Positions 1 through 64,000 of a stretch of 64,000 bases of DNA are shown here, piece by piece. Both the position numbers and the translations under genes were made by a program. The notes under the pieces were generated by a model that saw only the letters and a list, made by a program, of their open reading frames with translations, was not told where the DNA came from and did no database searches. The DNA comes from Malacoraja senta (lineage: Eukaryota), in assembly GCA_038087875.1 (NCBI GenBank), contig CM075981.1, positions 1,550,001 to 1,614,000 of the forward strand. The letters are read 5' to 3'. Each line of letters begins with the position of its first letter. Positions within the stretch are counted from its first letter, which is position 1.

Positions 1-29
1 TATGGCTCTATCGACAACATATTTTCCAG

Positions 30-76
30 AATCCAAGTGCAATACATCACACGGTGAAGACAACAATGAAATCCAG
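30..76 (+). CDS. Gene A (inhibitory CD300/pIgR-like, MDIR-like receptor): penultimate cytoplasmic exon, (E)SKCNTSHGEDNNEIQ
   Basis: ttttccAG acceptor at 28-29 and CAG|GTaaaa donor at 77-78. 47 nt, phase 1 to 0, which is the phase needed to join a TM exon like 56265-56407 to the ITIM exon. Paralogue at 58537-58583. Confidence 0.8.
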
Positions 77-494
77 GTAAAAATGTGAAATATAAATTCT
101 CTGAGTGATGAAAAATATATAATATTGAATTATCTGTGTTTACACAGGCCATTTAGCAACACCAGTCCACTCCAGTTAAGAGAACCAGCACAGAAACAGG
201 CCCTTTGGCCCACCGAGTCCACGCCGACCGGTGACCCACGCACACAAAAACTATCCTACGCACACTAGGGACAATTTGCAATTATGCCAAACCAATTAAC
301 CTACAAACATGTTGTAGGCACTGTCAGGCAACAACTCTACCGCTGCTCCACCATGCTGCGCTATCTTTGTGTTGTAAACAGCAGCAATGGCCTGTTCTGT
401 ACACTGAACAGTTTGAGACCTACTTTGTAATAGACATCTGTTGAGGACCTTTCAAATCTATTAGGTTGTAAAATTGGATTTTGTTATATTTTAG

Positions 495-777
495 GAAATG
501 GCAGTGTTGGAAAGGAACCACGTTGATGCAAATCTGCAGCAAATTGGAAACAATAAACAACAGGGCAGCTGACCATTTGGATAACAATGAAGGTGGAATC
601 ACGTATGCAGTGGTGAAATGTCAAAGGAAGTCGAGATCAAGGCACCCTGAGACTCACAACACTGTTCTCTACGCAGATGTTAATTTTCATCGCAACTGCC
701 CAAAGGGCAATCGGAAACCCACTCCTACTAGGGCTCCAGAGAACTCTGAAACAATTTATGCCTCTGTTGTTTCTTAG
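495..777 (+). pseudogene. Gene A terminal ITIM/ITSM exon, frameshifted by a 7-bp insertion (premature TGA at 570-572)
   Basis: ttatattttAG acceptor at 493-494. It matches 59002-59277 except for an extra TAAACAA near 551-560. ITYAVV, VLYADV and TIYASV are present only in the shifted frame (ORF 481..777). Confidence 0.75.
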
Positions 778-874
778 GAGAGATCTTTAATTCGGTGTGA
801 GTTTTTAGCAATACTTGCTTTACCACTCTATTTAGATTACACTGCTTTAATCTGTCCTATACGTTGTGAAAGAT

Positions 875-1070
875 GGACACAAAATGCTGGAGTAACTCAA
901 CAGGTCAGACAGCATCTCTGGAGAAAATAGACAGTTGATGTTTGACGTTGGGACCCATATTCAGATGGTCTGTAGAAAGGTCCTGACCCAAAATGTTACC
1001 CATTAATTTTCACCAGAGATATTTCATGACCATCTGAGTTACTCCAGCATTTTGGGTTCGTCTTTGGATA
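875..1070. repeat. Degenerate palindromic (Penelope-derived hairpin) repeat just downstream of the gene A stop; paralogue at about 59375-59570
   Basis: The left arm acacaaaatgctggagtaactca... is mirrored by ...tgagttactccagcattttgggt. Same family as the perfect hairpin at 6274-6464. Confidence 0.65.
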
Positions 1071-2754
1071 AACCGGCATCTTTTTATAGCTATACTTTGT
1101 CAAGCTCCTTCTGAGCTGGTTCTTCAATTCATCAGGTGTAAGGGTGATGGGAGAAGGCAGGAGAGTGATGTTAGGAGGGAGAGGTAGATCAGCGATGATT
1201 CAATGGTGGAGTAGCTTTCATGGGCAAAATTGTCTGCCCCTATCACTGATGACCTTACGAATTACACTCACTTCTACGATCTCTTTCATCCGCCAGTATA
1301 ATGAATGACTCTAGATCACGCATACAAATGATAAAACGCCACTGGTTCCCATTCTTGTCATACCCACCCTCATTCCCTCCACCCACAAATTCCCCAACCC
1401 TCCCATCATAATTCCTTGCAAGGGTCAGCCTAAGCACACCTCAACCCATTGTCTCTGGGCCCAAATATTGTGCGTTCAAGTCAATAAAGGGGCAATGGGC
1501 CAAGCAAGAAAATGGTTCAAGTGGATAGTGGGCTAAGGCAGAGAAGCCCAAGATGCAGCAGAAGTAAGTTCAATTGGAAATGCTGATCTTAGCAGCATTT
1601 CTACAGGACCTCTTCTAAACTCTAGAGGTACTCTGTTCGAAATATACAAAGTTCTTACAGAGCAGGAGAGTGCAGGTGAAGGGATTAGGTTTTCCATGGC
1701 TCGTAGTGAGGAGGGGTTAGTTGGGCCAAAGGGTCTGTTTCTTCGTTGTATGAATCTATGACTCGAATAAACTCTAGCCTGGGAACAATTTTTTCTTCAA
1801 TATTGAAGGATTCACGGAAATAGAACTAGTACTGGATATGAGGTGTTAAAGGATAAGGTATGATTTTAATGCATGGTGTAGTTATGAAGGACCTAGTGCG
1901 GACTGACATATTTGTTCATTAATTTGTTCGCCCTACAATACACTTTTTTTTTAACACATTTCCAGTCAATGTACAAACACATCAAAGGCCATCGTGCGAT
2001 GGAAATAGATATTGGGTTCTGAGTCAAATGTGTGAGCTGCATCTTTCTGTAGTCAACGAGCTTCCTGTTAATATGTGCAGTTGAGTAAACACAAAACAAC
2101 ACTTCAGTGGGTCAAGCAGCATCTCTGACAGGAAATGGGCACATGACATTTCAGGTCAAGACCCTACTTCAGACTGGTGTTACTTTTCTCAGAATATGAC
2201 TGCCGCAGAAACCCACAAACATACAATGTGCATAGGTTAGTACGTTTTTAGTGCAGAATTAGGCATCTCGGCCATTCAAGTCTACTCCACACTTCAATCA
2301 TGGCTGATGTATTTTCCCCTCCCAACCCATTCTCCTGCCTTCTCCTTATAATCCCTGAAGCCCACACTGATCAGGAATCTTTCATCTCTGCCTCCGAAAT
2401 ATCCATTGATTTGGCTTCCACTACCGTCTGTTAAAATAAATTCCACAGATTCACCACCCTCTAACTAAGGAAATTTGGCCCATATCTCTCTAAACCTATC
2501 ATGTCAAGGTACCCTCAGGTTCCTATTAAATCTTTCCCCCCTCCCCCCCTCACCCCCTCAACCCCCCCCCCCACCTCACCCCCCCCCCTCACCCCCCCCC
2601 CCCACACCTCACTCCCCCCCTCTCACCCCCCCCTCTCCCCCTTAAACCTATGTCCTCTGGTCCTCAAGTGTTCAGCAAGAACCTGTAGAGTGTAAGAATG
2701 TTCGCTCAGGGAGAGCACCTTGTCCTGGCAGGTTAGTGGGTTTCAGGTAGAACA

Positions 2755-3010
2755 CAGTGGCACAGCGGTAGAGTTGCTGCATTACCACGGCTGAGATCCA
2801 GGTACGATGCTGACTTCGGGTGCTGTCTCTATGGAGTATGTACGTTCTCCCTGTGTCCGCATGGGTTTTCTCTGGGTACTCCAATTTCCTCCCACACTCC
2901 AAATACATACAGGTTTGTAGGTTAATTTGCTCAATAAATTGTATATGGGGTGAACACTGATTGGCGCGGTGTCGATGGGCCGAAGACCCTGTTCCCACGC
3001 TGTATCTATA
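2755..3010 (+). mobile_element. tRNA-derived SINE (elasmobranch type); paralogue at about 61240-61500
   Basis: A-box-like gtggcacagcggtagag head, B-box-like segment, and the conserved body ending ggttttc...cccacactccaaa...gggccgaag...ctgtatct shared with other copies in the window. Confidence 0.8.
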
Positions 3011-3440
3011 ACGTTTTCTTGTCAATTGCGCACACCGGAAGGAGCTGGATACCATTCTTGTCCAGAGCACAGCTGCCTTGTGTACCTCGGACGTTGTGCA
3101 ACACAACGCAACGATAAAATGGTCTGACTGGGGAGCCCTTCCCACCAACTTGATAGGGCTCTTAAAGATAGCAGAGTCAGGGGATATGGGGAGAAGGCAG
3201 GAACATGGTACTGATTGTGGATGATCAGCAATGATCGCATTAAATGGCGGTGCTGGCTCGTAGGGCCGAATGGCCTTCTCCTACACCTATTGTCTATTGT
3301 CTATTGTCTATAACACCCAAGGAAGGATGTTCACTGTCGGCTTCCAAAACCATCAGGGAGGAAGTACCATAGACTTAACTCTGCAGTTTGCTTGCTGGTT
3401 TGCAAGCATGTGTCGAGGAGGATGGTGGCTTAAGAGTTAA

Positions 3441-4800
3441 TGTGTACATGACAGATTGCTTGTTGCACGTGGTGAGCCTGCTTTACCCACTTAGGATTGT
3501 TAACTAATGAATGGTTTTGCAGAACTAAAAAAGGTATTGTGACTAAAAAGGGAAGAGGCCCGATACCAAGTAGTACTGCAGTTAAACACATCTGTCCTAA
3601 ACAATAAGAACCAGTGCAGAAATGTGCTGATTGTGTGATTAGCTGGACACATGACCACTCATGTATAAATATACTGCCTGTGCACAGAAAAATTGAGTGG
3701 GACCGTGAGGGGCAACGATTATGTAACCATACTCATGTATGCTCTCCAACTCCCGCGTGCGTAATAAAGAGGAATTGTTACATTCTTAAAGTGACTAATT
3801 TGGTTTGTTGTTTGATAGCGCGGTTTGAAATTTAACATTGGCATAGTCGGCAGGATATCGCTGGGACCATCCCCGACGACTGCGTAAGCAGCTGTTATCT
3901 GGCCGGGACCTCGAGGTGGTAAAAAAGTGTACTATCGGATCCATTGAGTCTGAACTCCGAACGAGTTCTCGGGAAACCGTGGTCCCTCGTCTGAGGTTGA
4001 TCTGGTTCCCTGCCGAGATTAACAAGAGTCAGAGGTAAGAGAAACATCGTTATAATAGTCAAAAGGTGGGTTAATTGAACATTCAAACTGAGAAGAGTGG
4101 GGTCTGTGTAAATTAAGATAATAATTGAACATTCCCATCGTAATTCCTTGCAAAGGTCAGCCCTAAGCACACCACAACCCATTCTCTCTGGGCCAAAATA
4201 TTGTGGGTTCAAGTCCGTAAAGGGGCAATAGATCAAGCAAGAACATGGGTTCAAGTGGATTGTGGTCTAAAGCAGATAAGCCCAAGATGTAAAATGATCC
4301 TCAAGCCTGGGTAAGGGGCCTCACTGAAACTTGGTCAAGACTGGATTTTACCTGCCTCAGTGACCAGTTGCAAATAAACTGATCTTAAGTGAGCCCATCC
4401 CTAGATACGACCTAGCAGAGGGGAAATGGGGAGGGATGTGAGTAATTTAGCGTGGAACTGCAGAAATATTCATAGATTTTCTAATTTGTTAGAATGCAAG
4501 AAGTGCGACAAGAGTGTTTTATTGTCATAGAGTATGTACTTGCAGCTGCACAATAGAGCAATATACATGAATTCCATTATCTTTTGTACTAACTGAGAAT
4601 GCAAGGTGGAGGAAGGGGAGGAAGGCAATGTAGATGTGGTTGTGTAAAAGGCTATGAATGCTTTGTATCTGAGGGCATCTGCCCCAGGACATGTGTAACT
4701 AAAGTTGGCCAATGTGTAATAAAAATAATTTGTTCTGAAAATAAGCCCCCGAGTCCACGTGAAATGTTCCCGTCTACAACGTCCTTCCCCAGTAAATGAG
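3441..4800 (+). mobile_element. Internally deleted LTR retroelement/ERV relic with a tRNA-Ser primer-binding site; paralogue at about 61945-63290
   Basis: LTR-like segment with AATAAA ending ...tttaaCA at 3837, then TGGCATAGTCGGCAGGAT (3839-3856). The paralogue has TGGCGTAGTCGGCAGGAT (62345-62362), the exact complement of the vertebrate tRNA-Ser 3' end. AG|GTAAGA donor at about 4035. Purine tract 4417-4436 followed by TGT. Confidence 0.7.
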
Positions 4801-6069
4801 CACACGATGTACGAGCACTTCAGTGCCAACTGTGGAGTACATCAATGCCTGAACTGCAAACTTCTGAGTGAGATTCGAAACCAAGAAGATTCAACTGTCA
4901 TGACCACAGAACCCCAACCCCTCTCCAAAAAAAGGCAATTTCTGTAGCAGAAGAAAGTTCGATAGGAAATTCCGGTCTTAGCAGCATTGCTAAAGGACCT
5001 CTTCTCAACTCTGGAGGTACTCTGTTCGAAATATACAAAGTTCTTACAGAGCAGGAGAGTGCAGGGATGAGGCCTATCTTTGCTCAATTATCCAGACGCA
5101 GTGAGGAGGGGTAAGTTGGGCCAAATGGCCTGTTTCTGCGTTGTATGACTCAATGACTCCAATACAATCTAGCCTGGGAACAATTGTTTCTTTGATATTA
5201 AGGGATCTATGGAAATAGAACTAGTACTGGAAACTGACATGATAAAGGATAAGCTACGATTTTAATGCATGGTGTAGTTATGAAGGACCGAATGGGGCCT
5301 GATATACTTGTTCATTAAATTGTTCACCCAACAATACACATTTATTTGTTTTGAACACATTTCCAGTCAATGTACAAACACATCAAAGGCCAACGTGCGA
5401 TGGAAAGAAATATTGGGTTCTGAGCCAAATGTGTGAGCTGCAATCTTGCTGTGGTCAACGTGCTTCCTGTTAATATGAGCAGTTGAGCAAAACACAAAAA
5501 AACACTACAGTGGTTCAAACAGCATATGTGAAAGGAGATGGGCAAGTGACATTTCAAGTCAGGACCCTACTTCAGACTGGTGTTACTTTTCTCAGAATAT
5601 GATTGCAGCAGAAACCCACAAACAAACAATGGTCATAGGTTCATAAGTCCTAAGTGCAGAATTAGGCCTTTCGGCCCATCAAGTCTACTCCGCCATTCAA
5701 TCATGGCTGATCTATCTTCCCCTCTCAACTCCATTCACCTGCCTTCTCCCCATAACCCCTGACTCCCACACTAATCAGGTATCTGTCAATCTCTGCCTAA
5801 AAAATATCCATCGAATTGGCTTCCACAGTTGACTGTTGAAAAAATTCCACAAATTCACCAACCTCTGACTAAAGAAATTTGGCCCATATCTCTCTAAACC
5901 TATCCTGTCCAGCTTCCCTCAGGTTCCTATTAAATCTTTCCCCAACCTTAAACCTATGACCACTGCTTCTCAAATTATGTCCTCTGGTTCTCAAGTATTC
6001 AGCAATAACATGTAGAGTATAAGAATGTTATCTTAGGGAGAGCACATTGCCCTGGCAGGTCAGTGGGTG

Positions 6070-6560
6070 GAACACAGTGGCACAGCGGTAGAGTCGCTGC
6101 CTTACAGCGCCTGAGACCCAGGTTCGATGCTGACTTCGGGTGCTGTCTGTATGGAGTTTGTACGTTCTCCTTGTGTACACATGTTTCTCAGGGTGCTCCG
6201 GTTTCCTCCCACACTCCAAAGACATATAGGTTTGTAGGTTGTTAAAGAAGGAACTGCAGATGCTGGAAAATCGAAGGTACACAAAAATGCTGGAGAAACT
6301 CAGCGGGTGCAGCAGCATCTATGGAGCGAAGGAAATAGGCAACGTTTCGGGCCGAAACCCTTCTTCAGACTGAAGAAGGGTTTCGGCCCGAAACGTTGCC
6401 TATTTCCTTCGCTCCATAGATGCTGCTGCACCCGCTGAGTTTCTCCAGCATTTTTGTGTACCTTAGGTTTGTAGGTTAATGTGCACAGTAAATTGTATAT
6501 GGGGTGAACACTGGTTGGCGCGGTCTCAGTGGGCCGAAGAGCCTGTTTCCACGCTGTATC
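6070..6560 (+). mobile_element. tRNA-derived SINE interrupted by a hairpin element
   Basis: SINE head at about 6070 and body resuming at 6464 after a duplicated target TAGGTTTGTAGGTT (6227-6240 and 6464-6477). Confidence 0.8.
6241..6464. mobile_element. Palindromic Penelope-derived insertion with perfect 95-bp arms (6274-6368 and 6370-6464)
   Basis: Arms checked base by base as exact reverse complements around a single A at 6369. Flanked by a target-site duplication of about 14 bp. Confidence 0.85.
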
Positions 6561-7630
6561 TATAAAGTTTTCTTGCCAATTGCACACTCCAGAAGTAGAT
6601 GGATAACAGTTTTGTCCAGAGCACAGCTGCCTTGTGCAGATCTGTGGTTGTGCAACACAACGCAACGCAAAAAGGATCTGACTTGGAGCCCTTCCCACCA
6701 CCACCCAACGTAGGATGTTCACAGTCGGCTTGCAAAACCATCGAGGGGGAAGTACCATAGACTTAATTCTGCAGTTTGCTTGCCGGTTTGCAAGCATGCA
6801 GCTCCCATGTTGCTACCCAGGGTTCAATCCTTGTTCTTGCCTGCAAGGTAAGTTGAAATATATGTCAGACAATCACACATTGGCACAGCAGGTAGAGCCG
6901 CTGCCGCACAGCATCCGAGTCCCAGGTTCGATACTGACCTCGAGTGCTGTCTGGAAATCATTTGTAACCAATGATGTAGAATTTCATGATCACGGCAGGA
7001 TTAAAAACGTATTAATTTGTGTGAATCTCTGGAGGAACTCCAGTAATCGCACAACATTAAAGTGAATCTGCTTGCCGTCACTCCATATTTTCCTTACTTT
7101 TGTCAAAATTATTTTGAAATGTATCTCCCAGTCGGTGTGGAGACGCTCAGGAGGGAAGTCCAGAAGAGAGTGTGAATGGTTTACATCAGCGTGGCCAAGC
7201 AAAACCTGGGCCACAGTTTCGCTGAGCACTTGTGCTTGGTCTGTCATGACCCAGAATCGCGCTTGATAGACACCCCATCCTCAACCTCCCCCGCTGATGC
7301 AGAGCAGCAGCAGTTTAGCACGATGCACTGCAGCAACTCACCAAGACTCCCTCGACAGCGCCTTGCAATTGCAAAAGGCTCCGTGTTCAAGGCATTATTC
7401 TTCACCATTCCCACCAACACTGGCTGGGAAGTGCTTTGGAACGACCTGTGCAGGTGGTGAGGGACGGTGTACAGTATCTGTCTCTCATCGCAATCTAGGT
7501 GGAATTCAACACAGTTACGAAAATGATTGGGCGGTCTCCCCTGTACACAGTGATGTATATTATAATGTATCTGTTTGTGAAAGGCTAATTTTCCTCTTCA
7601 AATTATGAAATATTTAACCTTCAGTTTCAT

Positions 7631-7926
7631 GTGCACTGTGGGCAGAGAGCGCAGAAAGAGGGGTTGTAGGTAAAGCGATCACAATCGTATGTCACTATGC
7701 AGCAGCGTACCGCTCACACACAAAATACTGGTGCCGTGGGACAAGTCGCCAACGTACACATGTGGTGGAAACAAATGGCAAACATGGACAGAGCGGAAGA
7801 GTGTCAATCACAGATAACCCGGCACGAGGAACATTTACTGTGACTGTGGAGGATCTTCGCTCTGGAGATACAGGATGGTACAAATGTGGAATTATTACAT
7901 CTGGCGAACCAACATTTAAAGTACAC
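7631..7926 (+). pseudogene. V4-type Ig V pseudo-exon of a relic (psi) receptor gene
   Basis: Homologous to 24377-24688 and 47136-47447. The acceptor is tttcAT instead of tttcAG, the C'-strand Cys is replaced by Arg (RQRTH vs RQCKH), and the 3' end and donor are deleted and fused to sequence homologous to about 29985 onward. Confidence 0.85.
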
Positions 7927-8632
7927 AACAAAAACCGTGCAGGTTTTCATATCCTGAAGTTAAACCAAATCTCGATGTGTATGATATCACGAGGTATTGT
8001 CAGGTTGTACGTGTGCAGAATGGATTTCTGTGCCCGGTGTGGATTCTTAGGGGTCCATCTTCCAGACAGCAATGTGTTGGGGGTGGTCGGGTCAAATAAA
8101 GCGTGGTTCCCACTGTCAATGAGTCTGATGACTTCACATTGTCTTTTGCAGAGACGCGATGAGTCAGAAGCTGGCCACTCGACCCACGAATTACAATGAA
8201 GACACCTAGCTTGCACCAACAGTGAGGGAATTCTGCACCGCGATGAAATATTTATGCATCATCCTGCTTTGTCAACTGATATCAATTCGACGGAATATAC
8301 GTCTCTTGCAATTCAACTAATGAATTCATGAAAGTGACTTCAAAGCAATGTTCCAAAGTTTCCAAACCATATATGTTTCCAAAACGCATTTCCGGCAATG
8401 ATCTGATTGTTTGTCACCTCTTCCAAGGTTTCTTTCGTCACCTTCGAACTGTTGTTTTAACCTTTGCATGTTTTCCGTTGCTCCAACGTCTTATACTCTG
8501 TTAAACTATATTATATGCATTCAACTTCCTGGAAAAAAATGTTTTCGCTGATTATTGAATAATAATGCATCATAATGCTTCTTAATAAATTGTTATTGTC
8601 GATAAATTGTTTGTCTGATTTGTTTTGTATAT

Positions 8633-8703
8633 ACTGCAACTTCAGTGATGAAGAACAGACTGCAATCAGACTGCTGCATATTCCTTCGGTTGCCAAACGT
8701 TAA
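8633..8703 (+). pseudogene. Relic short-tail exon of the psi activating gene, CNFSDEEQTAIRLLHIPSVAKR*
   Basis: Same length (71 nt), frame and TAA as 30693-30763, but the acceptor is AT (8631-8632) instead of AG. Confidence 0.65.
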
Positions 8704-8959
8704 AGGCGTTTAGGAAAGGCAATCAATTAATCTTTCAGACCATGCTATTCTATCAGAACAAAATTATGCAACGACATTGTTTTGACTATTAGCCTTATTT
8801 TTTATCTCCACAGATGTTGACTGACGCGCTAAGCACATCTAGCATCTGCAGATTTAATTTCCGATATGCAACTAATTTTTAGGTTGGAAGGAACTCCAGA
8901 TGCTGTTTTATACTGAAGATAGACATAAATTGCTGGGATAGGCAGCATCTGTGGATCGA

Positions 8960-9560
8960 TCAGGTAGGTTTAGGCGGACTGAGCGGCGGTGAGACGATCG
9001 CCGAGCCTGCGCTTGTTCTCGCTTCTCGGCGATCGTTTCGCTGAACACCGCCGCTCAGTCCGCCTAAATCTACCTGATATCCCGGTCGCTAAACACTTTA
9101 ACACCCCCCTCCCATTCACACACTGACATTTCAATCCTCGGCATCCTCCATTGTCATAGTGAGTCCCAGCGTAAATTGGAGGAACAGCACCTCATATTTC
9201 GCTTGGGCAGCTTACACCCCAGCCGTGTGAACAATTACTTCACTAACTTCAAGTAACCCTTGCTTTCCCTCTCAATCCACCCGCCCCCCCTCCCCCACCT
9301 TCCCAGTACTCCGATCAGTCTGACAGTCCCCGATTATATTTTATCTCTAATTGCGTTGTTGTCACCTTCTCCCAGCTAACAATAATCTATTCTACATTTT
9401 CCTTGATCCACATCACCTTTGGCTTCACGCCTTACAGTTCCTTATCCAAGTATCTCCCTCTCCCCTGACTTCAGTCTGAAGAAGGGTCTCGACCCGAAAC
9501 GTCACCCATTCCTTTCATTCATAGATGCTGCCTGTCCCGCTGAGTTACTCCAGCATGTTG
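8960..9560 (+). mobile_element. Penelope-like element fragment (GIY-YIG tail plus terminal hairpin arm)
   Basis: gatcgtttcgctgaacac...ctccattgtcatagtgag...ggaacagcacctcatatttcgcttgggcagc matches the other Penelope-like fragments. Ends in ctgaagaagggtctcgacccgaaacgtc. Confidence 0.7.
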
Positions 9561-9784
9561 TACAACAATATTTTTTGATTAAGTGATTGAATGATACAGC
9601 ATGGATACAGACCATTTGGCCCACCGAGTCCACGCAAACTAGCAATCAACCCTTTCACACTAATTCTATATCACTCCACTTTCGCGTCTTTTGAGCACAG
9701 TAATATTCATATACATTTTAATGCTGCAACGAGTTATTCATTTTGTCTACCGTACAAATGAGTTAAAGGACAAAAATAAAGGCC

Positions 9785-9990
9785 ACGATGGCGCAACGGT
9801 AGAGTTGCTGCCACACAGCGCTTGCATCGCCGGAGACCCGGGTTCGACGTGTACGGAGTTTGTACGTTCTCCCCGTGATCGCATGGGTTTTCTTCGATAT
9901 CTTCCGCCTCCTCCCACACTCCAAAGACGTACAGGTATGTATGTTAATTGGCTTGCTATTAATGAAAATTGTCCCCAGTGTGTATGCGGT
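9785..9990 (+). mobile_element. tRNA-derived SINE (truncated); fuller paralogue at about 32030-32345 ending in (TAAAC)n
   Basis: ggcgcaacggtagagttgctgcc...gggttcga head and the shared SINE body. Confidence 0.75.
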
Positions 9991-11581
9991 CAGTGTGGAC
10001 TCGCTGCTGACACTTTGCTCGCGCTGCTGCAACAAGGGTGTGTAGATTCGTATCTCTGAACAGCATCTTGCGAGCAACTCGTTGTAACACTGTTTGCTGA
10101 ACAGTGTTTGCAGAAGTCATGGGTCAATGGCGAATGAAGACAGAATTAAATTGTTTTGGTGCATCGTCGGTTCCTCTTTGCAGTATGTTTAGTTGGTCAA
10201 GTAAACATGAAATAGCTCCTAACAAAAGATCCTTTACAGAGGGCCGTCAACGCTCATCTAACATCAGTGGCGGACACATCAATGTGTTACACCGATGCCA
10301 CGTGATACACAACATTGACACTGATGTACACAACCCGAATAAACTGCACTCTTCCCCTGAAAGTAACACACCCAGAACGATAGCCCGCTGCAGATATTAG
10401 GTTATATTATAATGCAACTATTTGCCTACAGATTGAAATGAATCGATGCAAGCAGATGTAAAAAGTCAGCAACTGACATGTACATGAACAGAACACTGAT
10501 AATATATGAGCTCTGTATTGCAATGAAGACAAGTTAACAATTCTATTCAACGTGCATATTTTACCTTGCTTTAACTTCACTAAGTGTATCACTTCGCCCT
10601 TGTTTGAGTTACATTACACATGTCAGTTACATTCCACATCCCGCTTTCCCAGCTGATCTCCATCCTGTGGTAATTCTAGACAAACTTATTCACAGTCCAC
10701 TACACCATTAATTGTCATTTTCAAAACGTGAATAGCATGACAATAGTGTTTCAAAGTTTGAATTAAAGAGTTGAAGCAGAGAGGAGAAGGTCAAATTCCA
10801 ATTAACCTCAGCTGATTTCAGGTGAAAAGCCCCTACTTCCTCACGCCAGCTTCCTGTTTTGCCCCTTGTCCCCAGTAATATGCCACAACAAAAGTTCCAA
10901 TTATTATATTTTTAATCTGCCGGTCCACTTACAAAATCAACGAGAGGAAATGATCCGAAGTTTACACATCTTAGACGTTTCTACTCTTCTAAATGTCATA
11001 TTTTATCCAATGTATCATTGTTTACAAGAAGGGTCCCGACCCGAAACATCACCTATCGATTTTCTCCAGAGATGCTGCCTGGCCCGCAGAGTTCCTCCTG
11101 CATTTTTTTTGTCTAGCATTATTTCCACCACTGTTCAGTGTTAACAGACTCTGAGTACAGAGATAATCACAGCTCCATCCTTACGGATACATCACACTTG
11201 ACGAAGTGGTTGAAGCAGCAGCAATAACAACATCTAACGAGCATTGGACAGGTCCATGTAAGGGGAAGGTTTGGGGAGTTTCGGGTTTAAATGTGGGAAA
11301 ATCTAACTAACTTAGATATGCACATTGGTCTAACGCGTTGGGGAGAAGGGCCTGTTTCCGTGACGTATGACTCTGTGATCATCTGACCCAACCATTTGTT
11401 AAATATAACCCTGATCCTTTCACACTGTAACGTGTGGAGCTGCTGCTGGCTCGCTGTGGTTCAGGATCTGAAGTCCTGTTCCCTTCTTCGTCATTGCTAT
11501 TTGAGAGATGCGGTTGTATCTGAGAGCTACGAGCTGAGCGACAGACAGACAAGTGCTGGCCTCGTCACTGTGGATAAAACA

Positions 11582-11618
11582 ATGTGGATTCCCATTCTTC
11601 TCATCTCCTCGCTGCCGG
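11582..11618 (+). CDS. Gene B exon 1: signal-peptide leader MWIPILLISSLP(G)
   Basis: ATG at 11582, hydrophobic leader, G|GTGAGT phase-1 donor. Joins V1 to give MWIPILLISSLPGAVWA, a typical split CD300/pIgR-type leader. Confidence 0.88.
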
Positions 11619-12548
11619 GTGAGTGAAAGCCAGATCCGGATATTCCAATGATCAATGTTATTTGGGGTCTCATGCACCCTTTCCACAGCAGAGATAGTTA
11701 AGTATGTGTAGACATGTAATGGGGGAGATGCAACTCAGTGCATTGTGGTGATGGATCTGAAATCACATTTGAATATCTAGACTATGTTCGTAGTTTAACC
11801 ACTGTTGACACGGTCTAATTGCATCCTGGTGATAGTTTATAGGCATAAAATAGCAAATGAATTTGGAGCAGATACTCCAAGATACCTGGACCGAAGGACA
11901 GAGGTTACAACATCACCAGGAAGTTAATTCTACACCTTTTAAATGTGTTTACAACTGAGGGGGGGGGGTGGTCGGGATTGTGGACTCATTGTATCAGTTC
12001 AAATATTCCCTGCATTTGTCCAACTCAACTCTGTCGCAAACCCAACAATTCCCCGCAGTCTGAGACTGAACCACTGTTCTCGCTCTATCCACCCACCCCC
12101 AACTCTCTCTCCATCCTCTTTCCAATCCGCAACCCAGTCGCGCTAAAATGCAAGTTCAGGTTATTGTCACGTGTACCGAGGTACAGTGAAAAGCTTTTTG
12201 TTGCGTGCTAATCAGACAGATACATGATTATAATCGATCCTCTTACAGTGCATAGATACATGAAAGGGAAATAAAGTGTAAGGTAAAGCCAGCGAAGTCC
12301 GATCAAGGGTATTCCGAGGGTCACCAAAGAGGTAGATAGTTCAGCACTGCTCTCTGGTTGTGGTAGGATGATACTGATGTGTGAGTGCAACTGGAAAGGA
12401 ACTGTCCCCGAATCTGGCGGTGTGCGTTTTCACGCTAGTAACGCTCTCCGGTAATATACCCGCATTATTGTAACTCGTCCGTCCTCAGTGTCCTCAGTCA
12501 GGGCTTTATAAAGGCAGTGGCGGCGGTGAATGTCTAAACACGGGTCCG

Positions 12549-12762
12549 GCCCAGTGTCGGTTGAGAGATAAATGTTTCCGGGACATCTGGGCACCGCCTG
12601 GGGTTGAATACATCCTTGACAAGTATTGTAACATAGTTGTATAGTTGTTTATTTCGTTTATTTGTTTGTCTTGTATTATGGTGGTGGGTTCTGTTTTGTT
12701 TTATTGTATCGTCAATATTATTTTCAATAATTAAATAAATTATTTGATAATATTTTTTTTTT
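12549..12762 (+). mobile_element. 3' end of a Tx1/L1-type LINE in gene B intron 1; longer copy in gene C at 35581-35827
   Basis: The C copy translates FRGRVGLQGYQALFAGTWGDFRDIWAPPRVEYILDKYCNIVV*, which is Tx1-like at the ORF2 C-terminus. AT-rich 3'UTR and a 13-bp duplication AAACACGGGTCCG. Confidence 0.6.
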
Positions 12763-13192
12763 AAACACGTGTCCGGCCCAGTGTCGGTTGAGAGATGAAT
12801 GTTGGCTGCGCAGCCGGCGGCACCGCCAATTAAATAGCAAAGTGGGGTCTTTCTTTAGGGTGAGAGGCCGGGCACCGCCTGGGATTGTTGGAAGGCAGCT
12901 CCTGCAACACTGCCGCGCTCCCTCAGAACCGCACTGCGATCCCAGCCCAGTTTCTGCTCAGGGATCTGGAGTGGGAAGTGAACCCAAATTGTACTGAGCC
13001 GCGGACAGAACATTGACACAACTGGTACAATAACAGCACTGTCTGCACTTCAGACCGGAGACATTGGTCGTGAAGCAATATGACACATTATGGAACGTTT
13101 TACGTTTTCTTTCATGTAATCTTCAAAATGTATCAATTACCATTAAACAGTTAATTTGCTCTCCATCTGAAAGTTTCTCCGCTCAGTTTCAG

Positions 13193-13507
13193 GTGCAGTG
13201 TGGGCAGAGTGGGAAGTAAAAGGAGTTGTGGGAAGAGAGATCACAATCGATTGTCACTATGCAGCAGAGTACCGCTCACACACAAAATACTGGTGCCGTG
13301 GGAGGAGTCGATCGTGTAGAGTTTTAGTGGAAACAAATGGGCAACACGGACGGAGTGGAAGAGTGTCAATCACAGATAACCCGGCACGAGGAATATTTAT
13401 TGTGACTGTGGAGGATCTTCACTCGGAAGATACAGGATGGTACAGCTGTGGAATTTCAACATCAGCCGACCATCCAATATTTAACGTTTTACTCGAAGTA
13501 TCTGACG
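13193..13507 (+). CDS. Gene B exon 2: Ig V domain V1 (CD300/pIgR-like)
   Basis: tttcAG|GT GCA GTG TGG start and GAC G|GTatgt end; 315 nt, phase 1-1. IDCHY...KYWC...C...RVSITD...TVEDL..EDTGWYSC includes the extra WC...C disulfide of the CD300/pIgR/TREM family. Confidence 0.92.
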
Positions 13508-13846
13508 GTATGTTTCGCAGCGAATGACTTGACGTCTCCAGCAGAAAGACAATACAGGATTACAATCGATCCTCTTACGGTGCATAGATACATGAAAAGG
13601 AAATTACGTTTAGTGTAAGGCGAATCCAGCAAAGTCCGATCAAGGGTAGTCCGAGGGTCATCAAAGAGATAGATAGTTCCGCACTACTCTCTGGATGTGG
13701 TAGGATGATTCAGATGCCTGACAACAGCTGTGAAGAAATTGTCCCCGAATCTGGCGGTGTGCGTGTTCACGCTAGTAACGCTCTCCGGTAAGGGACCTGG
13801 AGGTGGGTGGTGAGTGGGCGAGTGGTGAGTGGGTGAGTGGTTGGGT

Positions 13847-14650
13847 GAGTGGGCAGATGCATGGCAGATGAAGTTTAATGTGGATAAATGTGAGTTTATC
13901 CACTTTAGTAGCAAAATCAGGAAGGCAGATTATTATCTGAATGTTGTCAGGTTGGGAAAAGGGGAAGTACAAAGAGATCTGGGGGTCCTTGTTCATCACT
14001 CACTGAAAGTAAGCATGCAGGTACAGCAGGCAGTGAAGAAAGCTAGTGGCATGTTGACCTTAATAACAAGAGGAGTTGAGTACAGGAGCAAAGAAGTCCT
14101 TCTGCAGTTGTACATGGCCCCAGTGAGACCACACCTGGATTATTGTTTGCAGTTTTGATCTCCAAATTTGAGGAAGGACCTTCTTGCTATCGAGGGAGTG
14201 CAGTGTATGTTGAGGGAGTGCAACAAGGTTAATTCCCGGGATGGCGGGACTGTCATCTGTTGATTGAATGGTGCGGGTGCGCTTGTATACTCAGGAATTT
14301 AGAAGGATGAGATGGGATCTTATTGAAAAATATAAGATTATTAAGGGATTGGACACGCGAGAGGCAGGAAACTTTTCCCCGATATTAAGAATAATGGATA
14401 GGCCATTTAGAACGGAGATGAGGAAAAACGTTTTCACCCAGAGAGTTGTGAATCTGTGGAATCATCTGCCTCAGAAGGCAGTGGGGGCCGATTCACTGGA
14501 TGCATTCAAAAGAGAGTTAGATAGAGCGCTTTGGGCTAGCGGAATCAAGGGGTATGGGGAAAGGCAGGAACGGGGTACTGATTGTGGATGATCAGCCATG
14601 AACACATTGAATAGCGGTGCTGGCTCGAAGGGCTGTATGGCCTACACCTG
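13847..14650 (+). mobile_element. CR1 LINE 3' fragment (reverse transcriptase C-terminus); paralogue at about 37622-38399
   Basis: ORFs 13829..14158 and 14268..14591: W+FNVDKC..HF...QRDLGV.V...RPHL.YC.QF and ...TQRVVNLWN.LP motifs. Confidence 0.88.
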
Positions 14651-15694
14651 CACCTATTGCCTATGTATCTATGTATCTCTTTATCTATGTCTGTATCTAC
14701 AGTTCCTTGTGTCTCCACCTCTGATATTGAAAAGCAAGACCAATCAAATATTCAGCAAGAGAACACTATACCCGTTAGAGTAACTGGGCGCAGTGGTTTC
14801 CTGCTGATTGTTATCGGGTGTTACATTTGTATTTGAAGTGAACCCTACTGATGTTAACGACTCACGAATAGATTTAGGTTCTGTTGAGATAAGGAAATAA
14901 AAGACAATTAAAGATAGACAAAAAAATGCTGGATTAACTCAGCGAGACAGGCAGCATCGCTGGAGAGAATGAATGGGTAACGTTTCGGGTCTGAGCATGG
15001 GTCTCGACCCGAAACGTCAGAGCGAGAGAGTTAGATGGAGCTCTAAAAGATAGCGGCGCTATGGGATATGGTGAGAAGGTAGGAACGGGGTACTGATTGT
15101 GGATAATCAGCCATGATCATAGTGAATGTCGGTGCTGGCTCGAAGGGCCGAATGGCCTACTCCTACCACTGTTGTCTCTTATCTCTTGACCAGCTTTATT
15201 GTAACCCGTCTGTTCTCCGTTCTCAGTCAGGGCTATGTAAAAGCAGTGGCGGCGGTGAATGCCTAAACACGGGTCCGGCCCAGTGTCTGTTGAGAGATGA
15301 ATGTTGGCAGCGTAGCCGGCGGCACCGCCAATGAAATAGCAAAGTGAGGTATTTCTGCAGGGTGAGAGGCCGGGCACCGCCTGGGATTGTTGAAAGGCAG
15401 CTCCTGCAACACTGCCGCGCTCCCTCAGTACCGCACTGCGATCCCAGCCCAGTTTCTGTTCAGGGATCTGGAGTAGGAAGTGAACCCTAATTGTACTGAC
15501 CCGGCGACAGAACACTGACACAACAGGTACAATAACAGCACTGGCTGCACTTCAGACCGGAGACATTGGCCGTGAAGCAATATGACACATCGTGGAACGA
15601 TTTAAGTTTTCTTTCATGTAATCTTCAAAATGTATCTATTTCCATTAAACAGTTCATTTGCTCTCCATCTGAAAGTTTCTCCCCTCCATTTCAG

Positions 15695-16009
15695 CTGCAG
15701 TGTGGGGAGAGACGTATGTAAGAGGAGTTGTGGCAAGAGCGATCACAATCGATTGCCACTATGCAGCAGAGTACCGCTCACACACAAAATACTGGTGCCG
15801 TGTGCAGAGTCGCCAATGTACGGATGTGGTGGACACAAATGGGCAACAAGGACGGAGTGGAAGAGTGTCAATCACCGATAACCCGGCACGAGGAATATTT
15901 ACTTTGACTGTGGAGGATCTTCACTCTGGAGATACAGGATGGTACAGGTGTGGAATTACTACATCTAACGGCCGTCCAATGTTAAACGTAGAACTCCAAG
16001 TATCTGACG
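15695..16009 (+). CDS. Gene B exon 3: Ig V domain V2
   Basis: catttcAG|CT GCA GTG TGG start and GAC G|GTacgt end; 315 nt, phase 1-1, intact V motifs (ORF 15700..16029). Confidence 0.92.
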
Positions 16010-16209
16010 GTACGTTTCGCAGCGATTGACTTGTCGTCTCCACTGAAGTGCCTGATCAATGTATTCTCCGGGAAGGGTCAGGGCAGCACCGATATCCCGA
16101 GGCTCGGCAGCAGTGCAGAGACCTGTGGGGAGCGGGCGGGGGTCGGGAAACCGCACTCATTTTGCTCTCACCCTGTGCGGGGTCTGCCCCATTGAGCGGC
16201 CACCCACTT

Positions 16210-17635
16210 AGAAACATAGAAACATAGAAAATAGGTGCAGGAGGAGGCCATTCGGCCCTTCGAGCCAGCACCGCCATTCATTGCCATCATGGCTGATCGT
16301 CCCCAATCAATAACCTATGCCTGCCTTCTCCCCATATCCCTTGATTACACTACACCCTGGAGCTCTATCTGACTCTCTCTTAAATCCATCCAGTGATTTG
16401 GCCTCCACTGTCCTCTGTGGTAGTGAATGCCACAAATTCACAACTCTCTGGGTGAAAACGTTTTTTCTCACCTCTGCCTTAAATGGCCTCCCCTTTATTC
16501 TAAGACTGTGGCCCCTGGTTCTGGACTCGCCCAACATTGGGAACACTTTTCCTGCATCTAGCTTGTCTAGTTCTTTTATAATTGTATGTCTTTCTATAAG
16601 ATCCCCTCTCATCCTTCTAAACTCCAGTGAATACAAGCCTAGTCTTTTCAATCTCTCCTCATAAGACAGACCCGCCATCCCAGGGATCAATCTCGTGAAC
16701 CTATGCTGCACTGCCTCAATCACAAGGATGTCCTTCCACAATTAGGAGACCAAAACTGTACGCAATACTCCAGATGTGGTCTTTCCAGAGCCCTATACAA
16801 CTGCAGAAGAACCTCTCTACTATATTGAAATCCTCTTGTTATGAAGGCCAAAATTCCATTAGCTTTCTTCACTGCCTGCTGTACCTGCAAGCCAACTTTC
16901 AGTGACCAATGTACAAGGAAATCCAGGTCTCGCTGCGCCACCCCCTTACCTAACCTAACCCCGTTGTGATAATAATCTGCCGCCTTGTTTTTGCCACCAA
17001 AGTGGATAACCTCACATTTATCTATATTATACTTCCACGCATCTGCCCACTCACTCAACCTGTCCTGGTCACCCTGCAACCTCCTAACATCCTCTTCACA
17101 GTTCACACTGCCATCCAGCTTTGTGTCATCCGCAAACTTGCTAGTGTTGCTCCTAATTCCCTCTTCCAAATCATTAATATATATGGTAAACAGTTGCGGC
17201 CCAAACACCGAGCCTTGCGGCACTCCACTCGCCACTGCCTGCCATTCTGAAAAGGACCCGTTCACTCCTACTCTTTACTTCCTGTCTGCCAACCAATTTT
17301 CTATCCACGTCAACACCCTACCCCCAATACCAATCGCTCTAATTTAAGTCACCAGTCTCTCGGGCGGGTCCTTATCAAAGGCTTTCTGAAAGTCTAGATA
17401 TACTACATCCACTGGCACCACTTCATCCATTTTACTTGTCACATCTTCAAAAAATCCAGAAGATTAGTCAAGCATGATTTTCATAAATCCATGCTGACTT
17501 GGACTAATCCTTTTACTGTTATCGAAATGCCCCATTATTACCACTTTAATAATTGACACCAGCATCTTTCCCACCACCGAAGTCAGGCTAACTGGTCTAT
17601 AATTCCCCGTTTTTTCTATCGCTCCTTTTTTGAAA
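16210..17635 (-). mobile_element. CR1 LINE fragment (RT domain to 3' tail)
   Basis: ORFs 16720..17265 and 16307..16741 (GVPQGSV.GP.LF.IYINDL...KFADDTKL). (TTTCTATG)n tail appears as catagaaa repeats at about 16213. Confidence 0.9.
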
Positions 17636-17859
17636 AGTGGAATTTAACTTCTCATTCACTTCACTTTTCACTTAAAGTGGAATGCTCAGCACATTTCCCT
17701 TCCTCTGAACTGTATGAAATGTCACCCTGTCAGAAGTTTGCATTTCGACTCAAACTAATAATCCGACAGATCAGTGAGAAACAAGTGTTGCTCGCGGTCT
17801 GAATACCCCGAGAGTTTAAAAAAATCAGTCCCCAGAGCTCAATAGACTGCGATCAGTCC

Positions 17860-18640
17860 TCCCGTGGTAGGCCATCCCGCTTCCCGCCCCCACCTCAGGG
17901 ATCAGTCATTCCCTCCCAAACCCCGCGCTCTCTCTCTCTCCCTCTGCCCCATCAATGCGCCCCCATCTCCAGCAGCCACCGTCCACCCACCGCCCGGCAG
18001 TCAGCCAACCTCTCCACCCGGACATTTCCCCGGTGTTAAGCAGAATAAACTCATCTTTCACCCCATCAGCCGTCGCACACAACACATAATCCTCCAACAT
18101 TTTCGCCACCTCCAACGGGATCCCACTACTAGACACATCTTTCCATCTACACCGCTATCTGCTTTCCGAAGAGACCGTTCCTTCCGTAACTCCCTGGTCA
18201 ACGTCCATCCCCCCCCCCCCAAAAAAAAACCATCCTCTCCCCAAGTACCTTCCCCGACAACTGCAGGAGATAGATCACCTGTCTCGATACCTCCTTCCTC
18301 TACTCCGTCCAAGGTCTCCAACAATCTTTGCGGGTGAGGATTGACTAGCATCTCCTCCAAGCTCACCTACTACATCCGCTGTTCCAGGTGTGAACTACTG
18401 TATATCGGCGAGACCAAGCGCAGACTCGTCGATCGTTTCGCTGATTAACTCCGCTCAGTCTGCTTCGGCCGACGCTACTTCCCGATTGCTAAACACTTTA
18501 ATTCCCCCTCCCATCCCCAAACTCAACTTTCTGTCCTGGACCTCCTCCACTATCCAACGTAAATAGGAGGAAAAGCACCTGGGAAACTTACAACCCATCG
18601 GTTTGAATATTGACTTCTCTAACTTCAAGGAACCCTTGCT
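17860..18640 (+). mobile_element. Penelope-like element fragment (RT C-terminus/GIY-YIG region); paralogue at about 40690-41390
   Basis: LIFHPISRRTQHIILQHFRHLQRDPTTRHIFPSTPLSAFRRDRS.RNSLV, then TYYIRCSRCELLYIGETKR.L.DRF, a PLE endonuclease signature. Confidence 0.8.
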
Positions 18641-20062
18641 TTACTCCTGTCCCCATCCCGCCACCATCCTAGCTCTCCAGTTAGTTGCACAGTCAAACTG
18701 ATTTTATTTTACTTATTGTATGCCTCGTTGTCACCTTCCCTTCAGCTCACAATGATCCATTGTCCATTTTCTTTTCACCTTTGATCACTTGTTTTCACAC
18801 CTTACCTTTCCATTTATCTTCTGTCTCCCTGTCCCATGATTCTCAGGCTGAAGATGGGTCTCGACAGGAAACGTCACCCATTCCGTCTTTCGAGAGATGC
18901 TGCCTGCTCCGTTGCGTTACTCCAGCATTTTGTGTCTATCTTAAAGGGATCGTAATTCGTTTTCCACAGCAGAGATGGTTAAGTGTGTGTAGACATGTAA
19001 TGGGGGAAATGGAACTCAGTGCATTGTGGTGCTGGATCTGAAATCACACTTGAATATCTACACAATGTTCGTAGTTTAACCACTGTTGACACATGGTCGA
19101 AATACATCCTGACGATAAATGAAAGGCTTAAAATAGCGAATAAATTTGAAGCAGATACTGCAAGACACCTGGACCGAAGGCGAGAGGTTCCAACGTCATC
19201 TGGAAGTTAATTCTACACTTTTAAAATGTGTTTACCAAGGAGGTGGAAGTCAGGATTGTGGACTCATTGTGTCAGTTCAAACATTCCCTGCATTTGTCCA
19301 ACTCAACTCTGTCGCAAACCCAACAATTCCCCGGAGTCTGAGACTGAACCACTGTCCTCGCTCTATCCACCCACCCCCAACTCTCTCCCATCCTCTCTCG
19401 GATCCGTGGCCCAGTCGTGCTGAATTGTCCATGGCGAGCCGGGGTCATTGGGAATAAATCCTGTCCCAGATGAGCAGCGGGACATTGGGCTCACAATTCA
19501 GTTTAGTTTATTATCACGAGTACCGAGGTACAGTGAATCTGGCGATGTGCGTTTTCACGCTAGTAACGCTCTCCAGTAAGGACCCGCTTTATTGTAACCC
19601 GTCCGTACTCAGTCAGGGGGTTGTAAAGGCAGTGGCTGCGGTGAATTTCTAAACACGGGTCCGGCCCAGTGTCGGTTGAGAGATGAATGTTGGCAGCGCC
19701 GAAACTGATATAGCAAAATGGGGTCTTTCTGAAGGGGATAGGCCGGGTATCGCCTGGGATTGTTGATAGGCAGCCCCTGCAACACTGCCGCGCTCCCTCA
19801 GTGCCGCACTGCGATCCCAGCCCACTTTCTGCTGAGGGATCTGGAGTGAGAAGTGAACCCAAATTGTACTGACCAGGGGACAGAACACTGACACAACTGA
19901 TACAATAACAGCACTGCCGCACTTCATACCGGATACATTGGTCGTGAAGCAATATGACACATCATGGAACGATTATGTTTTTCATGTAATCTTCAAAATG
20001 TATCTATTACCATTAAACAGTTCATTTGCTCTCCATCTGAACGTTTTTCCCCTCCATTTCAG

Positions 20063-20377
20063 CTGCAGTATGGGGAGAGAGGAATGTAACAGGTGTTGTG
20101 GGAAGAGCGATCACAATCGATTGTCACTATGCAGCAGATTACCGCTCAAACACAAAATACTGGTGCCGTGGGTGGAGTCGCCAATGTACAGATATGGTGG
20201 AAACAAATGGGCAACACGGACGGAGTGGAAGAGTGTCAATCACAGATATATCGGCACTAAGAATATTTACTGTGACTGTGGAAGATCTTCACTCTGGAGA
20301 TACAGGATGGTACAGGTGTGGAATCACAGCATCCACCGAACATCCATTGTTTCCCGTATATCTCCAGGTATCTGACG
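20063..20377 (+). CDS. Gene B exon 4: Ig V domain V3
   Basis: catttcAG|CT GCA GTA TGG start and GAC G|GTacgt end; 315 nt, phase 1-1. NVT N-glycosylation sequon and intact V motifs. Confidence 0.92.
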
Positions 20378-20699
20378 GTACGTTTCGCAGCGATTGGCTT
20401 CATGTCTCCACTGAAATGCCTGATCCATGTTTTCTCCGGGAAGGGTCAGGGCAGCACCGATATCCCGAGGCTCCGCAGCAGGGCAGAGACCTCCGGGGAG
20501 CGGGCGGGGGTCGGGAAACCCCACTCATGTTTGCTCGCACCCAGTGCGGGCTCTGTCCCACTGAGCGGCCACCCACTTCAAGACACTCAACACATTTCCC
20601 TGCCTCTGAATTGTATGAAATATCACCCTGTCAGAGGTTTGCATTCCGACAAACTAATAACCCGACAGATCAGTGAGAAACAAGTATTGCTCGCCGTCT

Positions 20700-21560
20700 G
20701 AATACCCGGAGAATGATAAACAGGGAATCAGTCCACAGAGCTCAACAGACTGCGTTCAGTCCTCCCGGGGCAGGCCAGCCCGCTTCCCGCCCCCACCTCA
20801 GGGATCAGTCACTCCCTCCCCATCCCGCACACTCTCTCTCTCCCTCTGCCCCGTCAATGCGTCCCCACTGCCAGCAGCCATTGTCCACCCATCGCCCGCC
20901 AGCCAGCCAGCCTCTCCTCCCGGACATTTCCCCGGTCGTAAGCAGAATAAACTCATCTTTCGCCCCATCAGCCGTCGCACACAGCATATAATCCTCCGAC
21001 ATTTGCGCCACCTACAATGGGATGCCACAACTAGCCACATCTTTCTATCTCCATCGCTTTCTGCGTTCCCTCCGCAACTCCCTGGTCAACTCGTCCTCAC
21101 CCCCACCCCACTCCCCACCCCCCACCCCCGTCCCGTTACCTTCCCCTACAACTGCGGGAGATGCAACACCAGTCACTATATATCCCCCCTCTACTCCGTC
21201 CATGGGCCTCAACAGTCTTTTCGGGTGAGGCAGAGGATTCCTTGCATCTCCTCTAACCTCATCTACTCTATCCGCTGTTCCAGATGTGAACAAGCGGATA
21301 TAGTAGATGGGAGACCAAGCGCAGACTCGGCGATCGTTTCGCTGAACAACTCCGCTCAGTCTGCCTCGGCCTACGCTACATCCCGATTGCTAAACACTTT
21401 TATTCCCCCTCCCATTCCCAAACTGATCTTTCCGTCCTGGACCTCCTCCAGTGTCAGAGTGAGGCCAAAGGCAAATTGGAAAAACAGCGCCTCATATTTC
21501 GCTTGGGCAGCTTACAACCCAGCGGTTTGAATATTGACATCTCTAACTTCAAGTAACCCT
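20700..21560 (+). mobile_element. Penelope-like element fragment; paralogue at about 43500-44320
   Basis: ORF 20673..21530 contains LIFRPISRRTQHIILRHLRHLQWDATTSHIF...TFPYNCGRCNT...FRVRQRIPCISSNLIYSIRCSRC. Confidence 0.8.
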
Positions 21561-22802
21561 TGCTTTACTCCTTTCCATCCCGCCCCCATCCGAAACCTCC
21601 AATTAGATTCACCTGATAATATTTTACTGATTGTATGCCTCGTTGTCACCTTCCCTTCAGCTGACAATTATTCATTCTACATTTCCCTTTAACATTGTCA
21701 CCTTTTATCACTTGTTTTAACATCTTACCCTTCCATTTCTCTTCTGTCACCCAGAACATGACTGTCAGGCTGGAGAAGGGTCTCGATCCGAAACTTCACC
21801 CACTCCTTCTCTCGAGAGATGCTGCCTGCTCCGCTGAGTTCCCCCAGCATTTTGTGTCTCTCTTAAAGCGATCGTAATTAGTTTTCGCGATTAAATTACA
21901 AGGCATTGAATTGTGTTTTTGGCACGCTGGTCTTCATCAGTGAGAACATTCAGAATATAATTTGAGATAATATGCTTCAGACGTGCAGATGTTCAGTCCA
22001 CACTTTGGGAATTGTGTTCAGCTTCAGTCACTCAGCTCCAAGAAAATTTGAGATGGACAGCGTGCAGAAAGGTTTTTGGGCGACGTTGCTGGACAGGATG
22101 GGAATGACGCAGGGAGCGATTGGACAAACTCAGACTTCATTCCTTAGTGTGGAAATGATTGAGAGAGGAACTTATAGAAATGTATCAATCACGAGAAGCA
22201 TGTTCATTTTCCCACGATGTGTGGAATCAAAAAGTGGAGGACAGAGGTAATTGGGAACTATTTAAAGAGGGAGGAATAGTAAGGTGCAATTGACCGTAAT
22301 GGCATGTTTTGTACAGATGAGTGGCCGAAGCTGAACACAATTCGCACAAGTTCGACCTCAGCAACATATGTACAACTGAAACATAACATCCCAACATATG
22401 TTCTGAGGGACAACATTTTCCACACATTGGGTAATATGTACATGGAACCTGCTGCCAGGGGAAGTTGTTGAGGCAGTTAGAATAGCAGCATTTAAAATAT
22501 ATTTTGGATATTTGCGTAGATTGGGATCATTGCGAGTGATAAATGAGAAACGCGGACATATGGAAATGTCATAGAAAGACATGTTGGTCGGCATGAATGA
22601 GCTGTTGTGATGGGCATCTTTCGGTTCTCTATAACTCTAATCTTCTTCGATTTATGTGCTTCGCACACTCCCAGAGATGTAGACGAGCCGGTAAGGTATC
22701 AACCGGACGGTTCGGGCTGAGATAAAGTGCTGCTGAGATTTAGCAAGTGTTTGGTTTTTAACCTTTCATACAGGTGACTGAATGTTTGCTCCATTCCCAC
22801 AG

Positions 22803-23123
22803 AACCCTTGTCTGCTCCTGTGCTCAGGTATCTGTCAGCAGCAAATGCCTCACGTCTTGGAGGCTCAGTGTCAGTGTCCTGTGAGTCTCTCCGTGGATCC
22901 CTTCCCATCCATTACACATGGTTTGAGAAGAACGAGCATTGGGTTGCAATGATCTTGAAAGGCAATCAACTGGATCTGAGTTGTGAAATCCTCAGAGGTG
23001 AACACCTTCGATATTACTGCACAGCCTCAAATAATCGTGGGACAAAATCCAGTGAAATAGTCACGGTGAAAGTCTTCAAAGGAGCAGGAACGTGCAGTTA
23101 TGTGACAGAAATGAACAATGCAG
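22803..23123 (+). CDS. Gene B exon 5: Ig C2 domain C2-1 (Fc-receptor-like)
   Basis: cccacAG|AA CCC TTG start and GCA G|GTgagt end; 321 nt, phase 1-1. PVL...GGSVSVSCESLRGSLPIHYTWF...YYCTASN motif typical of FCRL-type C2 domains. Confidence 0.9.
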
Positions 23124-24376
23124 GTGAGTGTTCCTCTCGTGTCCCTGAACCTGCTGCTATTCGCCTTGCGGTAATGTTCATGTATTTCTTGTTATTTGCA
23201 GACGGCATCATTGCAGCCACCGTGAGCTCATGGTGTAAAATGCGAGAGTTTGTTTGGGGGGGACTGGCAAACAATTGCCCGTAGCTTCCACCATGGAGGT
23301 GTTGCGCAATTTCAGCAAAGGAGAGAAAGACATGCACTTGTCACAAAGGGTTGAGTGCACTCCATCAAATTTCTGCCTTCTGCCTTAAAAATGCCGCTTG
23401 GCTGCCGCTTAAGGTCTCACAGTCTCTTTGAGACATTGAAAGCAACCAAATGCATTCTGTTTGGATCCGCCATCATTTACAATCAAGGATGTACAATTTC
23501 ATGATCATGTTCATGATTTTAACTGTTAATTTGTGTTAAACTCCAGTAATATCACTAAATTAAATTGTAATCTACTTGGCCGTCACTCCATCAAGTATAA
23601 CCCTTACTTTTGTCAAAGAGAATTTTGAAATGAACTCCCAGTAGGCGTGGAGACGTTCAGATTGGAAGTCCAGAATAGAGTGTGAATGGTTTACATCAGA
23701 GACACCAAGCTTATACAATGCCAGCGTTTCTTAAACTATTTCAGTGCCATTCACCCTTGAGTCTTTATTACAAGATTTAATTCACCCTCCACTAAATATT
23801 CTTATGTTTTTTTTGGTTATTATCATCTTATTTTCACTTGTGCATAATTTTATATATAATTTATTTTGTCACATGAGCAAAACACATGAATTAACTCATT
23901 CACCCCAAAATAATTTCATTCACCCTTGGGTAAACCATTTATCAGTTTAAGAAGCACTGGCCGAGGCTACAATTTCGCCGAACACTTGTGTTTGGTCTGT
24001 CATGACCCAGAGTCGTACTTGATAGACACCCGGTTGATGCAGAGCAGCAGCAGTTTGCACCATCTGCACGATGCACTGCAGCAACTCACCAAGACTCCCA
24101 AGACATTACCTTCCAATTGCAACAGGCTCCGTGTTCAACGCATCATTCTTCACCATTCACACCCACATTAGCTGGGAAGCGCTTTGGAACGACGTGCAGA
24201 AGGTGAGGGACGGTGTACAGTATCTGTCTCTCATCGCAATCTAGGTGGAATTCAACAGAGTTAAGAAAATCATTGGGCGGACGCCCCTGTATACATTGAT
24301 GTATACTATAATGTATATGTTTGTGAAAGGCTAATTTTGCTCTTCAATCTATGAAAGAATTTTCCTTCAGTTTCAG

Positions 24377-24688
24377 GTGCACTGTGGGCAGAGAGCGAAG
24401 TACGAGGGGTTGTGGGAAGCGCGATCTCAATCGATTGTCACTATGCAGCAGTGTACCGCTCACACACAAAATACTGGTGCCCTGGGACAAGTCGCCAGTG
24501 TAAACATATCGTGGAAACAAATGGGAAACAAGGACAGAGCGGAAGAGTGTCAATCACAGATAACCCGGCACGAGGAATATTTACTGTGACTGTGGAGGAT
24601 CTTCACTCTGGAGATACAGGATGGTACAGATGTGGAATTATTGCACCTGGCGAACCAACATTTAAAGTACATCTCCAAGTATCTGAAG
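24377..24688 (+). CDS. Gene B exon 6: Ig V domain V4
   Basis: tttcAG|GT GCA CTG TGG start and GAA G|GTaggt end; 312 nt, phase 1-1, intact V motifs. Confidence 0.92.
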
Positions 24689-25289
24689 GTAGGTTTCTCA
24701 GTGAGTGACTTCATGTCTCGACTTTGGCATCTGCATAAAACATTTGTTGGGTCACATATGGGAGTCTGGTGCACAGTTCTGGTCGCCGCTTTATAAAACA
24801 AAAGATGTGAAAGGTTTGGAGAGGTTACAGAAAAATGTCACCGGGATATTTAGTTGTAGTTTACAAATGCAACATGGAAACGGATCCTTCGGCCCACCGA
24901 GTCCACACCGACTAGCGATCACCGGTCACACTAGTTCTATGTTATTCCACTTTCCCATTCGCTCCCTACACACAATTCTACAATACCGCCATTCACACAC
25001 CTCATTAGTGCAACATTATCACTATCAACAATTGTATACAAGGAAATTTAAAAGTTGTTGATAATGATACTGTTGCACTAATGAAGTGTTTGAATGTTGG
25101 TATTGTAGAATTGTGGCAGAGTTTCAGATTAAAAGAAGATTAACTGCAGATGCTGGAAATATAAAACAAAGACAGATGGTGCTGCTGTGTATTGGTGCAG
25201 TGGCAGACATGGTAGTTCTGCCAGCTGGGTGGATGGAGAGACACAGAGATGTTCAAATCTGTTAAATTGTGAGGAGAAGGTACAGGGAA

Positions 25290-25740
25290 GACTTACAAGG
25301 ATGTTGCGAGGGATTGAGCAGATTAGGACTTTATTTCTTGGAGCACAAGAGGATGAGGGATGATCTTATGGCAGGTAAAAAATAATGCGAGGAATAGATC
25401 GAGTTAATACACAGCCTTTTGCTCAGAGTAGGGGAATCGAGAACCGGAGGACATGGTTTTAATATGAGGGGGGAATGATTTAACAGGAACCTGGGGAGTA
25501 ACGTTTTTACACAATGGTTGGTAGGCACATGAAACGAACTGCCGACAGAAGTAGTTATGGCAGGTACTATCGTAACATTTAATAAAATATTGGACATGTA
25601 CATGAATATGATATGTTTAGTGGGTTAAGGGCCAAGAAAGGGCAGGTGGAACTAGTGTAGATTGGGCGTGTTGGTCAGCGAGGGCAAGTTAGACCGAAGG
25701 GCCGGTTTCTATGCTGTATGACTCTATGATTCTATGTAGA
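25290..25740 (+). mobile_element. CR1-type LINE 3' end; paralogue at about 48050-48510
   Basis: ggaggatgagggatgatctt...gaaccggaggacatggttt...ttttacacaatggttgg...ctgtatgactctatgattctatg, a degenerate CR1 C-terminus and tail. Confidence 0.65.
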
Positions 25741-25855
25741 TGGATGGGTCAGATTCCAAAATGGCGGCTCTGGCTAAGATACATGGTGGATATTGGCGAG
25801 TGTTTGATTTTCAGATGTTCACTCAGTTGTCTGACTGTTTGCTCCTTTCCCACAG

Positions 25856-26176
25856 ACCCCGTGTCTGTTCCTGTGCTTGGCTTTCTGTCACCAGCCAATG
25901 TCTCCTGTCTCGGGGGCTCAGTGACAGTGTCCTGTGAGTCGGTCAGTGGATCCCTTCCCATTAGCTACACATGGTATGAAAAGACCCCATCTGTGGATTC
26001 AAAGATCTCAGACCAAAATGCCCTGGATCTGCATTGTCAATCATTCAAACACCAGCACCATCAATATTATTGCACAGCCTCCAATAATAATGGAACAAAA
26101 TCCAGTGAAATGGTCAATGTGTCCATCTCCAGCAGTGACGTGCCCTGCAGTTTTCTAGTGAAAATCAACGGCACTG
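25856..26176 (+). CDS. Gene B exon 7: Ig C2 domain C2-2
   Basis: cccacAG|AC CCC GTG start and ACT G|GTaagt end; 321 nt, phase 1-1. GGSVTVSCESVSGSLPISYTWY...YYCTASN. Confidence 0.9.
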
Positions 26177-26789
26177 GTAAGTAGTGGGGGGAATGAGGAG
26201 AAGAAGGGGAAGTGCGGGTGGGGGTTTCATCAGATTACAAGTGATAGAAGCAGAAATAGACCATTCAATCATGGCTGATCTATCTTCCCCATTCTCCTGC
26301 TTTCTCCTCATAACGTCCGTCACCCTGAAATCCCTGCACGTTATTTAATTAATTTATCAAGATTAATATATGGAATTATGGCTCATTTGTCAGTACTTGG
26401 TTGTTGGGCTCCAGAAATAGAATTCCTAGTGCTGGTGTAGGCTAACATCCTGTATAGAATTGTCTCTTCCATTTACACAGCTTTAAACTAGGTTTGCAGT
26501 GACATCAGTCCATGCACATTCACTTTCCCACCACATGATCCACACACAGATATGGTAAGGGATCAGACATTATCAGTAAATGTGGCCACAGTTAAATCCT
26601 TGACGACGGTATCCCATTTACCAGCACCTCGTCCATTGCAGCAATTCAGGTACCTCCACCTTCTGGGTTTAAAAATATGTCTTGATACCCTTGAAACATC
26701 CTGCTCCTTAACTTAACCATGTGTTCTCCACATTTACACATATCTGTCGTGCAACATTTCCCAAAAATCCACTGTCTATGCAGCTCAGA

Positions 26790-26965
26790 GTTTTTGCACA
26801 CCTGTAATTGGTTTCCCCTTCCTCACCTGGGGGAGGCGGACAGGAGCACTTGGAGAAAACCCACACGGTCACAGGGAGGTGGTAAAAATTCCGTACATCC
26901 GTAGTCAGGATCGAACCCGGGTCTCTGGCGTTGTAAGGCAGCAACTCTACCGCTGCGCTACTGTG
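26790..26965 (-). mobile_element. tRNA-derived SINE, minus strand; related copy at about 49840-50060
   Basis: Reverse complement of the SINE head (gcagcggtagagttgctgcc...cccgggttcgatcctgactacgg). Confidence 0.75.
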
Positions 26966-27159
26966 CCGTCGACACCTGGCGCCAGAGTTGTTACCAGCCC
27001 GCCTGCTTGTCGTAACATCTCCCATTTACTCAACTCACACTGAAGAAACATTATCCTGTCTGTTAAGCCTATCAACTACTTACATCGGAAAACCATACTC
27101 CTTTGTTCAACTGCAAGTGAAAAGCAGTGAAACTGACTTTTATTTCCTTGTTCCAACAG

Positions 27160-27208
27160 GTCATGAATATTCTTGTGAAAATTCGATAACATCCAATTAC
27201 TCTGCAAG
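27160..27208 (+). CDS. Gene B exon 8: 49-nt linker exon (G)HEYSCENSITSNYSA
   Basis: ttccttgttccaacAG acceptor and AG|GTaaac donor; phase 1 to 2. Paralogue at 50254-50302 has the same length and phase. Confidence 0.8.
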
Positions 27209-29503
27209 GTAAACCACTTTATTTCCAATGGAAGTTACAATATAGTAATTGCTGGTGTTTTGGTTGGGAATGCTTTATTTGGGAGAAATTTGTGCCTGCC
27301 TTTCACTGGCATTAAATGCCCTGAGAGTATTGATCTGAATGCACAGTGGCACAGCCGATAGAATCACAGCCTCACAACACCACGACCCTGGTTCATTCGG
27401 TGCTGTCTGTGCGTGGTCTGCATGTTTTGCCTTTTATTGTGTTGGTTTCATTTAAGTGCTCCAGTTTCCTCCCAGCTCCCAAAGATGTGCCAGTTGTAAA
27501 TTGCCCCGTGTGTACAGGACAGCGGTTGAATCTGTGGATAGGGGATGGGGCGGGGAGGGAGGGAGGGTGTTGGACGGTAGTGCTAGTTGATGAGGAAGTG
27601 GGGAAAATAAAAATGGGATTGACAGAGGATCCGTGTGAATGTAGTTGACTGTCGGCACAGACCAGAAGGGCCAAATGGCCTGTTTCAATACTGTGTTTCT
27701 CCATGGGTCTTTGATCCAATGAAACCAAATATCGAAGCATAATCAAATTTTGTACGTCCAGCCATGATCACATTGAATGGCGGTGCTGGCTCAAAGGGCC
27801 GAATGGCCTACCCCTGCACCTCTTGTCTATTGTCTATTGTCTATTGTTTCAAGCCTGACACCAAATATAAATGTATCTCTTAAATATTCGTTAATAATAT
27901 GTATATAACTTGCAAACCAATTATTAGTTAACTCTTCAGAAGGGGAATTACACTGGGTTTACATCTCATTGTGTTGTGTACATGCTTGGATGATAAGAAC
28001 AAGTTCTTCCATTTGCTGCTTTTCAGAGAGCGCTTCCTGCAGTATTCACCATGACTTCTCCTTCACTAACCTCATCCCATGCTGTGAGATGAATATAGTT
28101 GCCAAACCCAAGTCTTGCAGTTTAGCTTGGTTGACACTTGCTCTGGTGTGGTGCTGATAGGTAAATGCATTATGAATTATGGGCTAAGACACCCCCCCTT
28201 GATATCACTTATGGCAACACCTTGCCATTGATGGGGTCACGCACCAACAATTCGCTGGCGCAGAATGTGAGAAAAGTCTTGAATCAGACCGAATACAGCG
28301 AACTGAGTTAACTCAATCAATCAATCAATCAATCAACCGTTATTGTCATTTTAAACATTTCACACATAAATAAAAACAATAAAAACACTCCAAAATAATA
28401 ATAATCAATAAATAAATATATAAATAAAACAATCCAGTCCCTGATAAAAACAATACAAATAGCTAAAAAGTGCAGGTAAAAAAACAGCAACATTAAAATA
28501 CAAGTAAAAACATTCATAAATAACTGACGCTCCCTTACACATTGAACCTTGAAAACATTGTTTTTTTAAATTATCCCTGAATATTCCATCATAATACAGT
28601 CATGAAAGTGGGAACACTTTGTTATTTATCTTGTTACAATTGAAATAGGTCTGGCTTTCTATCACACTCTTGCGATAGGAAATAAGAATATTAATAAAAC
28701 GCACGCCGCTATTAGCGAACCTTTAACCGATTTTTCGAACACACACCATCCACACACCTACCGCGTTAATCCAAGTAATATCGAGGGGGCGAGATTAAGC
28801 ATTAACATTTTTAATTTATTTTATTACTTGGCCTCATCCGTTTCCATATTTATTGTCCCACCTCCCTTCCACCATTAGAATTGATCCCTTTTAATTAATC
28901 TATCCATATGGATTTTATTATAATCTTCCTTGCAGCTGCATTTTCTTTCTTCCAGGGTATTACACTGTTCTTTGTATCTTTCACACATCCACAGTGTTCC
29001 CTTTCCCGTGACTCCCAGTCTGAAGAAGGGTCTCGACCCGAAACGTCACACATGGGGTCATGCAGCAAAGATTCGGTGGCGCAGAAAGTGAGAAACCAGC
29101 CTTGAATTCAACCGAATACACCGAACTGTCTTAACTGACGCTCCCTTACACATTGAACCTTGAAACCTCTCCCGCTGTGTTTCGCCAGCATTGTGTGTCA
29201 CTGAATTCACTGCTCCATCTGCTGACTTATTTCTCTGTCTTCTCCGAATCCATTTAACCGTCTAATCTCTGATACCCAGTATTGTAGATATGCTCCAGCA
29301 AAGAGGTCAGTAATTGGTGATCATAGGTTGTCCCCCCCCCCCCAGTCCAACACCCGTTCTTTCTCCAAGATGATCTCCATTGGCTCTGCTGCTTCGCCCC
29401 GCTCCACTTCACTAAGATTATGAAGCAAATAACAGGTAAATGTTTCAAAGATAAATCGTCACGTTTCCTCCCATTGATTCTGTATCTCTTGCCCTTTGCC
29501 CAG

Positions 29504-29589
29504 TTACATCTCATGGAATGTGGGGCGCTGGTTGTTCTTTCTCCTGCTTGTGCTCTGGAGTATCTCAACCGCGGTGTTCACAAGAGGCT
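29504..29589 (+). CDS. Gene B exon 9: transmembrane exon with an NxxR arginine, (S)YISWNVGRWLFFLLLVLWSISTAVFTRG
   Basis: ctcttgccctttgcccAG acceptor in phase 2, matching the linker exon. Hydrophobic helix. Donor T|GTAAGG at 29590 (phase 1), with an alternative AAG|GTAGGT at 29595. Confidence 0.75.
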
Positions 29590-30692
29590 GTAAGGTAGGT
29601 TTTATTATCATCATGTTCATAAATTATAGGAGCAGAATTGGTCCATTCAGCCCATTATATATAATCCGCCCCCAATCACGACTATTCTAGCCTTCGCTCC
29701 CGATCCATCCTCCTGCCTTCACCCTATAACCCTTGACATCCTTATTTATGAGGAATATGAAAATCTCCGGCTTAAAAATATCAATTGATTTGGATAGGTA
29801 CAAAAATACTGGAGTAACTCAGCGGGACAGGCAGTATCTCCGGAGTGGATTGATATGGCCTCCACAGCCTCCTATGGTAATGAAATCCATTGATTCACCA
29901 CCCTCTGCCCAAAACAATCCATTCTCTTCGCCGAATGTATCCAAACGGTTTCCATTAATGCTTTCAAATATCCTGTCCATTGATATAAACAAAAGTCGTG
30001 CACGTTTTCATAACCTGAAGTTAAACCAAATCACTATGTAGATGATATCATGTGGTTTTGTCAGGTTGTACGTGTGCTGGGTGGATTTCTGTGCGCGGTG
30101 TGGATTCGTTGGGGTCCATCTTCCAGACAGCCATGTGTTGGGGGTGGTCGGGTCAAATAAAGCGTGGTTCCCACTGTCAGTGAGTCTGATGACTTCACAT
30201 TGTCTTTTGCAGAGACGCGATGAATCAGAACCTCGCCACTCGACACACGAATTAGAATGAAGACTCCTAGCTTGCACCAACAGTGAGGGAATTCTGCACC
30301 GCGATGAAATATTTATGCATCATCCTGCTTTGTCAACTGATACCAATTGGACGAATATATGTATCTTGCAATTCAACGAACGGTTTCATGAAAGTGACTT
30401 CAAAGCAATGTTCCAAACTTTCCAAACCATATCTGTTTCCAAAACTCATTTACCGCACTGGTCTTAATGTTTGTCACCTCTTCCAAGGTTTCTTTCATCA
30501 CCTTCGAACTATTGTTTTAACCTCTGCGTGGTTTCTGCTGCTCAAAAGTCTTATACCCTGTTAAAATATATTATATGCATTCAACTTCCTGGAAAAAAAT
30601 GTTTTCGCTGACAAATGAATAATTATGCATCAGGATGCTTCTTAATAAATTTTTGTTGTCAATAAATGGTTTGTCTAATTTGTTTTGTTTAG

Positions 30693-30763
30693 ACTGTAAA
30701 TTTAGTGTTGAAGAACAGACTGAAATCAGATTGCTGGAGATTTCTCCTGTTGCCAAACGTTAA
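30693..30763 (+). CDS. Gene B exon 10: short cytoplasmic tail (Y)CKFSVEEQTEIRLLEISPVAKR*, no ITIM or ITAM
   Basis: ttgttttgtttAG acceptor at 30691-30692. Phase 1 fits the 29590 donor. Frame and stop are conserved in the relic at 8633-8703. The summed exons give 2142 nt, or 713 aa plus stop. Confidence 0.6.
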
Positions 30764-30899
30764 AGGCGTTAAGGAATGGCAATGATTAATCTTTCAGACC
30801 GTGCTATCCCATCAGAACAAAACTCCAGATGCTGGTTTAAACTGAAGATAGACATAAATTGCTGGGGTAACTCAGAGTGACAGGCGGCATCTGTGGATA

Positions 30900-31830
30900 T
30901 ATGAGGTAAGTTTAGGCGGACTCAGCGGCGGTATTCAACGAATTGATCGCCGATCCTGCGCTTGTTCTCGCTTCTCGGCGATCGCTTCGCTGAACAGCTC
31001 CGCTCAGTCGGCCTAAACCTACCTGACATCCCGGTCAATAGACAATAGACAATAGACAATAGGTGCAGGAGTAGGCCATTTGGCCCTTCGAGCCAGCACC
31101 TCCATTCAATGTGATCATGGCTGATCATCCCCAATCAGTACCCCGTTCCAGCCTTCTCCCTATATCCCCTGACTCCGCAATTTTTAAAAGCCCTATCTAT
31201 CTCTCTCTTGAAAGCATCCAGAGAACCTGCCTCCACCGCCCTCTGAGGCATAGAATTCCACAGACTCACCACTCTCTGTGAGAAAAAGTGTTTCCTCGTC
31301 TCCGTTCTAAATGGCTTACTCCTTATTCTTAAACTATCGCTCCTGGTTCTGAACTCCCCGAATATCGGGAACACGTTTCGCTAAACAGTTTAACTCCCCC
31401 TCCCATTCCCACACTGACATTTCTATCCTGGGCATCCTCCATTGTCACAGTGAGTCCCAGCGCAAATAGGAGGAACAGCACCTGATATTTCGCTAGGGCA
31501 GCTTACACCCCAGCGGTGTGAACATTGACTTCTCTAACTTCAAGTAACCCTTGCTTTCCCTCTCAATCCAGCCCCCCAATTACCAGCTCTCCGATCAGTC
31601 TGACAGTCTCCGACTACATTTTACCTCTCATTGCTTTGTTGTTATCTTCTCCCAGCTAACAATGATCTATTCTACATTTTCCTTGAGCTTCACCCCCTTT
31701 GTCCCGTTTTCACACCTTACAATTCCTAATCTAATTATCTCCACCTCCCTTGACTTCAGTCTGAATAAGGGTCTCGATCCGAAACGTCACCCATTCCTTT
31801 CATCCATAGATGCTACCTGTCCCAATGAGA
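30900..31830 (+). mobile_element. Penelope-like fragment interrupted by a minus-strand CR1 3' end (about 31062-31375)
   Basis: Homologous to 8960-9560 with an insertion. ORF 31135..31374 (-) is a CR1 C-terminus (FFSQRVVSLWNSMPQRAVEA) with an (ATTGTCT)n tail. Confidence 0.7.
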
Positions 31831-34623
31831 TACTCCAGCATGTTGTACAACAATATTTTTTTGATTAAATGATTGAAAGAAACAGCATGGATACTGACCA
31901 TTTGGCCCACTGAGTCCACGTCAACCAGCAATCAACCCTTTCACAGTAATGTTGATAAACATTTTATTGCTGCAACGAGTTATTCATTTTGTCCACCGTA
32001 CAAAAGAGTTAATGGACTATAAATAATGGCCAAGGTGGCGCAACGGTAGAGTTGCTGCCTTACAACGCTTGCAGTGCGGGAGACCCAGGTTCGATCCCGA
32101 CTACGGGAGCTGTGTGTACGGAGTTTTTACGTTCCACCGTGACCGCGTGATATTTCTCACAGATCTTCGATTTCCTCCCACACTACAAAGACGTACAGGT
32201 ATGTAGGTTAATTGGCTTGCTATAAATGTAAATTGTCCACAGTGTGTGTGGGATAGCGTTATTGTGCGGGGATCGCTGGTCAGTGTGGACTCGGTGGGCC
32301 GAAGGGCCTGTTTCCGCGCTGTATCTCCAAACTAAACTAAACTAAACTAAATTAGTGGAAAGTCTATTCTTGTGCCGAACAAAATGGTTGAGTTGCAGCT
32401 TGCAAAGCCCGGGGTGTGAAACTGCAAATACATTGTGTTGCTTTCTTCAGTCTGACTTGTGACTGTAACCCCGCCCATGAAAGAACTGTGAAGGATGTTG
32501 TTTGAATATAAGAAATGGTGACCTGCAAAAACGGAGTAACCACCATAAAGTTCCGAAAGAGTCAAGGATTGCTTTGGGTAAAATGTCCCACTTACAAAGA
32601 TAAATATTATCCACACAGTAAGCAGGGAGACGAGGAAATGAGACCAGAGGCTGCTTTGAACTCATAAACCCCCATGTTAGGGATATCCGAGGAGTGCTGA
32701 ATAGCCAGAGATACTTGCAGATTCTGTGGTCACATTGATGCTGCCTGGCCCCTTTCAACTCGAGCTTGTTGATGGTCTAATGGGAGGAATGAACTTGAAT
32801 TGGATCTTACCCCACTGCTAGACATCCCAAAGTGCCTCATAGATAGTGAGAGGTAAACAGTCTGAGATGCGACAGATAGACACAAAATACTGGAACAACT
32901 CAGCGGGATAGGCAGCATCACAGCAGGGAAAGAACGGGTGACATTTCGGGTCGATGCCACTATTGTGTTTAGTGATGGGTACTGGCTTGCAATGTACTTT
33001 AATCTAATATGTTCAAACAGTCATTTATTTCTTTACACTGATTTGTTCTGCAGTGCTGACACTTTGCTCGCGCTGCTGAAAAAAAGGGTGTGTAGATTCG
33101 TAACTCTGAACAGCATCTTGCGAGCAGCTCGCTGTAAAACTGTTTGTTGAGAAGTGTTTGCAGTAGTCATGGGTCAAAGGCGAATGTAGACAGAATTCAA
33201 TTGTTCTGCTGCATCGTCCGTTCCTCTCTGCAGTGTTTTTAGGGGGCAAGTATGCAGGAAATAGCTCCTAACAAAAGATCCTTTACTGAGGGTCGCCAAC
33301 GCTCAGCTAACACCAGTGGCGGACTCATCAGTGTGTTACACCCATACTACGTGATACACAACATTGCCACAGATGTACACAACCAGAATAAACGACACTG
33401 TTCCACTAAAAGTGACACACCAGAACGATAGACGGCAGCAGATATTAGGTTATATTATAATGCAACTAGTTGCCTACAGAATGAATTCGTTGCAAGCAGA
33501 TGTACAAAGTCAGCCAATGGAATGTACATGAACACAACCCTGATAATGTATTCGCTCTGCATTGTAAAGAAGACAAGTTAATAATTCAATTCGCCGTGCA
33601 TATTCTACCTTGCTTTAACTTCACTAAGTGTATCACTTCGCCCTTGTTGAGTTACATTACACATGTCAGTTACATTCCACATCCCGCTTTCCCAGCTGAT
33701 CTCCATCCTGTGGTAATTCTAGACAAACTTCTTCACAGTCCTCCAGACCGTTAATTTTCTATTTTCAAAATGTGAATACCATGACAATAGTGTTTCAAAT
33801 TTGAATTGAAGAGTTGAAGCAGAGAGGAGAGGGTCAAACTCCAATTAACCTCAGCTGATTTCAGGTGAAAATCCCCTACGTCCTAACGCCAGCTTCCTGT
33901 TTTGCCCCTTGTCAACAGTAATAAGCAAAAACAAAAGTTCCAATTATTATATTTTTGATCTGCCGGTCCACTTACAAAATCATCAAGAGGGAATGATCGG
34001 GAAGTGTACACATCTTAGGCGTTTCTACAATTCTAAATCGTCATATTTTATCCAATGTATCATTGTTTACATGAAGGGGCCCGACCCGAAACGTCACCTA
34101 ACCATTTTCTCCAGAGGTGCTGCCTGGCCCGCAGAGTTCCTTATGAATTTTTTTGTCTATCATTATTTCCACCACTTTTCAGTGTTAACAGACTCTGAGT
34201 ACAGAGATAATCGCCGCTGCATCCTAACGGATACATCACACTTGACGAAGTGGTTGAAGCAGCTGCAATAACAACATGTAACGAGCACTTGGACAGTTCC
34301 ACGTATGGGGAAGGTTTGGGGAGTTTCGGGTTGAACGTGGGAAAATCTGACTAACTTAGATGAGCACATTGGTCTAACGCGTTGGGGAGAAGGGCCTGTT
34401 TCCGTGACGTATGACTGTGATCATCCGACCCAACCATTTGTTAAATATAACCCTGATCCTTTCACACTGTAACGTGTCGAGCTGCTGCTGGCTCGCTGTG
34501 GTTCACGATCTGAAGTCCTGTTCCCTTCTTCGTCGTTGCTATTCGAGAGATGAGGTTGTATCTGAGAGCTACGAGCTGAGCGACAGACTGACAAGTGCTG
34601 ACCTCGTCACTGTGGATAAAACA

Positions 34624-34660
34624 ATGTGGATTCCCATTCTTCTCATCTCCTCGCTGCCGG
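34624..34660 (+). CDS. Gene C exon 1: leader MWIPILLISSLP(G)
   Basis: Identical to 11582-11618, with a G|GTGAGT donor. Confidence 0.88.
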
Positions 34661-36191
34661 GTGAGTGAAAGCCAGATCCTGATATTCCAATGATCAATGT
34701 TATTTGGCGTCCCATGCACCCTTTTCACAGCAGAGATAGTTAAGTATGTGTAGACATGTAATGGGGGAGGTGCAACTCAGTGCATTGTGGTGATGGATCT
34801 GAAATCACATTTGAATATCTAGACTATGTTCGTAGTTTAATCACTGTTGGCACTTGGTCTAATAGCATCCTGATGATAGTTTATAGGCATAAAATAGCAA
34901 ATGAATTTGGAGCAGATACTCCAAGATACCTGGACCGGACATAGGTTGCAGCATCACCAGGAAGTTAATTCTACACTTTTGAAATGTGTTTACAACTTAG
35001 GGGGGAGTCGGGATTGTGGACTCATTGTGTCAGTTCAAATATTCCCTGCATTTGTCCAACTCAACTCTGTCGCAAACCCAACAATCCCCCGGAGTCTGAG
35101 ACTGAACCACTGTCCTCGCCCTATCCACCTACCCCCAACTCTCTCTCCATCCTCTTTCCAATCCGCAACCAAGTCGCGCTGAAATGCAAGTTCAGTTTAT
35201 TGTCACGTGTACCGAGGTACAGTGAAAAGCTTTTTCTTGCGTGCTAACCAGCCAGATACATGATTATAATCGATCCTCTTACAGTGCATAGATACATGAA
35301 AGGGAAATAAAGTTTAGTGTAAGGTAAAGCCAGCGAAGTCCGATCAAGGGTAGTCCGAGGGTCTCCAAAGAGGTAGATAGTTCAGCACTGCTCTCTGGTT
35401 GTGGTAGGATGATTCCGATGTCTGAGTACAACTGCGAAGGAACTGTCCCCGAATCTGGCGGTGTGCGTTTTCACGCTAATAACGCTCTCCGATAATGTAC
35501 CCGCTTTATTGTAGTTCGTCCGTCCTCTGTGTCCTCAGTCAGGGCTTTGTAAAGGCAGTGAATGTCTAAACACGGGTCCGCCTTTCCGCGGCCGGGTGGG
35601 ACTACAGGGGTACCAGGCGCTGTTCGCGGGCACCTGGGGGATTTCCGGGACATCTGGGCACCGCCTCGGGTTGAATACATCCTTGACAAGTATTGTAACA
35701 TAGTTGTATAGTTGTTTATTTCGTTTATTTGTTTCTCTTGTATTATGGTGGTGGGTTCTGTTTTGTTTTATTGTATCGTAAGTATTATTTTCAATAATTA
35801 AATTAATTATTTGATAATATTTTTAAAAAAACACGGGTCCGGCCCAGTGTCGGTTGAGAGATGAATGTTGGCAGCGCAGCCGGCGGCACCGCCAATTAAA
35901 TAGCAAAGTGGGTGCTATTTAATTAAATAGCCTGTGATTGTTGGAAGGCAGCTCCTGCAACACTGCCGCGCTCCCTCAGAACCGCACTGCGATCCCAGCC
36001 CAGTTTCTGCTCAGGGATCTGGAGTGGGAAGTGAACCCAAATTGTACTGACCCGCGGACAGAACATTGACACAACTGGTACAATAACAGCACTGTCTGCA
36101 CTTCAGACCGGAGACATTGGTCGTGAAGCAATATGACACATTATGGAACGTTTTACGTTTTCTTTCATGTAATCTTCAAAATGTATCAATT

Positions 36192-36901
36192 CTGGGTAAA
36201 TATTTTTAGTATAATATCTAAAGTGACCAGCACACAAGTGGACCCGGATCCAAAATTTATAATACTCGGAACATCAGAATTAAATCAAACATTTACAACA
36301 ACACAAAGAAACTTTATTGATTATAGTATAATAACAGGAAAAAATTTAATTCTAAAATTTTGGAAAGGCCCTACGGCCCCCACAATCAAAATGTGGATTA
36401 TAGAAATGACGGTGACCTTAAACGTGGAAAGAATCAGATTTTCCCTGTTGGACAAACAGGAATTATTCGTTGGAACATGGTCTCCCTTTATTGATTATTT
36501 AAAGGGTCAGAATGGTTCAGCACGGGAACCTGACTAATGCTCGGGCTAAAGAATGGATGAAATGTTATACTCTGAAATGTACGAATATATCTCGAATTAA
36601 GTTTTTTATTTTAATAATTTTTTCCATTCTTCTTTAACTATCTTTCTCTTTTTTTTTTTTTTTTTTGTTTTGTTTTTTGTTTTTTTTGTTTGTTTTTTTC
36701 TCTTTTTCTTCTCTCTCTTTTCTTTCTTTACTTCATCTATCTTTTTAGTTCTATCTAGTTAAAAAAAAAAAAAAAAAAGACAAAAGGTATTGGAGACAAT
36801 GTAATAATAATGGATAATATTATCAATTCAAAAATGTAAGCCTGTAATGATGTTAATAGGTTATGTACTTATCTCCAATAAAAAATATTTTCCAAAAAAA
36901 A
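36192..36901 (+). mobile_element. Young 5'-truncated L1-type insertion specific to gene C intron 1
   Basis: 15-bp TSD CAAAATGTATCAATT (36177-36191 and 36902-36916), single-copy in gene B. ORF 36133..36537 ends ...PTIKMWIIEM...ERIRF...F.GTWSPFIDYL (L1 ORF2 C-terminus). AATAAA and an A-rich tail. Confidence 0.85.
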
Positions 36902-36970
36902 CAAAATGTATCAATTACCATTAAACAGTTAATTTGCTCTCCATCTGAAAGTTTCTCCGCTCAGTTTCAG

Positions 36971-37285
36971 GTGCAGTGTGGGCAAAGTGGGAAGTAAAAG
37001 GAGTTGTGGGAAGAGAGATCACAATCGATTGTCACTATGCAGCAGAGTACCGCTCACACACAAAATACTGGTGCCGTGGGAGGAGTCGACCGTGTAGAGT
37101 TTTAGTGGAAACAAATGGGCAACACGGACGGAGTGGAAGAGTGTCAATCACAGATAACCCGGCACGAGGAATATTTACTGTGACTGTGGAGGATCTTCAC
37201 TCTGAAGATACAGGATGGTACAGCTGTGGAATTACAACATCAGCCGACCATCCAATATTTAACGTTTTACTCGAAGTATCTGACG
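36971..37285 (+). CDS. Gene C exon 2: Ig V domain V1
   Basis: Canonical AG/GT, 315 nt, phase 1-1; 4 aa differences from B V1. Confidence 0.92.
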
Positions 37286-38515
37286 GTATGTTTCGCAGTG
37301 AATGACTTGACGTCTCCAGCAGAAAGACAATACAGGATTCCAATCGACCCTCTTACAGTGCATAGATACATGAAAAGGAAATTACGTTTAGTGTAAGGCG
37401 AATCCAGCAAAGTCCGATCAAGGGTAGTCCGAGGGTCATCAAAGAGATAGATAGTTCCGCACTACTCTCTGGATGTGGTAGGATGATTCAGATGCCTGAC
37501 AAGAGCTGTGAAGAAATTGTCCCCGAATCTGGCGGTGTGCGTGTTTACGCTAGTAACGCTCTCTGGTAAGGGACCTGGAGGTGGGTGGTGAGTGGGCGAG
37601 TGGTGAGTGGGTGAGTGGTTGGGTGAGTTGGGCAGATGCATGGCAGATGAAGTTTAATGTGGATAAATGTGAGTTTATCCACTTTAGTAGCAAAATCAGG
37701 AAGGCAGATTATTATCTGAATGTTGTCAGGTTGGGAAAAGGGGAAGTACAAAGAGATCTGGGGGTCATTGTTCATCACTCACTGAAAGTAAGCATGCAGG
37801 TACAGCAGGCAGTGAAGAAAGCTAGTGGCATGTTGACCGTAATAACAAGAGGAGTTGAGTACAGGAGCAAAGAGGTCCTTCTGCAGTTGTACATGGCCCC
37901 AGTGAGACCACACCTGGATTATTGTTTGCAGTTTTGATCTCCAAATTTGAGGAAGGACCTTCTTGCTATCGAGGGAGTGCAGTGTATGTTGAGGGAGTGC
38001 AACAAGGTTAATTCCCGGGATGGCGGGACTGTCATGTGTTGATTGAATGGTGCGGCTGCGCTTGTATACTCTGGAATTTAGAAGGATGAGATGGGATCTT
38101 ATTGAAAAATATAAGATTATTAAGGGATTGGACACGCGAGAGGCAGGAAACATTGTCCCGATATTAAGAATAATGGATAGGCCATTTAGAACGGAGATGA
38201 GGAAAAACTTTTTCACGCAGAGAGTTGTGAATCTGTGGAATTATCTGCCTCAGAAGGCAGTGGAGGCCGATTCACTGGATGCATTCAAAAGAGAGTTAGA
38301 TAGAGCGCTTTGGGCTAGCGGAATCAAGGGGTATGGGGAAAGGCAGGAACGGGTTACTGATTCTGGATGATCAGCCATGAACACATTGAATGGCGGTGCA
38401 ATATGACACATCATGGAACGATTTAAGTTTTCTTGCATGTTTTCTTCAAAATGTATCTATTTCCATTAAAAAGTTCATTTGTTCTCCATCTGAAAGTTTC
38501 TCCCCTCCATTTCAG

Positions 38516-38830
38516 CTGCAGTGTGGGGAGAGACGTATGTAAGAGGAGTTGTGGGAAGAGCGATCACAATCTATTGTCAATATGAAGCAGAGTATCGCTC
38601 ACACACAAAATACTGGTGCCGTGTGCAGAATCGCCAATGTACAGATATGGTGGAAACAAATGGGCAACACGGACGGAGTGGAAGAATGTCAATCACAGAT
38701 AACTCGGCACGAGGAATATTTACTTTGACTGTGGAGGATCTTCACTCTGGAGATACAGGATGGTACAGGTGTGGAATTACAACATCTAACGGCCGTTCAA
38801 TGTTAAACGTAGAACTCCAAGTATCTGACG
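38516..38830 (+). CDS. Gene C exon 3: Ig V domain V2
   Basis: Canonical AG/GT, 315 nt, phase 1-1; 11 aa differences from B V2. Confidence 0.92.
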
Positions 38831-39029
38831 GTACGTTTCTCAGCGATTGACTTGTCGTCTCCACTGAAAAGCCTGATCTATGTTTTCTCCGGGAAGGGTC
38901 AGGGCAGCACCGATATCCCGAGGCTCCGCAGCAGTGCAGAGCCATGCGGGGAGCGGGCGCGGGTCGGGAAACCGCACTCATTTTGCTCTCACCCTGAGCG
39001 GGCTCTGCCCCACTGAGCCGCCACCCACT

Positions 39030-40465
39030 TAGAAACATAGAAACATAGAAAATAGGTGCAGGAGGAGGCCATTCGGCCCTTCGAGCCAGCACCACCATTC
39101 ATTGCGATCATGGCTGATCGTCCCCAATCAATAACCTGTGCCTGCCTTCTCCCCATATCCCTTGATTCCACTAGACCCTGGAGCTCTATCTGACTCTCTC
39201 TTAAATCCATCCAGTGATTTGGCCTCCACTGCCCTCTGTGGCAGGGAATGCACAAATTCACAACACTCTGGGTGAAAACGTTTTTTCTCACCTCAGTCTT
39301 AAATGGCCTCCCCTTTATTCTAAGACTGTGGCCCCTGGATCTGGACTCGCCCAACATTGGGAACATTTTTCCTGCATCTAGCTTGTCCAGTCCTTTTATA
39401 ATGTTATGTGTTTCTATAAGATCCCCCCTCATCCTTCTAAACTCCAGCGAATACAAGCCTAGTCTTTTCAATCTTTCCTCATAAGACAGTCCCGCCATCC
39501 CAGGGATCAATCTCGTGAACCTATGCTGCACTGCCTCAATCACAAGGATGTCCTTCCACAAATTAGGAGACCAAAACTGTACGCAATACTCCAGATGTGG
39601 TCTTTCCAGAGCCCTATACAACTGCAGAAGAACCTCTGTACTCCTATACTGAAATTCTCTTGTTATGAAGGCCAACATTCCATTAGCTTTCTTCACTGCC
39701 TGCTGTACCTGCAAGCCAACTTTCAGTGACCGGTGTACAAGGACACCCAGGTCTCGCTGCGCCTCCCCCTTACCTAACCTAACCCCGTTGTGATAATAAT
39801 CTGCCCCCTTGTTTTTGCCACCAAAGTGGATAACCTCACATTTATCTATATTATACTGCCACGCATCTGCCCACTCACTCAACCTGTCCTGGTCATCCTG
39901 CAACCTGCTAACATCCTCTTCATAGTTCACACTGCCATCCAGCTTTGTGTCATCCGCAAACTTGCTAGTGTTGCTCCTAATTCCCTCTTCCAAATCATTA
40001 ATATATATGGTAAACAGTTGCGGCCCCAACACCGAGCCTTGCGGCACTCCATTCGCCACTGCCTGCCATTCTGAAAAGAACCCGTTCACTCCTACTCTTT
40101 ACTTCCTGTCTGCCAACCAATCTTCTATCCACGTCAACACCCTACCCCCAATACCATGCGCTCTAATTGTAGTCACCAGTCTCCCGGGCGGGTCTTTATC
40201 AAAGGCTTTCTGAAAGTCTAGATCCACTACATGCACTGGCTCCCCTTCATCCATTTTACTTGTCACATCCTCAAAATAATCCAGAAGATTAGTCAAGCAT
40301 GATTTTCCTTTCATAAATCCATGCTGACTTGGACTAATACTTTTACTGCTATCCAAATGCCCCATTATTACCTCTTTAATAATTGACACCAGCATCTTTC
40401 CCACCACCGAAGTCAGGCTAACTGGTCTGTAATTCCCCGTTTTCTCTCTCGCTCCTTTTTTGAAA
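39030..40465 (-). mobile_element. CR1 LINE fragment, paralogue of 16210-17635
   Basis: ORF 38989..40089 (366 aa, RT domain YADD-equivalent KFADDTKL) and ORF 40099..40407 (SQHGFMKGKSCLTNLL..FEDVT). Confidence 0.92.
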
Positions 40466-42832
40466 AGTGGAATTTAACTTCTCTTTCACTTCACTTTTCA
40501 CTTCAAGTGGAATGCTCAGCACATTTCCCTTCCTCTGAACTGTATGAAATGTCACCCTGTCAGAAGTTTGCATTCCGACTCAAAATAATAATCCGACAGA
40601 TCAGTGAGAAACAAGTGTTGCTCGCGGTCTGAATACCCCGAGAGTTTTTAAAAAATCAGTCCCCAGAGCTCAATAGACTGCGATCAGTCCTCCCGGGGTA
40701 GGCCATCCCGCTTCCCGCCCCCACCTCAGGGACCAGTCATTCCCTCCCAAACCCCGCGCTCTCTCTCTCTCCCTCTGCCCGTCAATGCGCCCCCATCCCC
40801 AGCAGCCACTGTCCACCCACCGCCCGGCAGTCAGCCAACCTCTCCACCCGGACATTTCCCCGGTGTTAAGCAGAATAAACTCATCTTTCACCCCATCAGC
40901 CGTCGCACACAACACATAATCCTCCAACATTTTCGCCACCTGCAACGGGATCCCACTACTAGACACATCTTTCCATCTCCACCGCTTTCTGCTTTCCGAA
41001 GAGACCGTTCCTTCCGTAACTCCCTGGTCAACGTCCACCCTCCCCCCCCCCCAAAAAAAAACATCCCCTCCCCAAGTACCTTCCCCGACAACTGCAGGAG
41101 ATAGATCACATGTCTCGATACCTCCTTCCTCTACTCCGTCCAAGGTCTCCAACAATCTTTGCGGGTGAGGATTGACTAGCATCTCCTCGAAGCTCACCTA
41201 CTACATCCGCTGTTCCAGGTGTGAACTACTATATATCGGCTAGACCAAGCGCAGACTCGTCGATCGTTTCGCTGACTAACTCCGCTCAGTCTGCTCCTGG
41301 ACCTCCTCCACTATCCAACGTAAATAGGAGGAAAAGCACCTGGGCAACTTACAACCCATCGTTTGAATATTGACTTCTCTAACTTCAAGGAACCCTTGCT
41401 TTACTCCTGTCCCCATCCCGCCACCATCCTGGCTCTCCAGTTAGTTGCACAGTCAAACTGATTTTCTTTTACTTATTGTATGCCTCGTTGTCACCTTCCC
41501 TTCAGCTCACAATGATCCATTGTCCATTTTCTTTTCACCTTTGATCACTTGTTTTCACACCTTACCTTTCCATTTTCTTCTGTCTCCCTGTCCCATGATT
41601 CTCAGGCTGAAGATGGGTCTCGACACGAAACGTCACTCATTCCTTCTTTCGAGAGATGCTGCCTGCTCCGTTGCGTTACTCCAGAATTTTGTGTCTATCT
41701 TAAAGGGATCGTAAATTCGTTTTCCACAGCAGAGATGGTTAACTGTGTGTAGACATGTAATGGGGGAAATGGAACTCGGTGCATTGTGGTGATGGATCTG
41801 AAATCACACTTGAATATCTACACAATGTTCGTAGTTTAACCACTGTTGACACATGGTCGAATTGCATCCTGATGATAAATGAAAGGCTTAAAATAGCGAA
41901 TGAATTTGAAGCAGATACTGCAAGACACCTGGACCGAAGGCGAGAGGTTCCAACGTCATCAGGAAGTTAATTCTACACTTTTAAAATGTGTTTACCAAGG
42001 AGGTGGAAGTCGGGATTGTGGACTCATTGTGGCAGTTCAAACATTCCCAGCATTTGTCCGGCTCAACTCTGTCGCAAACCCAACAATTCCCCGGTGTCTG
42101 AGACAGAATCACTGTCCTCGCTCTATCCACCCACCCCAACTCTTTCTCCATCATCTCTCCAATCCGCGGCCCAGTCGTGCTGAATTGTCCAGGGCGAGCC
42201 GGGGTCATCGGGAATAAAACCTGTCCCAGATGAGCAGCGGGACATTGGGCTCACAATTCAGTTTAGTTTATTGTCACGAGTACCGAGGTACAGTGAATCT
42301 GGCGGTGTGTGTTTTCACGCTAGTAGCGCTCTCCAGCAAGGGACCCGCTTTATTGTAACCCGTCCGTATTCTGTCCTCAGTCAGGGCGTTGTAAACACAG
42401 TGGCTGCGGTGAATTTCTAAACACGGGTCCGGCCCAGTGTCGGTTGAGAGATGAATGCTGGCAGCGCCGACACTGAAATAGCAAAGTGAGGTATTTCTGT
42501 AGGGTGAGAGGCCGGGCACCGCCTGGGATTGTTGAAAGGCAGCTCCTGCAACACTGCCGCGCTCCCTCAGTACCGCACTGCGATCCCAGCCCAGTTTCTG
42601 CGCAGGGATCTGGAGTGGGAAGTGAACCCTAATTGTACTGACCCGGGGACAGAACACAGACACAACTTGTACAATAACAGCACTGCCTGCACTTCAGACC
42701 CGAGACATTGGCCGTGAAGCAAAATGACACATCATGGAACGATTATGTTTTTCATGTAATCTTCAAAATGTATATATTTCCATTAAACAGTTCATTTGCT
42801 CTGCATCTGAAAGTTTTTCCCCTCCCTTTCAG

Positions 42833-43147
42833 CTGCAGTGTGGGGAGAGAGGAACTTAACAGGAGTTGTGGGAAGAGCCATCACAATCGATTGTCACTAT
42901 GCAGCAGAGTACCGCTCACAGGCTAAATACTGGTGCCGTGGGCAGAGTCGCCAATGTACAGATATGGTGGAAACAAATGGGCAACACGGACGGAGTGGAA
43001 GGGTGTCAATCACCGATATACCGGCACTAAGAATATTTACTATGACTGTGGAAGATCTTCAATCTGGAGATACCGGATGGTACAGCTGTGGAATCACAGC
43101 ACCTGCCGACCATTCAATGTTTAACGTATATCTCCAAGTATCTGACG
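42833..43147 (+). CDS. Gene C exon 4: Ig V domain V3
   Basis: Canonical AG/GT, 315 nt, phase 1-1; about 15 aa differences from B V3. Confidence 0.92.
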
Positions 43148-45563
43148 GTACGATTCGCAGCGATTGACTTAATGTCTCCACTGAAAAGCCTGATCCATGT
43201 TTTCTCCGGGAAGGGTCAGGGCAGCACCGATATCTCGAGGCTCCGCAGCAGTGCAGAGGCCTGCGGGGAGCGGGCGAGGGTCGGGAAACCCCACTCATGT
43301 TTGCTCTCACCCAGTGCGGGTTCTGTGCCATTGAGCGGCCACCCACTTCAAGACACTCAACACATTTCCCTGCCTCTGAATTGTATGAAATATCACCCTG
43401 TCAGAGGTTTGCATTCCGACTCAAACTAATGATCCGACAGATCAGTGAGAAACAAGTGTTGCTCGCCGTCTGAATACCCGGAGAATCATAAACAGGGAAT
43501 CAGTCCCCAGAGCTCCACAGACTGCGTTCAGTCCTCCCGGGGCAGGCCAGTCCGCTTCCCGCCCCCACCTTAGGAATCAGTCACCCCCTCCCCACCCCGT
43601 GCACTCTCTCTCTCTCCCTCTGCCCAGTAAATGCGCCCCCACTGCCAGCAGCCATTGTCCACCCACCGCCCGGCAGCCAGCCAGCCTCTCCTCCCGGACA
43701 TTTCCCCGTTCGTAAGCAGAATAAACTCATCTTTCGCCCCATCAGCCGTCGCACACAGCATATATTCCTCCGACATTTGCGCCACCTACAACGGGATGCC
43801 ACAACTAGTCACATCTTTCCATCTCCTTCGCTTTTTGCGTTCCCTCCGCAACTCCCTGGTCAACACGTCCTCCCCCCCCCTCCCCTCGTCCCCAGGTACC
43901 TTCCCCTACAACTGCAGGAGATGCAACACCAGTCACTATATATCCCCCCCTTTACTCCGTCCATGGGCCTCAACAGTCTTTTGGGGTGAGGCAGAGGGTC
44001 GCTTGCATCTCCTCTAACCTCATCTACTCTATCCGCTGTTCCAGATGTGAACAAGCGGATATAGTAGATGGGAGACCAAGCGCAGACTCGGCGATCGTTT
44101 CGCTGAACAACTCCGCTCAGTCTGCCTCGGCCTACGCTACATCCCGATTGCTAAACACTTTTATTCCCCCTCCCATTCCCAAACTGATCTTTCCGTCCTG
44201 GACCTCCTCCAGTGTCAGAGTGAGGCCAAAGGCAAATTGGAAAAACAGCGCCTCATATTTCGCTTGGGCAGCTTACAACCCAGCGGTTTGAATATTGACA
44301 TCTCTAACTTCAAGTAACCCTTGCTTTACTCCTTTCCATCCCGCCCCCATCCGAAACCTCCAATTAGATTCACCTGATAATATTTTACTGATTGTATGCC
44401 TCGTTGTCCCCTTCCCTTCAGCTGACAATGATTCAATCTACATTTCCCTTTAACATTGTCACCTTTGATCACTTGTTTTAACATCTTATCCTTCCATTTC
44501 TCTTCTGTCACCCAGAACATGACTGTCAGGCTGGAGAAGGGTCTCGATCCGAAACTTCACCCACTCCTTCTCTCGAGAGATGCTGCCGGCTCCGCTGAGT
44601 TCCCCCAGCATTTTGTGTCTCTCTTAAAGCGATCGTAATTAGTTTTCGCGATTAAATTACAAGGCATTGAATTGTGTTTTTGGCACGCTGGTCTTCATCA
44701 GTGAGAACATTCAGAATATAATTTGAGATAATATGCTTCAGACGTGCAGATGTTCAGTCCACACTTTGGGAATTGTGTTCAGCTTCAGTCACTCAGCTCC
44801 AAGAAAAGTTGAGATGGACAGCGTGCAGAAAGGTTTTTGGGCGACGTTGCCTGGACAGGATGGGATTGACGCAGGGAGCGATTGGACAAACTCAGACTTC
44901 ATTCCTTAGTGTGGAAATGATTGAGAGAGGAACTTATAGAAATGAATAAATCACGAGAAGCATGTTCATTTTCCCACGATGTGTGGAATCAAAAAGTGGA
45001 GGACAGAGGTAATGGGAACTATTTAAAGAGGGAGGAATAGTAAGGTGCCATTGACCGTAATGGCATGTTTTGTACAGATGAGTGGCCGAAGCTGAACACA
45101 ATTCGCACAAGTTCGACCTCAACAACATATGTACAACTGAAACATAACATCCCAACATATGTTCTGAGGGACAACATTTTCCACACATTGGGTAATATGT
45201 ACATGGAACCTGCTGCCAGGGGAAGTTGTTGAGGCAGTTAGAATAGCAGCATTTAAAATAAATTTTGGATATTTGCGTAGATTGGGATCATTGCGAGTGA
45301 TAAATGAGAAACGCGGACATATGGAAATGTCATAGAAAGACATGTTGGTCGGCATTAATGAGCTGTTGTGATGGGCATCTTTCGGTTCTCAATAACTCTA
45401 ACCTTCTTCGGTTTCTGCGCTTCGCACACTCCCAGAGATGTAGATGAGCCGGTGAGGTATCAACCGGACGGTTCGGGCTGAGATAAAGTGCTGCTGAGAT
45501 TTAGCAAGTGTTTGGTTTTTAACAATTCATACAGGTGACTGAATATTTGCTCCATTCCCACAG

Positions 45564-45884
45564 AACCCATGTCTGCTCCTGTGCTCAGTTATCTGTCAGC
45601 AGCAAATGCCTCACGTCTTGGAGGCTCAGTGTCAGTGTCCTGTGAGTCTCTCCGTGGATCCCTTCCCATCCATTACACATGGTTTGAGAAGAACGAGCAT
45701 TGCGTTTCAACGATCTTGCAAGGCAATCAACTGGATCTGAGTTGTGAAATCCTCAGAGGTGAACACCTTCGATATTACTGCACAGCCGCAAATAATCGTG
45801 GGACAAAATCCAGTGAAATAGTCAAGGTGAAAGTCTTCAAAGGAGCAGGAACGTGCAGTTATGTGACAGAAATGAACAATGCAG
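45564..45884 (+). CDS. Gene C exon 5: Ig C2 domain C2-1
   Basis: Canonical AG/GT, 321 nt, phase 1-1; has an extra Cys (EHCV vs EHWV in B). Confidence 0.9.
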
Positions 45885-47135
45885 GTGAGTGTTCCTCTCG
45901 TGTCCCTGAACCTGCTGCTATTCACCTTGTGGTGATGTTCATGTATTTCTTGTTATTTGCAGACGGCATCATTGCAGCCACCGTGAGCTCATGGTGTAAA
46001 ATGCGAGAGTTTGTTTGGGAGACTGGCAAATAATTGCCCGTAGCTTCCACCATGGAGGTGTTGAGCAATTTCAGCAAAGGAGAGAAAGACATGCACTTGT
46101 CACAAAGCGTTGAGTGCACTCCATCAAATGTCTGCCTTCTGCCTTAAAAATGCCGCTTGGCTGCCGCTTAAGGTCTCACAGTCACTTTGAGACATTGAAA
46201 GCAACCAAATGCATTCTGTTTGGATCCGCCATCATTTACAATCAAGGATGTACAATGTCATGATCATGTTCATGATTTTAACTGTTAATTTGTGTTAAAC
46301 TCCAGTAATATCACTAAATTAAATTGTAATCTACTTGGCCGTCACTCCATCAAGTATAACCCTTACTTTTGTCAAAGAGAATTTTGAAATGAACTCCCAG
46401 TAGGTGTGGAAACGTTCAGATTGGAAGTCCAGAATAGAGTGTGAATGGTTTACATCAGAGAGACCAAGCTTATACAATGCCAGCGTTTCTTAAACTATTT
46501 CAGTGCCATTCACCCTTGAGTCTTTATTACAATATTTAATTCACCCTCCACCAAATATTCTTATGTTTTTTTTGGTTATTATCATCTTATTTTCACTTGT
46601 GCATAATTTTATATATAATGTATTTTGTCACATGAGCAAAACACATGAATTAACTCATTCACCCCAAAATAATTTCATTCACCCTTGGGTAAACCATTCA
46701 TCAGTTTAAGAAGCACTGGCCGAGGTTACAATTTCGCCGAACACTTGTGTTTGTTCTGTCATGACCCAGAGTCGTACTTGATAGACACCCGGTTGATGCA
46801 GAGCAGCAGCAGTTTGCACCATCTGCACGATGCACTGCAGCAACTCACCAAGACTCCCAAGACATTACCTTCCAATTGCAACAGGCTCCGTGTTCAATGC
46901 ATCATTATTCACCATTCACACCCACATTGGCTGGGAAGCGCTTTGGAACGACGTGCAGATGGTGAGGGACGGTGTACAGTATCTGTCTCTCATCGCAATC
47001 TAGGTGGAATTCAACAGAGTTAAGAAAATCACTGGGCGGACGCCCCTGTATACATTGATGTATACTATAATGTATATGTTTGTGAAAGGCTAATGTTGCT
47101 CTTCAATCTATGAAAGAATTTTCCTTCAGTTTCAG

Positions 47136-47447
47136 GTGCACTGTGGGCAGAGAGCGAAGTACGAGGGGTTGTGGGAAGAGCGATCTCAATCGATTGTCAC
47201 TATGCAGCAGTGTACCGCTCACACACAAAATACTGGTGCCCTGGGACAAGTCGCCAGTGTACACATATAGTGGAAACAAATGGGAAACAAGGACAGAGCG
47301 GTAGAGTGACAATCACAGATAACCCGGCACGAGGAATATTTACTGTGACTGTGGAGGATCTTCACTCTGGAGATACAGGATGGTACAGATGTGGAATTAT
47401 TACACCTGGCGAACCAACATTTAAAGTACATCTCCAAGTATCTGAAG
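47136..47447 (+). CDS. Gene C exon 6: Ig V domain V4
   Basis: Canonical AG/GT, 312 nt, phase 1-1. Confidence 0.92.
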
Positions 47448-48641
47448 GTAGGTTTCTCAGTGAGTGACTTCATGTCTCGACTTTGGCATCTGCATAAAAC
47501 ATTTGTTGGGTCACATATGGGAGTCTGGTGCACAGTTCTGGTCGCCGCTTTATAAAACAAAAGATGTGAAAGGTTTGGAGAGGTTACAGAAAAATGTCAC
47601 CGGGATATTTAGTTGTAGGTTACAAATGCAACATGGAAATGGATCCTTCGGCCCACCGAGTCCACACCGACTAGCGATCACCGGTCACACTGGTTCTATG
47701 TTATTCCACTTTCCCATTCGCTCCCTACACACAATTCTACAATACCGCCATTCTCACACCTCATTAGTGCAACATTATCACTATCAACAATTTTATACAA
47801 GGAAATTAAAAAGTTGTTGATAATGATACTGTTGCACTAACGAAGTGTTTAAATGTTGGTATTGTAGAATTGTGGCAGAGTTTCAGATTAAAAGAAGATT
47901 AACTGCAGATGCTGGAAATATAAAACAAAGATAGATGGTGCTGCTGTGTATTGGTACAGTGGCAGACATGGTAGTTCTGGCAGCTGGGAGGATGGAGAGA
48001 CACAGAGATGTTCAAATCTGATAAATTGTGAGGAGAAGGAGCAGAGAAAACTTACAAGAATGTTGTGATGGCTTGAGGGCCTGACATACAGGGAGGGATT
48101 GAGCAGATTATGACTTTATTTCTTGGTGCGCAGGAGGATGAGGGATGATCTCATGGCAGGTAAAAAATCATGCGAGGAATAGATCGAGTTAATACACAGA
48201 GTCTTTTGCTCAGAGTAGGGGAATCGAGAACCGGAGGACATGGTTTTAATATGAGGGGGGAATGATTTAACAGGAACCTGGGAAAACGTTTTTATACAAA
48301 GGTTGGTAGGCACATGAAACGAACTGCCGACAGAAGTAGTTATGGCAGGTACTATCGTAACATTTAATAAAATATTGGACAGGTACATGAATATGATATG
48401 TTTAGTGGGTTAAGGGCCAAGAAAGGGCAGGTGGAACTCGTGTAGATTGGGCGCGTTGGTCAGTGCAGGCAAGTTAGACCGAAGGGCCTGTTTCTATGCT
48501 GTATGACTATGATTCTATGTAGATGGATGGGTCAGATTCCAACCTGGCGGCTCTGGCTAAGGTACAGAGATGGTGGATATTGGCGAGTGGTTGATTTTCA
48601 GATGTTCACCCAGTGTCTGACAGTTTGCTCCTTACCCACAG

Positions 48642-48962
48642 AACTCGTGTCTGTTCCTGTGCTTGGATTCCTGTCACCAGTCAATGACTCCTGTCTCGGG
48701 GGCTCAGTGACAGTGTCCTGTGAGGCGGTCAGTGGATCACCGCCCATTAGCTACAGTTGGTATGAAAAGACCCTATCTGTGGATTCAAAGATCTCAGACC
48801 AAAATGCCTTGGATCTACATTGTCAATCCTTCAAACACCAGCACCATCAATATTACTGCACTGCCTCCAATATTAATGGAACAAAATCCAGTGAAATGGT
48901 CAACGTGTCCATCTCCAGCAGTGACGTGCCCTGTAGTTTTCTAGTGAAAATCAACGGCACTG
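48642..48962 (+). CDS. Gene C exon 7: Ig C2 domain C2-2
   Basis: cccacAG|AA CTC GTG start and ACT G|GTaagt end; 321 nt, phase 1-1. Confidence 0.9.
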
Positions 48963-50253
48963 GTAAGTAGTGGAGGGAATGAGGAGAAGAAGGGGAAGTG
49001 GGGTGGGGCGGTTTATATGATCACAAGTGATAGAAGCAGAAATAGACCATTCAATCATGGCTGATCTATCTTCACCTCTTCATCCCATTCTCCTGTCTTT
49101 TCCACATAATCCCCGACACCCTGAAATCCATGCACGTTATTTAATGAACATCAATATTAAAATGATAGACTTATGGCCCATTTGTCAATACTTGGTTGCT
49201 GGGCTCCAGGAATAGATTCCCCAGTGCTGGTGTAGGGCAGATTCCTGGCTAGAACCTCGTCTTATGTTTACACAGTTTTTAAACTAGGTTTGCAGTTACA
49301 TCATTCCAAGCACTTTCACTTTCCTGCCATAATCTCCGCATGACCGACACTCAAAAATGGGAAGGGAACAGAAATTATCCGTAAATGTGGCCGCAGTTAA
49401 CTCCTAGACTATATCAGCTTTGGTCCACTGTGTTAATGTTGACCATTCAGCACCATCGATACTAATCCCATTTACCATCCCCTCACCCACACTCTTCTCA
49501 GACTTGACAATTCATGTGTCTTCACCATCTAGGTTTAAAAATATTCCTTGCTCAGATACCCTCCAAATATTCTACTCCTTAACCCAACCCTATGTTCTCC
49601 ACTTCTACACACATCTGCTGTGCTGATTTCCCACAAAGTACCCTATCTATGTTCCTCATAGCTTTACACACCTGTAATAGGTTCCCCCTTCTTTTCCTGT
49701 GTGGATTAAAATCTCCGACTATCCAGCCTCTCCTTCTAACTGTAATGTTTCATCCCAGGCACTACCCCTCGCATGAAATCACCTCCTTTATTTTAATTTA
49801 GAAATCCAGCGTGGAAGCAGCTGCCTTTCACCTGTGCACTAATTCTATCCTACTCACTAGGGACAATTTACAGAAGGCAATTAATCTAAAAACCTGCACG
49901 TCTTTAGAATATGGGAGAAAACCGCAGCACTTGAATAAAACCCACGCGGTCACATGGAGAACATAAACACTCCGTGCAGACAGTACCCGTAGTCAGGATT
50001 GAACTCGGGTCTCCTGCGCTATAAGGCAGCAACTCAACTGGTGGGCCACTGTGCCGCCCTAATGTAGGCAACCTGAGTTGGAACCAGCACTACAGCTTAT
50101 CACGATAACATCTCCCATTTGCTGCAAATTACACTGAAGAAACATTGCCCTGTCAATTAAACCTATAAACTCCTTATATCGGACAAACATGCTCTCTTGT
50201 TCAACTGCAAGTGAAAAGCAGTGAAACTGATTTTTATTTCCTTGTTCCAACAG

Positions 50254-50302
50254 GACTTGAATATTCTTGTGAAACTTCGAAAAGAACCAATTATTCTTCA
50301 AG
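50254..50302 (+). CDS. Gene C exon 8: linker exon (G)LEYSCETSKRTNYSS
   Basis: ttccttgttccaacAG acceptor and AG|GTaaac donor; 49 nt, phase 1 to 2. Confidence 0.8.
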
Positions 50303-50599
50303 GTAAACTACTCTGTTTCCAATGAAAGGTGCCATGTACTAATTGCTGGTGTTTTGATTGGGATTGCTTCAATTTGGAGAAAGTTGTGCCTTCCGTTTAC
50401 TGGCATTAAAGGCCCTTGGGAGTATTGATCTGAATGCACAGTGACACAGCCAGTGGAACCACAGCCTCACAATGCCAAGAACCTGAACTTAGACGCCGTC
50501 TATGTGTGTTCTGCAAATTTCGCCTTTCATTGTGTTGGAAGGTACTGCAGATGCTGGATTAAACTGAATATAGGCACAAAAAATTGAGTATCTCGGCGG

Positions 50600-51570
50600 G
50601 TCAGACAGGACCTTTGGAGAAAAGGCATAGGTGACGTTTCGGGTTGAGTCCCTTCTTCAGAGTGAAAGGCAGGGGAAAGGGAAACGAGAGTGATATCGAC
50701 GGTGATATAGAAAGGTATAAAACATTGAATGAAAGATATGCGACAAAAGTAACGATGATGAATGAAACGATCCATTGTTAGCTGTGGGCTCGGTGAAAAC
50801 GAGTTGTACGGACAATGAGACACTACAAGATAGTGAAATTCGTACAATGACTAGGGTGGGGGAGGGACGGGGAGAGAGGGGATGCAAGGGTTATTTGAAG
50901 TTATAGAAATCAATATTAATATCGCTTGGCTGTAAGATGCCCAAGCGAAATATATGGCACTGTTCCTCCAATTTCCATTTGGCCTCACTCTGGCAATGGA
51001 GAAAGCACAGAATAGAACGGTCAGTGTGGGAATGGGAGGGGGAGTTAAAGTGTTTAGCAACTGGAAGATCATATAGTCCCAGGCGGATTGAGCGTATGTG
51101 TTCAATGAAACGATTGTCCAGTCAACGTTTGGTCTTGCTGATGTATAAGAGTCCACACCTGATACAATAGATGAGGTTCGAGGCGGTTCAAATGAACTCT
51201 GCCGAACCTCAAATGACTGTTGAGTTCCTTGGACAGAGTCGAGGGGGGGAGTTATAGGGACAGATGTTGCAATTCCTGCAGTTGAACGGGAAGGAATCTG
51301 GGGAGAGGTTTGTTTGGATGGGAAAGGATGAGATAACCAGGGAGGTATAGGTCATAAGGTCATAAGGGATAGGAGTAGAATTGGGCATTCAACAGGATTG
51401 CACAGGGAATGGTTTCCTGCACTCCACCTGGCACTCAAATGCACTTGGACCATCTCCCAAACCTCCCTCCGCTTTCTCGATCACACAATCTCCATCACAG
51501 GAGATAGACTATCGATGGATGTCTATTATAAACTGACTGACTCCCACAACTATCTAGATCACACTTCTTC
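50600..51570 (-). mobile_element. Penelope-like element fragment, minus strand
   Basis: The reverse complement resembles the GIY-YIG fragments above and an RT-end motif (SLRFLDHTISITGDRLSMDVYYKLTDSHNYLD in ORF 51398..51664). Terminal hairpin arm at about 50600-50660. Confidence 0.75.
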
Positions 51571-51764
51571 TCACAGGATTTGTGTAAATGTGGTTGATGG
51601 TCAGCGCAGACCTGAAGGGCCAAATGGCCTATTTCCATACTGTTTCTCTCTATGGATCCTATGAGCCCAAATATCAGGAAACATAAGCAATGCTTTTGCA
51701 TGTGTTTCAAGACTGACACAGAAAGATAAATGTATCTCTTAAACATTCTTCTAAACAAGAATTT

Positions 51765-52160
51765 AGAAGAATGAGGGGGGACCTCATTGAGACATACATA
51801 ACAGTGAAAGGCATGGATAGAGTGAATGTGGAGAGGGTGTTTCCACCAGTGGGAGAGTCTAGGATTAGAGGAAGTAGCCTCAAAATTAAATGTTCTTTTT
51901 AGGAAGGAGATGAGAAATGTCTTCAGTTAAAGGGTGGTGAATCTGTGGAATAATTTGCCACAGAATGATGTGGAGGCCAAGTCAGTGGATACATTTAAGG
52001 CAGAGATAGATAGATTCTTATTTAGTATGGGTGTTGGAGGTTATGAGGAAAAGGCAGGAAATGGGGTTAGGTGGGAGAGAAAAATCAGTCATGATTGTAT
52101 GGCGGAGTAGACTTGATGGGCCGATTGGCTTAATTCTGCTCCTATTCCTTATGACCTTAT
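51765..52160 (+). mobile_element. CR1 LINE 3' end; another copy at about 57120-57480
   Basis: gaatttagaagaatgaggggggacctcattgag...ggtggtgaatctgtggaat...(cttatgac)n tail; ORF 57119..57331. Confidence 0.75.
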
Positions 52161-52304
52161 GACCTTATTCTATAATAATATGTATATAATTTGCAAACCA
52201 GATATTAGCTAATTAATCAGAAGGGAAATTGAACTTGTTTACATCTCATTGTGTTGTGTATATGCTTGGGTTATAAGAACAGGATCCTCCATTTGTTGCC
52301 ATTC

Positions 52305-54212
52305 ATATGCACTACGGGCTGAAAAGATGAAGTACGAGGGGAAGCTGGCCAGGAATATAAATAAGGATAGTAAAAGCTTCTTTAGAAAATGTTAAGGGAA
52401 AAATAGTAGCAAAATTAGATGTGGGTCCCTTGAAACCAGACATGGGTGAAATTATTATGGGGAACAAGGAAATGACAGAGGAGTTGAACAGGTACTATGG
52501 ATCTGGCGTCACTAAGGAAGACACAAACAATCTCCCAGAAGTACTGGAGGACAGAGGATCAAAGGGGGTAGAGGAACTGAAATAAATTATCATTAGGCGA
52601 GAAATAGTATTGGCTGGGCTAATGGGACTGAAGGATGATAAATCCCCTGGGCATGATGGTCTGCATCCCAGGGTCCTCAGGGAGGTGGCTCTAGAAATAG
52701 TGGATGCATTGGTGATCATTTTCGAATGTTCAATAGATTCAGGATCAGTTCCTGTGGATTGGATGATAGCTAATGTTATCCCACTTTTCAAGAAAGGAGC
52801 GAGCGGGAAAACGGGGAATTACCGACCAGTTAGCCTGGCTTTGGTGGTGGGAAAGATGTTGGAGTCAATCATTAAAGAGGTAATAATGGGGCATTTGGAT
52901 AGCAGTAAAATGATTAGTCCAAGTCAGCATGGATTTATGAAAGGAAAATCACGCTTGACTAATCTTCTGGAATGGTTTGAGGATGTGACAAGTAAAATGG
53001 ATGAAGGGCAGCCAGTGGATGTAGTGTCACTAGACGTTCAGAAAGCCTTTGATAGGTCTCGCATGGGAGACTGGTGACTAAAATTAGAGCACATGGTACT
53101 GGTAGGGTGTTGACGTGGATAGAAAATTGGTTGGCAGACAGGAATCAAAGCGCAGGAGTGAACGGGTCCTTTTCAGAATGGCATGCAGTGGCGAGTGGAG
53201 TGCCGCAAGCCTCGGTGTTGGGGCCGCAACTGTTTACCATATATATTAATGAGTTGGAAGAGGAAATTAGGAGCAACACTAGCAAGTTTGCGGATGACAC
53301 AAAGCTAGGTGGCAGTGTGAACTGTGAAGAGGATGTTAGGAGGTTGCAGGGTGACCTGGACAGGTTGAGTGTGTGGGCAGATGCGTGGCAGATGCAGTAT
53401 AATATAGATAAATGTGAGGTTATCCACTTTGGTGGCAAAAAAAAGGGGGCAGATTATTATCTCAATGGGGTTAGGTTAGGTAAGGGGGAGGAACAGCGAG
53501 ACCTGTGTGTCCTTGTACACCGGTCACTGAAAGTTGGCGTCCAGGTACAGCAGGCAGTGAAGAAAGCTAACAAGAGGATTTCAGTATAGGAGTAGAGTGG
53601 TTCTTCTGCAGTTGTATAGGGCTCTGTTAAGACCACATCTGGAGTATTGTGTACAGTTTTGGTCTCCTAATTTGAGAAAGGTCATCCTTGTGATTGAGGC
53701 AGTCCAGCGTAGGTTCACGAGATTGATCCCTGGGATGGCGGGACTGTCTTATGAGGAAAGATTGAAAAGACTAGGCTTGTATTCACTGGAGTTTAGAAGG
53801 ATGAGGGGGTATCTTATAGAAACATTTTTAAAGACTGGACAAGCTAGATGCAGGTAAAATGTTCCCAATGTTGGGCGAGTCCAGAACCAGGGGGCCACAG
53901 TCTTAGAATAAAGCAGAGGCCATTTAAGACTGAGGTGAGAAAAAACGTTTTCACCCAGTCAGTTGTGAATTTGTGGAATTTCCTGCACAAAGGACAGTGG
54001 AGGCCAAATCACTGGATGGATTTAAGAGAGAGTTAGATAGAGCTCTAGGGGCTAGTGGAACCAAGGGATATGGGGAGAAGGCAGGCATGGGTTATTGAGT
54101 GGTGGCGTTCAGCCATGATCTCAATGAATGGCGGTGCAATGATAGGGCCGAATGACCTCCTCCTGCACCTATTTTCTATGTTTCTATGTTTCCATGTTTC
54201 TATGTTTCTATA
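52305..54212 (+). mobile_element. About 1.9-kb CR1 LINE fragment in the intron before the gene C TM exon
   Basis: ORFs 52610..53077, 53074..53589 and 53597..53857 (KSPGHDGLHPRVLRE...NYRPVSL...GVPQ.SVLGP...KFADDTKL), with a (TTTCTATG)n tail. It splits sequence that is contiguous in gene B at about 27960-28170. Confidence 0.92.
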
Positions 54213-54824
54213 GGGCGTTCCCTGCGGTATTCACCTTGACTTCTCCATCACTAACCTCACCTCATGGTGTGAGATGAGTATAGTTGCCAAACACAACTAC
54301 TGCTGCTTTGCCTTGCAGTGACCTGCTCTAGTGTGGTACTGATAGGAAAATGCATAGTGAATTAGGGGCTAAATCACCAACTTGCGGAGTTGGTCAAATT
54401 CTCAATGTCAGGCATTCCAACAGCAGGAAGTGTCTCCACCTAGAACGTGACCCTGTGTGGTAGGCACGTTAAGTCACACTGCTGACCTTGAGATGGTCAT
54501 GGTGAGCTGCCTTCTGAAGATGTTCCATATTGCAGACAGCTCTAAACGAACAGTCAATGTCCAAACCAATGTTGGTGGATGTGGAGATGGAGTTGTGAAT
54601 GGCATTGGGGTGAGATTTGTGGAATGAAGTGCATTGTTTTCTCTTTGGCATGGTGTTCTCTCCACCGAGGTTGGAACAGGGTTGTAGAACCGCGCTCACA
54701 ACGTGGTGGTTTCAAGGATAGCTGCAAATATTTGGGTAAATCCCTCAGATACCACACCACTGCAGTACTGAGGGAGGGCAGCGTGCTAGCTGAAAGATAT
54801 GAAAACTCCAATAACAGTGGCATG

Positions 54825-55110
54825 GTGGGACAGCGATATAGTTGCTGCCTTATTGCCCCAGAGACTTATGTTCGATCCTGACTCCTGTTGCTGTCTGTTC
54901 GGAGTTTGTTCCTTCTCTCAGAGACCACGTGGGTGTTCTCCAGGTGTTCCAGTTTTCTCCCACATTTCAAAGACGTGCAGGTTTGTAGGTTAATTGGCTT
55001 CTGTAAATTGTCTCTAGTGTGTAGGGTAGATCTAATATATGGTGATTACTGGTCGACGCAGATTTGGTGGGCCGAAAGTCCTGTTTACATGCTGTATCTC
55101 TAAAATAAAT
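54825..55110 (+). mobile_element. tRNA-derived SINE
   Basis: Shared SINE body and (TAAAC)n-type tail, with the tail resuming at about 55970. Confidence 0.7.
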
Positions 55111-55119
55111 TAAATTAAC

Positions 55120-55960
55120 AACAATACATTTTATTTGTCTTTTTTGTCTTTTGGACCAAACGAAATGTCGTTTCTGCAGCCATACATTACAAAAACGAAG
55201 AAGACCCGAGACACACACACATTTACACATACATCCATCACAGCGCTGTGATGGAACGCAAAAAGACGTATCTCTCCACTGCACTCCCCCCCCCCCCATG
55301 TCAGAGTCAAAGTCAAAGCCCCCGGCGGGCGATTATCCCGCGGCCATTAAAGCCACGCCGGTTAATGCAAGGTCGCGCACCGGGTCTTGGTGTTAGAGCC
55401 CCGGCGCGCGCTCGCAAAGTCCGGCGGCCATTCCAAGCCGTGCGGGGGCGACGATGTAAAGCCCCGCTCCAGCTGCTCTTCAACCCCGCAACTCGGGCGG
55501 GAGAAGTCGCCGCTGCGAAAGCCGCGAAAAAGCGGTCTCCCACCAGGGGACCCGCGGGCTTCCGGTGTTGCCGTCCGCCAGACCCGCGGTTGTAGCCTCC
55601 GAATCTCCGGGGGTCGGGTAGCAGCAGCGATTGTCTCCACCACAGCTCCCCCCGCTCCCGGACTCGGCCAGCCCCGCGACGGTGAGTAGTCCGCAGCTCC
55701 GCAACTGGAGCCCCAGGTCGTTCCTGCTGGAGGCCGCTCCACGTTGCACAGCCCCAACGACAACGGAGACCCGACAAAGAAAAGGTCGGGTCTCCCGTGC
55801 AGGGGAAAGATTTTAAAGTCCCTCCCCCCCCACCTCCACCCTCCCACACACATACACCGACAAAAAAAATAATAAAAAACTACATAAAAACAAGACAGAA
55901 ATAATAAAAAGACAGACGGACTGCAGAGGCCGCTGCAAACGAGAGTCGCGCCGCCCACCG
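55120..55960 (-). mobile_element. Unclassified CpG-rich insertion in the SINE tail, probably a LINE 3'UTR
   Basis: Abrupt GC/CpG-rich block in AT-rich DNA. AATAAA on the minus strand at about 55130. Absent from gene B. Confidence 0.45.
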
Positions 55961-56264
55961 TTGGATGATAAACTAAACTAAACTAAACCAAACTCAGCTG
56001 AACTAAACTAAAGTAATCATTGCTATTAATGTGTAACAGTTCCCATGCATTGTTTGTGATGGGGAAGGGAGGGTTCCTTAATTGTTGGACGCAATTGCTC
56101 TTGAACCAGTTTCATGATCGTTGGTCAATGTCACCTTACTGTGAGCAGATTAGCTGCTGCGTTACTCACCGAAACAGACTCTACACTTAATTTCCTTTGC
56201 TGCACACTTCAAAAAAATCATGAAAGGTGCCATATAAATTGTTGACTTTTGTTCTTTACTGAAG

Positions 56265-56407
56265 GCCAAGAAGCAATGATGAGCCATACCTCACCCTTCC
56301 CTATTCTCTGTCCGACAGGATCACTTACATAGTTGCGTCTGGTGTCACTGTGCTTCTCCTGATTCTCATCATTGCCTTCTTTTGGTACCGAAAGCGTAAA
56401 ACCAAGG
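56265..56407 (+). CDS. Gene C exon 9: stalk plus uncharged TM, (R)PRSNDEPYLTLPYSLSDRITYIVASGVTVLLLILIIAFFWYRKRKTK
   Basis: ttttgttctttactgaAG acceptor, phase 2 matching the linker exon. About 21-aa hydrophobic helix followed by RKRK stop-transfer. G|GTGAGT donor, phase 1. Confidence 0.88.
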
Positions 56408-58536
56408 GTGAGTTTCTGACTTCCCTTAAATAATTTCACAATACATGTCTCAGTTCCTTCCAGAATGTCAAGAGATTTAATTCTGATCTAATCAACAAAT
56501 GCCCTGCATTAAAGTAATAAAGTGTTGGAGGAAGTATGGATGATCAATAATGCTATCACGTTTGATGCTATCATGGTGACTCGGTGACAAAAACTGTTCT
56601 TTTAACATCATTGTACTTAAACTGTCTGAGTGTGAAATGGCAGAGATGCGTGAGAAATAAGAGGCTAGGTAGAAGTAAGATTTACATCGATACTCTCATC
56701 CTCTCAGCTGTTAGAATATGCTTCGTGTGATTAGCTGTTGTATTTCAAATCAGATTAAGTCGTGTTTATTGTCACATGCACAAGCATGGTGAAGTACAGT
56801 TACAATGAAGATCACACCTGCAGCCTCACAGGGACATAGACAACATACACATACCTGCCTCACACAGAGGGCGGTGGGTATATGACAGGAGCTGCCAGAG
56901 GAGGTAGTTGAGGCAGGGCAGGTCTAGCCTGGACAGATAATCCAAGAAGTGAACACCCATGAACTTGAAGCTGCCAACTATCTCAACCGCCGATGAAAAT
57001 GTGAAAGTCACTGAGCTGTTCCTCAGTCAGAGAGCATTAGTGGAAAGTAAAACAGTCAACATTTCAGATCCAAGACCCATTACAACAGTGTAAGAGGGAA
57101 AAGAGGGGGGAACCTCAATTGAAAGATCAAATAGTGAAAGGCCTAGATATAGTGGATGTAGAATGGATGCTTCCATTAGTGGGAGAGTCTAGGACCAGAG
57201 ATCATAACTTCAGAATTAAAGGACATTCCTTTATGATGGAGATGAGGAAGAATTTAATTCGTCAGAGGGTGATGAATCTGTGGAATTCTTTGCCAAAGAT
57301 GGCTGTGGAGCCCGTCAATAGATATTTTTAAGGCATAGATAGATTCTTGATTCGTACAGGTGTCCTGGATTATGGAGGGAAGGCAGGAAAAAGAGGTTAG
57401 GAGGGAGAGATAGATGACCCATGATTAAATGGCGGAGTAGATGGATGGGCTGCATAGATTAATTCTACTCTTATCGCTTATGAACTTATGAAAACCTTTT
57501 TAAGCAGATTAGGTTAGGGTGTGGACACAAAATGCTGGAGTAACTGAGTGAAACAAGCAGCATCTCTGGAGAGAAGTAATGTGTGATGTTTTAGGTCGAA
57601 ACTCTTTTTCAGACTGATGTCAGGCGAGTGGCAGTTCTGAGATAAAGTATAGTCGGAGACAGTAAGACTGGTCAGAGACCTGCGAAGGGGGAGTGGATGG
57701 AGGGAGGGAAAGCAAGGGCTGCTTGAAGTTAGAGAAGTCAATGTACATACCGCTGGGGTGTAACCAGCCCAAGGATATATGAGGTGCTGTTTCTCCAATT
57801 TGTGCTGGGCCTCACTCTGACAATGGATGAGGCCCAGGACAGAATGGTTAGTGTGGGAATGGGAGGAGGAGTTAAAGTGTTGATCAACCGGGAGATCAGG
57901 TAGGTTTAGGCAGCTTTAGGGTGGGATGGGGTAGAGTACAGGGAATATGATCCATTCTGAACATTACGTACAGTAACCAAAACAACAGGGCAGATTCTTA
58001 CTCCGTACGTGCAAATATACTGCAGTGCTTTTGGGGTTCTCCTAAATATAAGGTCGTGGCAACAACACGTGTGTTGGAAGGAACTGCAGATGGTGGTTTA
58101 CACTGAAGATAAACATAAAATGCTCTAGCAATTAGCGGGTCAGGGGCGACATTTTGCCAGCAGCGCAACAGAAAATCATCAAATATAGTGGTTTTCAGCT
58201 TAGCTGGATAAAAGAAACAGATTGAGTATGTGTGTATGTGTATATATACACACTGAACTTTTTTTTCTCTCCCGTTATGTACTATGTCTACATATTCTGT
58301 TGTGCTGCAGCAAGTAAGATTGTCATTGTTCTATCTGGGACATGTGACAATAAAACTCTCTTGACTCTTGTAAAGGAACAGTTGACGTTTCGAGGCGAGA
58401 CCCTTCTTCAGACTGAGAGTCAGGTGAAAGGGAAACAAGAGATATATAAGTTACATGAAACAAATGAATGAAATATATGAATGAATGATGTTTAAACCTG
58501 TTCATAATATGGCTCTATCGACAACATATTTTCCAG

Positions 58537-58583
58537 AATCCAAGTGCAATACATCACACGGTGAAGACAACAATGAAATCCAG
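58537..58583 (+). CDS. Gene C exon 10: cytoplasmic exon whose donor is GG instead of GT
   Basis: Identical coding sequence to 30-76, but followed by GGaaaa (58584-58585) where gene A has GTaaaa. Confidence 0.7.
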
Positions 58584-59001
58584 GGAAAAATGTGAAATAT
58601 AAATTCTCTGAGTGATGAAATATATATAACATTGAATTATCTGTGTTTACACAGGCCATTTAGCAACACCAGTCCACTCCAGTTAAGAGACCCAGCACAG
58701 AAACAGGCCCTTTGGCCCACCGAGTCCACGCCGACCGGTGACCCACGCACACAAAAACTATCCTACGCACACTAGGGACAATTTGCAAGTATGCCAAACC
58801 AATTAACCTACAAACATGTTGTAGGCACTGTCAGGCAACAACTCTACCGCTGCTCCACCATGCTGCGCTATCTTTGTGTTGTAAACAGCAGCAATGGCCT
58901 GTTCTGTACACTGAACAGTTTGAGACCTACTTTGTAATAGACATCTGTTGAGGACCTTTCAAATCTATTAGGTTGTAAAATTGGATTTTGTTATATTTTA
59001 G

Positions 59002-59277
59002 GAAATGGCAGTGTTGGAAGGGAACCACGTTGATGCAAATCTACAGCAAATTGGAAACAACAGGGCAGCTGACCATTTGGATAACAATGAAGGTGGAATC
59101 ACGTATGCAGTGGTGAAATGTCAAAGGAAGTCGAGATCAATGCACCCTGAGACTCACAACACTGTTCTCTACGCAGATGTTAATTTTCATCGCAACTGCC
59201 CAAAGGGCAATCGGAAACCCCACTCTACTAGGGCTCCAGAGAACTCTGAAACAATTTATGCCTCTGTTGTTTCTTAG
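59002..59277 (+). CDS. Gene C exon 11: cytoplasmic tail with ITIMs (ITYAVV, VLYADV) and an ITSM (TIYASV)
   Basis: ttatattttAG acceptor, phase 0, open to TAG at 59275-59277. The summed exons give 2451 nt, or 816 aa plus stop. Confidence 0.85.
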   Translation, partial: EMAVLEGNHVDANLQQIGNNRAADHLDNNEGGITYAVVKCQRKSRSMHPETHNTVLYADVNFHRNCPKGNRKPHSTRAPENSETIYASVVS

Positions 59278-62200
59278 GAGAGATCTTTAATTCGGTGTGA
59301 GTTTTTAGCAATACTTGCTTTACCACTCTATTTAGACTACACTGCTTTAATCTGTCCTATACGTTGTCAAAGATGGACACAAAATGCTGGAGTAACTCAA
59401 CAGGTCAGACAGCATCTCTGGAGAATATAGACAGGTGATGTTTGACGTTGGGACCCATATTCAGATGGTCTGTAGAAAGGTCCTGACCCACAATGTTACC
59501 CATTAATTCTCACCAGAGATATTTCTTGACCATCTGAGTTACTCCAGCATTTTGGGTTCGTCTTTGGATAAACCGGCATCTTTTTATAGCTATACTTTGT
59601 CAAGCTCCTTCTGAGCTGGTTCGTTCAATTCATCAGGTGTAAGGGGTGATGGGGAGAAGGCAGGAGAGTGATGTTAGGAGGGAGAGGTAGATCAGCGATG
59701 ATTCAATGGTTGAGTAGCCTTGGTGGGCAAAATTGTCTGCCCCTATCACTGATGACCTTACGAATTACACTCACTTCTACGATCTCTTTCATCCGCCAGT
59801 ATAATGAATGACTCTAGATCACGCATACAAATGATAAAACGGCACTGGTTCCCATTCTTGTCATACCCACCCTCATTCCCTCCACCCACAAATTCCCCAA
59901 CCCTTCCATCATAATTCCTTGCAAGGGTCAGCCTAAGCACACCTCAACCCATTGTCTCTGGGCCAAAATATTGTGCGTTCAAGTCAATAAAGCGGCAATG
60001 GATCAAGTAAGAAAATGGGTTCAAGTGGATAGTGGGATAAGGCAGAGAAGCCCAAGATACAGCAGAAGTAAGTTCAATTGGAAATGCTGATCTTAGCAGC
60101 ATTTCTACAGGACCTCTTCTAAACTCTAGAGGTACTCTGTTCGAAATATACACAGTTCTTACAGAGCAGGAGAGTGCAGGTGAAGGGATTCGGTTTTCCA
60201 TGGCTCGTAGTGAGGAGGGGTTAGTTGGGCCAAAGGGTCTGTTTCTTCGTTGTATGAATCTATGACTCGAATACACTCTAGCCTGGGAACAATTGTTTCT
60301 TCAATATTGAAGGATTCACGGAAATAGAACTAGTACTGGATATTGAGATGATAAAGGATAAGGTATGATTTTAATGCATGGTGTAGTTATGAAGGACCTA
60401 GTGCGGACTGACATATTTGTTCATTAATTTGTTCACCCTACAATACACTTTTTTTTAAAAACACATTTCCAGTCAATGTACAAACACATCAAAGGCCATC
60501 GTGCGATGGAAATAGATATTGGGTTCTGAGTCAAATGTGTGAGCTGCATCTTTCTGTGGTCAACGAGCTTCCTGTTAATATGTGCAGTTGAGTAAACACA
60601 AAAAAACACCTCAGTGGGTCAAGCAGCATCTCTGACAGGAAATGGGCAGATGACATTTCAGGTCAGGACCCTACTTCGGACTGGTGTTACTTTTCTCAGA
60701 ATATGACTGCCGCAGAAACCCACAAACATACAATGTGCATAGGTTAGTACGTTTTAATGCAGAATTAGGCATCTCGGCCATTCAAGTCTACTCCACACTT
60801 CAATCATGGCTGATCTATCTTCCCCTCTCAACCCAATTCTCCTGCCTTCTCCTTATAATCCCTGAAACCCACACTGATCAGGAATCTTTCAATCTCTGCC
60901 TCCGAAATATCCATTGACTTGGCTTCCACAACCGTCCGTGAAAATAAATTCCACAGATTCACCACCCTCTGACTAAAGAAATTTGGCCCATATCTCTCTA
61001 AACCTATCATGTCCAGGTACCCTCAGGTTCCTATTAAATCTTCCCCTCCACCCCCCCTCCCCCCCCCCCCCACTCCCCCCCCCCCCCTCCTCACCCCCCC
61101 GCCCCTCTCACCCCCCCTCTCTCCCCTTAAACCTATGTCCTCTGGTCCTCACGTGTTCAGCACTAATATGTAGAGTGTAAAAATGTTCGCTCAGGGAGAG
61201 CACCTTGTCCTGGCAGGTTAGTGGGTTTCAGGTGAAACACAGTGGCACAGCGGTAGAGTTGCTGCATTACAGCGGCTGAGATCCAGGTACGATGCTGACT
61301 TCGGGTGCTGTCTCTATGGAGTGTGTACGTTCTCCCTGTGTCCGCATGGGTTTTCTCTGAGTGCTCCAATTTCCACCCACACTCCAAAGACATACAGGTT
61401 TGTAGGTTAATTTGCTCAATAAATTGTATATGGGGTGAACACTGATTGGCGCGGTGTCGATGGGCCGAAGACCCTGTTTCCACGCTGTATCCATAACGTT
61501 TTCTTCTCAATTGCGCACACCCGAAGGAGATGGATACCAGTCTTGTCCAAAGCACAGCTGCTTTGTGTAACTCGGACGTTGTGCAACACAACGCAACGAT
61601 AAAATGGTCTGACTGGGGAGCCCTTCCCACCAACTTGATAGGGCTCTTAAATAGCAGAGTCAGGGGATAAGGGGAGAAGGCAGGAACATGGTACTGATTG
61701 TGGATGATCAGCCATCATCGCATTAAATGGCGGTGCTGGCTCGTAGGGCCGAATGGCCTACTCCTACACATATTGTCTATTGTCTATTGTCTATTGTCTA
61801 TTGTCTATTGTCTATAATACCCAAGGAAGGATGTTCACTGTCGGCTTGCAAAACCATCAGGGAGGAAGTACCATAGACTTAACTCTGCAGTTTGCTTGCT
61901 GGTTTGCAAGCATGTGTCGAGTAGGATGGGGGTTTAAGAGTTAATGTGTACATGACAGATTGCTTGTTGAACGTGGTGAGCCTGCTTTACTTACTTAGGA
62001 TTGCTAACTAATGAATGGTTTTGCAGAACTGCAAAGGGTATTGTGACTAAAAAGGGAAGAAGCCCGATACCAAGTAGTACTGCAGAAAAAAACACATCTG
62101 CTCTAAACAATAAGAACCAGTGCAGAAATGTGCTGATTGTGTGATTAGCTGGACACATGACTACTCATGTATAAATATACTGCCTGTGCACAGAACAATT

Positions 62201-64000
62201 GAGTGGGACCGTGAGGGGCAACGATTATGTAAACATACTCATGGATGCTCTCCAACTCCCACGTGCGTAATAAAGAGGAATTGTTACATTCTTAAAGTGA
62301 CTAATGTGGTTTGTTGTTTGATAGCGCGGATTGAAATTTAACATTGGCGTAGTCGGCAGGATTTCGCTGGGACCATCCCTGACGACTGCGTAAGCAGCTG
62401 TTATCTGGCCGGGTCCTCGAGGGGGTAAAAAGTGTACTATCGGATCCATTGAGTCTGAACTCCCGAACGAGTTTTCGGGAAACCGTGGTCCCTCGTCTGA
62501 GGTTGATCTGGTTCCCTGCCGAGATCCACAAGAGTCAGAGGTAAGAGAAACATCGTTATAATGGTCAAAAGGTGGGTTAATTGAACATTCAGACTAAGAA
62601 GAGTGGGGTCTGTGTAAATTAAGATAATAATTGAACATTCCCATCGTAATTCCTTGCAAAGGTCAGCCTAAGCACACCACAACCCATTGTCTCTGGGCCA
62701 AAATATTATGGGTTCAAGTCCGTAAAGGGGCAATAGATCAAGCAAGAACATGGGTTCAAGATGATAGTGGTCTAAAGCAGATAAGCCCAAGATGTAAAAT
62801 AATCCTCAAGCGTGGGTAAGGGGCCTCACTGAAACTTGGTCAAGACTGGATTTTACCTGCCTCAGTGACCAGTTGCAAATAAACTGATCTTAAGTGAGCC
62901 CATCCCTAGATACGGCCTAGCCAAGAGGAAATGGGGAGGGATGTGAGTAATTTAGCGTGGAACGGCAGAAATATTCATAGATTTTCTAATTTATTAGAAT
63001 GCAAGAAGTAAGTCAAGAGTGTTTTATTATCATAGAGTATGTACTTGCAGCAGCACAATAGAGCAATATACATGAATTCCTTTATCTTTTGTACTAACTG
63101 AGAATGCAAGGTGGAGGAAGGGGAGGAAGGCAATGTAGATGTGGTTGTGTAAAAGGCAATGAATGCTTTGTATCTGAGGGCATCTGCCCAAGGACATGTG
63201 TAACTAAATTTGGCCAATGTGTAATAAAAATAATTTGTTCTGAAAATAAGCCCCCGGAGTCCACGTGAAATGTTCCCATCTACAACGCCCCTCCCCAGTA
63301 CATGAGTACACGACCTACGGGGTAAGTTGGGACAAATGGCCTGTTTCTGCGTTGTATGACTCAATGACTTCAATACAATCTAGCCTGGGAACAATTGTTT
63401 CTTTGATATTAAGGGATCTATGGAAATAGAACTAGTACTGGAAACTGACATGATAAAGGATAAGCTACGATTTTAATGCATGGTGTAGTTATGAAGGACC
63501 GAATGGGGCCTGATATATTTGTTCAATAAATTGTTCACCCAACAATACACATTTATTTGTTTTGAACACATTTCCAGTCAATGTACAAACACATCAAAGG
63601 CCAACGTGCGATGGAAAGAAATATATAGTTCTGAGCCAAATGTGTGAGCTGCATCTTGCTGTGGTCAACGTGCTTCCTGTTAATATGAGCCGTTGAGCAA
63701 AACACAAAAAAAAACACTTCAGTGGTTCAAGCAGCATATGTGAAAGGAAATGGGCAGGTGACATTTCAAGTCAGGACCCTACTTCAGACTGGTGTTACTT
63801 TTTCAGAATATGACTGCAGCAGCAGAAACCCACAAACAAACAATGTTCATAGGTTCATAAGTTCTAAGTGCAGATTTAGGCCTTTCGGCCCATCAAGTCT
63901 ACTCCGCCATTCAATCATGGCTGATCTATCTTCCCCTCTCAACTCCATTCACCTGCCTTCTCCCCATAACCCCTGACTCCCACACTAATCAGGTATCTGT

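Follow-up and report, generated by a model that had tools for sequence, protein, structure and literature searches.

Adjacent MDIR5-type and MDIR3-type receptor genes with a shared ectodomain in the skate Malacoraja senta

Neighbouring genes that encode almost the same receptor ectodomain, but end in different transmembrane (TM) and cytoplasmic exons, raise the question of whether they form an activating and inhibitory pair, to which family they belong and whether both are still intact. Such genes, here called B and C, lie on the plus strand of a 64-kb stretch of Malacoraja senta DNA (the window, 64,000 nucleotides). Our preferred explanation, to which we give a probability of roughly 0.8, is that B and C are adjacent, recently duplicated skate MDIRs, in which one ectodomain cassette has been placed on two older signalling modules. 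The cassette comprises a leader and six Ig domains, four V domains of the pIgR/CD300 type and two FCRL-like C2 domains, followed by a linker that contains Cys.

One ectodomain cassette with two 3' modules

B and C are tandem duplicates. Positions 11000-27445 (B) and 34045-50538 (C) can be aligned colinearly over about 15.3 kb with 94.5% nucleotide identity, introns included, at 94-98% by block and 81% in the last block. As the sequence-only reading had claimed, the leader is the same in both genes and is followed by near-identical exons, namely six Ig exons in the order V-V-V-C2-V-C2 and a 49-nt linker exon. AG/GT boundaries and open frames were present in every exon common to B and C, and the ectodomains are identical at 604 of 661 residues (91.4%).

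Exon 1 of B (11582-11618) carries the ATG and leader (MWIPILLISSLP), ends at a phase-1 donor (GTGAGT) and is identical to exon 1 of C (34624-34660) at 37 of 37 nucleotides. The V1 exons are located at 13187-13507 and 36965-37285 (98.4% nucleotide identity). B has tandem V1 acceptors, of which that at 13187 fits the VSGA... junction of the MDIR3 and MDIR5 proteins described below and the other lies downstream at 13193, and C has an alternative acceptor at 36971. These are followed by V2 (15695-16009 in B, 38516-38830 in C; 94.9%), V3 (20063-20377 and 42833-43147; 91.1%, the most diverged Ig exon), C2a (22803-23123 and 45564-45884; 97.5%), V4 (24371-24688 with an alternative acceptor at 24377, and 47130-47447 with one at 47136; 98.1%), C2b (25856-26176 and 48642-48962; 93.5%) and the linker exon (27160-27208, GHEYSCENSITSNYSA, and 50254-50302, GLEYSCETSKRTNYSS; 83.7%). 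V2, V3 and C2b were delimited by splice sites and open frames in B and by splice sites and Pfam in C. The C linker is supported by splice sites and frame, and the peptide of the B linker is also found in the MDIR5 protein.

Pfam, run on the exons of the C copy, identified four V-set domains, V1 (which also serves for B V1) to V4, and two C2-like domains (Ig_C17orf99/Ig_2/Ig_3) at C2a and C2b. In the PDB, the V exon (V1 of C) matched pIgR best (E 1.8e-58) and also CD300 (E about 1e-19), NKp44 and TREM2, and the C2 exon of the C copy matched FCRL5 (E 1.2e-35), through which C2a of B is also recognised as an FCRL5-like C2-type Ig domain.

Beyond the linker, the genes have nothing in common: when B and C were compared, no similarity was found between their TM exons or between their tail exons, in agreement with the earlier statement that these are unrelated. 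The linker exon of B moves the phase from 1 to 2, thereby setting the reading frame of the TM exon (29504-29594, reading YISWNVGRWLFF...), which encodes YISWNVGRWLFFLLLVLWSISTAVFTRGCK with an Arg close to where the helix ends on the outer side (VGRWLFF...). The last coding exon (30213-30260) encodes RRDESEPRHSTHELE and a stop, is supported by the end of MDIR5 (KRDESEPRHSAHELQ) and has AATAAA signals downstream of it, at 30644 and 30661; it takes the place of a final exon that had been proposed to close at 30763. The predicted B protein is 711 aa long and its tail of 20 residues (TRGCKRRDESEPRHSTHELE) is Tyr-free, giving the basic TM residue and short motif-free tail of an activating member. 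In C, the TM exon (56319-56407) encodes ITYIVASGVTVLLLILIIAFFWYRKRKTK, a helix without a charged residue. It is followed by a cytoplasmic exon 10 (58537-58583, ESKCNTSHGEDNNEIQ) and a last exon (59002-59277) containing two ITIMs (ITYAVV and VLYADV), an ITSM (TIYASV) and a stop; MDIR3 and further skate models have ITIMs and ITSM at conserved positions. C is predicted to comprise 802 aa only on condition that exon 10 is spliced. The lengths of 713 and 816 aa put forward previously have to be corrected for both genes.

Genes that lie side by side, encode near-identical ectodomains and differ in their signalling ends have the arrangement of paired receptors, and tandem duplication of an ectodomain cassette onto two older signalling modules is the proposed route by which such receptors arise. 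By analogy with other receptors carrying a basic TM residue, the MDIR5-type module of B, with an invariant TM Arg and a Tyr-free tail, would most likely require an ITAM adaptor with an acidic TM residue, making B activating. The MDIR3-type module of C, with an uncharged TM, two ITIMs and one ITSM, would recruit SH2 phosphatases once its tail is phosphorylated, making C inhibitory. Both genes are presumably expressed, and their products may bind a common ligand.

Membership of the MDIR family

Among named proteins, MDIR5 (P0190) is nearest to B and MDIR3 (P0170) to C, both from the clearnose skate Rostroraja (Raja) eglanteria, the names being taken from the UniRef entries 'Modular domain immune-type receptor 5' and 'Modular domain immune-type receptor 3'. 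B and MDIR5 have 77.3-77.7% amino acid identity over approximately 498 columns, with 85.5% in the 3' module (linker, TM and tail), and C and MDIR3 have 70-76% (76.3% over 696 aa by BLASTP), with 81.7% in the 3' module. The ectodomains of MDIR3 and MDIR5 are themselves 81% identical. As these two proteins contain the linker, are read in the same TM frame and cover both tails, they provide homology support for every 3' junction of B and C.

MDIR5 has in common with B the leader, the V and C2 types, the Cys linker (GHEYSCEN...), the Arg TM (...SYISW.VGRWL.FLLLV.WSISTAVFTRG..) and the tail (.RDESEPRHS.HEL.). However, it has four Ig domains (V-C2-V-C2) instead of six, and it comes from another species with an identity too low for an orthologue. 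MDIR3 matches C in the uncharged TM (...ITYI..SGVTVLLLILIIAFFWYRKRKTK) and in a three-exon tail with ITYAVV, V.YADV and.IYASV, but it has five Ig domains (V-V-C2-V-C2) and differs at the donor of the penultimate exon, which is GG in the assembled C. Among other relatives, a crude motif count gave the orders V-C2-V-C2, V-V-C2-V-C2 and V-C2-V-C2-V-C2; the order V-V-V-C2-V-C2 and the direct adjacency are specific to B and C.

MDIRs form a multigene family, some members of which have ITIM tails and others a basic TM residue (PMC3031540). B and C are related to the cloned MDIRs over their full length, present both of these forms and, as expected of MDIRs with their variable numbers of modules, combine pIgR/CD300/TREM-like with FcR-homologue-like Ig domains. 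Judged by sequence, B belongs to the MDIR5 type and C to the MDIR3 type, both being new members of a known family, and the paired-receptor signature and the link to MDIRs noted earlier are borne out. It had also been suggested that the pair is undescribed. This is weakly true, in that the domain order and adjacency are specific to this locus, but a family with Arg-TM and ITIM forms has been known since 2006. Both forms were reportedly obtained from skate cDNA by Cannon and colleagues in that year, in a paper that is said to have placed MDIR5 among the forms without obvious signalling motifs. Therefore, the existence of activating and inhibitory forms will be of little surprise to specialists; exact genomic exon models are now given for an MDIR5-type and MDIR3-type pair, together with further sequence evidence for pIgR-like V and FcRL-like C2 domains in cartilaginous fish.

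The V domains of B and C are of the pIgR/CD300/CMRF35 type. pIgR itself has an ectodomain of V-type domains only and a transcytosis-type cytoplasmic tail, with neither an ITIM nor an Arg-TM module, and CD300 molecules have one V domain each. In B and C, FCRL5-like C2 domains are interleaved among the V domains, and these two C2 domains, together with the MDIR5-type and ITIM-type tails, rule out that either gene is a true pIgR. Automatic annotation calls the relatives 'polymeric immunoglobulin receptor-like', and MDIR-type genes are also mislabelled as "Fc receptor-like 5", "CXADR-like" and even "TRIM69-like".

Lesions in the inhibitory-type genes and decay in the cluster

The sequence-only reading described C as having a neutral TM with two ITIMs and an ITSM. 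The motifs are there, but in this assembly C cannot be regarded as an intact inhibitory gene, as the donor of exon 10 (58584-58585) is GG. The boundary reads CAG|GG, compared with CAG|GT in the copy of this exon in gene A, an upstream inhibitory-type gene of which the 3' end (30-777) lies in the window. Reading through exon 10 of C gives ...EIQGKM and a stop, skipping it gives ...KTKGNGSVGREPR and a stop, and none of the nearby cryptic GT sites inspected by eye leads to the ITIM exon in frame in the assembly. The ITIM/ITSM tail is therefore out of in-frame reach in this assembly, although the rest of C is intact and all three tyrosine motifs are kept in an open last exon.

Gene A itself is damaged elsewhere in the assembly. 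The GT donor of its exon 10 (30-76) is intact, but a 7-nt duplication in the last exon (495-777) creates a stop ahead of the ITIMs; the protein terminates at ...IGNNKQQGS and the ITIMs are left in the +1 frame. Between A and B there is also a relic of a B-type gene (6957-8763), in which a V4-like exon (7621-7926) with its acceptor changed from CAG to CAT directly abuts a 90% copy of the B tail exon with its 3'UTR. The exons for C2b, the linker and the TM have been deleted from it. This large internal deletion indicates that gene decay occurs in the cluster. The window thus contains a single Arg-TM gene, a B-type relic and two 3' ends of the ITIM type, and in it B alone looks fully intact from its sequence.

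These lesions could mean that the haplotype has no working inhibitory partner, C and A having been disarmed or decaying in a birth-and-death cluster and B alone being signalling-competent in the window. We consider this a serious alternative, at somewhat less than even odds. It would account for the two different tail lesions and the relic, but C is otherwise intact, and the lesions may not be fixed. In two WGS runs (DNA) examined at 58585 and in the last exon, with contigs differing from the assembly by 0.3-0.5%, only T was found at 58585, giving a GT donor, and the last exon was only found free of indels, the 7-nt duplication being seen in neither run. The donor change and the duplication could thus be private alleles, or errors in the assembly. 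However, the contig with T carries gene A-type letters, and C-specific letters at 58585-58691 were absent from the WGS contigs, so this does not demonstrate that C itself carries GT.

The transmembrane arginine and known paired receptors

The Arg-containing TM claimed for B was confirmed in the frame set by the linker. The Arg is invariant in all 43 homologous TM segments (predicted proteins of skates, rays and sharks, with mostly short tails), within a block, W-x-V-x-R-W-x-x-F-x-L-L, conserved across sharks and rays. FcR-gamma-coupled receptors are marked by NxxR where their TM begins on the N-terminal side (PMC2413239). The TM of B reads N-V-G-R, but Asn is found at this position in only 5 of the 43 homologues, Lys being the commonest residue.

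It is possible, although we think it unlikely, that the Arg is merely a juxtamembrane, stop-transfer-like residue and that B, instead of activating, is neutral in signalling or a decoy. In the best 19-residue hydrophobic window the Arg comes third, at the very edge, the Asn is not conserved among MDIR5-type TMs, and a 2014 survey of shark genomes reported that no homologue of FcR-gamma was present (PMC4016189). On the other hand, invariance within a block conserved in sharks and rays exceeds what a simple flanking charge would need, and the N-terminal TM position is exactly that of the Arg in FcR-gamma-coupled receptors (PMC2413239).

The Arg-TM frame of B can be reached via the linker exon only, and B might mainly give a soluble or frame-shifted product by skipping this exon, the Arg-TM then being unused. 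The Gnomon models for Leucoraja erinacea (P0004) and Amblyraja radiata (P0005) do join C2b straight to the TM exon, which is then read as VTSHGKWGAGC..SCL. We regard this as quite improbable for B, because the cDNA-derived MDIR5 protein of the clearnose skate contains the linker and the Arg-TM frame, the 43 predicted elasmobranch proteins are in that frame, which is conserved as a hydrophobic helix, and the B linker exon is preceded by a good polypyrimidine tract with an AG acceptor and followed by a GTAAAC donor. The models instead point to an error that recurs systematically in the annotation of skate genomes, by which omission of the 49-nt exon puts the Arg-TM out of frame; the mis-annotation suspected earlier thus holds for these relatives. 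The weakest alternative is that the pair is an assembly artefact, with two haplotypes or collapsed paralogues misplaced side by side, as the high identity of the copies and the WGS contigs without C-specific letters might suggest, but this is very remote, since the window is free of N runs, B and C diverge by about 5% with many intron indels, far over the difference between WGS contigs and assembly, and B and C have separate upstream regions and entirely different, homologue-supported 3' modules.

Returning to duplicated MDIRs with two signalling modules, a bolder and rather doubtful extension is that the MDIR5-type TM is the cartilaginous-fish counterpart of the N-terminal-Arg docking helix of the FcR-gamma type, and that the ITIM partners in the cluster have been lost repeatedly and independently. 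If so, receptors with pIgR-like V and FcRL-like C2 domains coupled to ITAM adaptors would predate bony fish, against the 2014 survey, and the donor change in C and the 7-nt duplication in A, alongside an intact Arg-TM copy, would be the pattern expected if pathogens had driven receptors from inhibitory towards activating forms.

An N-terminal TM Arg with FcR-gamma coupling is found in the mammalian and amphibian receptors LILRA2, PIR-A, NKp46, GPVI, OSCAR, Fc-alpha-R and TM1 of Xenopus XFL (PMC2413239). Paired receptors of the LILRA2/PIR-A type differ from B and C in having unrelated ectodomains of C2 domains only, and the Asn of NxxR is not conserved in MDIR5-type TMs. In their organisation, however, they resemble B and C closely, with adjacent genes, near-identical ectodomains and a short-tailed Arg-TM member beside an ITIM member.

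The ectodomain shared by genes B and C

In a self-comparison of the window, the Arg-TM receptor gene B (11000-27445) and the ITIM-type gene C (34045-50538) were colinear, with 94-98% identity in exons and introns alike and a weighted identity of 94.5% over the approximately 15.3 kb of colinear alignment. The final colinear block was down to 81% identity, and no similarity was found beyond it. There are no runs of N in the window. An open frame, AG/GT splice boundaries and phase were used to place the exons. Each gene has a leader of 37 nt, four V exons (312-321 nt), a pair of C2 exons (321 nt each) and a linker exon of 49 nt. A shared leader with near-identical Ig and linker exons had been proposed in the sequence-only reading, and this was confirmed: the leader is identical in B and C, the other exons are 83.7-98.4% identical (V1 98.4%, V2 94.9%, V3 91.1%, C2a 97.5%, V4 98.1%, C2b 93.5%, linker 83.7%), and 604 of 661 ectodomain residues are the same. 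The likeness of the two genes is genuine and goes beyond chance, although two details of the earlier gene models were in error.

The overall dN/dS between the two genes was 0.58, and differences were concentrated in V2, V3 and the linker. A simple gradient of identity toward the membrane was ruled out, as the pattern is a mosaic in which V1 (98%) and V4 (98%) flank V3 (91%), followed by C2b (93.5%) and the linker (84%).

Pfam assigned V-set domains to the four V exons and Ig_C17orf99/Ig_2/Ig_3 to the other two Ig exons. All top-ranking protein matches for the V1 exon came from skates, rays or sharks, and those nearest to it belonged to the Rajidae (Rhinoraja longicauda, Leucoraja erinacea and Amblyraja radiata). 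No match in the protein searches carried a flag marking it as a product of the window itself, so the M. senta genome apparently has no annotated proteins in the collection searched.

Tandem acceptors 6 nt apart (cag-TTT-cag) were seen at V1 and V4 of both genes (13187/13193 and 24371/24377 in B, 36965/36971 and 47130/47136 in C). The upstream acceptor reproduces the VSGA... junction of the modular domain immune-type receptors MDIR3 (P0170) and MDIR5 (P0190) of the clearnose skate, Rostroraja eglanteria, while use of the downstream one would cost two residues.

Transmembrane and tail exons

The 49-nt linker exon of B (27160-27208) shifts the phase from 1 to 2, therefore the TM exon (29504-29594) reads YISWNVGRWLFFLLLVLWSISTAVFTRGCK solely when the linker is included; joined without it, the same exon reads VTSHGMWGAGC.... 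It is in this linker-skipped frame that the Gnomon models P0004 of L. erinacea and P0005 of A. radiata terminate. Of the 227 elasmobranch proteins collected by that stage, 43 have the Arg-TM frame, with the Arg invariant at its TM column in all BLASTP matches (43/43), and MDIR5 also carries it, ending in ...GHEYSCENPITSSYSASYISWKVGRWLLFLLLVIWSISTAVFTRGSKKRDESEPRHSAHELQ. On these sequence comparisons, the Arg-TM frame is the supported frame for the TM exon of B, and the linker-skipped frame was rejected as the main product of B because the Arg-TM reading is the one used in MDIR5 and in 43 other proteins.

The MDIR5 tail also located the true last coding exon of B at 30213-30260 (plus strand), with the acceptor ...tcttttgcag, the coding sequence RRDESEPRHSTHELE and a TGA stop. 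Downstream of it are AATAAA signals at 30644 and 30661. The terminal exon proposed earlier, ending at 30763, was rejected and replaced by this one, as it lies downstream of both signals and has no homologue support. With the upstream members of the V1 and V4 tandem acceptors, B encodes 711 aa, instead of the 713 aa expected. In whole-genome contigs over 29474-29553, around the TM exon of B, the minor variants 29501 C>T and 29511 T>G were present at about one third of the depth, the latter of which would give YIAW, as in R. longicauda. These variants are probably from another B-type paralogue or allele.

The 3' exons of C, all on the plus strand, were found by mapping the R. longicauda protein P0003 and MDIR3 onto the window: the linker exon (50254-50302), a TM exon encoding an uncharged helix (56319-56407), a 47-nt cytoplasmic exon, exon 10 (58537-58583), and the last exon (59002-59277). 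The last exon contains two ITIMs (ITYAVV and VLYADV) and an ITSM (TIYASV), and all three positions are conserved in MDIR3. If exon 10 is spliced to the last exon, C encodes 802 aa, which revises the earlier figure of 816 aa. The TM and tail exons of B and C had been described as unrelated, and this agrees with our results; the modules beyond the last colinear block are of MDIR5 type in B and MDIR3 type in C. One ectodomain cassette was duplicated in tandem, and its copies precede two signalling modules that are older and unrelated to each other.

The suggestion that small exons had been missed in annotation held in part, in that RefSeq Gnomon models in related skates skip the 49-nt linker and end in VTSHGKWGAGC..SCL, so that the Arg-TM exon is read out of frame. 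Family names are inconsistent among these relatives (pIgR-like, FCRL5, CXADR-like and CMRF35-like). One Gnomon model named 'TRIM69-like' combines N-terminal TRIM-type RING/B-box Pfam domains with the end of a B-type MDIR, and resembles a fusion of two genes. The models concerned in these observations are P0004, P0005 and, from R. longicauda, P0057.

ITIM tails interrupted in the assembly, and the surrounding array

The donor of exon 10 of C is CAG|GG; a 95% identical copy of the exon, in the tail of the upstream ITIM-type gene A, has CAG|GT. Cryptic in-frame donors, read-through and exon skipping were considered as rescues of the C tail: no nearby GT or cryptic in-frame donor restoring the frame was seen on inspection of the sequence, read-through past exon 10 stops early, after ...EIQGKM, and skipping of exon 10 leads to an early stop after ...KTKGNGSVGREPR. 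The tail of gene A (30-76, exon 10, and 495-777, last exon; plus strand) has its exon 10 GT donor intact. Its last exon carries a 7-nt duplication at about 548-554, resulting in ...IGNNKQQGS-stop, which leaves the ITIMs in the +1 frame. Each of the two ITIM tails in the window is thus broken in the assembly, and by a lesion of its own. C is a putative inhibitory gene, with its ITIM/ITSM tail interrupted in the assembly by the GG donor.

Two sequencing runs, X1 and X2, gave even depth across the introns and no splice joints, indicating that both are DNA runs. On 58450-59350, both showed T alone at 58585 in contigs (Logan contigs omit minor variants), and both gave a last-exon contig with two A-type substitutions and no insertion or deletion, and thus without the 7-nt duplication of gene A. 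Taken together, the T at 58585 and the indel-free last exon indicate that an intact MDIR3-type tail exists in the species. The T cannot be attributed to C itself, as the T-bearing contig of X1 has gene A letters at neighbouring variant sites and that of X2 stops short of these sites. The donor change in C and the duplication in A may each be a private allele or an error of the assembly.

Between A and B, at 6957-8763, are the remains of an MDIR5-type (B-type) gene. Its V4-like exon (7621-7926), with the acceptor changed from CAG to CAT and the 3' end cut, abuts a 90% copy of the B tail exon (8152-8199) and 3'UTR; C2b, the linker and the TM exon have been deleted. At 95% identity, the opening 4.8 kb of the window repeats the 4.8 kb starting at exon 10 of C; this indicates that the array extends on both sides. 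The segments 4228-4311 and 62733-62816 match the first 28 residues of P0005, which in that model come before the stretch that directly precedes the leader ATG. The two segments may each represent an additional upstream 5' exon, one belonging to B and the other to the next gene past C. Reverse-transcriptase-like ORFs of retroelements with a FADD motif are located in intron 3 of B (16307-17265, minus strand), intron 3 of C (38989-40089, minus strand) and intron 8 of C (52610-53857, plus strand), and related fragments are dispersed throughout the window.

MDIR family membership and proposed signalling

The named neighbours in the protein searches were Modular domain immune-type receptors 2, 3 and 5 of R. 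eglanteria, of the family described by Cannon et al. 2006, as cited in PMC3031540. Overall, B is 77.7% identical to MDIR5, a figure that rises to 85.5% for the linker, TM and tail, and C is 76% identical to MDIR3 (BLASTP) and 81.7% over the 3' module. From these matches, B and C are assigned as additional members of the known MDIR family. The proposal of an undescribed pair of MDIR-like paired receptors was right as to kind, but this kind had been described before. MDIR3 and MDIR5 are 81% identical across their common ectodomain, so that the pairing was already present in published sequences. What is new is the direct adjacency of B and C with their exact exon maps; the V-V-V-C2-V-C2 order, unseen among the relatives checked by a crude motif count, also appears to be new. 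The single R. longicauda locus examined (L001) has tandem B-type genes with no C-type tail within 36 kb, and is uninformative on B-C adjacency.

C-type proteins, with their ITIMs and ITSM phosphorylated, would recruit SH2-domain phosphatases and could counter B on the same ligand. B would reach the surface or signal via an ITAM adaptor carrying an acidic residue in its TM, docked on the invariant Arg. This adaptor reading calls for caution, as sharks were reported in a 2014 survey to lack homologues of FcR-gamma, pIgR and FcRL (PMC4016189). Among solved structures, pIgR was the top match of the V exon (E 1.8e-58, spanning four domains), followed by members of the CD300 family, NKp44 and TREM2; for the C2 exon the match was FCRL5 (E 1.2e-35). 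The pIgR and FCRL5 matches fit badly with what that survey says of pIgR and FcRL, and are in line with earlier MDIR work. The Arg of B is at the outer end of the helix in an N-x-x-R arrangement, like that of FcR-gamma-coupled receptors such as LILRA2, PIR-A, NKp46, GPVI, OSCAR, Fc-alpha-R and Xenopus XFL (PMC2413239); the Asn, found in only 5 of 43 homologues, is a caution for this likeness.

Follow-up and report, generated by a model that had tools for sequence, protein, structure and literature searches.

Paired activating and inhibitory receptors of the immunoglobulin superfamily (IgSF) have near-identical ectodomains and differ in transmembrane (TM) segment and tail, one member carrying an uncharged TM and ITIMs and the other a charged TM and a short tail, and they are characterized by opposing signals on a common ligand; pairing of this kind is textbook knowledge and the principle is not new. 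One described activating end, which associates physically and functionally with FcR-gamma, is the NxxR TM of LILRA, PIR-A, NKp46, GPVI, OSCAR, FcalphaRI and TARM1, and of the Xenopus FCRL/SLAM/LRC "TM1", in which an Arg stands near the N-terminal end of the TM, an Asn is conserved and the tail is short; this TM has been shuffled onto many ectodomain types and is paired with ITIM-bearing relatives. Its hallmarks in the LRC are a DYT motif before the TM and one or more acidic residues at the C-terminal end (PMC6557307), and its use by FCRL, SLAM and LRC relatives has been published for Xenopus. Mammalian activating CD300 receptors, such as a CD300H-like protein of the badger (P0131) and CMRF35-like molecule 7 of the cotton rat (P0070), have a single V domain with an extra Cys pair, a short tail and a mid-TM Lys or Glu (...LLIFLKVPLF..., ...LLVFLELPLL...). 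The polymeric immunoglobulin receptor (pIgR) consists of V domains only, with an uncharged TM and a long tail with sorting signals, and it binds and transcytoses polymeric Ig/J chain. According to a survey published in 2014 (PMC4016189) and a review from 2026 (PMC13337447), cartilaginous fish lack FcR-gamma, pIgR and FCRL; both raise the question of how these animals manage Fc-dependent functions.

Here we compare with these systems a gene, herein gene B, from a 64-kb stretch of DNA of the skate Malacoraja senta (the window).

Gene Structure and Splice Frame

Gene B is an intact 10-exon ORF of 711 aa with canonical AG and GT signals at every exon in the window sequence (Table 1). All Ig exons before the stalk are phase 1 out, and the TM exon is read in the right frame because the 49-nt stalk exon shifts the phase. 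Direct splicing of V4 or C2b to the TM exon was considered and rejected, as the TM exon then falls out of frame and reads VTSHGMWGAGCSFSCL..., which is not a TM. The stalk exon is conserved, with a copy in gene C (50254-50302) and 48 of 49 nt identical in A. radiata, and a Rhinoraja protein (XP_078277019.1) has a matching stalk-TM-tail arrangement (...SYIAWTVGRWLLF...KRRDKSEPGHSAHELQ). As read from the sequence, the TM exon is no chance ORF: it is 94.5% identical to its A. radiata ortholog, against ∼82% in the 300 nt of intron that flank it on either side.

Four codons differ between the two species in this exon, and every one of these differences is nonsynonymous (N/E, L/M, L/I, C/S), an observation that we counted against the adaptor-coupled reading given below. 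The window holds no second copy of the TM exon, and no tRNA genes.

The cytoplasmic part comprises ∼22 residues in all. Its last exon lacks Tyr and hence an ITIM or ITAM; the tail is kept in Rhinoraja, Hemitrygon and A. radiata, and a motif within it, [KR]R.[DN][EKQ]S[ED]P.H, is conserved between skates and stingrays. The ORFs listed between the tail exon and 30763 are spurious, the region up to 30763 being 3'UTR.

Table 1. Coordinates of gene B, gene C and a related remnant in the window
Feature	Position	Strand	Remarks
Gene B leader exon	11582..11618	+	MWIPILLISSLP; phase 1 out; ATG and GT donor; matches leaders of P0003 and P0005
Gene B V1 exon	13187..13507	+	CD300/pIgR-type V-set, phase 1-1; Pfam V-set 1.3e-13; AG/GT
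Gene B V2 exon	15695..16009	+	Pfam V-set 5.7e-13; AG/GT
Gene B V3 exon	20063..20377	+	Pfam V-set 4.1e-11; AG/GT
Gene B C2a exon	22803..23123	+	FCRL-type C2; Pfam Ig_C17orf99/Ig_2; tblastn to C2 domains of P0003 and P0025
Gene B V4 exon	24371..24688	+	Pfam V-set 7e-13; PDB matches CLM-1/CD300f (best single-domain) 6e-19, CMRF35 5.5e-18, pIgR (multi-domain) 2.4e-48
Gene B C2b exon	25856..26176	+	FCRL5-type C2; PDB 9loc FCRL5 E 1.4e-42, six domains matched
Gene B stalk exon	27160..27208	+	49 nt; GHEYSCENSITSNYSA; phase 1 in, phase 2 out; strong acceptor and donor
Gene B TM exon	29504..29594	+	Encodes (S)YISWNVGRWLFFLLLVLWSISTAVFTRGCK; Arg is residue 674 of 711; end is 29594, not 29595; AG acceptor and GT donor (ttgcccag/TTACATC ... 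TGTAAG/gtaggt)
Gene B last coding exon	30213..30260	+	RRDESEPRHSTHELE, then TGA stop; 15-residue tail
Gene B 3'UTR	30261..30680	+	AATAAA at 30644 and 30661; ∼90% identical to copy at 7927-8763
Gene C	34624..59277	+	Inhibitory-type partner, next gene downstream; leader, V1-V3, C2a, V4, C2b and stalk as in gene B
Gene C exon starts, leader to stalk	34624, 36965, 38516, 42833, 45564, 47130, 48642, 50254	+	
Gene C uncharged TM exon	56319-56407	+	ITYIVASGVTVLLLILIIAFFWY
Gene C cytoplasmic exon	∼58536-58583	+	
Gene C ITIM exon	59002-59277	+	Two ITIM-like motifs, ITYAVV and VLYADV
Remnant of a further activating-type copy	7209..8763	+	V4-like exon joined, at ∼7926, to intron sequence that precedes the tail exon

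A Mixed Ectodomain and a Tandem Partner Gene

The ectodomain has the order V-V-V-C2-V-C2, with four V domains of CD300/pIgR type and two C2 domains of FCRL5 type, encoded by six Ig exons within one ORF. The extra Cys pair (Cx6-7C) of CD300/CMRF35 V domains is present as WC-x6-C in all four V exons. Homology to FCRL is confined to C2a and C2b, which match six Ig domains of FCRL5 (PDB 9loc; best domain 36.8 bits) and have in common with them the motifs PVSxPVL, GSLPI.Y and YYCTA.N. Gene B thus resembles mammalian activating CD300 in its V domains and short tail, but has six Ig domains in place of one, and its charged TM residue is an outer-end Arg. With pIgR and teleost pIgR-like proteins it shares tandem V domains of the same type; it differs from pIgR in the two interspersed FCRL-type C2 domains, the TM Arg, a tail of only ∼22 residues without sorting signals and its place in a paired cluster. 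Human FCRL5 has homologous C2 domains, whereas V domains of the kind that make up four of the six in gene B are absent from FCRL. Relatives of gene B are named by NCBI "polymeric immunoglobulin receptor-like" and in some cases "Fc receptor-like protein 5". The first-pass annotation of this region had proposed a CD300-like ectodomain, which describes the V domains well but not the two C2 domains or the multidomain array; the TM with an outer-end Arg and the short tail free of ITIM and ITAM that it also described are borne out by the TM and last coding exons.

Genes B and C form a tandem pair of activating and inhibitory type, with near-identical ectodomains and differing TMs and tails, as in other paired IgSF receptors: the TM is uncharged and followed by ITIMs in gene C, charged and followed by a short tail in gene B. 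Nucleotide identity between the two genes is 100% for the leader, 98.4% for V1, 94.9% for V2, 91.1% for V3, 97.5% for C2a, 98.1% for V4, 93.5% for C2b and 83.7% for the stalk; the TM exons are unrelated. In the penultimate exon of gene C, GG stands where a GT donor is expected, and the tail exon has a lesion in both neighboring inhibitory genes (assembly GCA_038087875.1), so that genes B and C may not function as a pair. The remnant upstream of gene B has lost its C2b, stalk and TM exons by deletion.

Conservation of the Arg Cassette

The gene B TM was aligned with its relatives in alignment A2, comprising 19 segments (that of gene B among them) from Rhinoraja, Amblyraja, Leucoraja, Narcine, Hemitrygon, Hypanus, Mobula, Scyliorhinus, Hemiscyllium and Acipenser. 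W-4, R0, W+1 and F+4 are invariant in 19/19 segments of skates, rays, sharks and sturgeon, a survey built from the top 150 representatives in one HMMER search with a few added matches and partly ascertained by the motif. Lys never takes the place of the Arg in these segments. What the segments share is W-x-x-x-R-W-x-x-F and, after it, a stretch of ∼18 uncharged residues that ends at a basic R/K; the spacing from Arg to the next charge is 18 in 12 of 17 segments. The same cassette occurs on V-only, C2-only and mixed ectodomains in sharks, rays, skates and sturgeon, and Tyr at −7 is common among the relatives. A separate homologous-protein search with the TM regions of P0025 and P0006 yielded nothing beyond the query itself and three close stingray or manta relatives.

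The Arg is conserved and the Asn is not. Position −3 is occupied by K (5), N (3), E (3), S (2), A (2), D (2), T (1) and G (1); Asn is found in gene B, Mobula P0152 and Amblyraja P0061, while both copies in A. radiata, the ortholog and a second one, have E and Rhinoraja has T. Gene B has in common with NxxR TMs the N-terminal Arg (Arg674, followed by 18 uncharged residues), the short tail, the spread over many ectodomain types and the pairing with ITIM-bearing relatives, but its W-x-x-x-R-W-x-x-F cassette is without the conserved Asn. Nor was DYT found before the gene B TM (...NYSASYISWNVGR), where D and T are missing and only a Tyr, at −7, is common in the family, and an acidic C-terminal end was not found either, the TM ending ...AVFTRGCKRR with the first acidic residue after the basic stretch.

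The N-x-x-R string of gene B is, on our reading of the alignment, a lineage-specific substitution and no sign of an LRC-type module, and the specific "NxxR" claim of the first-pass annotation should on these grounds be dropped; the proposed survey of NxxR TMs in shark and skate relatives recovered the Arg throughout and the Asn in only three segments. Its proposal of an activating-type receptor end docking on FcR-gamma by NxxR keeps the first part, with the outer Arg, the motif-free tail and the ITIM-bearing twin gene C, and loses the NxxR mode, the Asn being poorly kept. The idea of an LRC mode on a CD300-type receptor also draws a weaker contrast than stated, because Xenopus FCRL and SLAM relatives use the NxxR TM and gene B is itself in part FCRL-like. 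The gene B TM may all the same work like an FcR-gamma docking TM.

Position of Arg674 in the Membrane

The uninterrupted hydrophobic run after Arg674 is only 17 to 18 residues long, and the Arg is preceded by W-N-V-G; any TM window of 19 to 23 residues therefore holds the Arg, at position 3 to 9. In an AlphaFold2 model of the Rhinoraja segment, the Arg lies within a high-confidence helix (residues 5 through 49; pLDDT ∼94 at residues 21 through 40). The FcR-gamma chains of mouse, chicken and Xenopus have 15 residues between the TM Asp and the first charge, a depth similar to that of Arg674. Trp is typically found at the membrane interface, and Arg674, which stands between two Trp just where the hydrophobic run begins, could thus be interfacial rather than buried. 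The Glu at −3 of the A. radiata ortholog could pair with the Arg inside the helix.

Candidate Adaptor Coupling and Alternative Readings

We favor, at a rough probability of 0.55, the reading that gene B, whose 3' end is formed by the TM exon, the last coding exon and the 3'UTR, is intact and encodes a type I receptor, the activating-type member of the pair, with an old Arg cassette and a predicted coupling to an adaptor. Within the bilayer, Arg674 would pair with the TM Asp of a dimeric ITAM adaptor, and the adaptor would supply the signal that the 22-residue tail could not. Judged by depth, FcR-gamma or a zeta-type chain would fit best, with DAP12 possible; FcR-gamma is a plausible partner. 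The gene model, the pairing with gene C, the constancy of the Arg and the variability of the Asn are read directly from the sequences, and from such features we infer that adaptor coupling is likely and this choice of adaptor plausible.

Were the gene B TM instead a true homologue of the LRC/FCRL NxxR subtype, it would dock specifically on FcR-gamma with the Asn contributing. The string N-V-G-R and the recurrence of Asn in 3/19 segments point this way, as do the FCRL-type domains, given that in Xenopus the NxxR TM of FCRL relatives is used with FcR-gamma. The Tyr at −7 that is common in the family would also match the Tyr of the published DYT, provided that DYT stands at that distance from the Arg in human LILRA2 and FcalphaRI. 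Such homology is nevertheless unlikely: in place of the Asn, both A. radiata copies carry E, Rhinoraja carries T and other relatives K, S, A, D or G; neither the D nor the T of DYT is present; and TRGCKRR gives the TM a basic C-terminal end, whereas acidic residues stand there in the subtype. The residues after the Arg (WLFF...) also seem unlike those of the LRC segments, which are rich in Gly and Ala. It is about equally doubtful that the Arg is an interfacial, snorkeling residue of an aromatic belt (W...RW) with no adaptor, gene B then being a nonsignaling receptor with a short tail for binding, decoy or transport. Its place at the boundary of the 17- to 18-residue run with Trp on both sides would suit this, several relatives have at −3 a Glu or Asp that could neutralize it, and the tail motif that skates and stingrays have in common may point to a role for the tail itself. 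Yet the Arg is invariant and never Lys in lineages as far apart as sharks, rays and sturgeon, a hydrophobic run of 18 residues is by itself rather short to span the plasma membrane, and an adjoining ITIM-bearing twin is a standard sign of adaptor-coupled receptors (PMC2413239).

Less probable still is a gene B that is silent, or in which skipping of the stalk exon puts the TM exon out of frame and yields a soluble product. NCBI models from A. radiata (XP_032898097.1) and L. erinacea (XP_055511094.1) do fuse an Ig exon to the TM exon, ending ...VTSHGKWGAGC..., and the cluster contains both the decayed activating copy and the damaged inhibitory tails. Against this stand the intact 711-aa ORF with its canonical splice sites, the stalk exon with its strong signals and near identity in A. 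radiata, and the Rhinoraja models, which include the stalk; the A. radiata model moreover reaches a second, more distant TM copy (L001:37739) and looks like a prediction error.

Adaptors and Fc Receptors in Cartilaginous Fish

The adaptor-coupled reading bears on the receptors and adaptors that cartilaginous fish are said to lack, and the published absence of FcR-gamma was counted against it. In the literature found on adaptors or on pIgR-like and FCRL genes in sharks there were only statements of absence, and a query with human FcR-gamma (100% identical to the chimpanzee protein over 77%) gave mammals, birds and frogs among the best 150 candidates, a range that has no bearing on fish. Set against these statements, skate gene B joins pIgR/CD300-type V domains to clearly FCRL5-like C2 domains, and its relatives are annotated in many sharks and rays and are apparently unstudied. 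The W-x-x-x-R-W-x-x-F cassette differs from both the tetrapod NxxR TM and the Lys or Glu segments of mammalian CD300, and its conserved Arg offers a testable handle on the ITAM adaptor used by early jawed vertebrates. A bolder proposal, which we consider improbable, is that the family, with its mixture of V and C2 domains and its activating and inhibitory members, represents the Fc/poly-Ig receptor lineage said to be missing, with W-x-V-G-R-W as an FcR-gamma/zeta docking module that would predate the split of cartilaginous and bony fish and be older than, or ancestral to, the tetrapod NxxR. Of the sequencing runs matched to gene B, some contained intron as well as exon (0.90 to 0.94 of the sampled words), and others that are probably RNA from another organism contained only 5 to 10% of the sampled words.

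Gene model, reading frame, and ectodomain

Mapping skate proteins onto the window, followed by refinement of the splice sites, gave a model of gene B, the activating-type receptor gene under study, with ten predicted exons, AG/GT borders at all internal exons, and an ORF of 711 residues free of internal stops (see table). Pfam classes the V exons as V-set; their PDB match over several domains is to pIgR (2.4e-48), and the single-domain matches are led by CLM-1/CD300f (6e-19) and CMRF35 (5.5e-18), with NKp44 and TREM2 ranking behind. Both C2 exons match human FCRL5 (PDB 9loc; E 1.4e-42, six FCRL5 domains), sharing the motifs PVSxPVL, GSLPI.Y, and YYCTA.N, and also match Pfam Ig_C17orf99, Ig_2, and Ig_3, the first being the Ig domain of the human C17orf99 product. 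Based on these matches, the predicted ectodomain is a mosaic in which V domains of CD300/pIgR type are combined with C2 domains of FCRL type. Its description in the first-pass annotation as CD300-like is apt for the V domains, but there is no single V, and two FCRL-type C2 domains are added.

Coordinates in the window of gene B and neighboring features, with the nucleotide identity of gene C, the inhibitory-type neighbor, to each gene B exon
Feature	Position	Strand	Gene C identity
Gene B leader exon	11582-11618	+	100%
Gene B V1 exon	13187-13507	+	98.4%
Gene B V2 exon	15695-16009	+	94.9%
Gene B V3 exon	20063-20377	+	91.1%
Gene B C2a exon	22803-23123	+	97.5%
Gene B V4 exon	24371-24688	+	98.1%
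Gene B C2b exon	25856-26176	+	93.5%
Gene B stalk exon	27160-27208	+	83.7%
Gene B TM exon	29504-29594	+	unrelated
Gene B tail exon	30213-30260	+	
AATAAA	30644; 30661		
Gene C	34624-59277	+	
Gene C 49-nt stalk exon	50254-50302		
Gene C TM exon	56319-56407		
Gene C penultimate cytoplasmic exon	58536-58585		
Copy of that exon	29-78		
Third gene, 3' end	495-774		
Third gene, last exon, 7-nt insertion	546-560		
Remnant	7209-8763		
Interspersed repeat sites	27759-27846; 31036-31123; 29605-29913		

The 91-nt TM exon, flanked by ...ttgcccag and gtaggt, translates in the frame used in the first-pass annotation as (S)YISWNVGRWLFFLLLVLWSISTAVFTRGCK. After a 618-nt intron, the tail exon encodes RRDESEPRHSTHELE and closes with a TGA stop; the remainder up to 30763 is 3'UTR, and ORFs within it were dismissed as spurious. 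The tail has no tyrosine and thus neither ITIM nor ITAM. Splice borders, frame, and translation confirm that the Arg-bearing TM exon and the short tail lacking these motifs are real and had been read correctly. The Arg-TM exon occurs once in the window, which contains no N runs and no tRNA genes. A short interspersed repeat (∼80 to 300 nt, both orientations) is scattered through the cluster, within introns and between genes, at the sites in the table, one of them in the TM-tail intron, and in all at more than 10 sites beyond the first two.

The Ig exons upstream of the TM are all phase 1-1, and V4 ends in ...TCT GAA G followed by gtagg; spliced straight to 29504, it would give VTSHGMWGAGCSFSCL... 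and no TM, and this junction was rejected. The frame is restored by the 49-nt stalk exon (GHEYSCENSITSNYSA), which enters in phase 1 and leaves in phase 2, with a strong polypyrimidine acceptor and the donor CAAG/gtaaac. Gene C has an equivalent 49-nt exon before its TM exon, which also starts in phase 2. The stalk exon is missing from the NCBI models XP_032898097.1 (Amblyraja radiata) and XP_055511094.1 (Leucoraja erinacea), which end out of frame (...VTSHGKWGAGC...), and is included in Rhinoraja longicauda models; the end of XP_078277019.1 (...GLEYSCETLKRSNYSSSYIAWTVGRWLLFLLLLIWSISIAFFTRASKRRDKSEPGHSAHELQ) is the stalk-TM-tail arrangement of gene B. In that model (P0025), a TRIM69-like E3 ligase is fused to the terminal V-C2-stalk-TM-tail portion of the receptor; this is probably an error of gene prediction and makes the name assigned at the source misleading.

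Paired receptors in a tandem cluster

The receptor genes of the window are arranged in tandem. Gene C has an exon set equal to that of gene B, with a TM exon encoding ITYIVASGVTVLLLILIIAFFWY and a last exon carrying ITYAVV and VLYADV; genes B and C have the standard anatomy of paired activating and inhibitory receptors, and this is the strongest argument for gene B as the activating form. The 3' end of a third gene, upstream, has an ITIM exon as in gene C. The stretch from there to gene B includes the decayed remnant of a further activating-type copy. Its V4-like exon, cut 17 nt before the donor, is joined at ∼7926 to the intron preceding the tail exon; the remnant has lost the C2b, stalk, and TM exons but keeps the tail exon (RRDESEAGHSTHELQ) and 3'UTR at ∼90% identity. 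Judged by its sequence, gene B is an intact, activating-type member of the cluster.

A caveat to the pairing is that both inhibitory tails show irregularities in this assembly. The penultimate cytoplasmic exon of gene C (ESKCNTSHGEDNNEIQ) is followed by GG, and its copy near the window start has a GT donor; the gene C tail may be abnormally spliced in this assembly. In the upstream gene, the last exon carries 7 nt more than that of gene C (ggaaaCAATAAAcaacaggg versus ggaaacaacaggg), inserted before the ITIMs and putting both out of frame.

The TM cassette in relatives

From the best 150 representatives of a V4 HMMER search, two extra hits, and the A. radiata locus, we aligned 19 TM segments, some picked by motif search and two by unbiased hydropathy scan. 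They come from skates (Rhinoraja, Amblyraja, Leucoraja), an electric ray (Narcine), stingrays (Hemitrygon, Hypanus), Mobula, sharks (Scyliorhinus, Hemiscyllium), and a sturgeon. W-4, R0, W+1, and F+4 are invariant across all 19 (consensus SY.IW.VGRWLLF.LL.I.TISV..FTR..K.), and 18 uncharged residues lie between the Arg and the next charged one in 12 of 17 segments. The cassette sits on V-only (homologous proteins P0069, P0114, P0083, P0113), C2-only (P0152), and mixed (P0061, P0057, P0012) ectodomains; the tail motif [KR]R.[DN][EKQ]S[ED]P.H is conserved in skates and stingrays.

The A. radiata ortholog (CM021389.1; locus L001, 23331-23379 and 24534-24624) has intact stalk, TM (SYISWEVGRWMFF...), and tail. 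Its TM exon is 94.5% identical to that in the window, against ∼82% for the 300-nt flanks, and all four codon changes are replacements (N/E, L/M, L/I, C/S). Another copy of the TM exon, 13 kb further downstream (L001, 37738-37828), has an extra mid-helix Arg and no basic stop-transfer; the TM of XP_032898097.1 is out of frame because the model extends to this copy and omits the stalk.

The Arg and its possible partner

NxxR TMs are the FcR-gamma-coupling segments of LILRA2, PIR-A, NKp46, GPVI, OSCAR, and FcalphaR, and occur in Xenopus FCRL, SLAM, and LRC genes, FcR-gamma association having been demonstrated for two Xenopus receptors (PMC2413239, PMC4536121). At position -3 to the Arg, gene B has N, the A. 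radiata ortholog and its second copy E, Rhinoraja T, and other relatives K, S, A, D, or G; N is found in 3 of the 19 segments. DYT is absent before the gene B TM, where SYIS stands instead and the Tyr at -7 is the one residue that recurs in the alignment; the C-end, acidic in the NxxR subtype, is TRGCKRR. Among the published hallmarks (PMC6557307), the Arg is the only family feature here, and on these grounds we do not file the gene B TM under the NxxR subtype. The proposed link to the LRC NxxR motif rests on a non-conserved Asn, and three of four published sequence hallmarks are absent; "FcR-gamma-style" thus survives at best as a functional analogy. Mammalian activating CD300 TMs from the same HMMER search differ from gene B in having a mid-helix Lys or Glu, as in CD300H-like (badger) and CMRF35-like molecule 7 (cotton rat).

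An uninterrupted hydrophobic run of 17 to 18 residues follows the Arg, and the best-scoring 19- to 23-residue windows (Kyte-Doolittle, Wimley-White) all include it, at position 3 to 9. AlphaFold2 on the alignment predicts one helix, spanning residues 5 through 49 of the 61 in the Rhinoraja segment; pLDDT is ∼94 over the block starting three residues before the Arg, which indicates helix and not membrane depth. The two flanking Trp also fit an interfacial Arg. In human NxxR receptors the Arg lies 16 to 17 residues from the cytoplasmic end. In mouse, chicken, and Xenopus FcR-gamma, 15 residues separate the Asp from the first charged one, compared with 18 from the corresponding boundary for the skate Arg, which lies about one turn further out; this geometry is compatible with, not diagnostic of, an FcR-gamma or zeta-type partner. 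We consider it slightly better than an even bet (roughly 0.55) that the conserved Arg recruits an Asp-bearing ITAM adaptor.

In a search from human FcR-gamma, tetrapod proteins took up all the matches listed; the Xenopus FcR-gamma proteins among them have 111 residues and two ITAM-like stretches. FcR-gamma, pIgR, and FCRL are stated to be absent from cartilaginous fish (PMC4016189; repeated in PMC13337447). The greater interest lies in the receptor family itself, in which V domains of pIgR/CD300 type and C2 domains of FCRL type form mosaics joined to an ancient W-x-x-x-R-W-x-x-F cassette, in animals that, according to the current literature, lack all three.

In basal ray-finned fishes, the pIgR-like proteins P0035 (Conger conger), P0091 (Albula goreensis), and P0145 (Amia ocellicauda) have a different charged TM start (W/A-V-L-R-H/K-T-G..., N-V-L-G-K-T-T...), possibly related to the Arg cassette, which suggests diversification of the cassette among bony fishes.
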